Below are positions 1 to 59,682 of a DNA stretch of 59,682 nt, piece by piece. The stretch is from a virus. Its lineage: Duplodnaviria; Caudoviricetes. The first letter of the stretch is position 1. Every line of letters begins with the position of its first letter. A program made the translations under genes and the position numbers. Below the pieces are notes generated by a model that saw only the letters and a list, made by a program, of their open reading frames with translations, ran no database searches and was not told the DNA's origin. Location of the stretch: IMG/VR virus record IMGVR_UViG_3300033412_000015, positions 1-59,682 of that record; one strand, 5' to 3'.

Positions 1-127
1 AATATCTTGAATTGGTTGAGCTAATTTAGCCCTATCAGCCTCTTCAGTGCTCTTCTTGAAAGCGTTGAAATCTTCAATATTCCTATTTTCTGTCAATAAT
101 TGGGCAGCTACACTATCTGATTCTCTT
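1..127. repeat. Terminal overlap, copy 1 (circular assembly)
   Basis: Identical to 59556-59682; falls inside a reading frame that is continuous across the join. Confidence 0.95.
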
Positions 128-930
128 TCGGGAGCTCTGGCTTCAGCAACGCGCTGTTCAATATTACGTCCCTCGTTACCAGTTAATTTAGTTGCCTCTT
201 CGGATAATATTCTAGACTCTGGGGCTGCCGCCTCTTCAGCTGCCTTGCTGGCCACGCGGCCAATAACCTTCGCTGCTAGATGACCGCCGACGCCCAGAGC
301 CACGCCAATGCCTGCTCCGATGGTAGCCTCTTTAACTTCTTCGCCCTCTTTTGACCGGGCCAATCCAGCAGCTGCACCTGACGTGATGCCTCCGCCAATG
401 TTATAAGCAGTCGACGCTGCAGGCGCTACAGCCTCTACTCCCTTGGCTAAGGCACCACCGGTTACCAGGCCTAAACCCAGTTCCGTTGCACTTTCACCTA
501 AGGGCTTACGCTCTTCGATAATTCCCTGTAATTCGTCGATTGCCTTGCGTTCGTTTTCTGGCCGCGTTTTCTTGTAGATGAATTGAGGTAAACCCAGTGC
601 AATGCCCCTACTGACTTCGCCCGCACCGCGTTCAACTACCTCTTTCTGAAAAGAAGGGGCTTCACCGGTACCAGTAACGTCAGCACCGAAGAAGGGTACG
701 ATGCCTTCGAGATGCTTGGGGTCTACCTTATATTTATCAGCTATGGCTTGAATTTCAGAACGGTCAACAGTGCCTGGCTTGGGACCGGCTGGCTGTGGCG
801 GCGGTTGAGCGGGTGCTGGTGTAACTGGCGCCGCTGGCTGAGAATACTGCTGCCAGGGTCCTGCGGCTGGTTCAGGCGCTGGAGTTACCGCTGGGGGTGC
901 ATTCTGATATTGTTCCCAAGGTCCTGCCAT
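1..930 (-). CDS. N-terminal part of a 1126-aa internal virion/ejection protein spanning the origin (continues at 59555 to 57105)
   Basis: Hand translation from ATG 930 (MAGPWEQYQNAPPAV...) is open to position 1 and in frame with ORF 57105..59651; GPWEQY/GPWQQY repeats, Gly/Ala-rich hydrophobic segments. Confidence 0.85.
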   Translation of the reverse strand, partial: MAGPWEQYQNAPPAVTPAPEPAAGPWQQYSQPAAPVTPAPAQPPPQPAGPKPGTVDRSEIQAIADKYKVDPKHLEGIVPFFGADVTGTGEAPSFQKEVVERGAGEVSRGIALGLPQFIYKKTRPENERKAIDELQGIIEERKPLGESATELGLGLVTGGALAKGVEAVAPAASTAYNIGGGITSGAAAGLARSKEGEEVKEATIGAGIGVALGVGGHLAAKVIGRVASKAAEEAAAPESRILSEEATKLTGNEGRNIEQRVAEARAPERESDSVAAQLLTENRNIEDFNAFKKSTEEADRAKLAQPIQDI

Positions 931-936
931 CTATTA

Positions 937-2130
937 CTACTCTTCGGCTTCCTGTGCTGCAGGTTCCCAGTTATTCTTGTCTGCCGGGTCTCCGCCTTTA
1001 AACTTGTAGCCGTCCTGGACGTCACCTGGTTGCGGGCCCTGAGGAGCTGGCTTACTAGCATTACCGCCTAGGCCATTTAATTGCTTTTGAATCATCATCT
1101 TCTGGGCAGCATTATAATCTTTAATTTGCTTGTAATCGGTATCCTTAAAGAATCCCATGAAACCACCCTTGGGCTCAAAGAGATTATTGATAGTATCACT
1201 GCCAGTACGGAGGCCAATCATGTCCTTCTTAATACTATCAGCTGCAGCTTTCTTTTGCTTCGTTGAGAGGTTGCCGCTATCAATTTGCTGAAGATTAACG
1301 TCAATACGATTGCGGGCTTCTAGGTCCTTTGTTAACTGACCTTTAAGGGCTTCTGCTGCTTTATCTGGTTTAGGCGCCTTATTGGCCTCTTTAACGGCGT
1401 CATTATACGCCTTGCTACGAGCGAAATAGTCGCGCATAAGAGCTTCACGAACATCGTGCTTAACTGGTTTCGCAGCTGCCACTTGTTCGGCTTGTTGTTT
1501 GAATGTAAGGGCCCGTTGGTCCCTGAGGTCCTCTAGACGGATACCTAGGTCCTTGCGTAGATTCTCGTAATTGGTATTCCAATCTGTCTTATCGAATTTA
1601 AGATTTGACATATCTACACCAGTTTTCATACCATGCATTGCTGCACCTAACTGGGCCAGTGCCTGTCCTATTCTCTCCGCTACCTGTGACCACTGGGTCG
1701 TTCTTACGCCTTCTCGATAAATCTGTTCTGCTTCTTGCCGCTTCTGATTAATATCATTCAACTTATCTTCAAATTGCTTCTGCACATCATCTGGTAACGT
1801 GTCTTTGTATTGTTCTAGCCTTTTCGTTAAATCTGCAATGTCCTCTGGTTTCTTGGGCATTGGAGCGCCGACTTTACTAGTATCGTATGATTGCTGTACG
1901 GTGGGCTGTCCTGCAGCAGCTTGCTGGTCAGGCGTTGGCGTAAGGTCTGGCTGAGGAGGCTGCTTCACGGTATCCACCAGCGTCTTTGGTTGGTCAGGAT
2001 TAACTTGCTGCTCTTCCTCACTATCGCCGCCCATAAAAGAAGGAGCCATTTTCTTGTAGCCCTTCTTAATGCGGTCAAGAAGACTTTCTTCCTGGTCATC
2101 CTGCTGTGTGTTTAAATTATTGTCTGCCAT
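937..2130 (-). CDS. Putative internal virion/ejection protein
   Basis: 397 aa, helical and Q/K-rich; C-terminal GYKFKGGDPADKNNW motif of the kind seen in podovirus injection proteins; operon position. Confidence 0.65.
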   Translation of the reverse strand: MADNNLNTQQDDQEESLLDRIKKGYKKMAPSFMGGDSEEEQQVNPDQPKTLVDTVKQPPQPDLTPTPDQQAAAGQPTVQQSYDTSKVGAPMPKKPEDIADLTKRLEQYKDTLPDDVQKQFEDKLNDINQKRQEAEQIYREGVRTTQWSQVAERIGQALAQLGAAMHGMKTGVDMSNLKFDKTDWNTNYENLRKDLGIRLEDLRDQRALTFKQQAEQVAAAKPVKHDVREALMRDYFARSKAYNDAVKEANKAPKPDKAAEALKGQLTKDLEARNRIDVNLQQIDSGNLSTKQKKAAADSIKKDMIGLRTGSDTINNLFEPKGGFMGFFKDTDYKQIKDYNAAQKMMIQKQLNGLGGNASKPAPQGPQPGDVQDGYKFKGGDPADKNNWEPAAQEAEE

Positions 2131-2139
2131 AATAATACC

Positions 2140-2973
2140 TTACTTTGCTGTTTGTCCAGCAGCAATATTACCTGCGCCGCCACCTACGGCAGCACCTGCA
2201 GCTGCACCTGAACTGCCACCAAAATACCCACCAACAACTGCACCAGCGATAGTGCCAACACTATTAAACATGCTAGCGCGATTGGCCTGTTCTGCCTTCT
2301 CTTTTGCCATCTTCTGTTGCAGGGCCTGTAGGGCCTGCGTAAGACGAGCCTTCTGTTCATTAGACAGCTGTTGCTCACGCATACCTTCAGCCTGTTGCAG
2401 AGATTGTTGGATTTTCTGGTATGACATTTGTAACATTTTCATCTTGCGGTCGGACAGCTCGTGGGTTTGCTGCTCGTAATCCTTGAACTCCTCATCGCTC
2501 TGCGCATTAGCAAGTTTGTAATCCATGAGTTGACGTTCATTGAATACGGTCCGGCCTAACTCGTCCTTCTGGAAAGAAAGATTCTGGTCGAACAATTTGT
2601 TCTTTACGTCTCTATTCAAGGTTGATAATTTGGTTGATAATTCTCGTTGCCTCTGGTCAATGCCCAGTTTCTTAGCAGCTAAAGCCTGCATGCCTTCTAG
2701 TCGCTGTTGATTAATCGCAGTAGCTGCAACTTGTTGCGTTTGCTGCTGTGTCTGTTGCGCTGCTTGGAGTTTTATCTGTCCGGCCTGGGCCGCTTGCTGT
2801 GCACCGATTTGCTGAGCTGCAGCCGCGCCAGCAGTTGGAGCAGCACCTGCAATCTGTTGTTGTAACTGTGCTTGGCGTGCCTGTTGTAATCCTTGAGCAA
2901 TACCAGCATTCGCCACTGGCATTTGTCCTGCCAATGATTGTAATTGTTGTCCTCTTGCTGAAAGTCCTGCCAT
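2140..2973 (-). CDS. Putative ejection (DNA pilot-type) protein
   Basis: 277 aa Q/A-rich coiled coil ending in a glycine-zipper (GTIAGAVVGGYFGG...GAAVGGGAG). Confidence 0.65.
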   Translation of the reverse strand: MAGLSARGQQLQSLAGQMPVANAGIAQGLQQARQAQLQQQIAGAAPTAGAAAAQQIGAQQAAQAGQIKLQAAQQTQQQTQQVAATAINQQRLEGMQALAAKKLGIDQRQRELSTKLSTLNRDVKNKLFDQNLSFQKDELGRTVFNERQLMDYKLANAQSDEEFKDYEQQTHELSDRKMKMLQMSYQKIQQSLQQAEGMREQQLSNEQKARLTQALQALQQKMAKEKAEQANRASMFNSVGTIAGAVVGGYFGGSSGAAAGAAVGGGAGNIAAGQTAK

Positions 2974-2975
2974 GC

Positions 2976-3758
2976 CTACTCTCCGCCTTGCTGCTGACCC
3001 GCATTGGACGCGTATGCTTGAATGCCACCACTGGTAACATTACCTACGCCTGTCCACATCATTCGTTGGTTCGCCGCTTGATTTTCTGCTTCAGCCATCT
3101 TCAGTGCGTAGTCAACGTCAATATTCTGCAATTGGTCCGCAAAGGAACGGTTGTCAGCATTTATCATCGAACGGAAAGTGAGGTCATCTTTAAACATGTC
3201 CTGTTCGTCATCGAATACACTGCGTGCTAGATTCTCGCGGAAGTTAGTGTCATTATCGAGCCTTGCGCGGGCACCTTCACGCTGAAGATTATCTATGTAT
3301 TGCTGATTAGACAAGCGTGCCATAAATCCTACTTGTTCCAGTTTAGCCTTATCTTTATTAAGGTCAAGTTGCCGTTGGCCCTGGCTGTATTCATCGAGAA
3401 TGGCTTCATTTTGCCGTGTGTACTGGTCCATCTGTTCCAGCGACTGCTCGTCCAGTGCTGCTGTCTGCGTAGATTCCTGAGCCTGGCGGTATTCTTCTTC
3501 TTGCTGAACATTAGCTGCAGCGGTTTGGCCCTGCTGCTGTAATTGTTGCTGGCCTAATTGAGCTTGCCGATTCGCCAATTGCTCGCCGATATTACTAATA
3601 CGGGGCTGGCCTGTATCGGCTACCGCTCGGCCCGATTTCGCTTGCAACAATTGCTGCGTTTGCGCCGTTTGATTAATGCCTAAGGGTGCTGCATTTGGTG
3701 TACCAGAAGAAGGAGCCTGAAGGTTCTGTTTAATTGTATCGAGTAGGGTATTAGCCAT
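2976..3758 (-). CDS. Putative ejection protein
   Basis: 260 aa Q-rich coiled coil with a Gly-rich C-terminus; tightly packed with neighbours. Confidence 0.6.
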   Translation of the reverse strand: MANTLLDTIKQNLQAPSSGTPNAAPLGINQTAQTQQLLQAKSGRAVADTGQPRISNIGEQLANRQAQLGQQQLQQQGQTAAANVQQEEEYRQAQESTQTAALDEQSLEQMDQYTRQNEAILDEYSQGQRQLDLNKDKAKLEQVGFMARLSNQQYIDNLQREGARARLDNDTNFRENLARSVFDDEQDMFKDDLTFRSMINADNRSFADQLQNIDVDYALKMAEAENQAANQRMMWTGVGNVTSGGIQAYASNAGQQQGGE

Positions 3759-3760
3759 AA

Positions 3761-6292
3761 TTATCTACGACCCAATGCTTTACTAACCTTTTGTATTGTT
3801 TGCGCCTGAGTCTTACCAATCATCTTAGATTTATTAAGACTATCAGAGAACTGTACTATTTTCTGCGTGTCACTAGTACCCAACTTATTTTGAAGGTAGT
3901 TATTTACTGAATCTTGAATATCGCCTATCCAAGAGCCCGGAACGAGATGCTGAAGAATCGACGAATTCTGGTCTATAACTTGAGCTTCTCTTTGTCGTTC
4001 ACGGTCATCTGCTTCACTGGCCGCTTTATCTGCCATAGCTTTTATATTCGTAGTAAGAATATCTGTAACAGAACGTGCCCTGTCTTCAATTTCAGACTGG
4101 AGGCGGGAATCGCGATATTGTGGGTCTTGTGCCATATCTTTAAGTGATTTTGCAAGGCTAGCTAAATCATCCATGTCAGTTGAATCTAGGTGGTCAGCAG
4201 CATTATTAAATGCACTGAGCTTCTTATCATTCCAATCACCTGGAAGATTATTTAATATAACATCACTGGCCTTACGCTGCAACAGGTTGTTTACTTCGCC
4301 GTTAAAATCAGCGTCGCCCAGTTTCTGCTTGTCGGCAAATTGCTGCATGTTGTTGAAATCGTCGACAGTATTACCTGTCCTCTCATATAGGGTATGGGCA
4401 TCCTTGTAGTCCAACTTGCCATCTGCCAGCGCGTCCTTCATCATGCCAAACAGGCCACTATTCGTAGCTTGGGATACCTGGTTCTGGTACTGCTGGAACA
4501 TCTTTTGAACGGATGGAATATTCGCCGCCGTGAAGCCAACCTGACCGCCAGCCATGTCCTTGATTGTTGCCGGCGTACCCTTGCCTGCCGTTAGAAGGTC
4601 AACTAATCGGCCCTTCACAGCTTCCGGGCTGTCAACGCTACCATCACCATCAGCATCAATGAGGTGGCGTATCTGTGGGTCAATGGCGTCAGCCAGGCCA
4701 GAATTATTGAGGATGTTACCCATCTTCATAATACTCTGCACCTCGTCGTCACTGACGTCGGGCATTACAGTCTGAAGAGCAGCTTCGGGTGGCGCATTGT
4801 TCAGTTGCCGCGCTTGCTGCACGTAATTAATGTACCGTCCAACTGCACTGGGGTCTGCAACCATGTCTGCATTATAGAGGTCCTGCTTCGTAGTATCTTG
4901 TATAGCCTTGATAGTATTAGGGTCAGTAACGGCCAGTTGATTGAGGCCTGCTGCCATGTTGGCCTGGAAATTTACTGGGACCGCCTTGTCGTTTAATACA
5001 TTAATCAGTTCAGGCGGCTGGTAACTATCGGCCCTGATGGTACCCCAGTCATCGAAGACGGCTTTCATTGTATCGTCAGAGAGGTGACCACCTTCCGTAT
5101 CAGCAATAGCCATATTGGCCGTTTGCTTAGCACTGAAGTCAGCTACCTCTTTATCAACATTCTGAGCCGCCTCCGTAAGTACCTGTTTGTTATTCTCAAT
5201 CCAGGAGGCAAATTCTGGTTCCTGGTCGCGCAATTGTTTAGCAATATTCGGGTCGTCGAAGTAGTTCTTTACCATGCCCGAAATGAAATCATTATTAAGA
5301 AGCTCTTCAGTCGTGTACTTCTTGCCGAAGAAATCGACCGTGTTGCCCTTCTCCACCTGCGTCTGAAGATTCGCCATCTGTTGCTCAGCAGCGCCGGTAC
5401 CAACTGCGCCGAGCTCACGGAGGACCTTCATTGCTTGGTCTTTCTCCGCTGGCGACCGATTAGGGTCACCTAGGATGTTGCGCATCTGGTCCACTTTCGA
5501 GAACTTATCGCGCCGTTCTGCACCGATGGTAGCTTTAAGGTTACCAACTGTCGTGTCCTGCAGCGCTTGTGCAGTTGTGCCAAGGTCGAGTGCCATCTCG
5601 TCTAGGGAATTATACCCGAGTGCTTGTAATTGCTGAGCATTCAGGTCCTTCATTGTCATTGTGTCAGGTATGGCTGCCGCAGCTGCCGCGCCTGCTTGCT
5701 CACTCATGCCAAGGAAATTATTCTTTAACTGGTCCTGAAGTGCGCTGATATCTTTAACATCTGTGATGCCGAAGATTTGCCCAGCTCGGACAATCTCTTG
5801 AGGGGTAGCCGTATTCTGGCCCACTTTAGTTAGTAAGGCTTGAGCCTCTGGGAGGTCGTTAGCATTGGGAATTGCTGCCGTTAGTTTGTTAACGTCGACA
5901 GTCTGCTCTTTGGCAAATTGCTGACCCTGACCGGAAAATAACTTATCGGCCAATTCCTGTACGCGGCCCTGAAGACTGCCTAATCCCTGCTGCTTCTTCG
6001 CCAGTTCCTGCCCCTGCTGCTCGGAAGCATTAGCTGTTTTACGCGCCTGGGCTTGCCGCTGGCTGGTCGCCAGTTGATTGCTCTCTTGAATAGATTGACG
6101 GATTGCGTTAAGTTTGTTGGCATCTGTACCAGCCATTTTCGCCTGGTCTGGATTCGCGCCGATAACGCCACTTTCCAAGGGGCTGGTGGGTACAGCTGGT
6201 CGGCCCGCAGCACCGGCCAAGGAGTTTAACTCCTCTTGACTGGTTTGACCTAACTGGCCGTTCTGTTTGATAGTATCAACGAGAGATGGCAT
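3761..6292 (-). CDS. Putative large internal virion protein
   Basis: 843 aa, helical and Q/A/D-rich; first gene after the promoter at 6416-6444; contains DADGDGSVD. Confidence 0.6.
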   Translation of the reverse strand: MPSLVDTIKQNGQLGQTSQEELNSLAGAAGRPAVPTSPLESGVIGANPDQAKMAGTDANKLNAIRQSIQESNQLATSQRQAQARKTANASEQQGQELAKKQQGLGSLQGRVQELADKLFSGQGQQFAKEQTVDVNKLTAAIPNANDLPEAQALLTKVGQNTATPQEIVRAGQIFGITDVKDISALQDQLKNNFLGMSEQAGAAAAAAIPDTMTMKDLNAQQLQALGYNSLDEMALDLGTTAQALQDTTVGNLKATIGAERRDKFSKVDQMRNILGDPNRSPAEKDQAMKVLRELGAVGTGAAEQQMANLQTQVEKGNTVDFFGKKYTTEELLNNDFISGMVKNYFDDPNIAKQLRDQEPEFASWIENNKQVLTEAAQNVDKEVADFSAKQTANMAIADTEGGHLSDDTMKAVFDDWGTIRADSYQPPELINVLNDKAVPVNFQANMAAGLNQLAVTDPNTIKAIQDTTKQDLYNADMVADPSAVGRYINYVQQARQLNNAPPEAALQTVMPDVSDDEVQSIMKMGNILNNSGLADAIDPQIRHLIDADGDGSVDSPEAVKGRLVDLLTAGKGTPATIKDMAGGQVGFTAANIPSVQKMFQQYQNQVSQATNSGLFGMMKDALADGKLDYKDAHTLYERTGNTVDDFNNMQQFADKQKLGDADFNGEVNNLLQRKASDVILNNLPGDWNDKKLSAFNNAADHLDSTDMDDLASLAKSLKDMAQDPQYRDSRLQSEIEDRARSVTDILTTNIKAMADKAASEADDRERQREAQVIDQNSSILQHLVPGSWIGDIQDSVNNYLQNKLGTSDTQKIVQFSDSLNKSKMIGKTQAQTIQKVSKALGRR

Positions 6293-6364
6293 AGTTCTAC
6301 AAGCCTAACTTAATAGCATAACTATAATACTATAGCATAAAGATTGATTAAAGTCTAGCATAAA

Positions 6365-6444
6365 GCCCCGTAGGGGACCAATGGATATATAGGGGTGGAG
6401 GGTAGTTCTAATCCGATTATACAAATCGCCCATTTTACTGTCAA
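6365..6444 (-). promoter_or_regulatory. Consensus sigma-70 promoter plus conserved leader (cassette copy A)
   Basis: TTGACA(6444-6439)-N17-TATAAT(6421-6416), followed by a ~50 nt motif also found at 32995-33047. Confidence 0.85.
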
Positions 6445-6452
6445 GCATTATT

Positions 6453-9400
6453 TTAGCCCCTAGTAGTATGTTTCGCATCAATGATGCCCTTCTGGTTCAT
6501 GCCAGCCACGCGGTAAGAAACGCCAGCAATTTCAACAGGCTCGTCTTTTGTACTGTTCGAAACCTTAACCTGCGCATACACGATTTTCCTCTTATCGATA
6601 GAATAGCGTATAGGCTGTATTTTAACGTCGCCAGCATCCGATAGGCCGTCGGGGCTATCTGTAGGCTCCGTCAATCTAAAGTCGTCCAGAGGCTCGTAAT
6701 TGGCCGTTAAATCGGGAGCGAACTCTACTGTCGTGCCGCTCGTACTGGTTAAAACTCGGTAGTCAATGATAACATTGGCTAATACCTTACGAATGGCGCC
6801 ATCCCCAAAGTCCATGGCCCGCAGTTCTGCTTCGGCGCTGATGGCCGCATTGTCGTCCCGGTAATCCGTTAGGGTGCCAGTATTTCTAATGATGAATACT
6901 TCTCCCAGTAAGGAGGCTAGGAATGCATCTGTCTGCAAATTCGCCCAGCCAATTGCCGGGTGATTATCGTAGGTTGTCCAGCTACCATCGCGGTAACCAT
7001 CCGGCGAGTATTCTCTAGTAGTATCGTATACCAGTACTTTATTATTTGCCGTATCCGTCTTGTAAGGAACGGCCAGTTTGTACTTGTTACCATTAATGTA
7101 ATAATGGCCAGCCATGATGTCTAGTTGGTTCCTATCCACAATGCTGCGCCAGATTCTCTCAAGCCGCCGGCCCAAGTAAACAACTTCAAGGCTGCGATTT
7201 AACTTGTAAATTCCCGATTCATTAGCGAAGATAATACCATCCTTCGTGGGGGCAATGGAGTAAGGCGCAGTGCATCCCAGTCCTTGGCTTTCAATCTTCT
7301 GCACGGGATTCTGCCCTGCTGCTTTGGTCGCAGGGTTTACCAGGTAGATACTATTCGTTTTGAAAACGACAATTACACTTCCTTGCAACGCGGCGCCAAA
7401 AGCCGTATCTCCAAAGAAGGGTATGATACCAGTAATCTGCTGGCCATCTGCTGGATTAACGTCAATTGCACTAGCACTATCTGTATCCAGTATACTAGTT
7501 GGATTATCCATAATTTCTGGGTAATTATTATAGCTTACAATAATGCGGCTAGGAAATACACTTGTGAATGCAGAGATGGAAGCAGCACTGTCTCTCTTAA
7601 TGCCATTTACGAAAGTATTATAACCACTGAAGCTAGGTAGTTCCAATTCAAGGAAAGTACCCACTGCTTTCGGTTGTGTAATTACCATCTGACCGAAGTT
7701 ATATTCACTGCCCGCATTCGCTATCATCCAAGGCCGAAAGCTCTCTTGGCCACTGACAGTAATGTCTGTTTTCCTCATGGAAACATTTATTGCATTGGCC
7801 AGCCTCCTTAGGGCCCAGAATTCATAGCCTAAACTGGTGTCAGCATTCCCATTTAGGGTCGCATAATTGCCGTCAGTTCCAAGCCAAACCGGCACGTTTT
7901 CAGGGGCTGTTGCCGTAAGGTAGCTATCTACATCCATGGAGGTTGGCGTGTAGGAAGCATCACTATTGTAAAGTATTGTAAAGTCATCTGTCGTAGCACT
8001 GTTTATCTGCCACCAGCCCGCATATCCCAGTCGATTTCCGTCGGCAACACTCGCGTGGTAAAGGTAGACCCAATCGCCAGCTCCGAGTCCATGAGCAGTG
8101 CTAGTAACAGTAAAGCTAGCCCCAGCATTATTAACGAGGTCCGTAGCAGGCGTAATACTAACTGACCCGCTGTCTCGGAATTCGTAGAGGGCCCGGTTGA
8201 CCATGTCGGTCGTCGTACCGGCATCTGTATTATCTTTGCGGAAGGTGTAGACTTGTCCATTGAGTACGCTCGCTGTAATTCTAACGCCAGTATCCAGTAG
8301 TTGAATATCCAGTTTAGGATAATCTTTAATGTTTCCAAGTACTAGGCCGTTGGATGCACTGGTAATGTATTTTGCGCGAAGAGGTTCCGTCCAGGTTGTT
8401 CCCAGTTCTTGGCCGAGAAGTGCCGTATTAACGATGTCAAGGTCTTTCAGGACGTCATCACTATCTGTATCAATGTAGTCAATGTAACCATCATTATTGT
8501 TGAAAGACATGGGGATGGTTGCTAGCTTGTAGAAGGGTGCCACCCCGTCTAGGGCTGTGCGGTAGATTTCAACTTCGAGCTTATCGTAGTCGTATAGGTC
8601 CCATGCAGGCATGCCAATGAGCCGGAGGCGTACCTGCGCCGTATCGGCCAATTGAATAGTAGTATCATCTGCGCCCGTAACAGCTGAAGCGATAATGTTC
8701 TGATTAGCATCAATTGCATTTAAACGAAAGTAGTATTTATAGACACCTACCCGTTTAAGTAAGGGACTGGCGCCTAGGGTAATTGTTGATACGAAGGCTT
8801 CAACCTGAACGAAACCATTAACACCGTCATCGAAGGTTTTCAGCACCCTGTAATCATTATATCCGCCAGTATAGGAATGACGGATAATCTGGTCAGCAAG
8901 GAACTTCGATTCGTCGCCGATTGGAACTGTAAAGATGTTATCATTCACAGCTGTCGGCGTCGCTTGCGGGGTATTAATTACAATCTCGCCTGTTTCGGGA
9001 GCAGAAGGAGAACTATCAACTGTAGAGAAAAGACTGGGCTGCCAACGAAAAAGGCCGGCCCTGTAGATGTTTTGGCCGTCATATTTAAGCACTTCATCAT
9101 CGCCATTAGTAACGTACAGGTTGTTCGCTACCATTACGCTACGGAGGATGGGCTGCTCAGAATACGCAAAGCTATCTAATTGCCTATAGGTTGTATGGGG
9201 CGTCAAGTCAAACGTGTCATCTGGAGCTTCAATGGGAATCCAGCGCCGTGCGACAGTTATTGGAGTAGAGGCATCAACAGTGTCCTGTATCTCTAACTCT
9301 TCGTCCACCTGTATGGTGTTGCCTCGAAGCGTCGCAGAAACACCAGTGCTGGTTTCCGTGCTCGAAAATGTGAATGTCGTACTTGAAGGAATGTCGGTAA

Positions 9401-11624
9401 TTTCACGATGACCTGTGTACACACCGGCCTGCGTGAGTAATATCGTTTGACCTGTCGTAAATCCACTGGTATCTCCACTACTTAGGGTTACAGTTGCCGT
9501 CTCTGCATCGCCGTCACCATCAATAGTCACGTTCAGGTCAGCATTAGGATTAATGTACAGGACCTTCAGTTCGCGGTCAATTGCGTCATAGGTAAGCATG
9601 TCACCTTTAATGATATTCTCGACACTCTCAACGTCCGTCAGAAGTCGCAACGGTAACACACTTGTGCTTCTCGAAGCTACAATTAGTAGACCTGCCACCA
9701 GCGTGGTTTCCGTTAGAACATTTTCCAACACAACAGTGCTGCCGCTCGAAGAACTGACCGAGATGCTTGCCTCATCAGTAAATACTTCTGCACTGATAAG
9801 GTCGCCGTTAATAAGCGAGCTAGTCGCCGTAAAGGTAACTCTATCAGTGAAAACGCCGCATTCCATGCCAGCATCAGTTTCATCATAGTCAGCACTATCT
9901 CTGTCAGGATTTTCAACCACCAGTTCAATAATATCGGTACTGGGATTACTTGCACTGATGATTTTAAAGGTACCAGAGTTTATGGAATAGCCGGCCTGAT
10001 TAACGGTTAGATAATCTTCTAGTCCGCTAGTACCACTGATAATAGTACTCAAAGTGCCATTGATTACGAGATTAGGACAGTTGAGGGTATACTTAACCTG
10101 ATTGCCCGATTGCCACGCTACAGCTGTACCCTGAGCAAATCCTTCGCCACCGCCTAGGAATTGTAAGTATCCCCTGGTACGAGAAGAACTATCTGCCGTA
10201 TCAATAAATGCCGGGCCGATTACAGTGCTAGACGCAACGCGACCCCTGAAGTTAGGATAGAGACGAGGAAGCAAATATGAAGTGCCAACCTCGTCCCTGG
10301 TGCGCATCTCGAATAGGTTGCCGCCTAATCCCGAGACAAGTCTAGTTTCGCCTTCACTTCTATAACTATCCAAATGCGTGACCCATCCTGGCCTATCAAC
10401 AGTTGGGTTAGAACCGTAAATTGCCCGATGGTCAAGACCCCATAAGGTCATCTGTACCGAATCGTCTGTGTAGTCAGAAGAAACAGTACTGCCAGTCACG
10501 CAAATCTTATTGATATTTATAGAAGCGTATTCATAAAATACGTAGAAGGTTGCATCTGTCGAAAGTCCATTCTGGAAGCTTATAGTGGCGGTGCCAGTAG
10601 AACTGTCTACAGATACACTATCTGGTATTACAATTTCCTTCGTGCCACCAATTGTTTGCTCTAGGTAGCAGGTTGCATTAATGAAGGATTTACTGATATT
10701 ACTGATGCTAACTGTCATTGTGCTGCCAGCAGCAACGCTGCCCGTCACTACATTGGAGACGCCAGTAGCCGTTAGTATGAAAATAGCATTGAATGGACTG
10801 CCCGTCTCATTATCCATCGTAATGGCTACAGTACCAGAACTGGTAAGTGTTACGGAATCTGGTAGGATTTTCTTGTAGATGGAGCCAGTGTCTTCGTAGA
10901 CGTCTACCAGAATGTTGAAATTAGACAACTGGTGTGTAGCTGCCGTAATGGTAAATGTCCCAATACCTGTCCCAATACTAGTTGGAGAGGAAACAAATAC
11001 GCTGCCCGTTACAGGCTGCTTATCTAGGACGTAGGCAAATCCTTTAAAATCACTGCCAGTTCCATTAGTATAGCCAATGTTAATGTCAGCAGTACTCTGC
11101 GTAATTTCAACAGAATCAGGAAAGAACAAGGAGTTACTATTATCGGTGTCACTGGTGCTTTCAAGCAGGCCTACAGTTACAATGCTGCCCTGTCCGTGCT
11201 CTGTTCCAGGGATAGTTAGCGTATTTGTTCCAGTGTTAAATACTCTGCGTACGTCTGTAGTAAAACTGGGGTAGTAGTGAACACTATCTGTATTGTCCCA
11301 GTCGCCGTCAGCGTGGCTTTCACTGGTTCGACCGTAAACGATTAGTGGAGTTGAACGGATTGAGGAGAGGTCAATGGAGGAAACGTCGACGCTGCCATCT
11401 AGATAGAAGCAAATGTCGCTGGATTCGTACTCTAGTTTATTGATGCGGACTGGTAGGAAACCGCCGTGACCCTGATAGCCCACCCTTTTCGCGAGATAGC
11501 CTTCAGGCTTGGGGTCCATATTAACTAGGGATTCGCTGTATCCATCTTGGAGGCGATTCTCGGCACTGAGCTGGTCTATCCCTGCTCCAAAATCTTGCAT
11601 TGGAACGCTTATGTATTGGTACAC
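6453..11624 (-). CDS. Tail hub/nozzle-like protein (P22 gp10 / T7 gp12 type) with large beta-rich insertions
   Basis: 1723 aa; N-terminal DFGAGID...NMD...GYLAKRVG and C-terminal GLGCTAPYSIAPTKDGIIFANESGIY propeller-like motifs; lies between adaptor and ejection genes. Confidence 0.7.
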   Translation of the reverse strand: MYQYISVPMQDFGAGIDQLSAENRLQDGYSESLVNMDPKPEGYLAKRVGYQGHGGFLPVRINKLEYESSDICFYLDGSVDVSSIDLSSIRSTPLIVYGRTSESHADGDWDNTDSVHYYPSFTTDVRRVFNTGTNTLTIPGTEHGQGSIVTVGLLESTSDTDNSNSLFFPDSVEITQSTADINIGYTNGTGSDFKGFAYVLDKQPVTGSVFVSSPTSIGTGIGTFTITAATHQLSNFNILVDVYEDTGSIYKKILPDSVTLTSSGTVAITMDNETGSPFNAIFILTATGVSNVVTGSVAAGSTMTVSISNISKSFINATCYLEQTIGGTKEIVIPDSVSVDSSTGTATISFQNGLSTDATFYVFYEYASININKICVTGSTVSSDYTDDSVQMTLWGLDHRAIYGSNPTVDRPGWVTHLDSYRSEGETRLVSGLGGNLFEMRTRDEVGTSYLLPRLYPNFRGRVASSTVIGPAFIDTADSSSRTRGYLQFLGGGEGFAQGTAVAWQSGNQVKYTLNCPNLVINGTLSTIISGTSGLEDYLTVNQAGYSINSGTFKIISASNPSTDIIELVVENPDRDSADYDETDAGMECGVFTDRVTFTATSSLINGDLISAEVFTDEASISVSSSSGSTVVLENVLTETTLVAGLLIVASRSTSVLPLRLLTDVESVENIIKGDMLTYDAIDRELKVLYINPNADLNVTIDGDGDAETATVTLSSGDTSGFTTGQTILLTQAGVYTGHREITDIPSSTTFTFSSTETSTGVSATLRGNTIQVDEELEIQDTVDASTPITVARRWIPIEAPDDTFDLTPHTTYRQLDSFAYSEQPILRSVMVANNLYVTNGDDEVLKYDGQNIYRAGLFRWQPSLFSTVDSSPSAPETGEIVINTPQATPTAVNDNIFTVPIGDESKFLADQIIRHSYTGGYNDYRVLKTFDDGVNGFVQVEAFVSTITLGASPLLKRVGVYKYYFRLNAIDANQNIIASAVTGADDTTIQLADTAQVRLRLIGMPAWDLYDYDKLEVEIYRTALDGVAPFYKLATIPMSFNNNDGYIDYIDTDSDDVLKDLDIVNTALLGQELGTTWTEPLRAKYITSASNGLVLGNIKDYPKLDIQLLDTGVRITASVLNGQVYTFRKDNTDAGTTTDMVNRALYEFRDSGSVSITPATDLVNNAGASFTVTSTAHGLGAGDWVYLYHASVADGNRLGYAGWWQINSATTDDFTILYNSDASYTPTSMDVDSYLTATAPENVPVWLGTDGNYATLNGNADTSLGYEFWALRRLANAINVSMRKTDITVSGQESFRPWMIANAGSEYNFGQMVITQPKAVGTFLELELPSFSGYNTFVNGIKRDSAASISAFTSVFPSRIIVSYNNYPEIMDNPTSILDTDSASAIDVNPADGQQITGIIPFFGDTAFGAALQGSVIVVFKTNSIYLVNPATKAAGQNPVQKIESQGLGCTAPYSIAPTKDGIIFANESGIYKLNRSLEVVYLGRRLERIWRSIVDRNQLDIMAGHYYINGNKYKLAVPYKTDTANNKVLVYDTTREYSPDGYRDGSWTTYDNHPAIGWANLQTDAFLASLLGEVFIIRNTGTLTDYRDDNAAISAEAELRAMDFGDGAIRKVLANVIIDYRVLTSTSGTTVEFAPDLTANYEPLDDFRLTEPTDSPDGLSDAGDVKIQPIRYSIDKRKIVYAQVKVSNSTKDEPVEIAGVSYRVAGMNQKGIIDAKHTTRG

Positions 11625-11641
11625 CAGGGACCTCGGTTTGC

Positions 11642-11806
11642 TTAGGCAGGTTTCTTTTTGGCTTTAGCTTTGGGTATCTTCGCACCCGCTTTGCGGGCTT
11701 CAGACAGTGCTATCGCAATTGCCTGCTTCTGTGGGTAATTCTCGCCCATCAGCTTGCTAATGTTCTTACCGATTGTTTTCTTATCTTTTCCAACAGCTAG
11801 TGGCAT
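11642..11806 (-). CDS. Small basic phage protein (54 aa)
   Basis: Not in the ORF track; MPLAVGKDKKTIGKNISKLMGENYPQKQAIAIALSEARKAG..., with a QAIAIALS motif common in podovirus structural regions. Confidence 0.75.
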   Translation of the reverse strand: MPLAVGKDKKTIGKNISKLMGENYPQKQAIAIALSEARKAGAKIPKAKAKKKPA

Positions 11807-11817
11807 AGCATTGTTCC

Positions 11818-12015
11818 TTATTTCGGGGGACCGGCATGCATAATTTTCTTGAGAGTCTTCGCTAGTTGGGCACGTCGGCCTAACTTGCCACCCTTTTCAG
11901 CAGCTGCATTCAGTTTCTTTTCTGGAATTGGCTCGCCTTCTGGAACGCCTAGCTCTTTTTTTAGGGCACCGGGATGCTTAATAGCTCCCTGTATCCACTT
12001 TTTCTTCTCTGCCAT
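11818..12015 (-). CDS. Small basic phage protein
   Basis: KWIQGAIKHPGALKKELGV...RAQLAKTL, a motif recurrent in podovirus structural regions. Confidence 0.75.
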   Translation of the reverse strand: MAEKKKWIQGAIKHPGALKKELGVPEGEPIPEKKLNAAAEKGGKLGRRAQLAKTLKKIMHAGPPK

Positions 12016-12016
12016 A

Positions 12017-12418
12017 TTATTGATTCCTTAGTTTCTTAAATAATTCAATTGCATTCTGCTTCTTAATTGCTTGTGCGCCTGGTTCGAAAGAAGTTAATTC
12101 AGTGGGCCTCTGTTGTTTATTGAACTTACTGTAATCCAGCACTCGTTCAGATAATCCTTTTCCTAACTTCTTTTCGCCTATTTCTGCAGCTTCTTTAGCT
12201 GCCATTTTTAGGCCACCCTTTAAAAAGCCTCTACCGACACCTTCAACAGGTGCAATGTAATCGGTAATGTCGCCTTCCTCAGCTCCTTGCTCTTCGTCAC
12301 CTTTTTGGCCTTTGCCCTGTTTAGCTTCGAATGCGGCAGCTTTTTGTTTTATTTCATCACTATTGTCGTTAGCATTCTCGTCGCTAACTTCTTTTTCCCA
12401 AGGGAATTTAAAGTCCAT
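12017..12418 (-). CDS. Hypothetical protein
   Basis: 133 aa, packed in operon. Confidence 0.65.
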   Translation of the reverse strand: MDFKFPWEKEVSDENANDNSDEIKQKAAAFEAKQGKGQKGDEEQGAEEGDITDYIAPVEGVGRGFLKGGLKMAAKEAAEIGEKKLGKGLSERVLDYSKFNKQQRPTELTSFEPGAQAIKKQNAIELFKKLRNQ

Positions 12419-12563
12419 TCTTTTTCAATTCCTTTTTGTAACCTTCAAGTTCCTGCGCCTGTTCAGCAGCTTCTTTAAGGTCATCCTTGTGTGAGGGGGA
12501 ACGTAGTACTTTCAGTAGCTTAACGTGTTCTTTTATTAGTTCTACTAGGTCTTTTTTATTCAT
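12408..12563 (-). CDS. Hypothetical protein (51 aa)
   Basis: Not in the ORF track; MNKKDLVELIKEHVKLLKVLRSPSHKDDLKEAAEQAQELEGYKKELKKNGL fills the gap. Confidence 0.65.
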   Translation of the reverse strand: MNKKDLVELIKEHVKLLKVLRSPSHKDDLKEAAEQAQELEGYKKELKKNGL

Positions 12564-12575
12564 TGGTTACTGGCA

Positions 12576-13532
12576 CTACATGCTGTTAAAGTATCTACGG
12601 GTTGGTACAGCCCAGTTCTTACTGACCTTTTTGACCCTCTGAGAGACTTCGCGGCCAACCCAGCTGCGCTCTACCTGTAATTCTAGGTCCTTGAGGACGG
12701 CTTTTTCAATGTCAGCCGGCCCACCTAACTTGCGGGTAATCTCAGCGACCGCGTATTGAATGAGGAAATTGCTATTGGGCTTCTTGAAGAGGGGAACGCA
12801 AGAGCCTGAAAGAACGCAAATCAGGTCATCTGCCTCTACCGTTGAAGGAATGGAGCTACTGATTGTCTTATTCAGAACAGTACTGCGTGTAGGAGAACTT
12901 TTGAAGGTAATCTTATTTCCCTGTATTGACTGGATTTGCATACTGGCCTTAATGAGGCCTGACTGACCGTCTACAATGTTGACGTAGGAGTTTAATTGGT
13001 CCATCTCAGCAGTGAGGTCAGAACCAATACTGTCAACAATTAGGTAGTTATTCGCCGTATTAAGAATAGTTATGCGGCCCTGCTCTTTTACGAGAGGGTC
13101 TGGGTCTTTTAGATACCAGATGCGTAGGCTGTAGGTTCCTGAAGGAGTGGGTAAAAGACGGAATTTGTTACCGATTACACAGTAGTAGTAGGGAACGTTA
13201 ATCTTCGTTGGAGTTTCGTAGAGGGTAATGTCCTGGTAATCAAGTCTTTTTACGGGGTAGAAGAGCTGATTAATGGAGACCTCTACCTTTTCCAAGCGCT
13301 GCTCGAAGGCATCTTCAGGAATGTCGTATTCATTCACGCCTGCAATCAATCCTACCGTCGTATGTGTAATCATCGGCGATTCATATTGACGAGCGAGAAT
13401 ATTACCCGCGTAGTCCTGCGCCCTATTTAGGGCCGGAAGAATATCAAGTGCGTCATCAACAGAAGAGGTATTATCCTCGTCTATCATCGACCTCACTTCG
13501 TCTATTAAGGTCTGTACAGTTAATCTACGCAT
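12576..13532 (-). CDS. Putative head-tail adaptor
   Basis: N-terminal TVQTLIDEVRSMID...ILPALNRAQ helix pair, EYDIPED and RLLPTP motifs typical of adaptor proteins. Confidence 0.65.
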   Translation of the reverse strand: MRRLTVQTLIDEVRSMIDEDNTSSVDDALDILPALNRAQDYAGNILARQYESPMITHTTVGLIAGVNEYDIPEDAFEQRLEKVEVSINQLFYPVKRLDYQDITLYETPTKINVPYYYCVIGNKFRLLPTPSGTYSLRIWYLKDPDPLVKEQGRITILNTANNYLIVDSIGSDLTAEMDQLNSYVNIVDGQSGLIKASMQIQSIQGNKITFKSSPTRSTVLNKTISSSIPSTVEADDLICVLSGSCVPLFKKPNSNFLIQYAVAEITRKLGGPADIEKAVLKDLELQVERSWVGREVSQRVKKVSKNWAVPTRRYFNSM

Positions 13533-13535
13533 TTT

Positions 13536-13886
13536 TTAGTATTGTTCTTCTGATTCGTTCTCGGCAGATTCTTCTTCAGGAGATTCTTTTGATTCTTCTT
13601 CTTCAGACTCTTCACCTTTGGCTGGGCGCTGAACCTTAAAGCCGCGAGCTTCAAGTTCTTTTACTAGGTCTTCATCTGGCATGTGGTGTAATTCAGCATT
13701 CTCTTCTTCAGGTGATTCTTCGCCTTTGGCTGGATTTCCTTGCTCGTCTTCAGGTGCTCCCATGTCCATTTCTTCTGGGTGCTCACCTGCAGCCGACCCT
13801 AGGTCAAGGTCATGCTCGTCCATTTGAAGCATGTCATCTTGCTTCTTCTCTGGCATCTTCATTTTCTTTAAAAGGTCTTTTTTCAT
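13536..13886 (-). CDS. Acidic low-complexity protein
   Basis: 116 aa, E/D-rich, internal repeat PAKGEES...EE x2; AGGAG RBS. Confidence 0.65.
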   Translation of the reverse strand: MKKDLLKKMKMPEKKQDDMLQMDEHDLDLGSAAGEHPEEMDMGAPEDEQGNPAKGEESPEEENAELHHMPDEDLVKELEARGFKVQRPAKGEESEEEESKESPEEESAENESEEQY

Positions 13887-13926
13887 TGCCTAAAACTCCT
13901 TATTGCATTGAAACTATTGTAATTAA

Positions 13927-14118
13927 TTAATGTATGAACGTCAAGTACTTTTTGACCAGATAGCCAATGGCGGTTAGAAACACACTGAGGACAGCCATTA
14001 GGCCACCTTTTATAAATCCTTGTTCTGATTCAACTTTTACAAGTCGCTCAGCATAAGAATCTAACTTATCTTCTAAACGGTCAAATCGCTTATCTAGATG
14101 TTCACGTAACTCAGGCAT
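13927..14118 (-). CDS. Small coiled-coil + single TM protein (holin candidate)
   Basis: FDRLEDKLD coiled coil followed by GGLMAVLSVFLTAIGYLV. Confidence 0.5.
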   Translation of the reverse strand: MPELREHLDKRFDRLEDKLDSYAERLVKVESEQGFIKGGLMAVLSVFLTAIGYLVKKYLTFIH

Positions 14119-14121
14119 CTC

Positions 14122-14949
14122 TTATAACTTCTGGACTTGTGCCATTGAGAAGTTGATATTTGGGTCTGTGGTCCCGTTAGCAGTGCCGTCAGTGTGGGCA
14201 CGTACAACATCTCCAGCAGATAGCTTTATAATACCAGAACCTCCACTACGGAGACCACCGCCGGCTGTAGTAAAAAGAACTACTCTGTCGGCATTAGTAA
14301 TCGAATCGATGCTAGTAGTAAGCTGGGAACTGTTCACAGAGATACCTACGTTTATGGTTGTGCTTCCAGTATCCATGTAATTGATTTGGTAAATACCGTC
14401 TTGAACGATTGTGATAGAGCCGCCATTTGTAGAACTATCAGCATAGGTCATGGAAAGGTGATTGGCTGCACTAGTAATTTCAGTTACGAATCTACGTATC
14501 TTATTGTTAGTTGACCCATGACCGTTGCCACCACTGAGTCTCAACCAGCCAAACTGACTACCCCCGATATTAAGAACATGCCAGTTCGTTCCATCACTCT
14601 GAACAGCTATAAAGTCATATTGTTCTACTGCTCTTTTGCTTGTCTGACCATCGATAGTGTCAGAGCCAGCACGAGCCAATATCAGATAACCAGTACCAGA
14701 GTCTACCTTCTTAACAGTCAACACTCGATTAGTATTATTCGCTGCTGCTGGCAACGTTACGGTACGGTTCGTACTACTGGTAGTCATTGCAATCAGTGCA
14801 AAACCATCAGTATCCGTAATGGTATAATCGGCACTTTTCGCAGAAGTTGTGCCGCCAATGAAGGCGCCGTTGACCTTGAGGCCAGAAGATGCATTGGGAG
14901 CACCTGTTCCGGCTGCGTTTAGAATGGTATCTACTTGTAATTGTGACAT
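14122..14949 (-). CDS. Tail fibre/receptor-binding protein with C1q/TNF-like C-terminus
   Basis: TVTLPAAA...LTVKKVD...GSDTIDG module; ITIVQDGIYQINY...LSAGDVVRAH head. Confidence 0.6.
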   Translation of the reverse strand: MSQLQVDTILNAAGTGAPNASSGLKVNGAFIGGTTSAKSADYTITDTDGFALIAMTTSSTNRTVTLPAAANNTNRVLTVKKVDSGTGYLILARAGSDTIDGQTSKRAVEQYDFIAVQSDGTNWHVLNIGGSQFGWLRLSGGNGHGSTNNKIRRFVTEITSAANHLSMTYADSSTNGGSITIVQDGIYQINYMDTGSTTINVGISVNSSQLTTSIDSITNADRVVLFTTAGGGLRSGGSGIIKLSAGDVVRAHTDGTANGTTDPNINFSMAQVQKL

Positions 14950-14967
14950 TTATTTATTCTCCTAAAG

Positions 14968-15768
14968 TTATAATATTCTTGATGTTCCGTTTACGATGAG
15001 CGTGCCATTATTAATTATCTGGTTCTCGCTTAAAAGTCTACCATTAACAGTATACGTTGTAGACGTATCAATTGTCAAATTTGGATGAAACAAGGTAGTG
15101 CCTGAGTTAACAGTTGTATTTGTGCTATCAAGGTCGGTAGTAGTACTGCCTGCACTGCCGGGTAGGCTTACCCAACTGAGATTCGCGCTACCATCTGTTT
15201 GAAGCACCTGGTTAGGTGAACCGTCGCCGTTAGGCAGTTTAAAAGTAGTGTCTGCCGTTACAGCATTGGGAGCTTCCAGTGCAACGAAATTCGTACCGTT
15301 GCCCGTCTGTTCAAAGAACTTTATGGCGGCCTGATTACTGAAGCTTGCGCTGGTTGTAACTGCTGGAGATGCTAGTGTTTTATTGCTGAGGGTATCCGTG
15401 GTGTCTGTACCTACCAGAGTAGTAGTAGCATCTGGCATTGTGACAGTTCTATTGGTAGTAGCAACGGAAGCTATACTCAAGCGGGTAGAGCTGGATGCAC
15501 CTGAAGTGGTGAATCCAGCAGCCTTGCTAGTATCGGACGTGTCGACGAATTTAACGCTTGCGGCATCTAGGTCTTTATTTTGCAGACGAGAAGAGCCCTG
15601 GTCAGTAGATGCACGACTCAAGATTACCTGGTCCGCATTTTCCTGAGGCAGCTGAACATCCCGAGCTGCCGTATAGGTAACAGTTTGATTCGGACGCAAG
15701 GTAATCGCCTGGCTGTTCTTACGAGCAACCAGCGACACAAGTTCCGATAATGAACCAAATAATTTCAT
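14968..15768 (-). CDS. Fibre protein (N-terminal paralogue of 15789..17456)
   Basis: ITLRPNQxVTYT and PDATTTLVGTD...LSNKT motifs; LPNGDGSPNQVLQTDGSANLSW fibre module. Confidence 0.65.
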   Translation of the reverse strand: MKLFGSLSELVSLVARKNSQAITLRPNQTVTYTAARDVQLPQENADQVILSRASTDQGSSRLQNKDLDAASVKFVDTSDTSKAAGFTTSGASSSTRLSIASVATTNRTVTMPDATTTLVGTDTTDTLSNKTLASPAVTTSASFSNQAAIKFFEQTGNGTNFVALEAPNAVTADTTFKLPNGDGSPNQVLQTDGSANLSWVSLPGSAGSTTTDLDSTNTTVNSGTTLFHPNLTIDTSTTYTVNGRLLSENQIINNGTLIVNGTSRIL

Positions 15769-15788
15769 CTATTATAACTCCTAAGGTA

Positions 15789-17456
15789 TTATACCGCTAG
15801 AATCATTACTCTCCAGCCAGAAGCATTAGGCGCCTGGGAAGCAGTAAGGTCAAGGGTATTTCCGTCTGTACGAACAACGCTGTCAACTTCGATTGTTGCG
15901 AAATCTGCCTTGTCGTAAATCTGAACGATAACATCTTGTGTGCCAAGGTTATGCGTGATTGTCTTGCTTGTACCATCGGCCAGAGCCCAATCTGTCTTAA
16001 AAGAAGCAGAGGAAGCATTGCTAACCCAGCTCAAGTTTCCTGAAGCGTCAGAACTAAGGACGTAGCCAGAAGAGGCCGCATCGGCAGCTGGAAGTGTATA
16101 GGTAACGTCTCCGGCTTGTGCTTGCGCCTTGAAGGCCGTGAAGTTACTGCCTGAACCGGATGGTTCGAAGAAGCGTAATTCGCTTGCACTGGTGCCAGAA
16201 GCAAGGTTAAGGTGAGCAGCGCTGATTGATACGAGACCAGTACCATTTGGGTCAAGTACGATGTTACCGTTGCTGTCCGTTGAACTGATGGTATTACCAT
16301 TTGCACTAAGGTTATCAACGTCTAATTGGGTTAAGCCAGAAAGAGCACCAGCGTCATCAAGAATAGCAGCGCTATTTTGGATAATCTTGCCACTTGTGCC
16401 ATCGAATCGGGCCAATGCATTATCAGTTGAAGAACCTGCATTAGTTACTTCATTGGCTGAAGCTGCGCGGAACTGGCTGAATACTGGGGTGTCCGTATCA
16501 AGTACAAATGCATTATCATTTGAACAATAGAACAACTTGTCAGCATTCGCCGTACCTTCTTGAACTGCAACAAACATTGAAGGAAATTCAGCAGATTCAT
16601 CTGCATCGGCTGCGCGAGAAGCTGCACCAGTAAGAGAAACAATATAGATGCCGTTCTCTGCACCGGTTGATTGGTCTTTAAGAAGTACTCTATCGCCTTG
16701 GGCAAGAGTTACGCCGTCAAGTACGTCGCCGTCTTCAAGAGCAGTTGAAATGTCAACGTTGGCCGTTGAAGCTGCGCGAGCTGGTTGCTTCCATTTGTCG
16801 CCATCGAACTGGGCTTGGATATTTGAAGTTGCACCAGACAAGAAGGCTAGTTCTGCACTGCTTACGCTAGAATGTGTCGGTATGCCATTTGCATCAGAAA
16901 TTAATGCACGTGCAGCAGTAATTGCAGCAGCCTCGACAATTGCACCACCGGCCGATTTAATTACACGATTGTTACTTAGAGCAGCAGCGCTATTTGTACC
17001 ACCATTTGCGATAGGAAGCGTACCCGTAACACTGGCTGTCAGGGAAATGTTAGACAGGGTATTGCTTGCGCCACTGATTGTCTTATTGGTCAAGATTTGG
17101 CTAACGTCGGTGCCTACCAGTGTGGTATTTGCATCGGGTAGCGAAAAGGTTCTAACAGTTGAGGCAGAAATAGCAGAAGCATTGAATTGTGCCTGCTTAG
17201 TATTGTCGCCGTTATCCTGAAGAGTAAAGTTATTATCCAGAGATGTATAAGAGTTGCTGTTATCGAGGTTCTTATTAGAAATAGCCTGGTTAGCAGTTTC
17301 AGAAACGATAATGCTGTCTGCATCTTCTGGGGGTAAATCTATAGAATGTGCACCTGTGTAGGTTACACTCTGATTGGGCCGTAGGGTGATATCCTGTGCG
17401 TCTTTTTCGAACAGGATGGACACGAGTTTTGAAATGGAACCATACCATCTTCTCAT
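15789..17456 (-). CDS. Fibre protein
   Basis: 555 aa S/A/T-rich; VTGTLPIANGGT, LDGVTLAQGDRVLLKDQ...ENGIY and STDNALARFDGTSGK fibre motifs. Confidence 0.75.
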   Translation of the reverse strand: MRRWYGSISKLVSILFEKDAQDITLRPNQSVTYTGAHSIDLPPEDADSIIVSETANQAISNKNLDNSNSYTSLDNNFTLQDNGDNTKQAQFNASAISASTVRTFSLPDANTTLVGTDVSQILTNKTISGASNTLSNISLTASVTGTLPIANGGTNSAAALSNNRVIKSAGGAIVEAAAITAARALISDANGIPTHSSVSSAELAFLSGATSNIQAQFDGDKWKQPARAASTANVDISTALEDGDVLDGVTLAQGDRVLLKDQSTGAENGIYIVSLTGAASRAADADESAEFPSMFVAVQEGTANADKLFYCSNDNAFVLDTDTPVFSQFRAASANEVTNAGSSTDNALARFDGTSGKIIQNSAAILDDAGALSGLTQLDVDNLSANGNTISSTDSNGNIVLDPNGTGLVSISAAHLNLASGTSASELRFFEPSGSGSNFTAFKAQAQAGDVTYTLPAADAASSGYVLSSDASGNLSWVSNASSASFKTDWALADGTSKTITHNLGTQDVIVQIYDKADFATIEVDSVVRTDGNTLDLTASQAPNASGWRVMILAV

Positions 17457-17462
17457 ATTTTG

Positions 17463-18590
17463 TTATCCTTGTACAATGATGCGCCAGCTGACCGAAGGGG
17501 CCTGACTGGCGGTTAGTGTTATGTTGTTACTATCTGTTATTTCAATGTCGTCAACGTCAATTATTTTATTATCTGTGCTATCGTAAATCAGGAGATTAAT
17601 GTCAGTAGTACCTAGACCATGGTCGAACACCTTAACTGTGCCGTCCGAAGCTAGCCAATTGCCAGCCACTTTCATTACGCTGCCGCCACCGCCGCCGCTA
17701 ACTGTACCCCACTCTAATTGAAAGGGATTACTATTATTGGCCCGCAGTACTTGGTTTCCCGAAGGCGTGCTAGCCGGTAGAATGAATGACAGGTTTGATG
17801 CCTGCGAGCCACTGGCCACAAAAGAGGTAGCATAGGAGCCATTAGAAAGCTGTAACTGACCGGTCGTTAGGAGGTCCTGCGAACCGAAATCAGGGCTAAT
17901 CTTCGTGCCGGCAATTGCTGCTGAAGAACTAACGTCAGCATTTACAATACTACCTGTCAGATTTAACTTGCCGTAAACAATGCCTGCGCCTGCCTTAATT
18001 GCGCCGTTCGCTATATTAGACAATGTATTAAGGTCAGCGTCAATCACTTTGTTAGTAAATGACTCATTTCCTGCAAGAGTTGAAACCGTCCCAGAAGTTG
18101 GAAGAGTTAAAGCAGAATCAGCCGTTAGAGTCAATGCTAGATTGCCACCTGCCGTGCTGAAATTGCCGCCCATTACCAGCTGCCTGTCAGCACCTTCAAG
18201 GTCGATATCCAGTTGCCTGTCTGCCGCCGTATCGGTACTGCCCGTAACGTCTGACTTGTACCGCAGTTTTAAACTGCGTGTGCCACCCGTTGCAATGTCC
18301 TTAAGATTTAAGCTGCCCTGGAAGTTAATCTCATCTGCGTAGATGCTGAAACTATCCAATAATTGGCTGCTAATACCAAAGGATACGCTACCGCCCGTTC
18401 CTAAACCACCTACGCTAGCGTCTTGCGGCCTGAAAACAATGTCTTCTTTCGACCGTATGATGGCAGTTTCTGTGTTATCCAGATTAAACACGGCTCCTAG
18501 CGCATCAATACGCTCGAGGTTGAAGCGTGCGTCAGCAGTTAGGTTACTGTTTATTCGGAGTTTTAGATTGCGGGAGATTGTTGTAGCCAA
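17463..18590 (-). CDS. Fibre protein
   Basis: 375 aa, TTG start; IVNADVSSSAAIAGTKI repeat; C-terminal HGLGT domain shared with the next gene. Confidence 0.65.
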   Translation of the reverse strand: MATTISRNLKLRINSNLTADARFNLERIDALGAVFNLDNTETAIIRSKEDIVFRPQDASVGGLGTGGSVSFGISSQLLDSFSIYADEINFQGSLNLKDIATGGTRSLKLRYKSDVTGSTDTAADRQLDIDLEGADRQLVMGGNFSTAGGNLALTLTADSALTLPTSGTVSTLAGNESFTNKVIDADLNTLSNIANGAIKAGAGIVYGKLNLTGSIVNADVSSSAAIAGTKISPDFGSQDLLTTGQLQLSNGSYATSFVASGSQASNLSFILPASTPSGNQVLRANNSNPFQLEWGTVSGGGGGSVMKVAGNWLASDGTVKVFDHGLGTTDINLLIYDSTDNKIIDVDDIEITDSNNITLTASQAPSVSWRIIVQG

Positions 18591-18680
18591 CTTTAGTACC
18601 TTCTAAGGTGCCTGTGTTAGGCATGTGCTCTCCGTACAAGCGGAGGAGAATTACCTAACCATCGGCGTGGGGGTCAAATA

Positions 18681-19235
18681 TTAACTAGCTGCTCGTAGAA
18701 CTTGATACTTAACAATGTGGTCAGTCGATGGGTCACCGCTGAATACAAGGTTGATGGCATCAGTTGCTGCTTGCGCTGTTAAAAGGGTCTGAGGGCTTGC
18801 TCCCTGAGTATGCATCTGTACGAATGCGAGGTCGCTTGAAAGTGCGCCAGAAACGCTAATTTGCTCATTTGCGTCGCCGCCAGCAGTCGTGAAAGAACCA
18901 GCGTAAACTACGATATAGGCGGGTGCAATTCCTGCGTCAAGTTTTGCAAGAGTTACAGAGCCGTCTGCTAGGCCGTCTGTTGAAAGAGCTGCGTAGCTAA
19001 CAGTTGATGCGCCGGCAACCAGTGGAAGACCTTCGCTGCCTAAAGCTAGACGAGCGGGTGCTCCTAGAGAATCGCCAACAATTAGGTCACCTTCTGAAGT
19101 AATTACGCCAGCTTCTTCGAGGCTGTCAACGTAGTCCTTTACGGAAGCTAGTATCTTGCGCTCTCTTTTATTAAATCGCCGTGAGGGATAATTACCCGCT
19201 GCGGCTGCTTCTGTTGCTAATGATGGTGCTGCCAT
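18681..19235 (-). CDS. Putative capsid decoration/head fibre protein
   Basis: Directly after the major capsid gene; GDLIVG...PARLALG and LADGSVTLAKL fibre-like motifs. Confidence 0.55.
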   Translation of the reverse strand: MAAPSLATEAAAAGNYPSRRFNKRERKILASVKDYVDSLEEAGVITSEGDLIVGDSLGAPARLALGSEGLPLVAGASTVSYAALSTDGLADGSVTLAKLDAGIAPAYIVVYAGSFTTAGGDANEQISVSGALSSDLAFVQMHTQGASPQTLLTAQAATDAINLVFSGDPSTDHIVKYQVLRAAS

Positions 19236-19264
19236 AAATATTCCTTTCCGATTTGTTTTACAGC

Positions 19265-19412
19265 CTTCTTGCCCAAATTGGGAGGGGTGGCTAGCCCTCA
19301 GTTAGTTAGGGAGGAGAGAGGTCCCTAGTATTGCGCTAAGGACATCTCCTCTATATTATAAGGGTTTACGTTACCCTTAAAACGTCTGGCCTGAGATGGG
19401 GTTGCCAGAAAG
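19265..19412 (-). terminator. Cluster of hairpins after the major capsid gene (terminator/attenuator-like)
   Basis: Inverted repeats TCTGGC..GCCAGA, TAAGGGT..ACCCTTA, GAGGAGA..TCTCCTC, GAGGG..CCCTC. Confidence 0.45.
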
Positions 19413-19414
19413 TA

Positions 19415-20779
19415 TTAGACAGTAAAGTTCTCAAGACGGCCAATTGCAGCTGGATGCTTGCAGATTAAACAGCAAAGCGCTTCCATGTATGAACTGATAC
19501 GTCTTTCGTGTCCGCCAGCAGCAGATGGCTTAAGATGGAATTCGCCCATTCCGCCCATTTTGACTGGTTCGAAATCGGTTCCCCAATACTCAAGTACCTT
19601 ATTACCTGCTTTTGCTTGTGGCAATGCATACAATCTCTTCAATGGTACGTATTCTGAAGTGTAGGTCTCGAGAGAATCGTTACCATGTTGGTAAGCGAAC
19701 ACTTTGATACCTCGTTTTGCGTCGTCAACAGTGATGAATCGGCGGTCAGTTTCGCGGCTTTCGATAAGTGCAGCATGTGACTCTGGAGCCATTGCCATCA
19801 TCGGCCAGCTATAAACTGATTGACCAACGTTAATCTTAACATCGTCCATCATTTGTTGGATATAAGAAACGTCAAGCGGGTTACCACCTGCGTCAACTAC
19901 AGTACCAGCAGATGAGCCACTCATAGTGATTCCATGAATAACGCGTCCGTCGTTTGCAGTTAATGACTCAAGGCCGGCCATAACTTCAGTGACAGTGCCG
20001 TAATCAGAGATTGAACCGGTAAGGTCAGCAATGGTTGGTTGGCCAACGCGGTAAAGAAGGTCAGAAGCGTCAATGCTTGAAGCGGTCAAAGAAAGTACGT
20101 TCATTGATGCATCTACTGCTTCAAGAACTACTTGATTGTTTCTTCGCAATTTCTGCTTTACGCGCCATGCATAGAAAGTACCGCCAGAAACCGTTGGGTC
20201 GTCAGCAGTTCCGTCTGGATTCTTATTCAACAATAGGTCGCCGTATTCGAAAAAGCCAACGTGGCCGCGAGCACTGTTAGAAGAAGAAAGAGTAATGGTC
20301 ACATATCCGCCAGCGCCAGTCGTGTCAGAAGCAGATGAAACTGTTCCGATTACGCCAGTGCCGTCGCCGTAAAGGTCAGCAGCAAGACGACGCTTTGAAG
20401 CAATAGTTTTGCTTTGGATTTCCAATGCAAGTGGTTCAGCGTACTTTGCAGGTGACTTACGAGCTCGGTTCCATAAGTTGTACTCGAGTTCGATAGTCAC
20501 GTCAATTTCCTTGTAGATAGCAGTATGTTCAGAAACGCTAATTTGCTGAGCTGCTGGGAAAGTTGAGCTAAAGTTTGGGTTACGGTACTGAACTGCACCT
20601 GGGCCGTATGAGCGTTGGAACAAGAAGCGTACTTCACGTCCATCTGGGTCGCTTACACGTTGTTGTTTAATGTGGTCCCAGTCACGATAATCTTGAGAAA
20701 TCTGTGAACGGACACCTTCAGAAAAGGCAATCTGTAAGAATTTACCTAGTTGAAGATTATCAATGTTAGAAAAACTCAT
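19415..20779 (-). CDS. Major capsid protein
   Basis: 454 aa after portal and scaffold; LAADLYGDGTG, MAGLESL and C-terminal LICKHPAAIGRLEN patterns of HK97-fold coats. Confidence 0.8.
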   Translation of the reverse strand: MSFSNIDNLQLGKFLQIAFSEGVRSQISQDYRDWDHIKQQRVSDPDGREVRFLFQRSYGPGAVQYRNPNFSSTFPAAQQISVSEHTAIYKEIDVTIELEYNLWNRARKSPAKYAEPLALEIQSKTIASKRRLAADLYGDGTGVIGTVSSASDTTGAGGYVTITLSSSNSARGHVGFFEYGDLLLNKNPDGTADDPTVSGGTFYAWRVKQKLRRNNQVVLEAVDASMNVLSLTASSIDASDLLYRVGQPTIADLTGSISDYGTVTEVMAGLESLTANDGRVIHGITMSGSSAGTVVDAGGNPLDVSYIQQMMDDVKINVGQSVYSWPMMAMAPESHAALIESRETDRRFITVDDAKRGIKVFAYQHGNDSLETYTSEYVPLKRLYALPQAKAGNKVLEYWGTDFEPVKMGGMGEFHLKPSAAGGHERRISSYMEALCCLICKHPAAIGRLENFTV

Positions 20780-20851
20780 CTAATAATCCTTTTGTCAGCT
20801 TCCGCCCTAGGGCTTATTTGTTGGCCTAGTTTGAAAGCGCCCATAGCGGGC

Positions 20852-22006
20852 TTAAAATTTAAATTTACCTGTCAGTAAGCTTGTAAGAGCACCAGTCAGG
20901 TTACCACTTTTAATATCATTCTTGAAAGCTTCGCTTTCGGAACTTCTTCGGATGCCGTTAATGGCCTTTACTGCAACGTTTTCTTGAGCGGCTTGTTTCT
21001 TCTTCTCAATCACTTGACGGCTCTTTTGGTCCGCTTGTTTGTTGATAATCTTTCTGTACATCGAACTGACCGTACGGAATTCCTTATCAATGTCCTGAGA
21101 AGTTACTTCTTTATCATCTGGGTATTCACTGAATCTTTTCTTCACTTGTTCCCAGATTGCCTCATCGAGGTGGTGTTCCATTACTGGGTCACCTAATTTC
21201 CCTGCAAATCTGTATTTCTCAAATACTGGATTTACCTGGGATTCCATCGATTTCTTGTCCGCCTCTTCGTTTGCCTGTTGAGCCCTATTTAGATGCTCTT
21301 CCATTTGCTTTTGAAGACGGATACGCTCGTTGGCTTCACGTTGTAGTTTCTCTTCCAAGTCTAGCTTTTCCAGTTGTGCTGGGCTAGCTTCTTCGCGGGC
21401 TTTCAGTCGATTGTATTCTTTTTGTAGGTTCTTATTGTAGCCATCTTTATCTCCTGTTAAGAGATTGACTACGCCCTTAATACCATCGCTGCTAAACGCG
21501 CCTTCCAGAGCATCGATTACCTGTTGATAATCTTTGAATTTAGGTTCAATCTCTTTTAGTTTCGATTGTACCTGGTCTCGCTCTGCTTGGAACTTCCGCA
21601 TCCCTGCGGCCATTTTAACGTAATTCTTAAGCTTTTCCTTGTCATTCCAATCTACAGTTATCTTCTTTCGTCCGTTCTCGTCCGATATGATTATCTCTTC
21701 AAGAGCGGGCTTAACTTTCGCATCGGCCTGGCTCTTGGATACCACTTCGTCCAAAAGGGATGGATTAGAAGCTTCAACTGCTGAACCAGTTTCTGATTCG
21801 GGAGCTGCTTCAGTGTCCTGACCTTCCATGAATTCGTTGGATGTAAACGCTTTCTCGGTTTCAGGACTGGGGTTTACAGCATTTTTGCTGCCGTATACGC
21901 TTTCTGCTACATCCTTGCCGCTCTTAAGCGCGTCTAGCGCCGCATTTACGGGGTTGGATACTACTGCATTTTGCGCTTCTGTAAGTGCCATTATATTATC
22001 CTCCAT
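20852..22006 (-). CDS. Capsid scaffolding protein (start may be 21991)
   Basis: Acidic N-terminus and long coiled coil, between portal and capsid; GGAGG precedes ATG 21991. Confidence 0.7.
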   Translation of the reverse strand: MEDNIMALTEAQNAVVSNPVNAALDALKSGKDVAESVYGSKNAVNPSPETEKAFTSNEFMEGQDTEAAPESETGSAVEASNPSLLDEVVSKSQADAKVKPALEEIIISDENGRKKITVDWNDKEKLKNYVKMAAGMRKFQAERDQVQSKLKEIEPKFKDYQQVIDALEGAFSSDGIKGVVNLLTGDKDGYNKNLQKEYNRLKAREEASPAQLEKLDLEEKLQREANERIRLQKQMEEHLNRAQQANEEADKKSMESQVNPVFEKYRFAGKLGDPVMEHHLDEAIWEQVKKRFSEYPDDKEVTSQDIDKEFRTVSSMYRKIINKQADQKSRQVIEKKKQAAQENVAVKAINGIRRSSESEAFKNDIKSGNLTGALTSLLTGKFKF

Positions 22007-22113
22007 AGCGTCCCCTTGGCTTGGGATGGCTACTGCTGAAACAGGTAGTCAAATCAATCAGTTACTAAACCCCACGTTCAATAACCAGACCCAATATACC
22101 TATTTATTCCTAT

Positions 22114-22142
22114 ATTATAGCAAGTTTAGGTACAACTGTCAA
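22114..22142 (-). promoter_or_regulatory. Consensus sigma-70 promoter for scaffold/capsid
   Basis: TTGACA-N17-TATAAT, intergenic. Confidence 0.85.
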
Positions 22143-22164
22143 GCTTTTATTCAGCTAATGCAAG

Positions 22165-24213
22165 CTACCCTTTAGGAGAGGGTGCTCCGGCTGCTGGCCC
22201 GCCCTGGAAAGCTGGCCCTGATTGCGTTACGTCCAGGGGGCCACCTGCCCCCGGTAATGCTGGTAGAGGAGCTCCTGGTGGTGGGGCTCCAGCTGCTGGG
22301 CCTCCCATCGGTTGCGCTCCTTGCGCTGCGAGAGTTTCGCGTTCTTTAATGTGCTGCCTAATGAGATTCTTCTCTTCGTCTGTTAAGTACTTGAATTCAG
22401 TGGTCATTATGTACATGTAGGCAAAGGAAAGCATGTTCTTGTGGTCTTGTAGTTCCTCTGGCTTAATGTATACACCTGAAGCATTCATTTCCTCGAAAAT
22501 CTCTCTCTGACGGTCGGCAGCAAGCTGAATATCGTCGTACAAGCCTTCAAGTTCATTGAGTTTTAACATCTGAAGAACGGTCCGGGTCTCAACGCCGGCC
22601 TCTTTGAAGAGGGGTAGAAGGGTTAAGATTTCTTCGCGTCGACTGGTCGGGTCAAGAGACAAGGAGGCGCCGTATTCTACCACAATATCGAATCCACCAT
22701 CAATATCAGCACCTTTAACGTCAAGGGCTTCAAATGCTTTCTCTTTACCCAACACGTAAATGGTCCTGGTTTCTGTCCAGTACTTGCGAATAAGGTCGAG
22801 GTAGGCCTTGTAAGCAGACTCTACCAGAAGAACGTACTTGTTAAACAAACGGCGGCGTATCATGTTACCTTGGTTCGTCGCATATTGCATACTAAAACCA
22901 GATTGTTCACGGGATTGTTGGCCGAACATACTTTCGTTTACGCCAGCCATGTCGTCGATACCGCTTTTAACCTGAGCAATTAGGTCGTTTGCACTCTGAG
23001 GAAGAGGCATAGGTTCCATGTACTTGGGCTCTTTATTGCCCGTGTAGCGGATAATATCCCATGGACTATTTGTAATGCTATTGTCTGCAACTTCTGCGTC
23101 TTCAGGTAGAATTAAACGAGCAACGCCGTGGGCCTGCAAGCAGTCGGCTACAACGTTCATCAGACGATTGTGCATATCCTGTAACGGAGCCTGGTACGCC
23201 ACGGCGGCCCGTCCCCAAGCCATGCCTGGGATGTCAATATCTGTGAAAATATGATAGGGAAGACGAGCTTTGCCCGGCATCTCTTTTTTCTCTTGATTCT
23301 CGAGGTCACCTGGAAGGTCTACACCATGGGCCTTTGGAGCCACGAACCGGAAGGGGTTTGGTTTGATAGGCGTCAATAGGTCAGCGTCCTTGGTTAGGTA
23401 GCAGAACTTCCCAATCATGCCATTATATGGAAGTCCCTTTTCCCAATATTCATAGATTTCCACAATGTCGTATCTCTTTTGGTCTAGGGCAGTACGAGCG
23501 CCTTGGTCTTGGCGAATAGGTTCTTCTTTAACCCTGTATTTCTCGAGAACGTCTTTCTTATCTTCGCCGAAACGGTAGACGGCCTCGTCGTAGGGCATAG
23601 CAATACGTTCGAATACGTATTTAACTTCATCCCAAGTTGCCGCATCAGGGTCAAGGTAGATATCCCATGGAGATGGAACTTTAAAAGAAATGTCGCCTTC
23701 CATGATAATTTCATCATTTTCTGCATCAACGTCGAGAATGTCGCCACCGTCTGGGTCCCAGGTTGTCTTAATGAAACCCGTGCCGTATTGCAAGGTATTT
23801 GCCGAGCAAAGGTCTACCAGTTCCTGCAACTTGTATTTGCGGATAGCGTACCTAATGAGACGGTCGGCGGCATCGGCCTTGCGACGGTCAGAAGGGTCAT
23901 TACTAGTAGGACGACAGACAACAGAAGGGGGGTTTGCCGATAACTGGCTGTGAATAAAACGGAAATTCTTGAATGCGTAATTGATACCGTAATCTGTATT
24001 TGACTGGTCGATATCCGTTACACCAATTTCAACTTCAGATTCGAAAGAGATGCTAAGGTCTGGACTAAAAGTCTTTCCCCTGGTATTGTAAATGGTTCGT
24101 TCATTCTCTTCCCATTGATACTCGTAGTTCTTGCGGGAAACACGGCAGTAAGCAAGCCTCTTTGACAGTTCTTTCTTAGCCTCTTCAGGAGACCAGATAT
24201 TAAGCTTCGCCAT
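22165..24213 (-). CDS. Portal protein (P22-like)
   Basis: 682 aa after TerL; YGTGFIKTTWD, SPWDIYLDPDA, AGVNESMFG; Pro/Gly-rich tail. Confidence 0.85.
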   Translation of the reverse strand: MAKLNIWSPEEAKKELSKRLAYCRVSRKNYEYQWEENERTIYNTRGKTFSPDLSISFESEVEIGVTDIDQSNTDYGINYAFKNFRFIHSQLSANPPSVVCRPTSNDPSDRRKADAADRLIRYAIRKYKLQELVDLCSANTLQYGTGFIKTTWDPDGGDILDVDAENDEIIMEGDISFKVPSPWDIYLDPDAATWDEVKYVFERIAMPYDEAVYRFGEDKKDVLEKYRVKEEPIRQDQGARTALDQKRYDIVEIYEYWEKGLPYNGMIGKFCYLTKDADLLTPIKPNPFRFVAPKAHGVDLPGDLENQEKKEMPGKARLPYHIFTDIDIPGMAWGRAAVAYQAPLQDMHNRLMNVVADCLQAHGVARLILPEDAEVADNSITNSPWDIIRYTGNKEPKYMEPMPLPQSANDLIAQVKSGIDDMAGVNESMFGQQSREQSGFSMQYATNQGNMIRRRLFNKYVLLVESAYKAYLDLIRKYWTETRTIYVLGKEKAFEALDVKGADIDGGFDIVVEYGASLSLDPTSRREEILTLLPLFKEAGVETRTVLQMLKLNELEGLYDDIQLAADRQREIFEEMNASGVYIKPEELQDHKNMLSFAYMYIMTTEFKYLTDEEKNLIRQHIKERETLAAQGAQPMGGPAAGAPPPGAPLPALPGAGGPLDVTQSGPAFQGGPAAGAPSPKG

Positions 24214-24487
24214 CAGTATTCTCTCTTCCTTCTAGGTGTTCTGTTCCATACTCACCTAAAACTGGTTTTATCATGTCAATCAATATTTGAGCATCTTCTT
24301 TTACAGGATGCATTTGTTCTAGTTTATTGTGTACCTTACGCAAAAACAGAATCGCTTCTGATTTATTATAGCCTCCACAATCAATACAATCAATCGCGTA
24401 TTCTACTTTATCTTTTAAGGAAGGGCGCTGTTCTGGCCGTGATGGTGGTACGTCCTGGTCTACAATTAAAGTTAGGTTAAGTTTCAT
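24200..24487 (-). CDS. Hypothetical protein
   Basis: 95 aa, AGGAG RBS, overlaps the portal start. Confidence 0.65.
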   Translation of the reverse strand: MKLNLTLIVDQDVPPSRPEQRPSLKDKVEYAIDCIDCGGYNKSEAILFLRKVHNKLEQMHPVKEDAQILIDMIKPVLGEYGTEHLEGRENTDGEA

Positions 24488-24488
24488 A

Positions 24489-24659
24489 CTAATGCCGTCT
24501 CCTGCCTCTTGCTGCCATCATTAACTGTCTGGCTAGGGCCTGGCGGGCCCGTTCTAGTCGCTGCCGCTCCTGTCGTAAAGCAAACCACAGTATACCTATG
24601 ATAGGTAATGTGAGGTGTAAACTACTTACGATAAGCGCGATAATTGCCGGCCTGCCCAT
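24489..24659 (-). CDS. Small membrane protein (56 aa)
   Basis: Not in the ORF track; AGGAG RBS, MGRPAIIALIVSSLHLTLPIIGILWFALRQERQR... Confidence 0.55.
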   Translation of the reverse strand: MGRPAIIALIVSSLHLTLPIIGILWFALRQERQRLERARQALARQLMMAARGRRRH

Positions 24660-26080
24660 TTACTTCTCCTACTTCTCGTAGCTTTACGAGCTAAGAATTC
24701 AGCCTTTTTGCGTTTAGCGTGTCCTTCACGGAGTTCCTGATACCAAGGCTTCACAATGAATTGTACCGTATCTGCGGGTCGACAATCAACAAAATATTGA
24801 GCACTATCCAATAGATGGTAGCGGCTGCTATTTACAATGCGACCAGTGGTGGCACCTTCAGACCATTGGCAAGTTTCAATCTCATTAATGAACAGATTGC
24901 ACCAGGGGGCAATGCGAATGTCGCCACCTAGAGCAGACTGCAAGTTTTTGATGAGTTCGCCCTTCCTTGAATTCTTATCGAAGGGAGTTAAGTAATTAAT
25001 ACCCTTACTTCGGGCCGTATTAATGTACCAGGCCTCGTGTGGGTCACTGATGCGCCGAACAATGTTGTAGCCTGCCGTCTTCTTCATTACCTCGTTGAAA
25101 ATATCTTCAGGCACTTGAATGCCTTCAATGTATTCGGCCTTAACGAGATACCAGATGCCATTTGCTGGACATTCAGCCCAGAGAGTGAAGCCAAACTTCG
25201 ATTGAAGTGCCGGGTCAGAAGATTCAACGTGTCGCCAACCCACACTGTAATCAGGCGGCGTTTCTACCATGGAACTGTGGTCAAAGAAGTAGACGCTACT
25301 GTCGCCAATGTACCAATCGCCATACAAGATGGAATTCTTGTAAGATTCAGGATAACCGTCTAACTTCTTCATTTCTTCTTCTCGACGGTCTGCGTAGAGA
25401 GGGTTATCCAATTTGGACATCTTGTATATTTTAGCTATTGGCGGAGTGCCTGATTCAACTACTCTTTTAATCTCTTCATTTCTAAACTTTGGAGTAAATG
25501 TGGCGAGAAAGTATCCTTTACGAGCATCTACGCGGCGCTGAAGTTCCTCAAATATTCGAATACTTGAAGGAAGTTCATCAAGCCACACATAGTGTGCTAC
25601 GTACCCTTGCATGTGTATCCTGTTTTTTTCGCTGCTGTCGTTATGAGAGATGAATACAATTCTATTAGAGTTTATTCGAGACTCAACGTATTGTAAAGAA
25701 CCCCCTTGTCGAATCTCTTTCCATTCCGCAGGGTTAAGAAAAGGCTTTATCTTTTTAGACCAGAGCTCAAGCTCCATCATCTTACGGTCCTGGCCAACTA
25801 CAATGATTAATAACGCTTCAGTTCCCCATTCAATGGGACGTTTCCAAAAAGGGTGCTTATCTGTAACAATCCAAGAGATTTCCCTCGCAGCCAAACTACT
25901 CTTTCCTGCTTGGTTACCGGCAACTACCCACCTGTATTGAATCTTGCCAATATCATTAAAGACTTCTTGCTGTTTATCTGTAGGTCGACTTTCAAGGTTA
26001 CTAGCATCAAAACACTCCATTAGTGCTAATTCTTTGTATCTTGTTACTGCTGCTAATATTAATTCTGGATTTGTCGACAT
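24626..26080 (-). CDS. terL: Terminase large subunit
   Basis: Walker A AGNQAGKS, Walker B WLDE, TFTP coupling motif, C-terminal HLLDSAQY nuclease motif. Confidence 0.92.
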   Translation of the reverse strand: MSTNPELILAAVTRYKELALMECFDASNLESRPTDKQQEVFNDIGKIQYRWVVAGNQAGKSSLAAREISWIVTDKHPFWKRPIEWGTEALLIIVVGQDRKMMELELWSKKIKPFLNPAEWKEIRQGGSLQYVESRINSNRIVFISHNDSSEKNRIHMQGYVAHYVWLDELPSSIRIFEELQRRVDARKGYFLATFTPKFRNEEIKRVVESGTPPIAKIYKMSKLDNPLYADRREEEMKKLDGYPESYKNSILYGDWYIGDSSVYFFDHSSMVETPPDYSVGWRHVESSDPALQSKFGFTLWAECPANGIWYLVKAEYIEGIQVPEDIFNEVMKKTAGYNIVRRISDPHEAWYINTARSKGINYLTPFDKNSRKGELIKNLQSALGGDIRIAPWCNLFINEIETCQWSEGATTGRIVNSSRYHLLDSAQYFVDCRPADTVQFIVKPWYQELREGHAKRKKAEFLARKATRSRRSKWAGRQLSRLS

Positions 26081-26535
26081 AATAAAACTTGTCTTATAGC
26101 GGGAGCCATGAAAGTAATAAACTCGTCATGAGTATAAAGTCTATTTCTGGTTAAATTACATAATTTACAGCAAGGAACACAATTATTTACGATATAGCCC
26201 AAATCATTATCTATTCTATCTATTCCAATCTTTTCGTTAGAAGTACAGTAATAACAATTTCTAATAGTCAGAAACTGAAAATCCGTAATAGTTAAATTAA
26301 ACTGAATTCCTCGTTTAATAGCATTAGACCTTGTTTGAGAGAATCGTGTACCGACCGTCTGTTTTTGAATAGCATTACTATTCTTAACACGGTCTTTGTT
26401 CTTTTTACGCCATTTTCTTGTAGTTTCAGCATAGTGCAAACGGCATCGAGTTTTGCCACCAGTCTGTAACCAAAATTCATTGGTTAACGAATGATAGGTC
26501 CTACAGTGCTTACAATATCTAGTGACAATATCCAT
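26059..26535 (-). CDS. HNH-type (His-Me finger) endonuclease
   Basis: CYYC...GIDRIDNDLGYIVNNCVPCCKLCN; start moved to ATG 26535, downstream of the promoter. Confidence 0.85.
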   Translation of the reverse strand: MDIVTRYCKHCRTYHSLTNEFWLQTGGKTRCRLHYAETTRKWRKKNKDRVKNSNAIQKQTVGTRFSQTRSNAIKRGIQFNLTITDFQFLTIRNCYYCTSNEKIGIDRIDNDLGYIVNNCVPCCKLCNLTRNRLYTHDEFITFMAPAIRQVLLCRQIQN

Positions 26536-26541
26536 ACTTGT

Positions 26542-26570
26542 ATTATATGGCATTTCATCTTTAGTGTCAA
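26542..26570 (-). promoter_or_regulatory. Consensus sigma-70 promoter (probably leaderless mRNA)
   Basis: TTGACA-N17-TATAAT, 6 nt before ATG 26535. Confidence 0.8.
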
Positions 26571-26574
26571 TTGC

Positions 26575-26952
26575 TTATTCGTCCTGAAGAACCTGAATCT
26601 TGCTGAAAGTTACGCTGTCGCCACTTCCGGTGCTCACAACAATGCGTCCTGAGCGAAGTAAGGGCAGGAAACTCTGGTCAGATGAATTCTCTGCAAGCAA
26701 CTTGATATAAAATGCACCAGTAGCACTGATTGCAACTGTCTTGCTGTCAACCCATTCCTGGTCGATGCCAGTCTGTAATTTCGCCGTAATACCTGAACTT
26801 ACAGTTGCAGCAGAAACTTTAATCTTAACAACCAGAGCTTTGCTCCCATTCGCCGTGATTACGAAGGGTTCGCTGATTGCAGCATCTGTTTGAGATGCAC
26901 CGATGGCACTTAGGCCGTTCTTCAGCACGTCTCGAGGGAAATAACCATTCAT
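26575..26952 (-). CDS. Putative virion beta-sandwich protein
   Basis: 125 aa, beta-strand rich; GGAG RBS. Confidence 0.55.
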   Translation of the reverse strand: MNGYFPRDVLKNGLSAIGASQTDAAISEPFVITANGSKALVVKIKVSAATVSSGITAKLQTGIDQEWVDSKTVAISATGAFYIKLLAENSSDQSFLPLLRSGRIVVSTGSGDSVTFSKIQVLQDE

Positions 26953-27374
26953 TATTGTTCTCCTTTTAATTTGAGATATAATTGATGTGGAGTAATCATA
27001 CTATTTTCTTTTCCATCCACCACTTCAGTAATCCACTCTGTACAGAGGAACATACCGGTTGTCTGCCACAGATTAGCTTTAGGGAGGAAAGGAAACAGGC
27101 TTCGCAAGCCCAGATAGAATAAGGCACCGAAGTCATAGAAATTGCCGTCGTATTTGGCCAGCAGGTTGATAACCTTCTCCAGATTGTCAGGCAATTCAAC
27201 ACTTTCAATAATTGAAGAATTGAAACTTTCAAAGGGCTCCATGTGAACACCCAGAAGATTACTGTGTATTACACAGTCATACACCCGTAGAGCGCAATGA
27301 GAGACCTGCTCGCCCGTAATCTTACGAATAAGACGGGAAAGAGGGCTATTAGATGAAGTAAATAGAACTTTCAT
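26952..27374 (-). CDS. Permuted papain-like (YiiX/NlpC-P60) enzyme
   Basis: SPLSRLIRKIT...SHCAL...YDF...FLCTEWI, with His before Cys. Confidence 0.7.
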   Translation of the reverse strand: MKVLFTSSNSPLSRLIRKITGEQVSHCALRVYDCVIHSNLLGVHMEPFESFNSSIIESVELPDNLEKVINLLAKYDGNFYDFGALFYLGLRSLFPFLPKANLWQTTGMFLCTEWITEVVDGKENSMITPHQLYLKLKGEQ

Positions 27375-28198
27375 AACTTGTAGAATTGAACAATCACCTG
27401 AAGAGATTCATTGGTACCTGCAGGATATTTAAGGATTAAACGGATTTTACCCGTATGATAGGTTGCATTATAGGTAGCGTATTTCGTAACTCTGCCGTCT
27501 ACTGACCAGACGTTGCCTGGCGCTAAATATCGGAGGTTAATACCGCCGCCCATCTCCTTTGACCCCGTGGGGGCTGCAATGTCGGGGGCTGCCACTAGCC
27601 ACAGTCTAACGTCGGAAGAGATACTTGTGAGCGTTCTAATGTCACCGCCAATAACCTCGTAGTCGTAGGGAGGTTCAAAATCGATTACTGTTTTAACGGC
27701 ACTGTCCCAGTTGATGTTAGCTATACCATCTGTTGTAATTTCATTGTTATCCGCGTCGTAAATCTTCAAAGAGATAAAAGACCTATCGTTTCCTTGGTAA
27801 TCTTTTGCGTACAGGTGGTCAGAGCGTCGGGAGGTTTCAAATTCAAACGGAAGGGAACAGAAAGTCCAGCCCTTCTTTGCCGCCTTATTTCTTACTATTG
27901 CAGCGCCGTCCGTGTCATTCTGTGAGAGAGCTTGATTGCCTAGAGATTTGTAGTTGTTTTCGAAATCTGTCTTATCAGAATCGTTTTGCGCCTGTGAGTA
28001 GGAAGAGGTCAGTGAATCAGGAACAGTGCCCTTCCATATCTGACAGGTATGGATTTCAGGGCCATCGTACGTCCATATGGTGTACAGGAGACCGTCATCC
28101 TCGTATTGAAATAAAGAGCCCTTAACTGCATATACAGCCTTCCAAGATAGCCATGGATACTGTCGTTGTGTTAGATTAGAAGATAAGGCAACACTCAT
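27371..28198 (-). CDS. Hypothetical (probably virion) protein
   Basis: 275 aa; DKTDFENNYKS motif; operon context. Confidence 0.6.
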   Translation of the reverse strand: MSVALSSNLTQRQYPWLSWKAVYAVKGSLFQYEDDGLLYTIWTYDGPEIHTCQIWKGTVPDSLTSSYSQAQNDSDKTDFENNYKSLGNQALSQNDTDGAAIVRNKAAKKGWTFCSLPFEFETSRRSDHLYAKDYQGNDRSFISLKIYDADNNEITTDGIANINWDSAVKTVIDFEPPYDYEVIGGDIRTLTSISSDVRLWLVAAPDIAAPTGSKEMGGGINLRYLAPGNVWSVDGRVTKYATYNATYHTGKIRLILKYPAGTNESLQVIVQFYKL

Positions 28199-28199
28199 A

Positions 28200-28808
28200 T
28201 TAAGTTACCTCTGCCCAAACGATAGTTAAACTTGCATTACGATTATTTGAACTGGGAGACCCTGTTATAAGAATTGAACTATTGGGCTGTAAATACAAAG
28301 AGAAATCGTCAGCGAAAATAATTGAATTAGAATTCTGTCCTACTGACAAAAAGCTTAAAGGATTACCAGAAGCAGAAATAGTAGGTAAACTAGTAATTAG
28401 GGCCACAGCAGCCGCCTGTGCATTATTAACATTTCTAGGATAAACTGTAACAGATGAACCATTTGCCGTGACAGTAGGAGAAGAAAAGATTTTAAATTCC
28501 ACGCCAACGTTAGTTACTGTTGAACCGCATTGAACACGCCAAACTGCAATCTTCTTGCCGCTTCCGGTGGGATTGCGCATGAGGACTAGAGGATTATCCG
28601 TTCCTGCAGCAGCCATGTTTAAATCTAGACCTATAGAATAGAGGCTATTATTTTCACAGTAGTATTGTGCCGAATCTTGAGAAACGACATTAATGACTGC
28701 AGAATTAGAAACACTGACTTTAAGAGAATCAGAAACATTACCGATAGTGGTGCCGTCTGTTCCACCTACAATGTGGTTGTCTGCCAATGGAAATTTATTA
28801 ACTGCCAT
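28200..28808 (-). CDS. Putative virion beta-rich protein
   Basis: S/N/T-rich; IVGGTDGTTIGNVSDSLKV; GGAG before ATG 28808. Confidence 0.6.
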   Translation of the reverse strand: MAVNKFPLADNHIVGGTDGTTIGNVSDSLKVSVSNSAVINVVSQDSAQYYCENNSLYSIGLDLNMAAAGTDNPLVLMRNPTGSGKKIAVWRVQCGSTVTNVGVEFKIFSSPTVTANGSSVTVYPRNVNNAQAAAVALITSLPTISASGNPLSFLSVGQNSNSIIFADDFSLYLQPNSSILITGSPSSNNRNASLTIVWAEVT

Positions 28809-28813
28809 CGATG

Positions 28814-29125
28814 CTAGCCAATCTCCTGAACAATGCAAGCATTGCCTGCACCTGCCGCAATGAGGTAAACACTTACAGCTTCACCAAAAGGAACATTCAA
28901 GGTTTCGCCTGGTGCCAGGGGTATTCCTGTACTGGTTGTTACGCCAGTTGGACCAAAATATAGAGTATTACTGGATTTATTATAAATGAGCAGTTCCTGT
29001 CTCTTCGATAGATTACTGCTACCATTTGCAGATGCAAGCTGCTGACTGGTGCCGACGGTCAAGGAACCTGACGTGTAATTGACGTTTTCGACGTCTGCAA
29101 AATCTGGGCTGTAAGAAAGTCCCAT
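28814..29125 (-). CDS. Small jelly-roll-type virion protein
   Basis: RQELLIYN...LYFG...GIPLAPGE; paralogous to the C-termini of 29460 and 31369; ATG overlaps the upstream stop. Confidence 0.6.
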   Translation of the reverse strand: MGLSYSPDFADVENVNYTSGSLTVGTSQQLASANGSSNLSKRQELLIYNKSSNTLYFGPTGVTTSTGIPLAPGETLNVPFGEAVSVYLIAAGAGNACIVQEIG

Positions 29126-29370
29126 TATCTCTTGCTCTTCTTTTTGCTGGCCACGGGAAGTGAACCAACAGACTTGACTTTCATGGTAGAAGCGGAAGAA
29201 GAACCCTTCAGTTGCTCTGCCATGGAACCTGCTAACGCATGTACCCACCGGACGGTCTCTGAATGCGCCGCGATGTCAGGGCCAGAGAGTTCCCAGCGAC
29301 CTGCCTTTAGAAGGTTAATTAATTGAGCACATTTCTTGCCGTCTTCGACGCTTACTTCACTGAGCTTCAT
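29125..29370 (-). CDS. Hypothetical protein
   Basis: 81 aa, fills the operon. Confidence 0.6.
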   Translation of the reverse strand: MKLSEVSVEDGKKCAQLINLLKAGRWELSGPDIAAHSETVRWVHALAGSMAEQLKGSSSASTMKVKSVGSLPVASKKKSKR

Positions 29371-29407
29371 ATTTCATCCCCATTCTTGAAAAAGGTTGCC
29401 CATAGAT

Positions 29408-29449
29408 TAAAATACCCCAAGGCCATTATTCGGTCAAGGGGTATCTTTA
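29408..29449 (-). terminator. Putative intrinsic terminator
   Basis: ATACCCC..GGGGTAT stem followed by T-rich bases just after the stop at 29460. Confidence 0.5.
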
Positions 29450-29459
29450 GTTTCTTGTG

Positions 29460-30515
29460 TTACGCCATTTCGAGAACGTTAAGAGTCAGTGAACCCGCGC
29501 CACTCTTAACAGCATATACGTCAACAGCTGGGCCTACTTCTAGTTCCATGAAGGAAGCTTTTGGAAGTTCAATACCAGTAGTTGCACCTGAAGAGGTTAC
29601 AGTAGCAGAACCAATCCAAATAGAAGCTGCGCTGCTATTCTGTAACATTAGAGATTTACGATTTGCAAGAGCAGAGGCTGGAACGGCTGCTGCAGTACTG
29701 GTTACGCTAACCTGCTGTTGGAGGATACTGCCGTTAGCAATATCGACAACTTTCAGTGAACCTTCTGACCATTGGAGTAAAGAAGCGTAATCACCGTCTG
29801 CACTAACGTTTGAGCCTTGTGCATCCTTACGAACCGCAAGTGCCTGTATGCCTTGGTCGCCAGATACGTGTGCAGAATCTTCTGCCTTAGATAGTGCAGT
29901 AACGAGGCTATCAATATCAGATACGCTAGCTGCGATAGCAGTAGTATCACTGTGGATGCCTTGAACTTCCGTATAAATGTTCGAGGTCGTGGTATCGATA
30001 TTGGCTACGCTGGTTGCAATTGCCGCCGTGTCACCTTTAATGAGGACAAGCTCAGCAAGTACATCCGTATCTTTAACGTAGAGTTCGCCGAGTGCGTCTA
30101 CCTTAACGAATGAATAGTCGCCATCTGCTGACGTGTCGGTCGCGAGGGTGTCCTGACGAACAGCTGCAATACCAATGAGAGAATCACCGTCTGCTGATGC
30201 GCTATCTTCCGCATGTTCTGCAGTGAAGCTAACGTTAGCATTGACAAGTAGTTCACCTGCCGCGTTGATATTTAATGCTTCGTAGTTGCCGCTCTCGTCG
30301 ATAGCGAGCATGAAAGAACCGTAGTCTCCTGCGGTAAATGCACTGCCTTCGGCGTGTGAACTGGCGTCCAATGCGTCGATTGATTGCTTTGCACCTATTA
30401 GGGTACTTGTAATCAGCGCGCCTGCACTGTCTACAAGATAGGATGCAATGCTGTCGCCATCAGCTAGTGATGACGCGTTAATTGCAATTTGATACTTACC
30501 TAGAATGCTTGACAT
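29460..30515 (-). CDS. Putative head fibre/spike protein
   Basis: Three AE[DG]SA..GD repeats, heptad stalk, C-terminal jelly-roll domain; AGGAG RBS. Confidence 0.6.
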   Translation of the reverse strand: MSSILGKYQIAINASSLADGDSIASYLVDSAGALITSTLIGAKQSIDALDASSHAEGSAFTAGDYGSFMLAIDESGNYEALNINAAGELLVNANVSFTAEHAEDSASADGDSLIGIAAVRQDTLATDTSADGDYSFVKVDALGELYVKDTDVLAELVLIKGDTAAIATSVANIDTTTSNIYTEVQGIHSDTTAIAASVSDIDSLVTALSKAEDSAHVSGDQGIQALAVRKDAQGSNVSADGDYASLLQWSEGSLKVVDIANGSILQQQVSVTSTAAAVPASALANRKSLMLQNSSAASIWIGSATVTSSGATTGIELPKASFMELEVGPAVDVYAVKSGAGSLTLNVLEMA

Positions 30516-30534
30516 TAATGTCTCCTAAGAGTAG

Positions 30535-30861
30535 TTATACCCAGGAAACTATCTCAGCCGTCTGAGCAGCTTCTGGGGATTGGAAGTATAGAACAATGCC
30601 GCCTAATGTAAGGTCGGACTCACCGTAGAAACATCCACGGTTAACTGTAACGAATGCGAGGCCAGAATCTCCTGCCACGTAGGCGACCTGGAGAGCTGCA
30701 CCGGAACGACTCTTTATCAGGAACTGCCGCGTATTCGTTGGCAATGCGTACGAGTATTCCGTTGCTGCACTGGCCATCGGAACGTTTGCAATCGTTGGAT
30801 TGGCCGCGCCTGTAAAACTGGCCGTTATTTGGGAGCTGCCGACTGGTGCAAATACTGCCAT
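30535..30861 (-). CDS. Small jelly-roll-type virion protein
   Basis: EYSYALPTNTRQFLIKSR...LYFQSP; beta-rich. Confidence 0.55.
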   Translation of the reverse strand: MAVFAPVGSSQITASFTGAANPTIANVPMASAATEYSYALPTNTRQFLIKSRSGAALQVAYVAGDSGLAFVTVNRGCFYGESDLTLGGIVLYFQSPEAAQTAEIVSWV

Positions 30862-30862
30862 A

Positions 30863-31372
30863 CTAGCCACCTGCCCAGTTCTTATAAACAGTTACAATCC
30901 ACTGCTTGAATTCTTCAGTCGATTGAACATGCTTAGCCAAATTACAAGTCTTACAACATGGAACTATATTTTCAGTTATATAGCCTTTTTGACTATCAAC
31001 TCTATCAATTCCATGTCCAGCTTCTGGTAATTTTCCTCTGCAGTAAAAACAAGAACCAGAAACTACTTTCTCATATTGACCTAACGATAAGACAACTTCA
31101 ATCTGCCTTCGTTTTGCCATTGACTTTAAAGTCCGAAATCGTCCTTTTAAAGTTCTATGAAACTTATTTGTTTCTTCTTTAAACTTCTTCGGATTTTTAG
31201 CTCGACGCTCCGCTTGAAGTTTATTCTTTTTTTCTTGATACACAAAGCTATATGCTTTTGCCGTATCTTTTCGGTATCTTCGACATTCTAAATAGTTTCG
31301 TCGTTGATACCAAAACTCAGGAGTGAGTAAGTGTTCTGTCGCACAATGTAAGCAAGTTTTAATTCCCATCAT
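30863..31372 (-). CDS. HNH-type endonuclease (paralogue of 26059)
   Basis: CFYC...GIDRVDSQKGYITENIVPCCKTCN. Confidence 0.85.
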   Translation of the reverse strand: MMGIKTCLHCATEHLLTPEFWYQRRNYLECRRYRKDTAKAYSFVYQEKKNKLQAERRAKNPKKFKEETNKFHRTLKGRFRTLKSMAKRRQIEVVLSLGQYEKVVSGSCFYCRGKLPEAGHGIDRVDSQKGYITENIVPCCKTCNLAKHVQSTEEFKQWIVTVYKNWAGG

Positions 31373-32022
31373 CCACCTGCTTCGGCCAGTCTTACGTCAA
31401 TCGTGCCGCTGGATGCAACGCCCCAAATCTCTTGCCCTGCAACTAGGTCGAAAGCTAGAGACTCGCCGGGCCCTATAGGGTAGCCAGCTGCGCTGGTTGC
31501 CTTGCCAGAAGTTTCCGCCACGTACAGGATGCCCGTACTATTGAAGTTCTTTATTACGAGCCCGTTACGGTCGGAGAGGCCGCTGGGTACAACTTGCGAA
31601 GCAACTGTCGTGATGCTAGCTGTACTGACTGACCAGTCAGCTGAGCCCAGTATCTTAACGCTGGTTTCGCCAGCCGTAAGACCTTTGGCCCTAATGTCGA
31701 CGGTTGCCGCGCCGGTCGTGACGCATACTACCTTGATAACGCTCATGGCAACTGCTGCCTTGCGCATCAAGAGTTCTGCTGTTGGACCAGTGACAGTGGG
31801 AAAGCTAATGATTGCAGTCTCATGGCCGTCTTCGGTCTGTGTGTAAACCGTAAGGTCCATAGTGCCCGAAGCCAGTGCATCCACGTAGAGGGCAATCAAA
31901 ACGCTATCGCAGTCAAGCGTAAAGTTTACCGTCCTGGTTTCGCCAGCCGCCAATGCACCGTGAATGATGGTGGTGGTCTTACCAGCGGGTAAAGGAGCAG
32001 TAATTACTTTAAAGTCGTTCAT
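31369..32022 (-). CDS. Two-domain beta-sandwich virion protein
   Basis: RNGLVIKN...LYV...GYPIGPGES C-terminal domain. Confidence 0.6.
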   Translation of the reverse strand: MNDFKVITAPLPAGKTTTIIHGALAAGETRTVNFTLDCDSVLIALYVDALASGTMDLTVYTQTEDGHETAIISFPTVTGPTAELLMRKAAVAMSVIKVVCVTTGAATVDIRAKGLTAGETSVKILGSADWSVSTASITTVASQVVPSGLSDRNGLVIKNFNSTGILYVAETSGKATSAAGYPIGPGESLAFDLVAGQEIWGVASSGTIDVRLAEAGG

Positions 32023-32027
32023 TGATG

Positions 32028-32056
32028 ATTATACCCCATCTCTAATCAAATGTCAA
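32028..32056 (-). promoter_or_regulatory. Consensus sigma-70 promoter (probably leaderless mRNA)
   Basis: TTGACA-N17-TATAAT, 5 nt before ATG 32022, no SD. Confidence 0.8.
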
Positions 32057-32586
32057 TCTTTTTCGGGCTCTATATCAATTGTCTGGTCTTTACTGGCGGA
32101 CAATTTGAAGTTTACCCCATTCCTCTGAAGGAGGAGTTCCAGTTGAGCCTTATCCATCTTACTGACGGTACTACTTATCATTGCTGCCGGAGAACTACTT
32201 GATTTCCCTGGCATCTTTCCCGCAAGTTCGCTGATTGCCTTCACCATGTTCACACGTGCCGACTGCGCCTTGGGGTCTTCATTCTGGAGAATCTTCTCGG
32301 CGGCATCCAGTGCCAACCCAAACAAGTATTCCAGGCGTTCCCTATATTCGTCCGTATTTGAGAACCATTCCCTAAAGCCTGGCTTGGGCCAGCTTGTATT
32401 TAGAGCTTCCGTATTCAAGAGTTGCCGTACGTCCTCGAGAACCAGTGCGTTCCGGTTGATGAGGGGGTTATCTGCTGCCTTGAGCCAGAATTGGGCCTTT
32501 AGACGCTTTTCCTTGTCCGTAGGCTGGTAGACTAGCTGGTCGGCCAGTTCACCAATAGGGGCGGTATTTTGGCTGCTTACGCGCAT
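32053..32586 (-). CDS. Putative terminase small subunit
   Basis: Helical; W..PGF.EW...ALDAAEKIL...ARVNMVKAISELAG pattern; near the start of the late arm; GAGG RBS before ATG 32586. Confidence 0.5.
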   Translation of the reverse strand: MRVSSQNTAPIGELADQLVYQPTDKEKRLKAQFWLKAADNPLINRNALVLEDVRQLLNTEALNTSWPKPGFREWFSNTDEYRERLEYLFGLALDAAEKILQNEDPKAQSARVNMVKAISELAGKMPGKSSSSPAAMISSTVSKMDKAQLELLLQRNGVNFKLSASKDQTIDIEPEKD

Positions 32587-32587
32587 T

Positions 32588-32857
32588 TTAGGATTCCCCT
32601 CGTTTAGGATGTTTGAGGAGCACGGTTGCCCGGCCCCGTTGCACAACTGCCCATTCCAGAAGTTTTGCTTCCTCGTACAACCAAGCAAGAGACTCCTTCA
32701 CACGGGTGACGCTAATCCGTAGCTCACGGGATAGTGGGCCTAGACGGAATTCCAGCACGCCAGTTGGGTCCCGGTCAATCCAGGAGAAATTCCCATGTTC
32801 CAGGGTAGCTAGTACCTTGTAGGGGATTAATCGTCGTTTGAGAGGACGTTTTGCCAT
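32588..32857 (-). CDS. Small basic protein, possible winged-HTH
   Basis: LGPLSRELRISVTRVKESLAWL helix-turn-helix-like pattern; first late-arm gene. Confidence 0.5.
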   Translation of the reverse strand: MAKRPLKRRLIPYKVLATLEHGNFSWIDRDPTGVLEFRLGPLSRELRISVTRVKESLAWLYEEAKLLEWAVVQRGRATVLLKHPKRGES

Positions 32858-32903
32858 GCCTAGTATCTTATTGAAACTGTTAGATAAACACAGTAATGAA
32901 ACT

Positions 32904-32932
32904 AGTATATCTAAAGATTGCAAGATTGTCAA
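32904..32932 (-). promoter_or_regulatory. Sigma-70 promoter heading the late arm
   Basis: TTGACA-N17-TATACT. Confidence 0.75.
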
Positions 32933-32965
32933 TTGAAATTGTTATCAAGGGGTTAAAAAAAAAGC

Positions 32966-33047
32966 TTGACAGGTAAACGGCTTGTTGGTATAATCGGATT
33001 ATAACTCACCCCCCACCCTATATATGCCATCCGTCCCCCTGTGGGGC
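32966..33047 (+). promoter_or_regulatory. Consensus sigma-70 promoter plus conserved leader (cassette copy B)
   Basis: A-tract, then TTGACA-N17-TATAAT, then a motif matching the reverse complement of 6365-6415; no ORF follows for ~1 kb. Confidence 0.85.
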
Positions 33048-33489
33048 AGTAGTCTAACTATATAGCTTAGCTTAATAGTTAAGCAGTTATACTAAAGTTA
33101 ACCTAAGTTAGCTTATATGCATAACTTTACTACTGGATAGTATGCTTAACTGTATACTAACTACCTGTCGGCCCATCAATATAACCCTTCATTATCCCTA
33201 GCATTTCTACCCTAGAACCATACCTTATTGCAGGGACTGGCTGAGCGGCCAATTTCTGCAGAACGGCCACCCAACAGTTAAAATGCTAGCCACACAGTAC
33301 AAGATGGGCTATTGGCAATGATTTTCCATATTTACCCCAAACGTGTAGATGGCTAAATTTCGAACCCCGGTAACGTGAACCCACTTGCACCTGCTCTCGT
33401 GCGCGTCCCCTTGTGAGTCTCTCTGGTTCTGAACGGGGAAATCCACCGGCAATTCTCTATTAGCTCCTATAGTGCATAATAGGTATACC

Positions 33490-33581
33490 AGCTTGAACTA
33501 GCTGGAAAAAAGAGACATTCTGAGCCTCGCCGTCAATCCGACCCATACCTAGGCCTTACCCTAAATTAGCTGCAGTGAGCT
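33490..33581. repeat. Degenerate 92-bp direct repeat, copy 1
   Basis: Aligns without gaps to 33801-33892 (56/92 by hand count). Confidence 0.65.
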
Positions 33582-33800
33582 ATGCAAGCTAGTTTACCGT
33601 TTACAATATTGCTAATTGGACAACTCTAGCTTGTCCTCTTGTCTGTTAAATAAACCTGCGGAGATTAACCTATTTATTCTCCGCGTCAGTTAGGCTAACA
33701 GGTCAGTTCTTACCCATTAACTCATCCATTCTTACCTAATCGGCAAGTGCAAACCTAATGCATACTAGCTAGCGCCTGTAAGCTATGACGGCCAGTAATT

Positions 33801-33892
33801 AGCTTGTACAAGCTGGTTAAAACAGCGATTCTGGGGCGTTTTCAAAGGCTACCCCTTATCAAGGTAACCCCCTAAACTAGCTCGTTCGAGCT
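33801..33892. repeat. Degenerate 92-bp direct repeat, copy 2
   Basis: Shared blocks AGCTTG, AGCTGG, ATTCTG, CCTAAA.TAGCT and GAGCT at identical spacing. Confidence 0.65.
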
Positions 33893-33953
33893 GTTCTGGT
33901 GGCTTGAATAAGCTTGAATATAAACTTTCTTATTCAACATTTGTTGCCCGGCC

Positions 33954-33980
33954 TAAAGTTATTCCACCAGTTGCCGATAG
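33954..33980 (+). promoter_or_regulatory. Sigma-28 (FliA)-type promoter
   Basis: TAAAGTTA-N11-GCCGATAG before the first early gene. Confidence 0.85.
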
Positions 33981-34027
33981 AATTAAAAACGCGGCAATGG
34001 TGCTAGCGTAAGAAAAGGGGGTTTAAA

Positions 34028-34393
34028 ATGAACAGCAGATACGAAGCTAAAGCGAGTGTATTGTATCATTATAAAATAGCAATGCCGAAACTGCATCTGC
34101 CGCGGCAAATTTGGCTGAAGTATAGTAAGCACGCTCTTAAGGCGGCGAATGAGGACGGATACGGCGCTATCGTGTTGCCTGCAATGATTGATACGCAGGC
34201 AAGCCTGCTAGTTGAATATGAGAAAAGAGATGGGCGACCTTATAAACTACTTTTTCGTATGAATTATTCGCCTGAATGTGATTTATTGATAGCAATCGGC
34301 GAAGGTGGTATTGTTCTTACCGTTTGGTTGAACTGTAAGAGTGATAAGCACGTGACGCTTGATTCTTCAAGGTATCAGAAAAAAGTTGCGTAG
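34028..34393 (+). CDS. Early protein, possible BECR/DUF4258-like fold
   Basis: YSKHA...IVLTVWLN..D.H.TLD motif. Confidence 0.6.
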   Translation: MNSRYEAKASVLYHYKIAMPKLHLPRQIWLKYSKHALKAANEDGYGAIVLPAMIDTQASLLVEYEKRDGRPYKLLFRMNYSPECDLLIAIGEGGIVLTVWLNCKSDKHVTLDSSRYQKKVA

Positions 34394-34398
34394 GGGTC

Positions 34399-34425
34399 TA
34401 AAGTTTTCGGCCCAGTTGCCGATAC
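34399..34425 (+). promoter_or_regulatory. Sigma-28-type promoter
   Basis: TAAAGTTT-N11-GCCGATAC, intergenic. Confidence 0.85.
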
Positions 34426-34469
34426 CTTAAATGTGTTTAGTTCTTAACTTTTAACAGGGGGTTTTATTT

Positions 34470-35087
34470 ATGAAAACAATTATCGAAGCAATTAAATCAC
34501 AAGACGCTAAGGCGCTTACTACACTGTTTTTCAAGGGTTTTAAATATAAGATTAAATCGCAGTCATTCGTTGCCTCTAATAATCGTTTAGACCTTAATTT
34601 TATGGAAGCTTGCAGCTACGATTGGTGGTCCTATTTTAAAGAAATTGATGGCCTATACATTTTTAATAATCACCGGTATAGTCCGACTACGGGTAAGCAT
34701 CAAAGTAACATGCTGAACTTGCTTAATCGATTAGGCGTTTATCCTACCGTTTACATTAATACTCGCGAAAACATGCATAGTTTCACCTTAGTCGACGTGC
34801 TAAACACTTTAACAGCTCAACGCAAGGACCTGTTAACTCAATTGCATGCTTGTAAGCGGCCAGTTTCTAAGAAACGTGATTTTCTTTTAAGTCAAATCGA
34901 GGACGTTGAAGCTTACATCGATGAGGTTCAATTCAAATTAAATCACATGGTTGAGGTTGAACTTAACGGTGAAACGAATAAAATGACCGAGCGTGCTTAC
35001 GATGAGTGGACGCTACAATTGAGCACTGGCGATTTTCACGTTCATAAAGCTGTTTTCTTGTCTAAGAAATTAAAACAAATAGCATAA
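34470..35087 (+). CDS. Early hypothetical protein
   Basis: YSPTTGKHQ motif common in phage early proteins; coiled-coil tail. Confidence 0.7.
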   Translation: MKTIIEAIKSQDAKALTTLFFKGFKYKIKSQSFVASNNRLDLNFMEACSYDWWSYFKEIDGLYIFNNHRYSPTTGKHQSNMLNLLNRLGVYPTVYINTRENMHSFTLVDVLNTLTAQRKDLLTQLHACKRPVSKKRDFLLSQIEDVEAYIDEVQFKLNHMVEVELNGETNKMTERAYDEWTLQLSTGDFHVHKAVFLSKKLKQIA

Positions 35088-35099
35088 AGGGGGTTTAGT

Positions 35100-35333
35100 A
35101 TGAAGTCTTTAGGAAAAATTAAGCTAGTTCAACGTCTAAATGAAGAAGACTACGCAGTTGCAACAGAAAAACAAGGGATTGTTTATATTTCCAGCGAACC
35201 TATTCTTGCAAATTTATTCCGGTACCGCTTAGGTGTTTATGAGCCATGTGAGCAAATGCATCCTAATAGTCGAGCTGCTCTTAAGCGATATATTTTACGC
35301 GAAGGACTAACTAGTTTGTATCATTTAACTTAA
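35100..35333 (+). CDS. Hypothetical protein
   Basis: 77 aa, AGGGGG RBS. Confidence 0.7.
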   Translation: MKSLGKIKLVQRLNEEDYAVATEKQGIVYISSEPILANLFRYRLGVYEPCEQMHPNSRAALKRYILREGLTSLYHLT

Positions 35334-35351
35334 ATAAAGGGGGTTTTATTT

Positions 35352-35762
35352 ATGAACTTATTAACATCAACAATCGTCCTAATGAGCGCCGAGCGGCCGG
35401 AATTCGATACCTTGGACAACTTACATCGAACTATAGAACTGGAAAATCTTTTACTAGACGGCGAATTTCTTTATAATTACGCAACCGGGGTGTGGAAGGG
35501 GGCAACGGAGCATTCGTTTATCATTGCCTTAAAGCCGGACGGCAAGCAAACCGACCAAGTAGAATTCCTAGCTGGCCTTGCAAAGCAATTCAATCAAGAA
35601 GCCATACTAGTAGTTAGCACCGATAGGACGGCGCAACTGATTTATCCGGCAACTGGTGTGACGGAAAATCTATCCGGCCTATTTCAATCAATCACGGCGG
35701 AGCGGGCTGGTTTGCTCGACGCTTACACCGAATTCAAAGGGGGTTTTTATGCAGTCATTTAA
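35352..35762 (+). CDS. Putative S-adenosylmethionine lyase (T3 SAMase-like)
   Basis: MSAER...GVWKGATEHSFII...LAKQFNQEAILVV matches the SAM lyase pattern; early location. Confidence 0.65.
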   Translation: MNLLTSTIVLMSAERPEFDTLDNLHRTIELENLLLDGEFLYNYATGVWKGATEHSFIIALKPDGKQTDQVEFLAGLAKQFNQEAILVVSTDRTAQLIYPATGVTENLSGLFQSITAERAGLLDAYTEFKGGFYAVI

Positions 35763-35997
35763 CAGTTGGCCTATCATACAACTTTCAAACGGCGCAATTG
35801 TTGAAATCGTTGACGTGGGTGGCCAACATGACGACGACATTGAGTTTGCAGCTATTTACACGGCGAACGGCCTTGAGGTTGAGGACGGCAAGCTAATTGA
35901 CGAGATTTACAGAAATTATTCAGACAAGTTGTATCAAGAATGGTATGAAAATCGAATTGAAGAAAGTGATTTCTATTATAATGGGGAGGATTTCTAA
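35749..35997 (+). CDS. Acidic hypothetical protein
   Basis: 82 aa, D/E/Y-rich, AGGGGG RBS. Confidence 0.65.
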   Translation: MQSFNSWPIIQLSNGAIVEIVDVGGQHDDDIEFAAIYTANGLEVEDGKLIDEIYRNYSDKLYQEWYENRIEESDFYYNGEDF

Positions 35998-36269
35998 TGT
36001 CTAATTTTACATTTAATAAGAAACGTGAGTTCAAACGCAATCGACAAGTTCAGGTGGCCGAAACGCCACCAGTTCTGCCCGAGCTGGTGTTTAAGGAAGA
36101 AGTAAAACTTGTGCATGGCTTCCTGTTTCCTGTTAAGGTTTATCGGCCGGGAGTGAGCAGCCCCCGTGTTTACAAGGAAGCTAGGCCTATGGGTGAGAGT
36201 TCGGACGACGATTCCATTGCCTCCCTGTTTGCGGAAATTGCTGAAATGGAGTTAAATTTCTTTGCTTAA
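35997..36269 (+). CDS. Hypothetical protein
   Basis: 90 aa, GGAGG RBS. Confidence 0.65.
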   Translation: MSNFTFNKKREFKRNRQVQVAETPPVLPELVFKEEVKLVHGFLFPVKVYRPGVSSPRVYKEARPMGESSDDDSIASLFAEIAEMELNFFA

Positions 36270-36284
36270 ACTCGCAAAAAGCGT

Positions 36285-36311
36285 TTTAGTTTTTCCGAAT
36301 TCTGCCGATAA
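36285..36311 (+). promoter_or_regulatory. Sigma-28-type promoter (degenerate -35)
   Basis: TTTAGTTT-N11-GCCGATAA, intergenic; spacer nearly identical to that at 53388. Confidence 0.7.
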
Positions 36312-36333
36312 GTAAAAGGTAAGGAGATTTCAT

Positions 36334-36501
36334 ATGAGTTCATTAAATAGAAATTGTTCAGACCGGCAACTTTTAGTTTACCTCAAGACTTTTCGTTTCT
36401 TAATAGGCGCTGGAAGGTCAGAGAGTAAAGCATTAGCTGACATTGTGAGGTCGTTTTGCCTAACGGAAACAGACCGCGAGAAACTTATGGAGTTAATATG
36501 A
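36334..36501 (+). CDS. Hypothetical protein (55 aa)
   Basis: Not in the ORF track; TAAGGAG RBS, ATGA overlap with the next gene. Confidence 0.7.
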   Translation: MSSLNRNCSDRQLLVYLKTFRFLIGAGRSESKALADIVRSFCLTETDREKLMELI

Positions 36502-37010
36502 TTCAGGAAAGTACTATAATTCGTCTACCAGAAATACTAAGAAAGCACAAGCTCTGGATAGAAACAGAAGGTAAAGAAGGCGAATGTGCTGATTTGCGAG
36601 GAGCTTATTTAGAAGGAGTTAATCTGCGAGAGGCTAATCTGCACGGGGCTAATTTGTATAAAGCTTATCTAAAAGATGCTAACTTGCTAGGAGCCAATCT
36701 GAGTAGGGCTAATCTAAAAGGGGCCTATTTAATGGGAGCTAATCTGCATGCAGTTAATTTTGAAGGAGTTAACTTGCAAGGAGCTAGTCTACAAGGAGCT
36801 AATCTAAAGTATGCCGGCATCTTCTCTTTCCAGGCGGGCGTAGATTTCGGTTATTCATTTAACGGCAGGATTAAAATAGGCTGCCATGATTATCCAATAG
36901 AATACTGGTTAGAGAATTACAAACAGATAGGAAAAGCGGCAAAATATACTAAAGAAGAGATTAAGCTTTATGGTTCTATTATTAAATTCATAAGTAAGAA
37001 AGTTAATTAA
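36498..37010 (+). CDS. Pentapeptide-repeat protein
   Basis: Tandem A[DNY]Lxx repeats; HKLW...G...ADL N-cap; IKIGC C-terminal domain. Confidence 0.9.
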   Translation: MIQESTIIRLPEILRKHKLWIETEGKEGECADLRGAYLEGVNLREANLHGANLYKAYLKDANLLGANLSRANLKGAYLMGANLHAVNFEGVNLQGASLQGANLKYAGIFSFQAGVDFGYSFNGRIKIGCHDYPIEYWLENYKQIGKAAKYTKEEIKLYGSIIKFISKKVN

Positions 37011-37012
37011 CC

Positions 37013-37228
37013 ATGCAAACGCAAATCATAAATAACAATGAAGTACGGCAATTCTTCGACTACCTGACGACGCAGCGTAATCGTCTGATGCAAGACTGGT
37101 GGCTCCGTAATCGCGAGATTGGCCCTCTAGTTAATAACATACTGGACCTGCAGGAAGATATTTTGGCGAGGCCTACATTTTACGAGAGTGTGCCGGCGAG
37201 ATTGAAAGCATTGTATGAGCTCGTATGA
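37013..37228 (+). CDS. Hypothetical protein
   Basis: 71 aa, packed in operon. Confidence 0.6.
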   Translation: MQTQIINNNEVRQFFDYLTTQRNRLMQDWWLRNREIGPLVNNILDLQEDILARPTFYESVPARLKALYELV

Positions 37229-37538
37229 CCAATGGGTTAATCGCCTCTGTTACGAGTTGGCGAATGCTGCTCTTGCATCTCTTACGGATAAAGAGATTCT
37301 CGAAAGATGTCCGCATGATTATGGCGCAGAGCCTACAGTGGAACACCGTGAATACTTATGGGGTCAGTTCTTTCAGCACGCGGAAGCACTGGACCCCCTT
37401 GACCTCTGGGATGCCTACCACCGGTTTGTTATTAATAAAGAAGAGCTGCGTGTTCGTGAACCGAATTTCCGCATTATTAGTATCGGCGAGTTCTTTAAAC
37501 TTTTAGGAGACGGCGAAAATGAATCTAATGACAACTAA
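37215..37538 (+). CDS. Hypothetical protein
   Basis: 107 aa, packed in operon. Confidence 0.6.
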   Translation: MSSYDQWVNRLCYELANAALASLTDKEILERCPHDYGAEPTVEHREYLWGQFFQHAEALDPLDLWDAYHRFVINKEELRVREPNFRIISIGEFFKLLGDGENESNDN

Positions 37539-38271
37539 TGTTAACGGCTGGCAGCTTCCAATTATAAGTAGCCTCAACCAATTAATTGAACTCTCGGGCA
37601 ATTGGATTTGTCCTCAACAGAAGGACATTTATAGGGCCATTGAACTGGTACGGCCAGACACTTGTAAAGTGGTTATCCTAGGCCAAGACCCTTACCATAC
37701 TGTTGGCAAGGCAAATGGGTTAGCATTCGGTCTGCATCGGAATTACAAGGGAAGCATCCGTTATTCTTCATTTGGTAATATTATTGGCGAGGTAGAAAGG
37801 TGGGCCCGTGACCAGAGCATACCTCAATGTTACACTGACGTAAGCCTTTCTATTGATACTTCTCTTGAGAGCTGGGCGCGGCAAGGCGTTCTTCTTTTAA
37901 ATACCCGTCTAACTGTCGAGCCGGGCAAACCGCTCTCTCATTCAGGCTTCGGTTGGGAACTCGTTGTTGCAAGCATACTTGCGCAGGTTCCAATAGATGC
38001 AGTGTGGCTCTTGTGGGGGGCTCAGGCCCGCATTATCGGCGAAGAATTCTCGCGGCCCGACCTCACGCTAACGGCTTCGCATCCCAGTAAGTACAGTGCA
38101 TCTCGACGTACTGGCACCAAGGTACCCGCATTCAATGGCTGTAATTGTTTTACGGCGGCTAATAAACTTCTCGTTAATTTAGGAAAGGAACCAATTCAAT
38201 GGGCAACGTTATCCCCTTCAGGCGCTCCACTGCTTATGGAAAGCAACTTGACTTTATCCTCTGGTTATTAA
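37519..38271 (+). CDS. ung: Uracil-DNA glycosylase, family 1
   Basis: VVILGQDPYH, ANGLAF, WARQGVLLLNT, LWG, SHPS motifs. Confidence 0.93.
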   Translation: MNLMTTNVNGWQLPIISSLNQLIELSGNWICPQQKDIYRAIELVRPDTCKVVILGQDPYHTVGKANGLAFGLHRNYKGSIRYSSFGNIIGEVERWARDQSIPQCYTDVSLSIDTSLESWARQGVLLLNTRLTVEPGKPLSHSGFGWELVVASILAQVPIDAVWLLWGAQARIIGEEFSRPDLTLTASHPSKYSASRRTGTKVPAFNGCNCFTAANKLLVNLGKEPIQWATLSPSGAPLLMESNLTLSSGY

Positions 38272-38381
38272 AGAATGAACCTATAATCTTTAGGGAGGCA
38301 ATGGAAAACAACTATGAACTACTGGGAACAGCGCGAGAAAATGCGCCAGAAAATCAAAGAGATGAACAGTGCAGTAATTAG
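38199..38381 (+). CDS. Hypothetical protein
   Basis: 60 aa, AAGGA RBS, overlaps the ung 3' end. Confidence 0.5.
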   Translation: MGNVIPFRRSTAYGKQLDFILWLLKNEPIIFREAMENNYELLGTARENAPENQRDEQCSN

Positions 38382-38628
38382 ACGGTTGGGACTTAGGAAA
38401 GTTGTTCCAATTCCTCCTAAAGTTTTCCCGAAATATACCGATAAGATAGTAGAGGGTAAATTATTAACGTTCCCTGTAAAGGAACAGAAAGTGAGTGAAT
38501 CGAATGAGAGCATCAGCAGTACTAACAGCAACCCTAGTAGTTGGCCTCTTCCTACAGACGGTGGGATTCTCGGCCCCAGCGAAAGTTCCAGCACCAGCAC
38601 CGAAAGTGATACTGAAGATAAATCCTAA
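38314..38628 (+). CDS. Hypothetical protein
   Basis: 104 aa; Ser-rich tail overlaps the next gene. Confidence 0.45.
   Translation: MNYWEQREKMRQKIKEMNSAVIRRLGLRKVVPIPPKVFPKYTDKIVEGKLLTFPVKEQKVSESNESISSTNSNPSSWPLPTDGGILGPSESSSTSTESDTEDKS
38418..38444 (+). promoter_or_regulatory. Sigma-28-type promoter
   Basis: TAAAGTTT-N11-ACCGATAA upstream of the exported ClpP-like gene. Confidence 0.75.
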
Positions 38629-39268
38629 GCGCACAGTAGAAGTTATTGACATTGTAGATAGCGACATTCTCGGCGAGGCACAGAAACTTAGCAATTTCGC
38701 GGCCGATAGTAAGGACCCTATCTACGTACTTCTTAATAGCCCAGGCGGCATTATTATCTTCGGCCAGTCTTTCATTGATGCAATGGAACAGGCACGGGCG
38801 AAAGGCATTGAAATTACTTGTGTAACTGGTGTGCTGGCCGCAAGCATGGCCTTCAACATGCTAGCCCATTGCGACAATCGTTATGCTCTCCGTCACAGTA
38901 AGCTGTTGTTTCACCCGGCGCGTATAGGAAGTCGCGAACCTCTATCGGCAGACATGTTGATGGAAGCCTATAAGGACCTGGTGAGAATTGAAAAATATTC
39001 TATCCCAGAAATACAACAGATGATGGGCATGAGTGATGAACAATTTATTTACCACTATAAGCGAGAAACAATGTGGGATGCAGAACAATTAATTGACGCA
39101 TCACCTAAACCTTGGTTGAAACTGGTTGATGACGTTGAAGGCACGAAGAAGTTGTTTACAATCAGCCGTCCTCGTCCATTCTTTCTGTTCGGTCAGTTGT
39201 TTTCAATAAAACCTTATGCGCTTATCCACATCATGCGTAACTTCGACCACCAGTTATTGGGGCACTGA
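38495..39268 (+). CDS. ClpP-fold serine protease with N-terminal signal peptide
   Basis: PIYVLLNSPGG, AASMA (Ser), LLFH (His); MRASAVLTATLVVGLFLQTVGFSA leader. Confidence 0.75.
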   Translation: MNRMRASAVLTATLVVGLFLQTVGFSAPAKVPAPAPKVILKINPKRTVEVIDIVDSDILGEAQKLSNFAADSKDPIYVLLNSPGGIIIFGQSFIDAMEQARAKGIEITCVTGVLAASMAFNMLAHCDNRYALRHSKLLFHPARIGSREPLSADMLMEAYKDLVRIEKYSIPEIQQMMGMSDEQFIYHYKRETMWDAEQLIDASPKPWLKLVDDVEGTKKLFTISRPRPFFLFGQLFSIKPYALIHIMRNFDHQLLGH

Positions 39269-39271
39269 GCA

Positions 39272-39580
39272 ATGACACACAAGGTAAAGACCTGGCTACG
39301 TTTCCAGGATGTCACAGACTTCGTATATGCAAAGCAAGTGATAGCCCTAACTGGGCTGTCCTTCGATGAGTTCATTAATTACAGTATCATGAAAGAAATG
39401 GGCCGAGTAATAGCTAAAGCAAAAAAGGAACAGGAAAATGCGAGGTCTACTAATTCAGAGCCTGAAGGAAATATTGTCGACCAGGGGAACAGTCAAAATG
39501 CTGATAGTGCAGGACTGGAAAACGCGGCGAGTAGTGTGGATACGGATACCCCAGGAGCTAGCGAATTACGACCAGAATGA
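39272..39580 (+). CDS. Possible ribbon-helix-helix DNA-binding protein
   Basis: KTWLRF...TGLSFDEFINYSI pattern with a disordered tail. Confidence 0.45.
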   Translation: MTHKVKTWLRFQDVTDFVYAKQVIALTGLSFDEFINYSIMKEMGRVIAKAKKEQENARSTNSEPEGNIVDQGNSQNADSAGLENAASSVDTDTPGASELRPE

Positions 39581-39640
39581 ATCTAGGTGGCGTTACATGG
39601 GATGTGTAGACTAGTATAACAACTAACAGGAGAACTGACG

Positions 39641-40006
39641 GTGAGCGGCAAGAAATTTGATAACGGGAAACCAGATTTATCCCTCTGTCCAAGCATTGCA
39701 TTAAAAGAGATGGCGTTTGCCTTAATGTTAGGTGAACAGAAATACGGTCGTTACAATTACTGCGGTGGCTTAGAGGCCAGTAGACTTATTGGAGCAGCTC
39801 TCCGTCACCTGACAGCTTGGAATGACGGCGAGGACAACGACCCTGAAAGTGGCCACTCGCATTTAGGAAATGCATTAGCATGCATTGCAATGATACTAAG
39901 GACGGCAGAACTGGGCACGCTTAAGGACAATAGATTCCAGAACAGAATTGTACCTGTATCTCTCTGCGCACCTACACCCTTTCAGAAGGAAGTTAACAAT
40001 GGTTAG
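39641..40006 (+). CDS. DUF5664-type dATP/dGTP diphosphohydrolase domain protein
   Basis: GKKFDNGKPDLSL...GEQKYGRYNY...AALRHL.AW..GED.DPESG.SHL. Confidence 0.85.
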   Translation: MSGKKFDNGKPDLSLCPSIALKEMAFALMLGEQKYGRYNYCGGLEASRLIGAALRHLTAWNDGEDNDPESGHSHLGNALACIAMILRTAELGTLKDNRFQNRIVPVSLCAPTPFQKEVNNG

Positions 40007-40973
40007 TATTAAGGACCTATTTGAGCGGGGCAGAGCTGCATTAGTTGCGTCTGGTAAGGAAACGGAGGCAGGCAAGAAGGGTATTCTTCGTGCAGGCAAT
40101 ACAGGCATTGTTGCATTGGATGGTACTATCATTGGCAAGTGTGCCCGTCTCACCTATTTGCGCATGAAAGGCATCACCGTTGAAGAGCACGATGCTAACC
40201 GCGAACTGATGTTTGATGGGGGCCGAAGCAATGAAGATAGTTGGATTGAAGTTCTTAAGGCAGCTAACGAACCAGGTATCATTTTCCTCCGCGAGGAAGA
40301 GATTCCCATTAGCTGGACAACTTCTAATGGCACGCTTGTAACTGGCCGGCCTGATATCGTCCTTGTTAAGGAAGGCGTGGATGCAAATGGTTCGCCTGTT
40401 CGAGAACCTGTTAAGGGCATTGAGTTAAAACAAGTCAGTAGTATCTGGACCGCTCGCGACGTGGCATTCAATCTCAAGCCGAAGATGCCACACCTCCTAC
40501 AGGCGGCTCATTACAGTTGGCAATTAAAGGTTCCCTTTGAACTTTGGTATACCAGTAGGACGGACTTCGCAATAGGCAGTGGGTGGGAACAGAAACAATT
40601 TCCAAAGGATAGCGCAATCATTGACTACAATCCAAATGGCGGCGCGAAGAAAGTGCTGCCATTCATGCAAGGATTCGAGCTAGGTTGGAACGACAAGCAG
40701 CAATTAATGTACAGACCTGTCGGGTCTGGTGATAGTGCATGGAAGTACACTCTCATTACAATTGACGGCATACGCCAATACTACGAGCTAGTATCTACCA
40801 TGGAGACTACAGATAGATTGCCGCCTTGCCCCAAGAACATTGAGGCTGACGGCAAGGTTGGAGGTTATAGCATCTGTGATTACTGCCCACTGAAGAGTGT
40901 CTGCAAGGGTAAATCCTACGGTGGGTTACAGGAATGGTTAAAGGCAGTGGCGGAATTGACCGATAAGAAATAA
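39999..40973 (+). CDS. Cas4-like PD-(D/E)XK exonuclease
   Basis: N-terminal CARL, GRPD...ELK, Q...Y, C-terminal CDYCPLKSVC (Fe-S-type cysteines). Confidence 0.75.
   Translation: MVSIKDLFERGRAALVASGKETEAGKKGILRAGNTGIVALDGTIIGKCARLTYLRMKGITVEEHDANRELMFDGGRSNEDSWIEVLKAANEPGIIFLREEEIPISWTTSNGTLVTGRPDIVLVKEGVDANGSPVREPVKGIELKQVSSIWTARDVAFNLKPKMPHLLQAAHYSWQLKVPFELWYTSRTDFAIGSGWEQKQFPKDSAIIDYNPNGGAKKVLPFMQGFELGWNDKQQLMYRPVGSGDSAWKYTLITIDGIRQYYELVSTMETTDRLPPCPKNIEADGKVGGYSICDYCPLKSVCKGKSYGGLQEWLKAVAELTDKK
40939..40966 (+). promoter_or_regulatory. Possible sigma-28-type promoter
   Basis: TAAAGGCA-N12-ACCGATAA at the gene end, upstream of 41034 and polA. Confidence 0.55.
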
Positions 40974-41033
40974 TGAAAGGCTAGTTGCATGGGGCAGCTA
41001 GTGTTCAGAGTCTAGAATATAGGAGTTTTATTT

Positions 41034-41456
41034 ATGGAAAATCAATCACACGAGACAGCAGCGGCACCCTCATTGGTGCTATCTTTCGCAGTCCCAACAG
41101 ACGGCAAAGATGAAAAGGGTAATGTTATTTACGGTAAGTACACAAAGATTGGTGAACTCGAAGCAGTAACAACCTCAGGCCGTTCATACTTAACCACGAA
41201 AGATATCGAAGGCAACACCTACTACGTTAATAGCGTAAAGGAAGCTGGCCCAAAGAGTCCAAAGAAAGTCTTAAGTGTACTGCGCAATGGTGCAGAAGAA
41301 TCAGAATTGTTGAGTGGTCTATTTGAGCGTCCCTATTCAGATGGCACGAAGAGTCTAAAAGGAAAGAGCCGTGACAATGGAATCAAGTATGCAATCTTCA
41401 TCAACAATCCTTCATCCAGTGTTAAGCGAGCTCCTGCAACAGCAGCAGATTTATAA
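41034..41456 (+). CDS. Possible ssDNA-binding protein (tandem DUF736/PC4-like beta modules)
   Basis: Two modules KIGEL....SGRSYL and LSGLF....DGTKSL; lies between exonuclease and polymerase. Confidence 0.35.
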   Translation: MENQSHETAAAPSLVLSFAVPTDGKDEKGNVIYGKYTKIGELEAVTTSGRSYLTTKDIEGNTYYVNSVKEAGPKSPKKVLSVLRNGAEESELLSGLFERPYSDGTKSLKGKSRDNGIKYAIFINNPSSSVKRAPATAADL

Positions 41457-41563
41457 TCTCGCATCCGACTCTTGGACGTTTGGCAGCTATTGGTTGTTTA
41501 ATGCGGAATGTATTCGCCTGAATCAATTCAAAGGTTTATCAATGCAACGAGGGAGTACGGAAC

Positions 41564-43954
41564 TTGCGACAGGAAAAAGACCAATCTTTCAGCCTCCTCA
41601 GTCCCGTACAAGTAGCGGCTCGAACCGACAAGCTTTCTGTCCTCCCTCCAATAAACGACCCCAGCACTGACCTATCCTTTATCTTCACTGAAAGACCTTC
41701 ACCTTCGGCCATCATGGCTATCGACTTCGAAACCCGGGGAGACTACACCTCTCCGGGCTCCACCCCTGTCGGGGTAGGGCTGTCTGACGAGCGGGGCAGT
41801 TGGTACATTGATTTCAAGGAATCGCGGCCCGATACCTACGAGTGGATAATGCGCCGTCTAGCGGCCGATAGGGTCCCCTTGATTGGACACAACTTGTTCT
41901 TCGATGCAGCTTGGCCCTTGAGAGACCTTGGACTGTGGCTCAATTGGCGGCACTGCACCTACGCATTGTACAAGCTCCTTGCAACGGAGGGATGGACGGG
42001 CCAGAAGTGGGGCCTTAAGAATGCTCAGGTGGACCTACTCGGTTGGCCTGAAAGTAACGAGGCCGAGCTAGATAGTTGGCTCGTTAACAATGGATTCGGC
42101 AAGCGGCAGCGTTCTTCCACGACGGGTGAGGAAATCCTGCGCCCAGTTAAGGGCGAGATGTGGCGTGCTCCCAAGGAAATATTGGGCCGTTACTGCGCCC
42201 TCGACGCCGATAGTACCTTCCTCCTTTACACTTCAGTACTCCTGCCAGCACTGGAAAGATTCAATGCCCTTAAAATTTACTGCAGCGAACCCTACATTAA
42301 TTACGTAAGATTACTTATTGAGCAGAAGTTATCCGGTCTCCTCGTGGACCGTAAGAAACTGAAGAGATATAACGGCCGGCTCCTTAAAGAAATTGAACAG
42401 GCGAAAAACGCAATCCTATCGGCTCCTGAAATACAGCCCTTTATGACGGCGCGTTTGAATACAGTGCTCGGCTCGCATCAGGCGAAGGAACCAGAGAAAT
42501 ACCTTAAACGCAAGATTGGCGCCGAACCCAAGAAGATTAATAAGGACGGCAGCACTAGCAAGCAATGGCAAGCCTGGTGGGATAGGCAGCAATTGCCCCC
42601 AACACTCAGCAAGAACTGGGAGAAATGGAACGAGCGCAAGTTAGAGATAGAAGGTAATCCCACTGCTTGCTTTAATCTCAACAGCCAGCTTCAGAAGAAA
42701 GCTCTCTTTTACGAACACCTGTGTAAGGATTGGAAGGAAGGCACTGATGATAGGGGCGAGCAGTTCTTCAGTATAACCTTCAATGGGCGGACAGTGGAGC
42801 TGCCTGCAACGGACAGTGGGCAGCCTCCGCTGGATAAGAAGGCAATGAAAATCTTTGGACCTGTAGGTAAACTATTCCTGAATTATCAGGACCTCATTAA
42901 GGAGCAACAATATGTACTTTCCTGTCTTATGGTCTTGGGTGAAGACTCCATTCTACATCCCAGTTTTCGTGTGCCTGGAACTCTTACTGGTCGTCTCGCG
43001 GGTGGCGGAACGACTGTCAAGAAAGAACACCCAGATACTGGAAAGCCTGCGGAATTCACTATTAACATCCAACAGATACCAAAGAGCGCTGGCTACCTCA
43101 GCTGTTTCATCCCAAGGCCCGGTTGCATCTGGGTTGACTGCGACCATGCTGCGCTCGAACAGGTTGTACTTGCAGAACTTTCCAGGGACAGCACTCTCGA
43201 TAAATTATATGGGCCGGGCGCTCAACCCCACGATGTATACCTCTTTAATGGAGCAAGCCTCCCAGGTATCGGTGAACGCATTAGGGCAGCAGGCTACTCT
43301 ACAGAAAGTCCGACGGCCAGCAGCACCAAAAGGGCCAAAGAAGTCTGCAAGAAAGAGCGGCAAGTTGCGAAAATCGTAACGCTGGGCAGCTCCTACGGAA
43401 TGGGGGCACCTAAGTTGAAGCGTACTCTCATGCTCGAAGGTATTGATATTACACTGCAGGAGGCCCGCGATATTCACAAGGCGTATTGGCAATTGTACCA
43501 GGGCGTCAAGGTATACGAGAAGGAACTCCTAAGGCAGTACGACAACAACAAGCAGTGGGTTCTCAATGGAATCGGCAGACCCTTAGGTATCTACGAGCCC
43601 TACAAGAGAGACATTGTTAATCGTGTGGTGCAAAGTACTGGACACGATGTGCATCTCTTTTATATACTAATAACTGCTGACCTCCTCAATCAGGCAGGCA
43701 TCAATTGGCGGCCCATCATCATTGACTTCCATGACCAGATGATTGTAGAGGTTGCTGAAAAGGATGCCCCTAGGGTGAAAGAAATAATGGGACAGGAAGC
43801 TTACAGTAGGCTTAACGCCTTGCTAAACGGTAGATTGAAACTGAAGGGCGACGCACAGATTGTAAAGAATATGGCAGAGGCGAAGTGTGCGAAAGAGGAC
43901 ATTGAACAGTATCTTAAGGACCTGGGTGTCCTGGGGGATGGCGGAGATGAGTAA
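41564..43954 (+). CDS. polA: Family A DNA polymerase with 3'-5' exonuclease
   Basis: ExoI DFET, ExoII HNLFFD, ExoIII YCALD; TLTGRL, NIQQIP, motif A DHAALE, motif B RQVAKIVTLGSSYG, motif C HDQ; start uncertain. Confidence 0.92.
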   Translation: MRQEKDQSFSLLSPVQVAARTDKLSVLPPINDPSTDLSFIFTERPSPSAIMAIDFETRGDYTSPGSTPVGVGLSDERGSWYIDFKESRPDTYEWIMRRLAADRVPLIGHNLFFDAAWPLRDLGLWLNWRHCTYALYKLLATEGWTGQKWGLKNAQVDLLGWPESNEAELDSWLVNNGFGKRQRSSTTGEEILRPVKGEMWRAPKEILGRYCALDADSTFLLYTSVLLPALERFNALKIYCSEPYINYVRLLIEQKLSGLLVDRKKLKRYNGRLLKEIEQAKNAILSAPEIQPFMTARLNTVLGSHQAKEPEKYLKRKIGAEPKKINKDGSTSKQWQAWWDRQQLPPTLSKNWEKWNERKLEIEGNPTACFNLNSQLQKKALFYEHLCKDWKEGTDDRGEQFFSITFNGRTVELPATDSGQPPLDKKAMKIFGPVGKLFLNYQDLIKEQQYVLSCLMVLGEDSILHPSFRVPGTLTGRLAGGGTTVKKEHPDTGKPAEFTINIQQIPKSAGYLSCFIPRPGCIWVDCDHAALEQVVLAELSRDSTLDKLYGPGAQPHDVYLFNGASLPGIGERIRAAGYSTESPTASSTKRAKEVCKKERQVAKIVTLGSSYGMGAPKLKRTLMLEGIDITLQEARDIHKAYWQLYQGVKVYEKELLRQYDNNKQWVLNGIGRPLGIYEPYKRDIVNRVVQSTGHDVHLFYILITADLLNQAGINWRPIIIDFHDQMIVEVAEKDAPRVKEIMGQEAYSRLNALLNGRLKLKGDAQIVKNMAEAKCAKEDIEQYLKDLGVLGDGGDE

Positions 43955-43978
43955 CCATGAAATGCGTGAGGTACGAAC

Positions 43979-44518
43979 TTGAGTAAACTATCGGACAGTA
44001 TTGAACCATTAACCTCGCTAGTGCTATCTGGCCACCTCCTAGCTATTGACCCGTCGTCAGGCAGCAGACAATCCTTACCCGGCTACGCAATATTCAAAGC
44101 GGGCCACCTCGTGGATAGTGGCAAGATAGAAATCCAATACAAGGAAGACCTTCATCGGCGCTTGTTTTACTTGTCTAAAATATTACGCGAGCAATTCGAA
44201 CGGCCTGACATTTTGATTACTGAGAATGTGCCGCCAGTAATGTTAGGCAAAGGGTTCTTCAATAAATCGATGCTATCTCTCCAGAAGAGTATCGGCGTCG
44301 TTATCAGCTGTTTCGATTGTCCACTGATTGAAGTAGCTCCTGTAAGCTGGCGTCAACACATACCAGAAAATTACAACAAGACGGATGAGGCAGACGCAAT
44401 CATGATGGGATTAACCTGCCTTCGTGTGGCCAGTACTTTCACAGGAGTACCGGCGCAACCTATTGATGCTCGCCTGTTACACAAGTTAACGACGGGCGAA
44501 TGGGGGACCGAAGTATGA
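43979..44518 (+). CDS. RuvC-like Holliday junction resolvase
   Basis: LLAIDPS, LITE, DEADAI acidic motifs. Confidence 0.8.
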   Translation: MSKLSDSIEPLTSLVLSGHLLAIDPSSGSRQSLPGYAIFKAGHLVDSGKIEIQYKEDLHRRLFYLSKILREQFERPDILITENVPPVMLGKGFFNKSMLSLQKSIGVVISCFDCPLIEVAPVSWRQHIPENYNKTDEADAIMMGLTCLRVASTFTGVPAQPIDARLLHKLTTGEWGTEV

Positions 44519-44709
44519 CCCGGGCAGAAATGATTGAAGAACTGGCAGCAATGCTATGCACACAGGTGGACTGGGACAGTGACTACCCTGCTCTCCGTTT
44601 CTTCTATTACCCACACGGCGAGTTTGTATTCGGTGAAATGGAACCAGTAGTTTCCACAATACTGCTAAAGCTCCGTGAGACTCTTGCCGATAAGAATGAT
44701 GAGGAGTGA
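44515..44709 (+). CDS. Hypothetical protein
   Basis: ATGA-coupled to the previous gene. Confidence 0.6.
   Translation: MTRAEMIEELAAMLCTQVDWDSDYPALRFFYYPHGEFVFGEMEPVVSTILLKLRETLADKNDEE
44666..44693 (+). promoter_or_regulatory. Sigma-28-type promoter
   Basis: TAAAGCTC-N12-GCCGATAA just before the second ClpP-like gene. Confidence 0.65.
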
Positions 44710-45278
44710 GAATTATGGCCAGACGAGCAACTGAAAAGATAGAACTGTTCTTTAATCAGGGTCTTGACGTGGATGCCCGCATACTGAAGTGCTTCTCCTA
44801 TAGCGATAGTTCAGGTGACGAGGCAGGCGTAGATTGGCAGCTGGCCGACACTATAATTACTGGCCTTTCTGTGCTGGAAACACTGGACGCAGAGAAGCCA
44901 ATAACCTTACTAATTAATAATCACGGCGGCGAAGATGACCACTGCCGCGCCATCATGGCCGCTATCCGTAACTGCAAGGCGCCTGTACATGGGCTCGTAT
45001 TGGGGCGTGCAGAAAGTGCAGCTGCTTGGATATTCCAATCCTGCGACCATAGGATTATGGACCCTTTATCTAATTTGATGTTCCACATGGGAAGCGGCAC
45101 GAAGAACCGACATAGTAAACACATCGATGACGTCTTTACGGAAATCCTCTTGCGGCGCCTAAGGGGTAAGGACCCCTCGTATCCAAAGGCTAAACTGGTA
45201 CGACAGTTGCACGAGGATTGGTACGTGTATCCCACGCAAGCTCTAGAGTTAGGACTTGCTGACGAAATACTAGAATAG
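44706..45278 (+). CDS. ClpP-like protease subunit
   Basis: PITLLINNHGG, GRAESAA (Ser), LMFH (His), QALELGLADEI. Confidence 0.85.
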   Translation: MRIMARRATEKIELFFNQGLDVDARILKCFSYSDSSGDEAGVDWQLADTIITGLSVLETLDAEKPITLLINNHGGEDDHCRAIMAAIRNCKAPVHGLVLGRAESAAAWIFQSCDHRIMDPLSNLMFHMGSGTKNRHSKHIDDVFTEILLRRLRGKDPSYPKAKLVRQLHEDWYVYPTQALELGLADEILE

Positions 45279-45292
45279 GAGGAGGACAAGCG

Positions 45293-45640
45293 ATGGAAAA
45301 TAAACCGAACTTTCGATACATGGATAGGCAAGCACTGAGACGCGCCGCAATGTCAGGCATCTTCGAACTGAGCACGGGGGACGGCAAGACTCTCAAGGTG
45401 GGTGACAAGATTAGGTGGCGTAATCACCAAGGCGTGACTGGCACCATTCTCCGATTTGCTGACTACGATACGGCAACCATAACAGTAGATGAACCCTACT
45501 ACGGGAACAGTCAGTTACTCGTGTGGCTTGACGAATTGGAACTACTTGACGGTAGCGGTCCCTGCGACCACGAGTGGGAAAAGCGTCCCCTGTTTACGGG
45601 CCATTTCATGAGGTGCCGCAAATGTGGCGAAGAGTGTTAG
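45293..45640 (+). CDS. SH3/KOW-like protein with C-terminal Zn module
   Basis: LKVGDKIRW...TGTI; CDHEW...LFT...CRKC. Confidence 0.6.
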   Translation: MENKPNFRYMDRQALRRAAMSGIFELSTGDGKTLKVGDKIRWRNHQGVTGTILRFADYDTATITVDEPYYGNSQLLVWLDELELLDGSGPCDHEWEKRPLFTGHFMRCRKCGEEC

Positions 45641-45921
45641 GATATTCCTATGTATTGACACTGGTGTCGATTGTCGGGTGTATCACAGCGGGTACGGGCC
45701 CCGCTTACCCTTACGAACCCTTCCCTTCTGACGGCCGGCACTGCTTGCAGGTAACCAGCGTTGCCCCAGCAAAACCAGGCACCGACTTGTGGGAAGTTCA
45801 GTATGCTGCATTAAGGTGTGGAATTCTTTATGGTAGTAATTATTGTCTAAAGAAATTGATAAAAACTGGCGATAAGAGTTATAGGGCCATTTGTGGTAAA
45901 CGGCCTGAGGGAGGAAATTAA
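45634..45921 (+). CDS. Putative lipoprotein
   Basis: Hydrophobic leader ending IVGC; four further Cys; start uncertain. Confidence 0.45.
   Translation: MLGYSYVLTLVSIVGCITAGTGPAYPYEPFPSDGRHCLQVTSVAPAKPGTDLWEVQYAALRCGILYGSNYCLKKLIKTGDKSYRAICGKRPEGGN
45848..45875 (+). promoter_or_regulatory. Possible sigma-28-type promoter
   Basis: TAAAGAAA-N12-GGCGATAA upstream of 45923. Confidence 0.4.
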
Positions 45922-45922
45922 A

Positions 45923-46537
45923 ATGAACCGACCAGATACAGAAAGACTGAGAAACACACTAAACTTTGGAATGCGTGCTAGTTTTACTTTTGGTGAAATA
46001 GAGTCTCTATTGGATTACATCGATTACCTTGAAGAGAAAAGTCTTACGGAAGAAGATATTCAAGATTGGATAAATGAACGAATGAAAGAGAGCATGGAAT
46101 TCATTGCTAGTGGGAGATATTCGGACAAATATGACGCTCCTGTACCTTTTACAGTAGATTCTAAACTATTAAATCAAGCAAAATTAGACGCCAGTTTAGG
46201 TGGAATAGCAGCTTATGCGAACCACACCCTTGCAGGCGTAGCATGGCAATCAAGTTCAACTGACACTATTTGGCTAGTGACTTGTATTAATCGCACTGAT
46301 ATGCTTGTAACTTTTATAGATAGTACCCAAGAAAACGAATGGATAATTGATGTAGGCGAAGACGTTACCTTATTTGAATTGTATCAAACCTATAAGGAGA
46401 ACTTCCTCGTTCATCGTTATGGCGCACCAGAACGAGAAGACCCTATGCCCTGTGACGGCGAGCATGAATGGGAAACAATTGCACTGTTCACTTCAGAGTA
46501 CCAACGCTGCAAGCATTGCAAGAAGGAGAAAGTATGA
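45923..46537 (+). CDS. Hypothetical protein with C-terminal Zn module
   Basis: GGAGG RBS; CDGEHEW...LFT...CKHC. Confidence 0.65.
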   Translation: MNRPDTERLRNTLNFGMRASFTFGEIESLLDYIDYLEEKSLTEEDIQDWINERMKESMEFIASGRYSDKYDAPVPFTVDSKLLNQAKLDASLGGIAAYANHTLAGVAWQSSSTDTIWLVTCINRTDMLVTFIDSTQENEWIIDVGEDVTLFELYQTYKENFLVHRYGAPEREDPMPCDGEHEWETIALFTSEYQRCKHCKKEKV

Positions 46538-46992
46538 GTATCATTTATAAGATTATAATTGTACTAGGGTTAGCCATTGGAATCTTTCTTGGCGGTTACT
46601 ATACAGGTAAAGGTGACAAAGAGGTCCAGACACAGGAGAAGGTTGTATACAAGGAAGGTGAACAAAAGATTGTCTACCAGGACCGTATTGTTACAGTCAC
46701 CAAAGTGGTGCATCCTGATGGAACAACTGAAGAGACCACCAAAACGGAAGACAAGAATCAAACTACTGATACCCGGACAGCTGAAGGACAGACGGACAAG
46801 AAGCAGGACACGAAGGTAGCACTTTCCAACTATAGTATTGGCACAAGGTATTGGGCCTCTTTTCAGTCGCCTTTGGAGACTTCCTATGGTAATATTGAAA
46901 TCAATGCAGGCCGACGCATTATCGGTGACGTATGGGCCGATATTGGCGTAAAGAAAGATGCAGCTTCCGTAGGTATTCGAATACAATTTTAA
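46534..46992 (+). CDS. Membrane-anchored protein with beta-strand C-terminus (spanin-like candidate)
   Basis: N-terminal TM, T/K/E-rich linker, amphipathic strands ending VGIRIQF. Confidence 0.5.
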   Translation: MSIIYKIIIVLGLAIGIFLGGYYTGKGDKEVQTQEKVVYKEGEQKIVYQDRIVTVTKVVHPDGTTEETTKTEDKNQTTDTRTAEGQTDKKQDTKVALSNYSIGTRYWASFQSPLETSYGNIEINAGRRIIGDVWADIGVKKDAASVGIRIQF

Positions 46993-47018
46993 CCTTAATA
47001 ACAATAGGAGTATTTATC

Positions 47019-47165
47019 ATGCAAAAAGAATCACTTAACGTACGACAAACCAACACTTTCTTGGCTGGCTTTCTGTTTGCTCTGGGACGAGCGGCTGCTT
47101 TTGCAGTAATCGTTTCTATTCTCGTGGCAGTTGCAGTAGCCGTTCTCTATTTTATGCCAGGTTAA
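47019..47165 (+). CDS. Small membrane protein
   Basis: AGGAG RBS; hydrophobic, 48 aa. Confidence 0.65.
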   Translation: MQKESLNVRQTNTFLAGFLFALGRAAAFAVIVSILVAVAVAVLYFMPG

Positions 47166-47188
47166 ACCCCACATTAAAGGAGACTGCA

Positions 47189-47302
47189 ATGAGTTTTACA
47201 GTACTAGCTAATACCGTTCAAGGATTTCTGGCCGTCATTGGTTTCATCATAATGATTGCTTACATTGCCATCCTCGTGAAGCTATTTCGTGATAAGGAGT
47301 AG
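47189..47302 (+). CDS. Small membrane protein (37 aa)
   Basis: Not in the ORF track; AAGGAG RBS; MSFTVLANTVQGFLAVIGFIIMIAYIAILVKLFRDKE. Confidence 0.65.
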   Translation: MSFTVLANTVQGFLAVIGFIIMIAYIAILVKLFRDKE

Positions 47303-47723
47303 ACAATTGTACCTCGCCGACTGTGCAGAACTTGAGGACGCCGCCGAATGGATAGGCATTAACCTTTCACGGTGGGGCCGCATATCGGTCTTGCAAACAA
47401 AGGAGAAGTATGGAACTGCCCGTGTTTATTGTAAGTTTGGTCATAACGAACTGTCTGAGTTGTTCTATCCTTTTTGCGATTATCGTCCGAGGCTTGGATG
47501 GTTCGGGAGAATAGAATGGTTGCCTCGCATCTATAATTGGCTCCTTGTTCCCTATCAGCAGCGCCTGTATAGAATTATTTATGATAGGGCACTAAAGAAA
47601 TGGGGCCACCTTGCCGATGAGATACTATCTGGAGCCGACGAACCGTTGCTCCTTAGGAGGGTTTATGAGAAGTATTCTATTGATTGTAAGTGGCGCTATA
47701 CTGACGGCAGCAAGTTATGGTAA
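47289..47723 (+). CDS. Hypothetical protein (QxKEK[FY]GxxRxY family)
   Basis: LQTKEKYGTARVY; true start may be TTG 47307. Confidence 0.6.
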   Translation: MIRSRQLYLADCAELEDAAEWIGINLSRWGRISVLQTKEKYGTARVYCKFGHNELSELFYPFCDYRPRLGWFGRIEWLPRIYNWLLVPYQQRLYRIIYDRALKKWGHLADEILSGADEPLLLRRVYEKYSIDCKWRYTDGSKLW

Positions 47724-48093
47724 GCCGTTAGACAATTACCGCCTCCTTGATGCTGAGCACATCAGTGCAGATGCCTACAACACGGAGCCAGGTAAACGCG
47801 ACCCCTACATGCCTGACCACAATGGGGCTTGGAAACGAGGGGCGAATTTCAATCTAAACATGCGCCTACTGGAATTCTTCAAATGGGAGAATCGGCTACA
47901 CATGGAAGGTGGCGACAGCCGCCTCTATAGTGCTGGCTGGGAATACCGCGTCAGTATGGACCAGTGGCGAGTTCAGCCTTTTTACTATCATCACAGTAGG
48001 CACGCGCTGGACGACAGCCCAAACGGTCACTTGTTTCCCGTTGAGAATAACGTCGGTCTTCGCTTCATTTTCCTTGATAAGGAGAAGAAATAA
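47665..48093 (+). CDS. Exported protein, possible small outer-membrane beta-barrel
   Basis: AGGAGG RBS; signal peptide; alternating strands, YYHHSRH, NVGLRFIF. Confidence 0.5.
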   Translation: MRSILLIVSGAILTAASYGKPLDNYRLLDAEHISADAYNTEPGKRDPYMPDHNGAWKRGANFNLNMRLLEFFKWENRLHMEGGDSRLYSAGWEYRVSMDQWRVQPFYYHHSRHALDDSPNGHLFPVENNVGLRFIFLDKEKK

Positions 48094-48461
48094 TGTTAAC
48101 TAAAGTTCAAGGTAAAAATGTTAGAAGATGGATTAAAGCTCTTGAGAGTGGTAATTATAAACAAACTTGGGGCATTCTACGTAGAGTGTCTGGAAACAAT
48201 AAGTCCTATTGTTGCTTAGGTGTAGCCTGTCAGTTAATCTGTCCTAATCAACCTTGGCGCTGGGGAACTAATTTCATCACAAATCGTGATATCCAAAAGG
48301 CGTATGGGTTTACTTCTGGCCACGGGTTTCAGCTAGATAATTTGCCACCTATTACTGCTGTTAATGATGATACTTTTGATACAGAATTTCCTGATTATGT
48401 TAATGTACTTCCTTTTATTTGGGAGTGGTATGAAGAGAATAAATATAGGGGGAGAAAATGA
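48093..48461 (+). CDS. Hypothetical protein (WIxALxSG...CCLGV family)
   Basis: WIKALESGNYKQ...YCCLGVAC. Confidence 0.7.
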   Translation: MLTKVQGKNVRRWIKALESGNYKQTWGILRRVSGNNKSYCCLGVACQLICPNQPWRWGTNFITNRDIQKAYGFTSGHGFQLDNLPPITAVNDDTFDTEFPDYVNVLPFIWEWYEENKYRGRK

Positions 48462-48682
48462 AAATTATAGCACCCCCAGAATTCTTTGAAGAAAATTTAC
48501 TAGAAGAGGATTCTCCGTTCATCATGTATGACCCCAATAAATATAGGGTTAAGTGGATAGCTCCTGACCTCCTGACGGTAGAACCTATTCCGAAGTTTGA
48601 TAATGGAGAAGAATTAATAGCATTTTTGATAATAATCGGATTTGTAGTTCTGGTATCTCATATTATAAAGGCATGCCTATGA
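48458..48682 (+). CDS. Small protein with C-terminal TM
   Basis: LIAFLIIIGFVVLV. Confidence 0.6.
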   Translation: MKIIAPPEFFEENLLEEDSPFIMYDPNKYRVKWIAPDLLTVEPIPKFDNGEELIAFLIIIGFVVLVSHIIKACL

Positions 48683-48867
48683 ACCTAATACAAGCCATAC
48701 GTACAGATAAACCCTTCAAGCGGCGCGATTGGGTCATATGGGTAAAGGCGGCGCAAGAGGAGGGAGAGTTCTTCCTCCAAGACGTTCACATGCGCCTGTT
48801 CGTGGTCTGTTCCCTTGAGGACCTACTGGCCGATGACTGGGAAATTCAAAAGAAAGGAATGCACTGA
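48679..48867 (+). CDS. Tad2/DUF2829-like small protein
   Basis: MNLIQAI...FKRRDW...EDLLADDWEI. Confidence 0.5.
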   Translation: MNLIQAIRTDKPFKRRDWVIWVKAAQEEGEFFLQDVHMRLFVVCSLEDLLADDWEIQKKGMH

Positions 48868-48968
48868 TGCTATTTATTTTCATACAAGACCACGCAGGTC
48901 AAGCACTGTTCCTCTTACTAGTAGTTGCCATAATATGGACACTAGTTTCAATAACAAATTTGGATTAG
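48867..48968 (+). CDS. Small membrane protein (33 aa)
   Basis: Not in the ORF track; TGATG overlap, hydrophobic. Confidence 0.5.
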   Translation: MLFIFIQDHAGQALFLLLVVAIIWTLVSITNLD

Positions 48969-48980
48969 GAGATAAGAAAA

Positions 48981-49277
48981 ATGTCTAAAGTATCATTGGA
49001 GTTTACACTCCCCGAAGAACAACAGGAAATGGAACTGGCCGTCAATGCTCACCGCTACCGAGAAGCCCTATTGGATTTCTCTGAGACTGTTCTGCGCAGC
49101 ATCGTAAAGTACGATAGCGTACCGACGCAACTTAAGGTAAGCATTGAAGAGGTTCTCAGGGCCGAGTTTAGCATGGAATACAGCGCGGCCATTGAGGAAG
49201 TTATTCTTTTAACGGCCAGCTACTTGAAAGACCAATTACACGAGTCATTAAGTAACAACGAGATTTCTTTGTACTAA
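48981..49277 (+). CDS. Hypothetical protein
   Basis: LEFTLPEE...LRSIVKY pattern; AGGAG RBS. Confidence 0.7.
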   Translation: MSKVSLEFTLPEEQQEMELAVNAHRYREALLDFSETVLRSIVKYDSVPTQLKVSIEEVLRAEFSMEYSAAIEEVILLTASYLKDQLHESLSNNEISLY

Positions 49278-49299
49278 CCTATACTATAGGAGGCGTAAA

Positions 49300-49512
49300 A
49301 TGAACGTGATTGAAGCAATACGGAGGTCTTCTATAGTATATTATAGCGAGCCCTTCTCGCATACCAGTCCTACAGGAATTGTTAAATACTTCAGTCCCGG
49401 ACGGTTTGCTGCGTCTTTCATCTTGAGTCTTCTATACGGCATGGATAGAACTGCACTGTTTTCTGATGAATGGCAACCACTTGAGGAGGTAAGTATCAAT
49501 GAGCAACACTAG
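49300..49512 (+). CDS. Hypothetical protein, diverged relative of 48679
   Basis: MNVIEAI...LFSDEWQ; AGGAGG RBS. Confidence 0.6.
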   Translation: MNVIEAIRRSSIVYYSEPFSHTSPTGIVKYFSPGRFAASFILSLLYGMDRTALFSDEWQPLEEVSINEQH

Positions 49513-50977
49513 CATTCTCCAGTATTTTCCCTCGAACAAGAAGCCCCGCCGCGTGCAGGCCGAAGCTCTGGAGCAGCTCGCCGATGGATGGGCCGATAGC
49601 AACCTGATAGTTGTAAACCTCCCGGTTGCAAGTGGGAAAAGTGCTATTGCCCACACTATTGCACACTGGCAGTATGCCACACTAAAGAACAGAAGTGCTA
49701 TCTTAACGCCCACAAATATACTAGTTGAGCAGTACCTAAAGGACTTTCCTGACTTGCATAGGGTAAAGAGGATTGACCAGTATTACTGTTCATTACATAG
49801 TGAACAGACTGGCCCGCCGGTCAACTGCGCCAAGGCCCGTAGTTGGTCAGCCAGTAAGAAGCTCTGCCGCGATTGCCCCTACACAAAGGCGCTGATTAAG
49901 GCACAGAAGTGGGCACCTTCAACAATTCTTAATTACTATAGTTACTTGAGTGTCAGGCCGGACGTGCCTGTAATGATTATAGATGAAGCTCACAACTTGA
50001 TAGGCGCAATTAGGGAGCAATCGGCTAGCAAGCTGTGGCAACATTCTTTGGGTTACCCCAATAACACAGGGTCATATAATGATTTATACCAATGGGCGCT
50101 ATCCGTCAAGGACACTTTTTCAACTCCCCGTAAGAACAAGCTAATTCAGCGGGTGATTGAAGAGCTTGAGAACGGTAGAACCAGGTACTTGTTTCAGCGC
50201 ACAAGGGAAAAGTACAAGGGTGAGGAAGAGGACGTTATAAAGCTATTGCCAGTAGATGTTAGGGATGAAGCGCCTATCTTCTGGCCAAGCACCGTACAGA
50301 AGATTATCCTAATGAGTGCCACTATCAGTACCAAAGATATTGAACAACTGGGCTTAAATAAGCTTCGTTCTCTTTTCATTAATAGCGGCAGTCCTATTGC
50401 ACCAGAACGGCGACCTTTTCACCTGCACACTAGGTTGCACAATCTTGCGCATTCTAGCGTTGATGCTTCTTTGCCTGCTCTCGCGGAGGATATCAGGATT
50501 CTCCTGCGCACTAATCCTGAGAAAGGATTTATACACGCTACCTACGGAATGGCAGAGAAACTACGGCCCTTTCTTCAGGAGGAACCTCGGTTGCTTTGGC
50601 ATGATAGAGAAAATAAGATGGCAAGATACGAAGAGTTTCGTCGTGCCACGCCTGATACTGGGCGGGTGATGGTAGCTTCTGGCCTGTATGAAGGCGTCGA
50701 CTTACCACAAGATTTAGGGCGCTGGCAGGTAATTACGAAGGTACCCTGGCCCTCACTGGCCGAACAAGCAATTGTCTACCAAATGGAGAAAGACCCAGAA
50801 TGGTATGCAAATGAAGCAGTTAAAATTGTGCTTCAAGCTTACGGGCGCATCTGCCGAACAGTAGATGATTATGGGCGGACGGTAATGCTAGATAATAGCT
50901 TCAACCGTCTATACGCGGGATATTCGCACTTGTTTCCAGAATGGTTCAAAGAAGCCTTAAATAGGAGTGCAGTATGA
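49499..50977 (+). CDS. SF2 DinG/XPD-like helicase
   Basis: Q-motif PRRVQ, PVASGKS, DEAH, MSAT, EGVD, QAYGRICR; Cys cluster. Confidence 0.88.
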   Translation: MSNTSILQYFPSNKKPRRVQAEALEQLADGWADSNLIVVNLPVASGKSAIAHTIAHWQYATLKNRSAILTPTNILVEQYLKDFPDLHRVKRIDQYYCSLHSEQTGPPVNCAKARSWSASKKLCRDCPYTKALIKAQKWAPSTILNYYSYLSVRPDVPVMIIDEAHNLIGAIREQSASKLWQHSLGYPNNTGSYNDLYQWALSVKDTFSTPRKNKLIQRVIEELENGRTRYLFQRTREKYKGEEEDVIKLLPVDVRDEAPIFWPSTVQKIILMSATISTKDIEQLGLNKLRSLFINSGSPIAPERRPFHLHTRLHNLAHSSVDASLPALAEDIRILLRTNPEKGFIHATYGMAEKLRPFLQEEPRLLWHDRENKMARYEEFRRATPDTGRVMVASGLYEGVDLPQDLGRWQVITKVPWPSLAEQAIVYQMEKDPEWYANEAVKIVLQAYGRICRTVDDYGRTVMLDNSFNRLYAGYSHLFPEWFKEALNRSAV

Positions 50978-51468
50978 GCGATAATACTGAAGACAAGAAG
51001 AAATGGGATTTCAGGGACCAGCTAGTGGTGGGTAGCCGCGGCGAAGAATTGTTCCTACAACATTACCACAGTCCTCTGGTAATCTACCCCGAGCACAGAG
51101 CGGATTTCAAGAGAGTTAGCGACGGTGCCTTGGTAGAACTGAAAAGCGATACCTACAACATTGATAAGACACCCTACTTCTTCATGGAACGCTGGTCTGA
51201 TTTCCATCAGAAGAAACCAGGAGGGCCTTGGCAGTCCCGTGAGAAGAGAGTAGACGTGTTTTGCTACCTATTCGTGCGGCATAATATCTACTACGAATTC
51301 AACGATTTGAAGGTTCTCACTAAAGAATTAGATAAACTTACCGATAAGCAAGGTATGGTGTTCGTAAAGAATAAGGGCTGGGTAACGGCGGGTTTTAAAG
51401 TTCTTCGAGAAGCATTAAAAGGACTGTACACCAGATACGAGTTTAAGAATGAAGTTAACAAAAAGTGA
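50974..51468 (+). CDS. PD-(D/E)XK nuclease-like protein
   Basis: G..GE...ADF...VELKSD...FFME...PG pattern. Confidence 0.6.
   Translation: MSDNTEDKKKWDFRDQLVVGSRGEELFLQHYHSPLVIYPEHRADFKRVSDGALVELKSDTYNIDKTPYFFMERWSDFHQKKPGGPWQSREKRVDVFCYLFVRHNIYYEFNDLKVLTKELDKLTDKQGMVFVKNKGWVTAGFKVLREALKGLYTRYEFKNEVNKK
51321..51347 (+). promoter_or_regulatory. Sigma-28-type promoter
   Basis: TAAAGAAT-N11-ACCGATAA inside 50974..51468. Confidence 0.6.
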
Positions 51469-51706
51469 ATCACTGTTCTTGCTATCAATCCTGGCCGTTG
51501 TCGGCATCATAGGATTGATTGCATTATTTGCAGCCAATAGTCCACGACCTTCCCGCAGGGACGATGGTAGCTGCCCTATTGAAATCTGGCCCTGCTGCGT
51601 TTATCCGGAGAAGTGTAAGGACCTGTGGGACTGGAACTGGAATTGGAGGCAGTTGTTTACACGCGCAGTAACGAACGAAGAGAGGAGAGAGCAGTGGCAT
51701 TTATAA
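51449..51706 (+). CDS. Small membrane-anchored Cys/Trp-rich protein
   Basis: N-terminal TM, then CPIEIWPCC...C. Confidence 0.55.
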   Translation: MKLTKSESLFLLSILAVVGIIGLIALFAANSPRPSRRDDGSCPIEIWPCCVYPEKCKDLWDWNWNWRQLFTRAVTNEERREQWHL

Positions 51707-51999
51707 GCATAGATAGACAGTGCGTAGAGTGCGGCGAGATTGAATGGGCTGTCCTCATCGAACGGGAAGAGCGCGATAACTTGTTTATCTGTCCTGCCTG
51801 TGGTAAAATTGCAATGAAGCGGGCCCTCCTCAGTGCGCCAGCTCAGATGAATGTTGCACTGCCCGATGGTGTAAAACGTAAAGGTTTCAGTCAAATGGTC
51901 GAAGCGGCGAAATTAGAAGCAGCCTCCTATGATTTGCCTCCTGAGAAACGGGGAGATTTCAATAAGGCCATTCACGACTTAAAGAAGGTGAAATCATGA
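51694..51999 (+). CDS. FmdB-like zinc-ribbon protein
   Basis: CVECG...CPACG...KRALLSAP; GGAG before GTG 51694. Confidence 0.65.
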   Translation: MAFISIDRQCVECGEIEWAVLIEREERDNLFICPACGKIAMKRALLSAPAQMNVALPDGVKRKGFSQMVEAAKLEAASYDLPPEKRGDFNKAIHDLKKVKS

Positions 52000-52175
52000 A
52001 GTTTAAATTTATGAATAGGGTTAGAGTTACTGAAGGCTTCTACGAGGGATTCACTGGAAAGATTGACGACTACTACGGCGAGCCCTACAATCTTCCTTTG
52101 TATGTTGTTCGGTTGGATGGAGTAGACAGAACTCTCACCTTTTCTGAAGAACAATTAGAAAAGATAGAAAGGTAG
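51996..52175 (+). CDS. KOW/SH3-like protein (59 aa)
   Basis: Not in the ORF track; RVRVTEGFYEGFTGKI...YVVRLD. Confidence 0.7.
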   Translation: MKFKFMNRVRVTEGFYEGFTGKIDDYYGEPYNLPLYVVRLDGVDRTLTFSEEQLEKIER

Positions 52176-52199
52176 GATACCTATACGTGCGCCATCTGT

Positions 52200-52394
52200 T
52201 TGCAATGGGAAATGTATAAGGATAAGGGCGAAGTCCGCAAGATGATTGAACGCGCCCGTAAGAAGGACCCTGAACTGGTTATTGATGAAGAACACCTGCA
52301 GGCAGTTGAACGGGCTTTTCTTAAGACAGGATATGAGTCCTTTGATGGACTGGAACTTGATTGGGAAACAAATTTCATGTTTAGGAGTTTTTAG
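52200..52394 (+). CDS. Hypothetical protein
   Basis: 64 aa; start unclear, in frame with the upstream KOW ORF. Confidence 0.5.
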   Translation: MQWEMYKDKGEVRKMIERARKKDPELVIDEEHLQAVERAFLKTGYESFDGLELDWETNFMFRSF

Positions 52395-52395
52395 T

Positions 52396-52620
52396 ATGAG
52401 TATAGAGATTATAACGAAAAGACTGGATGTCATGCAGAAGGAAATTCACCAAGGACTTTCTATTGTTAACCGCGAGTTCGACGAGTTCGAGCAAGTGATT
52501 GAGCACATCATGAAAGCTCTCAAGATTTTTGACGTCAGGATAACGGAGCTAGAAACACTGGCAAAAACTGCTAACGCGCCCAAACCTATCCGTGAAGACG
52601 ATACAGGCAAGGAGTTATAA
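52396..52620 (+). CDS. Coiled-coil hypothetical protein
   Basis: AGGAG RBS before ATG 52396. Confidence 0.65.
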   Translation: MSIEIITKRLDVMQKEIHQGLSIVNREFDEFEQVIEHIMKALKIFDVRITELETLAKTANAPKPIREDDTGKEL

Positions 52621-52621
52621 G

Positions 52622-52801
52622 ATGATATGCTATAATAAGACGACAGGCTATAATAAGAAGACACAGGTATACTATCACATTATAACAGAAGGCATCTACC
52701 TGTGGGACGGTGTATTTATCTTCAACGACCGCATTGATTCTTTTCACCCCAATGCAGATACTCTACAAATGCTAGGTTACGTTAAGATAGGAGACCTTTA
52801 A
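52622..52801 (+). CDS. Hypothetical protein
   Basis: AAGGAG RBS; ends IGDL. Confidence 0.6.
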   Translation: MICYNKTTGYNKKTQVYYHIITEGIYLWDGVFIFNDRIDSFHPNADTLQMLGYVKIGDL

Positions 52802-52802
52802 T

Positions 52803-53009
52803 ATGCCCATATACGACTATAAATGCGCCCATTGCGACGCGCAAGCTACTATTGTACGGTCCGTCAGTGAAATGGAAACACCACCTGAGCCTTCGGAATT
52901 TAAGGAGATTGTCTGCACCTCTAAAGATGGGCACCAGTGGAAGCGTGAGCTAGGTACTTTCAGCCTGGTAAGGGGTAAGAACTGGTCAGGGTCGAAAGGC
53001 AACTGGTAG
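52803..53009 (+). CDS. FmdB-family zinc-ribbon protein
   Basis: MPIYDYKCAHC...GKNW. Confidence 0.75.
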   Translation: MPIYDYKCAHCDAQATIVRSVSEMETPPEPSEFKEIVCTSKDGHQWKRELGTFSLVRGKNWSGSKGNW

Positions 53010-53015
53010 CAACTT

Positions 53016-53210
53016 ATGGATAAGACAACAGTAAATGTTACACAACAGGTGTACCTGTGGCCAGAATCAGACACCTTATTCATAGTTACTACAGCACCTC
53101 ATTGGTGGATGGCCCTTGTAGAATTTGATGACATTTCACTGCCGCCGGTCCCTTTACATGAGATTGCAGAGTTTAAAAAGAATGGGACTATATTCGTGGG
53201 GGACCTTTAG
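53016..53210 (+). CDS. Hypothetical protein
   Basis: Ends VGDL, resembles 52622. Confidence 0.6.
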   Translation: MDKTTVNVTQQVYLWPESDTLFIVTTAPHWWMALVEFDDISLPPVPLHEIAEFKKNGTIFVGDL

Positions 53211-53211
53211 T

Positions 53212-53418
53212 GTGACCAGTAAGGAAATAAAACAATTCTTGAAAGGGTACGACAGTGACCTTATTTTCATGTTTACCAGGTTAGGCCTGTTAGAAGAGGT
53301 TGCTGCTACGGCCAGAGACGTCGTTGAATTTGCTAGTGAATCTTATGTAAAGAAATTACAGAAAGCATTAGATGCACTGGAGGACACTAAAGTTTTTCCG
53401 ATTTCTGCCGATAAGTAG
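53212..53418 (+). CDS. Hypothetical protein
   Basis: GTG start directly after the previous stop. Confidence 0.55.
   Translation: MTSKEIKQFLKGYDSDLIFMFTRLGLLEEVAATARDVVEFASESYVKKLQKALDALEDTKVFPISADK
53388..53414 (+). promoter_or_regulatory. Perfect-consensus sigma-28 promoter
   Basis: TAAAGTTT-N11-GCCGATAA, followed by AGGAGGAGG RBS. Confidence 0.9.
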
Positions 53419-53437
53419 AGTAGGAGGAGGAACTAGT

Positions 53438-54115
53438 ATGAAAATAGCATCAGTAATATTAACATTAACCTTAGGCAGCTGTGGAGGCTGGGAAAGGCGT
53501 GACTGTTATGCAGACGGACAAAACTGTAAAGGGAAAGATACTCAAGATGAGGAAACCCAAAAGACAATGGGTTCTCCTGGCCCCCGCGGTCCCCAAGGAG
53601 CTCCTGGCAAAGATGGAGAAACTGGCCCTAGTGGACAAGAAGGGGCACCTGGACCTGCTGGGAATGATGGTGCGGCAGGAAAAGATGGCGAGAAAGGCGA
53701 CCCGGGCACTAGTGCAGCGATATCTATTATCAACACTGCTCCTGGGTGTGGTACTTCAGGTGGCATTACTGTACTTGTGGCCCAAGATACTAATGCTAAT
53801 GGGACAGTAGACGTTGGTATAGATAATGCAATCCAATCCGCTGAAGTCTGCAACGGCGCAGATGCTACTGTCGATAACCCCTTTATGCCAGCTGCACTGG
53901 TAAACCCTTGTGGCGATGCTCCAGGAATCTGGGACGAGATTTTCCTACGCCTAGCGAATGGTCAGCTTGTAGCTAGCTTCAGTGATAATGCAAATGGAAA
54001 CAATACAAGGTTTAGCATCCTAACGCCAGGTACCTACGAGACGACAGATGGCGACAATTGCATGTTTACAGTTGATAATTCCTTACAAATTATAAACGAG
54101 AGTCATCATTACTGA
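53438..54115 (+). CDS. Collagen-like lipoprotein
   Basis: Lipobox LGSC; run of Gly-X-Y triplets; Cys-containing C-terminal domain. Confidence 0.8.
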   Translation: MKIASVILTLTLGSCGGWERRDCYADGQNCKGKDTQDEETQKTMGSPGPRGPQGAPGKDGETGPSGQEGAPGPAGNDGAAGKDGEKGDPGTSAAISIINTAPGCGTSGGITVLVAQDTNANGTVDVGIDNAIQSAEVCNGADATVDNPFMPAALVNPCGDAPGIWDEIFLRLANGQLVASFSDNANGNNTRFSILTPGTYETTDGDNCMFTVDNSLQIINESHHY

Positions 54116-54160
54116 AAGGGGTAGGCTTATGAAATACGCGCACGACCAAAGGGAGGAGCA

Positions 54161-54775
54161 ATGAAAGCCTTATTATTTTTAATCTTATTAGCCACTTGTG
54201 ACCTGCCACAACCTACACCTGAGCCTGCACCTACGCCCATCAAAGTAGCCGTAAGCTCGGCACAAATTGATACTTCATTCGTGAATCAATTAATGGACAC
54301 CTGTAAGGTGAAGCTCAGCGATAGTCGCAAGAAAATACTGGCCGACCAATTGGTTCGTATAACTAGAATGCGATTCTCAAAAATAGAACACCAACAAGCA
54401 TTTACCTTCCTCGTGTGCATCGAAAGCAAGTTCGACAGTGGTGCGAAAAGTAAAAGCGGCGCGATTGGCCTCACACAAGTAATGCCTAAATTTGCCGGCG
54501 AGTTTGCAAAGGATTGTGGTCTACCTTCAGGGGTTACTGCTGCTGACCTGACGGACAGTGAGACCAGTTTGCTTGTAGGTTCTTGCCACTTCAAGTCTCT
54601 CATTGAATACTATAATTCCGTTGCACTGGCCCTTGCGGCATACAACAGCGGTAAGGACAGTGCTAGCGTAAAGAGTCTTAACAACCTAGGGGAAGGTCAC
54701 CCAGAAACCACGGGGTACATCAGCAAGTTTATGGTCCTCAAAGAAAAGATGGAGAAGAAACATGCTAGTAAATAA
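54161..54775 (+). CDS. Lytic transglycosylase (SLT domain), probable lipoprotein
   Basis: LLATC leader; IES (catalytic Glu), GAIGLTQVMP, ALAAYNSG. Confidence 0.88.
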   Translation: MKALLFLILLATCDLPQPTPEPAPTPIKVAVSSAQIDTSFVNQLMDTCKVKLSDSRKKILADQLVRITRMRFSKIEHQQAFTFLVCIESKFDSGAKSKSGAIGLTQVMPKFAGEFAKDCGLPSGVTAADLTDSETSLLVGSCHFKSLIEYYNSVALALAAYNSGKDSASVKSLNNLGEGHPETTGYISKFMVLKEKMEKKHASK

Positions 54776-54980
54776 ATTCTACAGTATAATCCTATCTCAG
54801 GTTCTCTATTGTTTTAACGGTTACAATGTTATTCACTTCTTGCAGACTGGAACCTTCTACAAGATAGAGCAGCGCATCTGGGTAACAAGAGACCCTGAGG
54901 ATGGATTCATTTACTTTCGCAAGTATAGAATGCCGGCAGGGGAACAGGTGATTGACGTCTGTGAAGGGAATGGTGAGTAA
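54762..54980 (+). CDS. Hypothetical protein
   Basis: 72 aa between the two muramidases. Confidence 0.5.
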   Translation: MLVNKFYSIILSQVLYCFNGYNVIHFLQTGTFYKIEQRIWVTRDPEDGFIYFRKYRMPAGEQVIDVCEGNGE

Positions 54981-54983
54981 CTC

Positions 54984-55553
54984 ATGAACAGCTTTTGGGA
55001 TTTCCTATTTAAACCAGCAGCGGCTAAAGAGCCACCAGCAGTATCTCCGCCTACACCGCCCGTACCGCCTGCACCAGAACCGCAAACAGATAAACCTACA
55101 CACATGGGAGCTACTGGCCTCGCACTGATAAAGAGTTTCGAAGGATGTAGACTTGAGGCCTATCAAGATAGCGTAGGAATCTGGACGATTGGCTACGGCC
55201 ACACTGGACCAGAAGTTAAACCTGGTCTGGAAATCAGCCTAGATAGAGCTGAAGAGCTGCTCCGATTAAACCTAGTGGAAGCTGAAGGCGCCGTTTGCCG
55301 TTTCGTTACAGCACCACTCAATCAGAATCAATTCGACGCCCTATGCTGTTTCACCTACAACGTTGGAACCGGCAAGTTTAAAAGTAGCACCTTGTGCTTG
55401 CTAACGAATATGCGCGAATACTTCAAGGCAGCTGATGAGTTCTTGAAATGGGATAAGGCTGGCGGCGTACCTCTCCTAGGACTTGCAAGGCGTAGGAAAG
55501 CTGAACGGGAATTATTTCTACGGCCTCTTGACGTCAATGCTAATAAGAGCTAA
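54984..55553 (+). CDS. Endolysin, GH24 lysozyme
   Basis: FEG.RLEAYQD..G.WTIGYGH, QFDAL..F.YNVG, GL.RRR.AE. Confidence 0.92.
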   Translation: MNSFWDFLFKPAAAKEPPAVSPPTPPVPPAPEPQTDKPTHMGATGLALIKSFEGCRLEAYQDSVGIWTIGYGHTGPEVKPGLEISLDRAEELLRLNLVEAEGAVCRFVTAPLNQNQFDALCCFTYNVGTGKFKSSTLCLLTNMREYFKAADEFLKWDKAGGVPLLGLARRRKAERELFLRPLDVNANKS

Positions 55554-55556
55554 GAT
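55528..55556 (+). promoter_or_regulatory. Possible sigma-70 promoter
   Basis: TTGACG-N17-TAAGAT before an intergenic gap. Confidence 0.4.
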
Positions 55557-55639
55557 AAGAATGACGACCTCCTCTATCATGGGCAAGGGGCCTTCCATTA
55601 GGCTGGTCCCTTACTCCCCTAGCAAAGGATTACAAAGAG

Positions 55640-56044
55640 ATGAGTGCACTAATAAAACTTTCCGTATCCAGTAGAGTGGCCAATTACCTGCGCCTAAAGA
55701 AGAATCCTAATACAACGGCCCGTACGACCGGTAGTGGGCTGGGAATTGAACTATTAGGCGGTACCGTAGAGTTGACGAGTGGCGAGCATGCAGGCACAAT
55801 ACTAGCACCCGATAGCATTATCAAGGCCAATCAGCGAATTGTTATTAATGCCGGCGAAATCTGGCCCAATAAATACCACGTTATACTGCAGCCAAATCCA
55901 ATTCTTTACTACTATGGAACGGTCAGTTGTCCTACCATCATTGAACCTGAAGACCACATTCCTTTGGACGTAACTGTGCGAATGGACAAGCAATTTGCAC
56001 TGGCCGACCTTAACTGGGTCCTGAGAATGTATTTAATTGACTGA
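55640..56044 (+). CDS. Degenerate trimeric dUTPase-fold protein
   Basis: Motif order resembles dUTPase (GLGIEL; YHVILQPNP; PTIIEPED..LDVTV) but catalytic residues are absent. Confidence 0.35.
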   Translation: MSALIKLSVSSRVANYLRLKKNPNTTARTTGSGLGIELLGGTVELTSGEHAGTILAPDSIIKANQRIVINAGEIWPNKYHVILQPNPILYYYGTVSCPTIIEPEDHIPLDVTVRMDKQFALADLNWVLRMYLID

Positions 56045-56054
56045 CAGGCCAGTT

Positions 56055-56279
56055 ATGAAAGAGCTTGACATTAATGCAATTTCTGGTATAATCATTAAGA
56101 GAATCGAGGAGTTGGAGGCGAAAGCTTCCCACGATGCAATCTTTTATCGAGGAGTGAAGGCCGGCGTGAGAGAATTACTTGAAGCACTGGCCGCGAGTGC
56201 AGCAGATGGAAACGGCGAAAATCATACATCTAAAGACAGTTCGGAATCAAAAGAAGACCGACCAATTGGCCTCGCCTAA
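56055..56279 (+). CDS. Hypothetical protein
   Basis: Helical, 74 aa. Confidence 0.55.
   Translation: MKELDINAISGIIIKRIEELEAKASHDAIFYRGVKAGVRELLEALAASAADGNGENHTSKDSSESKEDRPIGLA
56065..56092 (+). promoter_or_regulatory. Possible sigma-70 promoter
   Basis: TTGACA-N16-TATAAT within an ORF. Confidence 0.45.
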
Positions 56280-56442
56280 CAATCCACAGCCCCTATCTCC
56301 CAGCGAAAAAGAGACAATCTACCGATTCGAGAAACTCGCCGCTATAATTGACGAACAATCATTTACAATTGAAGAACAGAATAAGAGACTGGCAAAACTA
56401 GAAGAGAGGCTTCTTTTTCTTGTTAGGAAGCTGTTGGGGTAA
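56206..56442 (+). CDS. Coiled-coil hypothetical protein (last early-arm gene)
   Basis: IIDEQSFTIEEQNKRLAKLEERL. Confidence 0.55.
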   Translation: METAKIIHLKTVRNQKKTDQLASPNNPQPLSPSEKETIYRFEKLAAIIDEQSFTIEEQNKRLAKLEERLLFLVRKLLG

Positions 56443-56649
56443 CGGCGAGCTTTCTGCTGGCTGTTCCTGTGCTTCCTCATCGGGATTCTCTTCCTCGGCA
56501 GGCTGTACCTCTTGAGCGGATGGTGGTGGGGGAGGCGCTGGAACCTTGCCCAGTTTCCTGAGAAGGTCCAACACACTCTGCTTTTTCCCGGTTGCAGGTG
56601 CTTGCTTGAAAGACACCTGTAGTATTTTACTTTTTAATTCAGGGCTCAC
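56398..56649 (-). CDS. Pro/Glu-rich hypothetical protein
   Basis: GGAG RBS, GTG start; converges on 56206..56442. Confidence 0.55.
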   Translation of the reverse strand: MSPELKSKILQVSFKQAPATGKKQSVLDLLRKLGKVPAPPPPPSAQEVQPAEEENPDEEAQEQPAESSPLPQQLPNKKKKPLF

Positions 56650-56651
56650 GG

Positions 56652-56906
56652 CTATTCTCCATCTTCCTCTTGCTGCTGCTGTTTTTTAATAGCTTCTTGA
56701 CGGGCCTTTAACTTCGTAAGAGCATCCGTTGTAGACTTGCCAATGCTAGGGCCCCTAAGGAAGTCTAGCATCTTATTGAGCAACTTGTTGTCTTGCTTGT
56801 CCAGTTCTTTCGACTGGTCGGCGCGTTCCTTATCAAGGTCTTCTGGCGACGCAGCGGTAGCCTTCAAGAAGGACTTGCGCATTACTTGTGCTTTATTTTC
56901 CGCCAT
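56652..56906 (-). CDS. Hypothetical protein
   Basis: Charged helical protein in the late operon tail. Confidence 0.6.
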   Translation of the reverse strand: MAENKAQVMRKSFLKATAASPEDLDKERADQSKELDKQDNKLLNKMLDFLRGPSIGKSTTDALTKLKARQEAIKKQQQQEEDGE

Positions 56907-57105
56907 TAGCATTGTCCTTCATTCCCCAAGCCTCTTTAGCTGCACTGAGTACCTTATCATCTAAATCACTTTCCGTCAATTTAACGAGCTTGTCAAGTCC
57001 ATAAACGATTGCCTTCTTGAGGAAATCTTCCGTCAAGAGACTCATTAGCATTTGAATGAGTGCATGCGAGAGAGCGGCGAGAATTGTTAATAATATTGCT
57101 GGCAT
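56893..57105 (-). CDS. Small amphipathic protein (holin candidate)
   Basis: Hydrophobic N-terminus; LVKLTESDLDDKV motif; GGAGG RBS. Confidence 0.5.
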   Translation of the reverse strand: MPAILLTILAALSHALIQMLMSLLTEDFLKKAIVYGLDKLVKLTESDLDDKVLSAAKEAWGMKDNANGGK

Positions 57106-59682
57106 TACTTGCCTCCTGTAAATATAGGGTACTTTTGTTTAATGTTCCGTACACGTTCATCGAGATTCAGACTAGGCAGTGCCTTGTTAAGGAAAGTTCC
57201 TTTGCGGCGCTCTCCTCCCATAAATACGGGAAGGTCATCCGTGAGAAAGCGTACCATGCCTGAGCCGGGCACAAATGCCTGACCGGTGTTATTAACCCAT
57301 TTCCAGAGAGCTTCTGGGTCTCGATTAACGAGGCCAGTTACACCATCTGTAAGTGCACTGATGACTGGGGGTTTTGCTAGACGGCCTTCAAGTATCTGTT
57401 TTAAAGAAGCAATAGGAGCTTGACCAGCTAGGCCTCCATAACCCAATAGTTTTCTACTCAAATCACTGTCCTTCTGGTCAGGGATTAACAGGTGTTCGAT
57501 AGCTCCTACTGCAAACATTGGTGCAAGATACTTGTATCCTACTTTAGCGGCGCCCTTCAAGAGTCCCTTACGCTTCACAATATGCATAACGTCGCCGGCA
57601 ATACTAGCTGGCCACTTCGTAAATACACTAAAGATGGGGCCTAAAGTACGGCCAAACTCGCTCATACTTGCCCTGTTATAATTAAACATTGTCTTACTAA
57701 TAACGTAGTTCTTCATTAAGCGTTCTACTTCAGGAATATCATTAGCTTCTACAGCTCGTTGAACAGTGCGCCGATATCCGCTACCCATCTCTTTTACGAA
57801 TTTTACAGCCGCTGGTTCACCGCGAAGAAGGTCACGCGCAACGAATTCGCCAACATGGATAGAAAGCGCTCGGTTAATAGATTCGCTTTTCTCAAACATA
57901 AACATGGCCGCCCTGCTGTACTTATCCAGTGCGGCATCCGTAAGACGATAGAGAGCACTGTCTTTAATTCCTTGCCGAACAGCATTACGTAATTCCGTAG
58001 AATACTGCTTAGGAATCATCCCCTCATTCTCAAGCATTATTGATAAATTGCGTGTTTTATATAAAGAGCCAGGTTCTTTTCCCAGTAATTGCGCCATCTC
58101 TGGAGACAGGCGAATTTCACGGCCAGCCATCTTTTCATTCAGGGTGGTAATGATAGATTTGAGCATTGTCTTTGAGCCGTAAGCATTTCCCAGTTCCGGC
58201 ACTGTCATGTAAAATGGTTGCGTTAGATTTACAATTGCTGCACGCGGCGAGAATCCTAGGAAGTTAGGATACACCTGATTCATAAGTTGTGAGAAGAAAT
58301 CAGGAGTTTCAGCAAGAACTCCATAGTAGGCGCGAGCAATTGGATTTGTTGCAGTGGCTAGTTTATTCTTGGCCGCGACCTGAATATTAAACATTTTCTG
58401 GCGTATAGCACTATTTAAGGTACCTCGCCTGACACCAGTTAAATCTTTCACAAGGGTGTCTACGAATGAAGCACTTTGCTTGTCGTTGGCAGCCATTGCG
58501 AAATTGCGGATTTTCTTTAGCTCGTCAATACCTTCACGATAATAGGCATGACGGAAAGTATTCTGTGACCAATTAGAAATCAGTTTAGGTACATTCTTTT
58601 CGATAAGAAACTCAGGAACTTCGCCCTCACGCTTTAGTGCTGCGGATGCTACTGTCTCCATGTCTTCTTTTGCAAGCGCCGGGTCTAGCGCAGAACGAAG
58701 AGCAACTTGGAATTTCTCGGGGGTATCTACCTCACGGCCTGACAAGAATTTAACTCCCTGCTGCAATTCTTTGAAGTTATCATCCTTTACAAGTTTATCA
58801 AATAGTTTTGGGTCAGCAGCATTAACCCTAAGGTCTACGCCGCCTGTAACGTTCTTAAACTTCTCGACTTCTTGATTGAGGCGATGCACCGCTTCCGCTA
58901 GGTCAACGGAGTGATGGGGCACGTAAAATTCGCGCATCTGAATGGGAACCCCTAAATCCTTGGCAAGAGTGGCGCCTTCATTAAATACCTGGCGGGCTTG
59001 ATTCACAACTGAAAGTTGCGGTTCACTGAACTTCTCAAGACCTTCACCCTTGTCCAATGCGCGATACAGCGCATCTGGGTCCACCTTAGTCTGTTTAATT
59101 GCCTTATCTAATTCGCCTGCTTTATCGATGTAGCGTTTCAGTACAATAGTATACTTATTATTATTCTGTGCAAGATTGTCGAGAACAACTTCCATCTTCG
59201 TGCCTAGCTGGTCGTCGATGAAACGAGAAACAAATTTGCCGTCTAGCATCTTGTTACGAATACTAGTAAGAGCATTGTTTCCTGCAGGTAACTTGTTATC
59301 AAGGTCTTGTGCTAGGATTTCAAAAGCCTTCTGTGTGTCTTTGAAGTTGTCGAATTTCTTTGCAATGAATTCAGGACCTTCTGTGGCAACCTTCTCTTGA
59401 ATAACTTTAAGAGCATCTTCAACTGTCTTTGGTTTGCTACCCAGTACCTTTGCGAAGTCCTTAGTGTCATCCTGTAGTTGCTCAAATGCCTTGTAGGCTT
59501 TCTGGTCTTCTGGCCGTATGCCCTGATTTTCCATGAGACGGGCTTCATCTTCTGTAATATCTTGAATTGGTTGAGCTAATTTAGCCCTATCAGCCTCTTC
59601 AGTGCTCTTCTTGAAAGCGTTGAAATCTTCAATATTCCTATTTTCTGTCAATAATTGGGCAGCTACACTATCTGATTCTCTT
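57105..59682 (-). CDS. C-terminal part of the 1126-aa internal virion/ejection protein
   Basis: Frame continues through the terminal overlap to ATG 930; YVPH and KTMFNY...FTKWP motifs of large podovirus ejection proteins. Confidence 0.85.
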   Translation of the reverse strand, partial: RESDSVAAQLLTENRNIEDFNAFKKSTEEADRAKLAQPIQDITEDEARLMENQGIRPEDQKAYKAFEQLQDDTKDFAKVLGSKPKTVEDALKVIQEKVATEGPEFIAKKFDNFKDTQKAFEILAQDLDNKLPAGNNALTSIRNKMLDGKFVSRFIDDQLGTKMEVVLDNLAQNNNKYTIVLKRYIDKAGELDKAIKQTKVDPDALYRALDKGEGLEKFSEPQLSVVNQARQVFNEGATLAKDLGVPIQMREFYVPHHSVDLAEAVHRLNQEVEKFKNVTGGVDLRVNAADPKLFDKLVKDDNFKELQQGVKFLSGREVDTPEKFQVALRSALDPALAKEDMETVASAALKREGEVPEFLIEKNVPKLISNWSQNTFRHAYYREGIDELKKIRNFAMAANDKQSASFVDTLVKDLTGVRRGTLNSAIRQKMFNIQVAAKNKLATATNPIARAYYGVLAETPDFFSQLMNQVYPNFLGFSPRAAIVNLTQPFYMTVPELGNAYGSKTMLKSIITTLNEKMAGREIRLSPEMAQLLGKEPGSLYKTRNLSIMLENEGMIPKQYSTELRNAVRQGIKDSALYRLTDAALDKYSRAAMFMFEKSESINRALSIHVGEFVARDLLRGEPAAVKFVKEMGSGYRRTVQRAVEANDIPEVERLMKNYVISKTMFNYNRASMSEFGRTLGPIFSVFTKWPASIAGDVMHIVKRKGLLKGAAKVGYKYLAPMFAVGAIEHLLIPDQKDSDLSRKLLGYGGLAGQAPIASLKQILEGRLAKPPVISALTDGVTGLVNRDPEALWKWVNNTGQAFVPGSGMVRFLTDDLPVFMGGERRKGTFLNKALPSLNLDERVRNIKQKYPIFTGGK
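59556..59682. repeat. Terminal overlap, copy 2
   Basis: Identical to 1-127. Confidence 0.95.

Follow-up and report, generated by a model that had tools for sequence, protein, structure and literature searches.

Sigma-28-type promoters precede takeover, replication and lysis genes on one arm of an uncultured phage genome

The plus-strand arm of an uncultured phage with a 59.6-kb genome carries ten sites which, judged by their boxes, spacing and position, form a genuine set of sigma-28 (FliA/SigD)-type promoters. The whole stretch of DNA analyzed here, 59,682 nt in length, is referred to as the window; the sequencing runs listed as containing DNA of this phage were all labelled soil metagenome, and no RNA run was among them. 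From the sequence we infer, with a probability of roughly 60%, that the ten sites are working sigma-28-class promoters, read not by a phage protein but by host RNA polymerase together with a FliA-family (group 3) sigma factor of the host. As part of this same reading, the genome would be divided by sigma type, with the virion arm on sigma-70 promoters and the takeover, replication and lysis arm mostly on sigma-28-type promoters, and growth of the phage would probably be tied to host motility.

Promoter sites of the two arms

The virion arm lies on the minus strand and the sigma-28-type set on the plus strand. The plus-strand arm includes early genes that are small and variable (SAM lyase, pentapeptide-repeat protein); it also encodes UDG-like, two ClpP-like, MazZ-like and RuvC-like proteins, a family A DNA polymerase and a helicase, followed by SLT and lysozyme genes. 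More than 20 of its ORFs have no family assignment. An earlier note on this DNA had called it an early/replication arm; it is not only early, as promoters also precede ClpP-like genes, the gene before the polymerase and a collagen-lipoprotein/SLT/lysozyme block.

The sites were scored with a position matrix trained on 59 sites from 12 related loci, the sites of the window being excluded (consensus of the relatives, CTAAAGTTT / tgCCGATAAG). Ten sites in the window scored at least 18.6 bits, all on the plus strand and all inside 33954-53388, while the chance level at 14 bits or more on both strands was a mean of 0.48 and a maximum of 3 in 100 resamples; the comparison with resampled sequence proposed in the earlier note therefore came out clearly in favor of the motif. 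These ten comprise the nine sites listed in that note, each found where it had been placed, together with 47593. The gap between the octamers was 11 nt at 33954, 34399, 36285, 38418, 51321 and 53388 and 12 nt at 40939, 44666 and 45848, as had been claimed, so that with 47593 six sites have the shorter gap and four the longer. Two weak minus-strand matches to the matrix were observed, at 12197 (15.6 bits) and 42443 (14.5 bits). The earlier statement that the structural arm has no such sites thus holds for strong sites but not for the weak match at 12197.

Simple pattern searches gave the same picture. Exact TAAAG-N15/16-CCGATA occurred eight times, seven on the plus strand and once on the minus strand (42417, antisense within the polymerase gene), against a mean of 0.057 and a maximum of 2 on both strands of 300 first-order Markov resamples. 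With up to one mismatch there were 11 matches on the plus strand and 1 on the minus strand, the mean of the resamples being 1.94. Of the 11, those at 28720 and 57750 are antisense to virion genes and fall below the matrix threshold. Seven of the ten sites are exact and three have one or two mismatches, the -35 element being TAAAG in 9/10. All ten are co-oriented with the genes of the arm, and the distance from the end of the -10 element to the next plausible start codon bearing a Shine-Dalgarno sequence is 22-102 nt, in agreement with the claim that the sites lie shortly upstream of gene starts and that each of the first two genes in the arm has one (Table 1).

No sigma-70-like match of at least 9/12 overlapped any of the nine sigma-28-type sites covered by a scan of 32000-51999; at 53388, which lies outside that scan, a search of the whole window found no exact-consensus sigma-70 promoter. 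The site at 40939 is followed by a 5' UTR hairpin, the gene 41034-41456 and then the DNA polymerase gene, and its equivalent was found in nine motif-bearing relatives. The block led by 53388 consists of genes for a collagen-like lipoprotein, an SLT transglycosylase and a lysozyme.

With respect to sigma-70, five exact or near-exact TTGACA-N17-TATAAT promoters were found on the virion arm and a sixth at the head of the plus-strand arm, approximately 1 kb upstream of the first sigma-28-type site. This stretch of about 1 kb has no ORF of 50 aa or more; it contains a hairpin, and a terminator-like site spans 33618-33636.

Table 1. Plus-strand arm and promoters of the window, with matrix scores of the sigma-28-type sites
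Feature	Position	Strand	Bits	Remarks
Sigma-70 promoter, perfect	6416..6444	-		virion arm; leader resembles that after 32966
Sigma-70 promoter, perfect	22114..22142	-		virion arm; between portal gene and next virion gene
Sigma-70 promoter, perfect	26542..26570	-		virion arm; upstream of terminase region
Sigma-70 promoter, perfect	32028..32056	-		virion arm
Sigma-70 promoter, TTGACA-N17-TATACT	32904..32932	-		first promoter of virion arm
Sigma-70 promoter, perfect TTGACA-N17-TATAAT with TG extension (extended -10)	32966..32994	+		head of plus-strand arm
Arm with sigma-28-type promoters	34028..56279	+		early, replication and lysis genes
Sigma-28-type promoter, exact TAAAG-N15-CCGATA	33954..33979	+	24.8	48 nt to ATG 34028, first gene of the arm
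Sigma-28-type promoter, exact, intergenic	34399..34424	+	22.9	45 nt to ATG 34470
Sigma-28-type promoter, degenerate -35 TTTAG	36285..36310	+	19.2	23 nt to ATG 36334
Sigma-28-type promoter, exact TAAAGTTT octamer	38418..38443	+	31.0	upstream of ClpP-like gene 38495-39268
Sigma-28-type promoter, N16	40939..40965	+	18.6	overlaps final codons of 39948-40973
Sigma-28-type promoter, N16	44666..44692	+	26.3	22 nt to ATG 44715, second ClpP-like gene
Sigma-28-type promoter, N16, -10 GGCGATAA	45848..45874	+	18.8	48 nt to ATG 45923
Sigma-28-type promoter, N16, -10 GCCGATGA	47593..47619	+	22.6	45 nt to ATG 47665; missed in the earlier note
Sigma-28-type promoter	51321..51346	+	27.0	inside gene 50974-51468, in its 3' part; 102 nt to start 51449
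Sigma-28-type promoter, best, exact TAAAGTTT-N11-GCCGATAA	53388..53413	+	32.7	24 nt to ATG 53438

Promoter type among related phages

Conservation in related phages, suggested earlier as a check, was observed. Across 19 related IMG/VR loci, the polymerase strand had 64 sites with up to one mismatch and the opposite strand had 5, and the promoters have been kept in relatives whose polymerase identity is 36-53%. In five complete relatives, 37 of 50 matches to a loose pattern were on the polymerase strand and TAAAGTTT-type sites were mostly within the polymerase arm; near-consensus sigma-70 promoters were on the strand opposite the polymerase in 7/8. The G+C content across the clade spans 33-58%, so the clade probably has many hosts.

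The motif-less relatives L004, L006, L007 and L015 carry TTGACW-N16-18-TAnnWT on the same arm strand (6/1, 3/0, 3/0 and 4/0, plus versus minus). The polymerase tree requires no fewer than 3-4 changes of promoter type. Repeated switches, with sigma-70 promoters in the motif-less relatives, are what would be expected if promoter type follows host machinery; module exchange could alternatively account for the patchy distribution on the tree. The only plus-arm proteins common to all motif-bearing relatives were replication proteins and the ClpP-like protein, which motif-less relatives have as well.

The factor reading the sites

As stated in the earlier note, no phage sigma factor or RNA polymerase was detected, within the HMMs tried. 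Models PF04542, PF04545 and PF08281 (Sigma70_r2, r4 and r4_2), TIGR02937 and TIGR02479 gave 0 matches at E values up to 10 when all six frames of the window were searched, and Sigma70 r2 and r4 gave 0 in 5/5 complete motif-bearing relatives. Of ten other IMG/VR records tested that also have several such sites, only one had a full sigma gene. The RNA polymerase search of the window was likewise empty, its PF00940 component being uninformative because the control matched no control genome.

Under the proposed mechanism, host RNA polymerase with a host FliA-family sigma factor would transcribe the plus-strand arm from the ten sites, and the five consensus sigma-70 promoters would serve the virion arm. 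In enterics and Bacillus, a cell contains free sigma-28 only once its flagellar basal body is complete and the anti-sigma factor FlgM has been exported. Strong expression of the arm would thus be tied to a motile host; a non-motile cell would express it, if at all, only by read-through from the sigma-70 promoter. Counting against this reading, sigma-28 holoenzyme is usually a minor and tightly controlled share of RNA polymerase, which makes dependence on it risky for a lytic phage. The earlier note had gone further, proposing that infection starts with the motility sigma factor, as would suit a host met only while it swims. The set it relied on is genuine, confined to the plus-strand arm and conserved, but replication and lysis genes are also on that arm, and, given that the arm is headed by a perfect sigma-70 promoter of the extended -10 kind (32966), infection need not begin with sigma-28.

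We consider it unlikely that the reader is a FliA/WhiG/SigF-family sigma factor which serves the host as a broad life-stage regulator and not as a flagellar one, so that the phage would be tied to a life stage and not to swimming. Soil, the label of the runs containing the phage DNA, is a habitat of Bdellovibrio-like predators. In Bdellovibrio bacteriovorus FliA is a global attack-phase regulator, and as described in PMC3627812 its sigma-28-type promoters, TTAAG-N16-CCGATA, prevail in the attack phase (92/140), as the earlier note had stated, and many of the genes under their control are non-flagellar. The -10 element CCGATA is shared with the window, where N15 and N16 spacings are both present (N16 in 4/10 sites). 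Against this, the -35 element of the window is TAAAG and not TTAAG, nothing observed here connects the phage with Bdellovibrio, and the G+C span of the clade again points to many hosts.

Slightly less probable is a phage protein as the reader: a sigma factor diverged beyond HMM recognition, or a factor which appropriates and re-targets host RNA polymerase, could be encoded among the unassigned ORFs of the plus-strand arm and may be expressed from a consensus sigma-70 promoter. Genes adjoining the divergent sigma-70 promoters (32588-32857, 32053-32586 and 31369-32022) are without assignment, and G011, the one among the ten other IMG/VR records with a full sigma gene, has both such sites and a sigma gene. 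However, a protein recognizing both sigma-28 boxes at the canonical distance would be expected to be a FliA homologue, and the HMM searches above were empty; no unassigned plus-arm protein was exclusive to motif-bearing relatives; and as the arm's first two genes have promoters of this type themselves, their expression could not be initiated by a phage factor.

It is a shade more doubtful again that the sites are real but accessory, with the arm transcribed mainly by read-through from 32966 and the sites adding expression in motile cells. Terminator-like sites were not enriched (14 versus 18.8 in shuffles), and together with the sigma-70 promoter at 32966 this means that read-through could express the arm without sigma-28. 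A sigma-70 promoter upstream of the arm was also found in the relative L002 (position 726) and probably occurs in G002 (position 673). On the other side, ten promoters over 20 kb, conserved at the polymerase identities given above, would be costly if dispensable, and the non-coding DNA with its hairpin and terminator-like site separates 32966 from the first gene. That the sites are not promoters at all, being bipartite sequences bound by a DNA-binding protein of the phage, or products of chance or duplication, is hardly credible: the nearly identical spacers of 36285 and 53388 suggest a duplication, but the spacers of the other eight sites are unrelated, the counts are far above chance, and the orientation of the sites, how far they lie from start codons and a sequence nearly identical to that of a known promoter class are all as expected of promoters.

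Known systems and significance

In the textbook phage program host sigma-70 acts first and a phage factor later, as in the phage-encoded sigma cascades of SPO1 (gp28 and gp33/34) and T4 (gp55). In those cascades, as in the present phage, gene classes are split by promoter type. In contrast, this phage and five complete relatives have no detectable sigma gene and the promoter type is a host type. Labor appears to be split between two host sigma factors, one of which reports motility.

The closest likeness in sequence is to the class 3 flagellar and chemotaxis promoters (FliA of E. coli and Salmonella, SigD of B. subtilis), which as described in PMC2859248 have the same boxes, the 11/12-nt gap between octamers, the same orientation and the same position before genes. 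Both boxes and their spacing fit the E. coli sigma-28 consensus given there, TAAAGTTT-N11-GCCGATAA, to which 53388 is identical, and the earlier assignment of the motif to the FliA/SigD consensus agrees with that source. Unlike class 3 promoters, the phage sites precede takeover, replication and lysis genes on a lytic-type genome and not motility genes. A possible likeness in logic is found in pili- and flagellotropic phages of Alphaproteobacteria, which carry CtrA-binding sites and for which PMC9437464 uses the term "lytic deferment". Their genes are wired to a host regulator reporting the motile or infectable state, as those of the present phage may be; here, sites of a motility-linked host sigma type are present and conserved. 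CtrA is a response regulator at promoters which are otherwise sigma-70, whereas here sigma specificity of the promoter itself is altered across a whole arm. In the literature we found no paper describing such a phage arm on sigma-28-type promoters.

If FliA reads the promoters, replication and lysis of the phage would be coupled to the swimming state of the host, which would bear on flagellotropic infection, pseudolysogeny, lytic deferment and the cost of motility under phage pressure; among relatives, the changes of promoter type would be a natural experiment on how phages are re-tuned to new hosts. Because the sites agree with the consensus of E. coli and Bacillus, FliA dependence can be tested without the phage's own host.

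A strict 18-base consensus was found in 74 IMG/VR stretches, of which 28 had at least three sites on one strand, and 19 of these 28 had no detectable protein in common with the window. A wider proposal, which we put forward tentatively and at less than even odds, is that this is a widespread uncultured family of lytic phages of about 60 kb, with takeover, replication and lysis on the host flagellar sigma factor and virion genes on sigma-70, productive in motile cells only and deferred in sessile ones. The promoter set of the arm would have been swapped repeatedly between sigma-70 and sigma-28 with changes of host, and the arrangement would recur in many unrelated IMG/VR phages as a general, undescribed form of host-state sensing through choice of sigma factor.

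A scan of genome contigs for host clues recovered one relative only, in a Saprospiraceae MAG, in which the motif was absent; no match above the FliA cut-off was observed in the MAG. Among the nearest lysozyme clusters Pseudomonadota were the commonest, which serves as a lead only.

Genome Layout and the Two Promoter Types

The window comprised a single, complete IMG/VR virus record bearing a terminal direct repeat of 127 bp, and its genes were arranged in two divergent arms which originated from a stretch of approximately 1.1 kb (32933-34027) containing no ORF of at least 50 aa. This inter-arm gap held many AGCT/TTAGCT-like repeats and no Rfam family, and repeat-rich stretches were also found in relatives, for example in L019, where AGCT..CTTAAG words occurred over 50 times, and in L004, which had CAGTGTGAGTG repeats. 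Across the window no Rfam family reached the gathering score and no tRNA was detected. No close relative of 33000-54000 was found among cultured phages by megablast, and with polymerase identity of at most 27% and TerL identity of 22-24% the similarity to cultured phages was too low for the host to be inferred by that route. A candidate capsid gene (20852-22006) gave zero matches.

Principal features of the two arms, sigma-70 promoters of the window, and sigma-70 promoters of three relatives (G-numbers are whole IMG/VR records)
Feature	Coordinates	Strand	Remarks
Minus arm	32932 to 1, wrapping round to 56652	-	virion genes
Head-decoration-like protein	15789-17456	-	virion arm
Portal	22165-24213	-	virion arm
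Terminase large subunit	24626-26080	-	virion arm
1723-aa protein		-	virion arm
Plus arm	34028-56279	+	variable small genes, replication genes, terminal lysis block
Small variable genes		+	include SAM lyase and pentapeptide-repeat protein
UDG-like protein, two ClpP-like proteins, MazZ-like domain protein		+	plus arm
Family A DNA polymerase	41564-43954	+	
RuvC-like protein, helicase		+	plus arm
Collagen-like protein, SLT transglycosylase, phage lysozyme		+	end of plus arm
Sigma-70 promoters along virion arm	6416, 22114, 26542, 32028, 32904	-	TTGACA-N17-TATAMT
Sigma-70 promoter with TG extension	32966	+	~1 kb upstream of first sigma-28-type site
Sigma-70 promoters with spacer inverted repeat	G003:C1:40148-40177; G004:C1:56656-56685; G005:C1:4230-4259		relatives

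The earlier note had listed nine plus-strand sites resembling FliA/SigD promoters, with 11 nt between the two boxes at 33954, 34399, 36285, 38418, 51321 and 53388 and 12 nt at 40939, 44666 and 45848, and all nine were found at these positions and spacings. For scanning, a position matrix was trained only on 59 sites from 12 related loci, the window sites being excluded to avoid circularity. Ten window sites were recovered at 18.6-32.7 bits, all on the plus strand from 33954 to 53388; the tenth, at 47593, was absent from the earlier list, and the gap between the boxes is thus 11 nt in six sites and 12 nt in four. Two weak minus-strand matches scored 14.5 and 15.6 bits, and resampled sequence gave 0.48 matches at 14 bits or above. 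The exact pattern TAAAG-N15/16-CCGATA occurred seven times on the plus strand and once on the minus strand of the window, with a chance mean of 0.057 for both strands (300 first-order Markov resamples). The single antisense match (42417-42443) lies inside the polymerase gene, scored 14.5 bits with its flanks, was not kept in relatives and is probably due to chance. The next start codon preceded by a Shine-Dalgarno sequence lay 22-102 nt beyond the -10 box, measured from its end. Only the sites at 36285 and 53388 shared a spacer, and since the remaining spacers were unrelated the sites are not copies of one cassette. De novo dyad counting found no motif, its signal being swamped by repeats and base composition.

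TTGACA-N17-TATAMT was present in six copies in the window, as compared with 0.01 expected, and no sigma-70-like match of at least 9/12 overlapped any sigma-28-type site in a scan of 32000-51999. With five of these copies on the virion arm and no such overlap, the two promoter types are, as judged from the motifs, kept apart, with virion genes assigned to sigma-70 and takeover, replication and lysis genes to the sigma-28 type.

Similar leaders followed two of the consensus sigma-70 promoters (32966-33050, plus strand; 6444-6365, minus strand), with the pattern TATAATCGGATTA.AACT..CCC.CCACCC.TATATAT. Downstream of this pattern came a CCCC/GGGG hairpin and repetitive, AT-rich DNA; non-coding RNAs may be produced here, or origins may be marked. 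In three relatives a C6...GGG inverted repeat was located in the 18-nt spacer of a near-consensus sigma-70 promoter (TTGACA..CCCCCC....GGG.TATAAT), and its role could be that of an operator or of some structured element.

Promoters in the Polymerase Clade

Numerous homologues of the DNA polymerase were carried on contigs of approximately 59-62 kb. A search of IMG/VR with an alignment of 23 homologues, out of 120 among the matches listed, retrieved 23 loci, comprising 19 clade members (29-50% identity) and four unrelated PolA genes (L020-L023, 20-22% polymerase identity), which were excluded from all clade counts. Sites having no more than one mismatch numbered 64 on the polymerase strand versus 5 on the opposite strand of the 19 loci. 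Nine loci (L001, L002, L003, L005, L009, L011, L012, L014 and L019) carried four to eight sites each, and in all nine one site preceded the polymerase gene by 500-760 bp as the counterpart of window site 40939. When the five complete motif-bearing relatives were scanned with the slightly relaxed pattern YMAAG-N15/16-CCGAWR, 37 of 50 matches were on the polymerase strand, and the reversed control pattern gave 11 matches. In these same relatives TAAAGTTT-type matches fell mostly within the polymerase arm and 7 of 8 near-consensus sigma-70 promoters were opposite the polymerase strand. Taken together, the strand bias of the sigma-28-type sites and the opposite placement of sigma-70 promoters indicate that the predicted layout of two arms and two sigma types is conserved across polymerase identities of 36-50%.

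Other relatives lacked the sigma-28-type motif. By-eye reading of their intergenic DNA was only partly informative and a sigma-70-type regular expression was clearer. Four loci carried TTGACW-N16-18-TAnnWT instead, often TG-extended, with counts on the polymerase strand versus the other of 6/1 (L004), 3/0 (L006), 3/0 (L007) and 4/0 (L015); in L010, L016 and L017 neither promoter type was clear. In a maximum-likelihood phylogeny of 20 polymerases, from which L018 (a 193-aa fragment) was excluded, the sigma-28 state required four changes, the starred branches forcing at least three, and 12 of 500 label shuffles needed as few changes. As some lineages carry the sigma-70 type and others the sigma-28 type, the motifs indicate that the same arm is served by either host promoter type, depending on lineage. 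Such lineage-wise promoter type is expected if promoters follow the host transcription machinery; module exchange could give the same tree picture. A scan of genome contigs yielded a single relative, a contig of 59.4 kb placed in the bin of a Saprospiraceae MAG. This contig had no sigma-28 motif and used Shine-Dalgarno sites, and the MAG contained nothing above the FliA cut-off, a pairing which fits weakly with promoters following the host and is weak evidence either way because binning can err.

A tblastn matrix of the 55 window proteins against the loci showed that the proteins common to motif-bearing relatives were the ClpP-like protein, a 341-aa protein, the polymerase, the RuvC-like protein and the helicase, and these five were present in relatives without the motif as well. 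No conservation was seen for the variable genes at the start of the plus arm, which have their own sigma-28-type promoters. The protein encoded at 50974-51468 was considered as one tracking the motif and was rejected, as it was also present in the motif-less L024, L007 and L017; its N-terminus has a likeness to a nuclease motif, by eye only. Sequence searches of the PDB with 39948-40973, 50974-51468 and 34470-35087 returned nothing useful.

Several further features of the replication arm were observed. Two ClpP-fold proteins (38495-39268 and 44706-45278) each directly follow a sigma-28-type promoter, and the first was kept in 18 of 19 clade loci plus L024. A 5' leader hairpin (40966-41033) precedes the small gene that lies upstream of the DNA polymerase, with equivalents in L005, L009, L011, L012, L014, L004 and L016 regardless of the preceding promoter type; by analogy with single-strand-binding protein genes it may be a translational operator. 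In L009, L011, L012, L014, L015 and L017 the polymerase match was split or spanned approximately 3 kb instead of 2.2 kb, which suggests insertions (intein, intron or homing endonuclease).

Candidate Reader of the Sigma-28-Type Sites

The consensus of the relatives' sites had an upstream box CTAAAGTTT and a downstream box tgCCGATAAG. The E. coli sigma-28 consensus is given as TAAAGTTT-N11-GCCGATAA in PMC2859248. The earlier note had also stated that FliA-type promoters dominate the Bdellovibrio attack phase, and this is correct: according to PMC3627812, 92 of 140 attack-phase promoters carry TTAAG-N16-CCGATA.

As the earlier note had observed, no phage sigma factor was found, with zero matches to Sigma70_r2, r4, r4_2, TIGR02937 and TIGR02479 in six frames of the window at E values up to 10. 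None of the five complete motif-bearing relatives matched the sigma region 2 or region 4 HMMs, and no FlgM (PF04316) was found. The earlier note's further statement that there was no phage RNA polymerase stood for the multisubunit domain (PF00623, none); the T7-type domain (PF00940) was likewise not found, but here the control gave no signal anywhere.

The all-helical 177-aa protein P0121 (32053-32586), encoded beside the divergent promoters, was modelled from 25 of 38 homologues with a pLDDT of 75.1. Foldseek of this model against the PDB gave nothing at E of 0.001 or below. In a wide VIA-align comparison the best Z was 4.9, and every row was below the level meaningful for helical proteins, among them the small terminase of NV1 (Z 4.8, rmsd 2.4, 47 aligned) and, over residues 12-78, a SigI6 chain (Z 4.1). 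A small terminase would fit the model, and a sigma factor draws no support from it.

A reader of both sigma-28 boxes at canonical spacing should be detectable as a FliA homologue, and a host FliA-family sigma factor is therefore the most economical candidate. We assign a probability of 0.6 to this reading, and consider it quite probable that the reader is of this family if a non-flagellar variant is included.

In the mechanism we propose, host RNA polymerase with sigma-70 would use five strong promoters to transcribe the virion arm and would produce a non-coding leader from 32966. Host polymerase with a FliA-family sigma would use ten start points along the plus arm. Of these, the best site (53388) precedes the lysis block, and 38418 and 44666 precede the two ClpP-like genes. 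In bacteria studied, free sigma-28 is available only after completion of the hook-basal body and export of FlgM, and strong plus-arm expression would consequently be confined to motile cells. The promoter at 32966 could give basal read-through. While the sites described in the earlier note were confirmed and extended by 47593, its interpretation that infection starts with sigma-28 was only partly supported, as the sequence does not reveal what orders early and late expression, terminator-like sites were not enriched and read-through from 32966 could occur.

Wider Occurrence, Host Leads and Other Observations

The strict 18-base consensus CTAAAGTTT-N11-GCCGATAAG was found in 74 stretches in IMG/VR, with only a few expected by chance (a rough estimate, as the collection size is known only approximately). 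In 28 of these stretches at least three sites shared a strand and spanned no more than 15 kb, and in 19 of the 28 no protein within the fetched stretch was detectably shared with the 55 window proteins. A full sigma gene was present in one of ten such other records when whole records were searched. In this phage an arm may be organised around an alternative-sigma promoter class of the host. In the main text of open-access papers no description of phage genes under FliA/SigD-type promoters was found. PMC9437464 offers the closest functional parallel in print, a CtrA signature of 'lytic deferment' in pili- and flagellotropic phages.

With respect to habitat, 33900-43899 was present in five sequencing runs labelled soil metagenome, two of which are possible sources and none of which is RNA. 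An Atlas look-up of the lysozyme returned 'commonest Pseudomonadota', which serves only as a lead to Pseudomonadota as the host group.

A protein with a MazZ-like dATP/dGTP diphosphohydrolase N-terminal domain (39641-40006) is followed by the 341-aa protein (39948-40973), which was present in all relatives, had no Pfam family and matched a Cas4-like PHROG family weakly. No PurZ-like adenylosuccinate synthetase was seen, and there is accordingly no indication of a 2-aminoadenine genome. Within window positions 1-59555, GATC was observed 0 times, whereas base composition predicts approximately 229 copies; none of the four 6-base palindromes containing it occurred either, and TCCGGA was present in one copy versus 12 expected. 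The absence of GATC suggests that restriction is strongly avoided or that a host system is directed at GATC.
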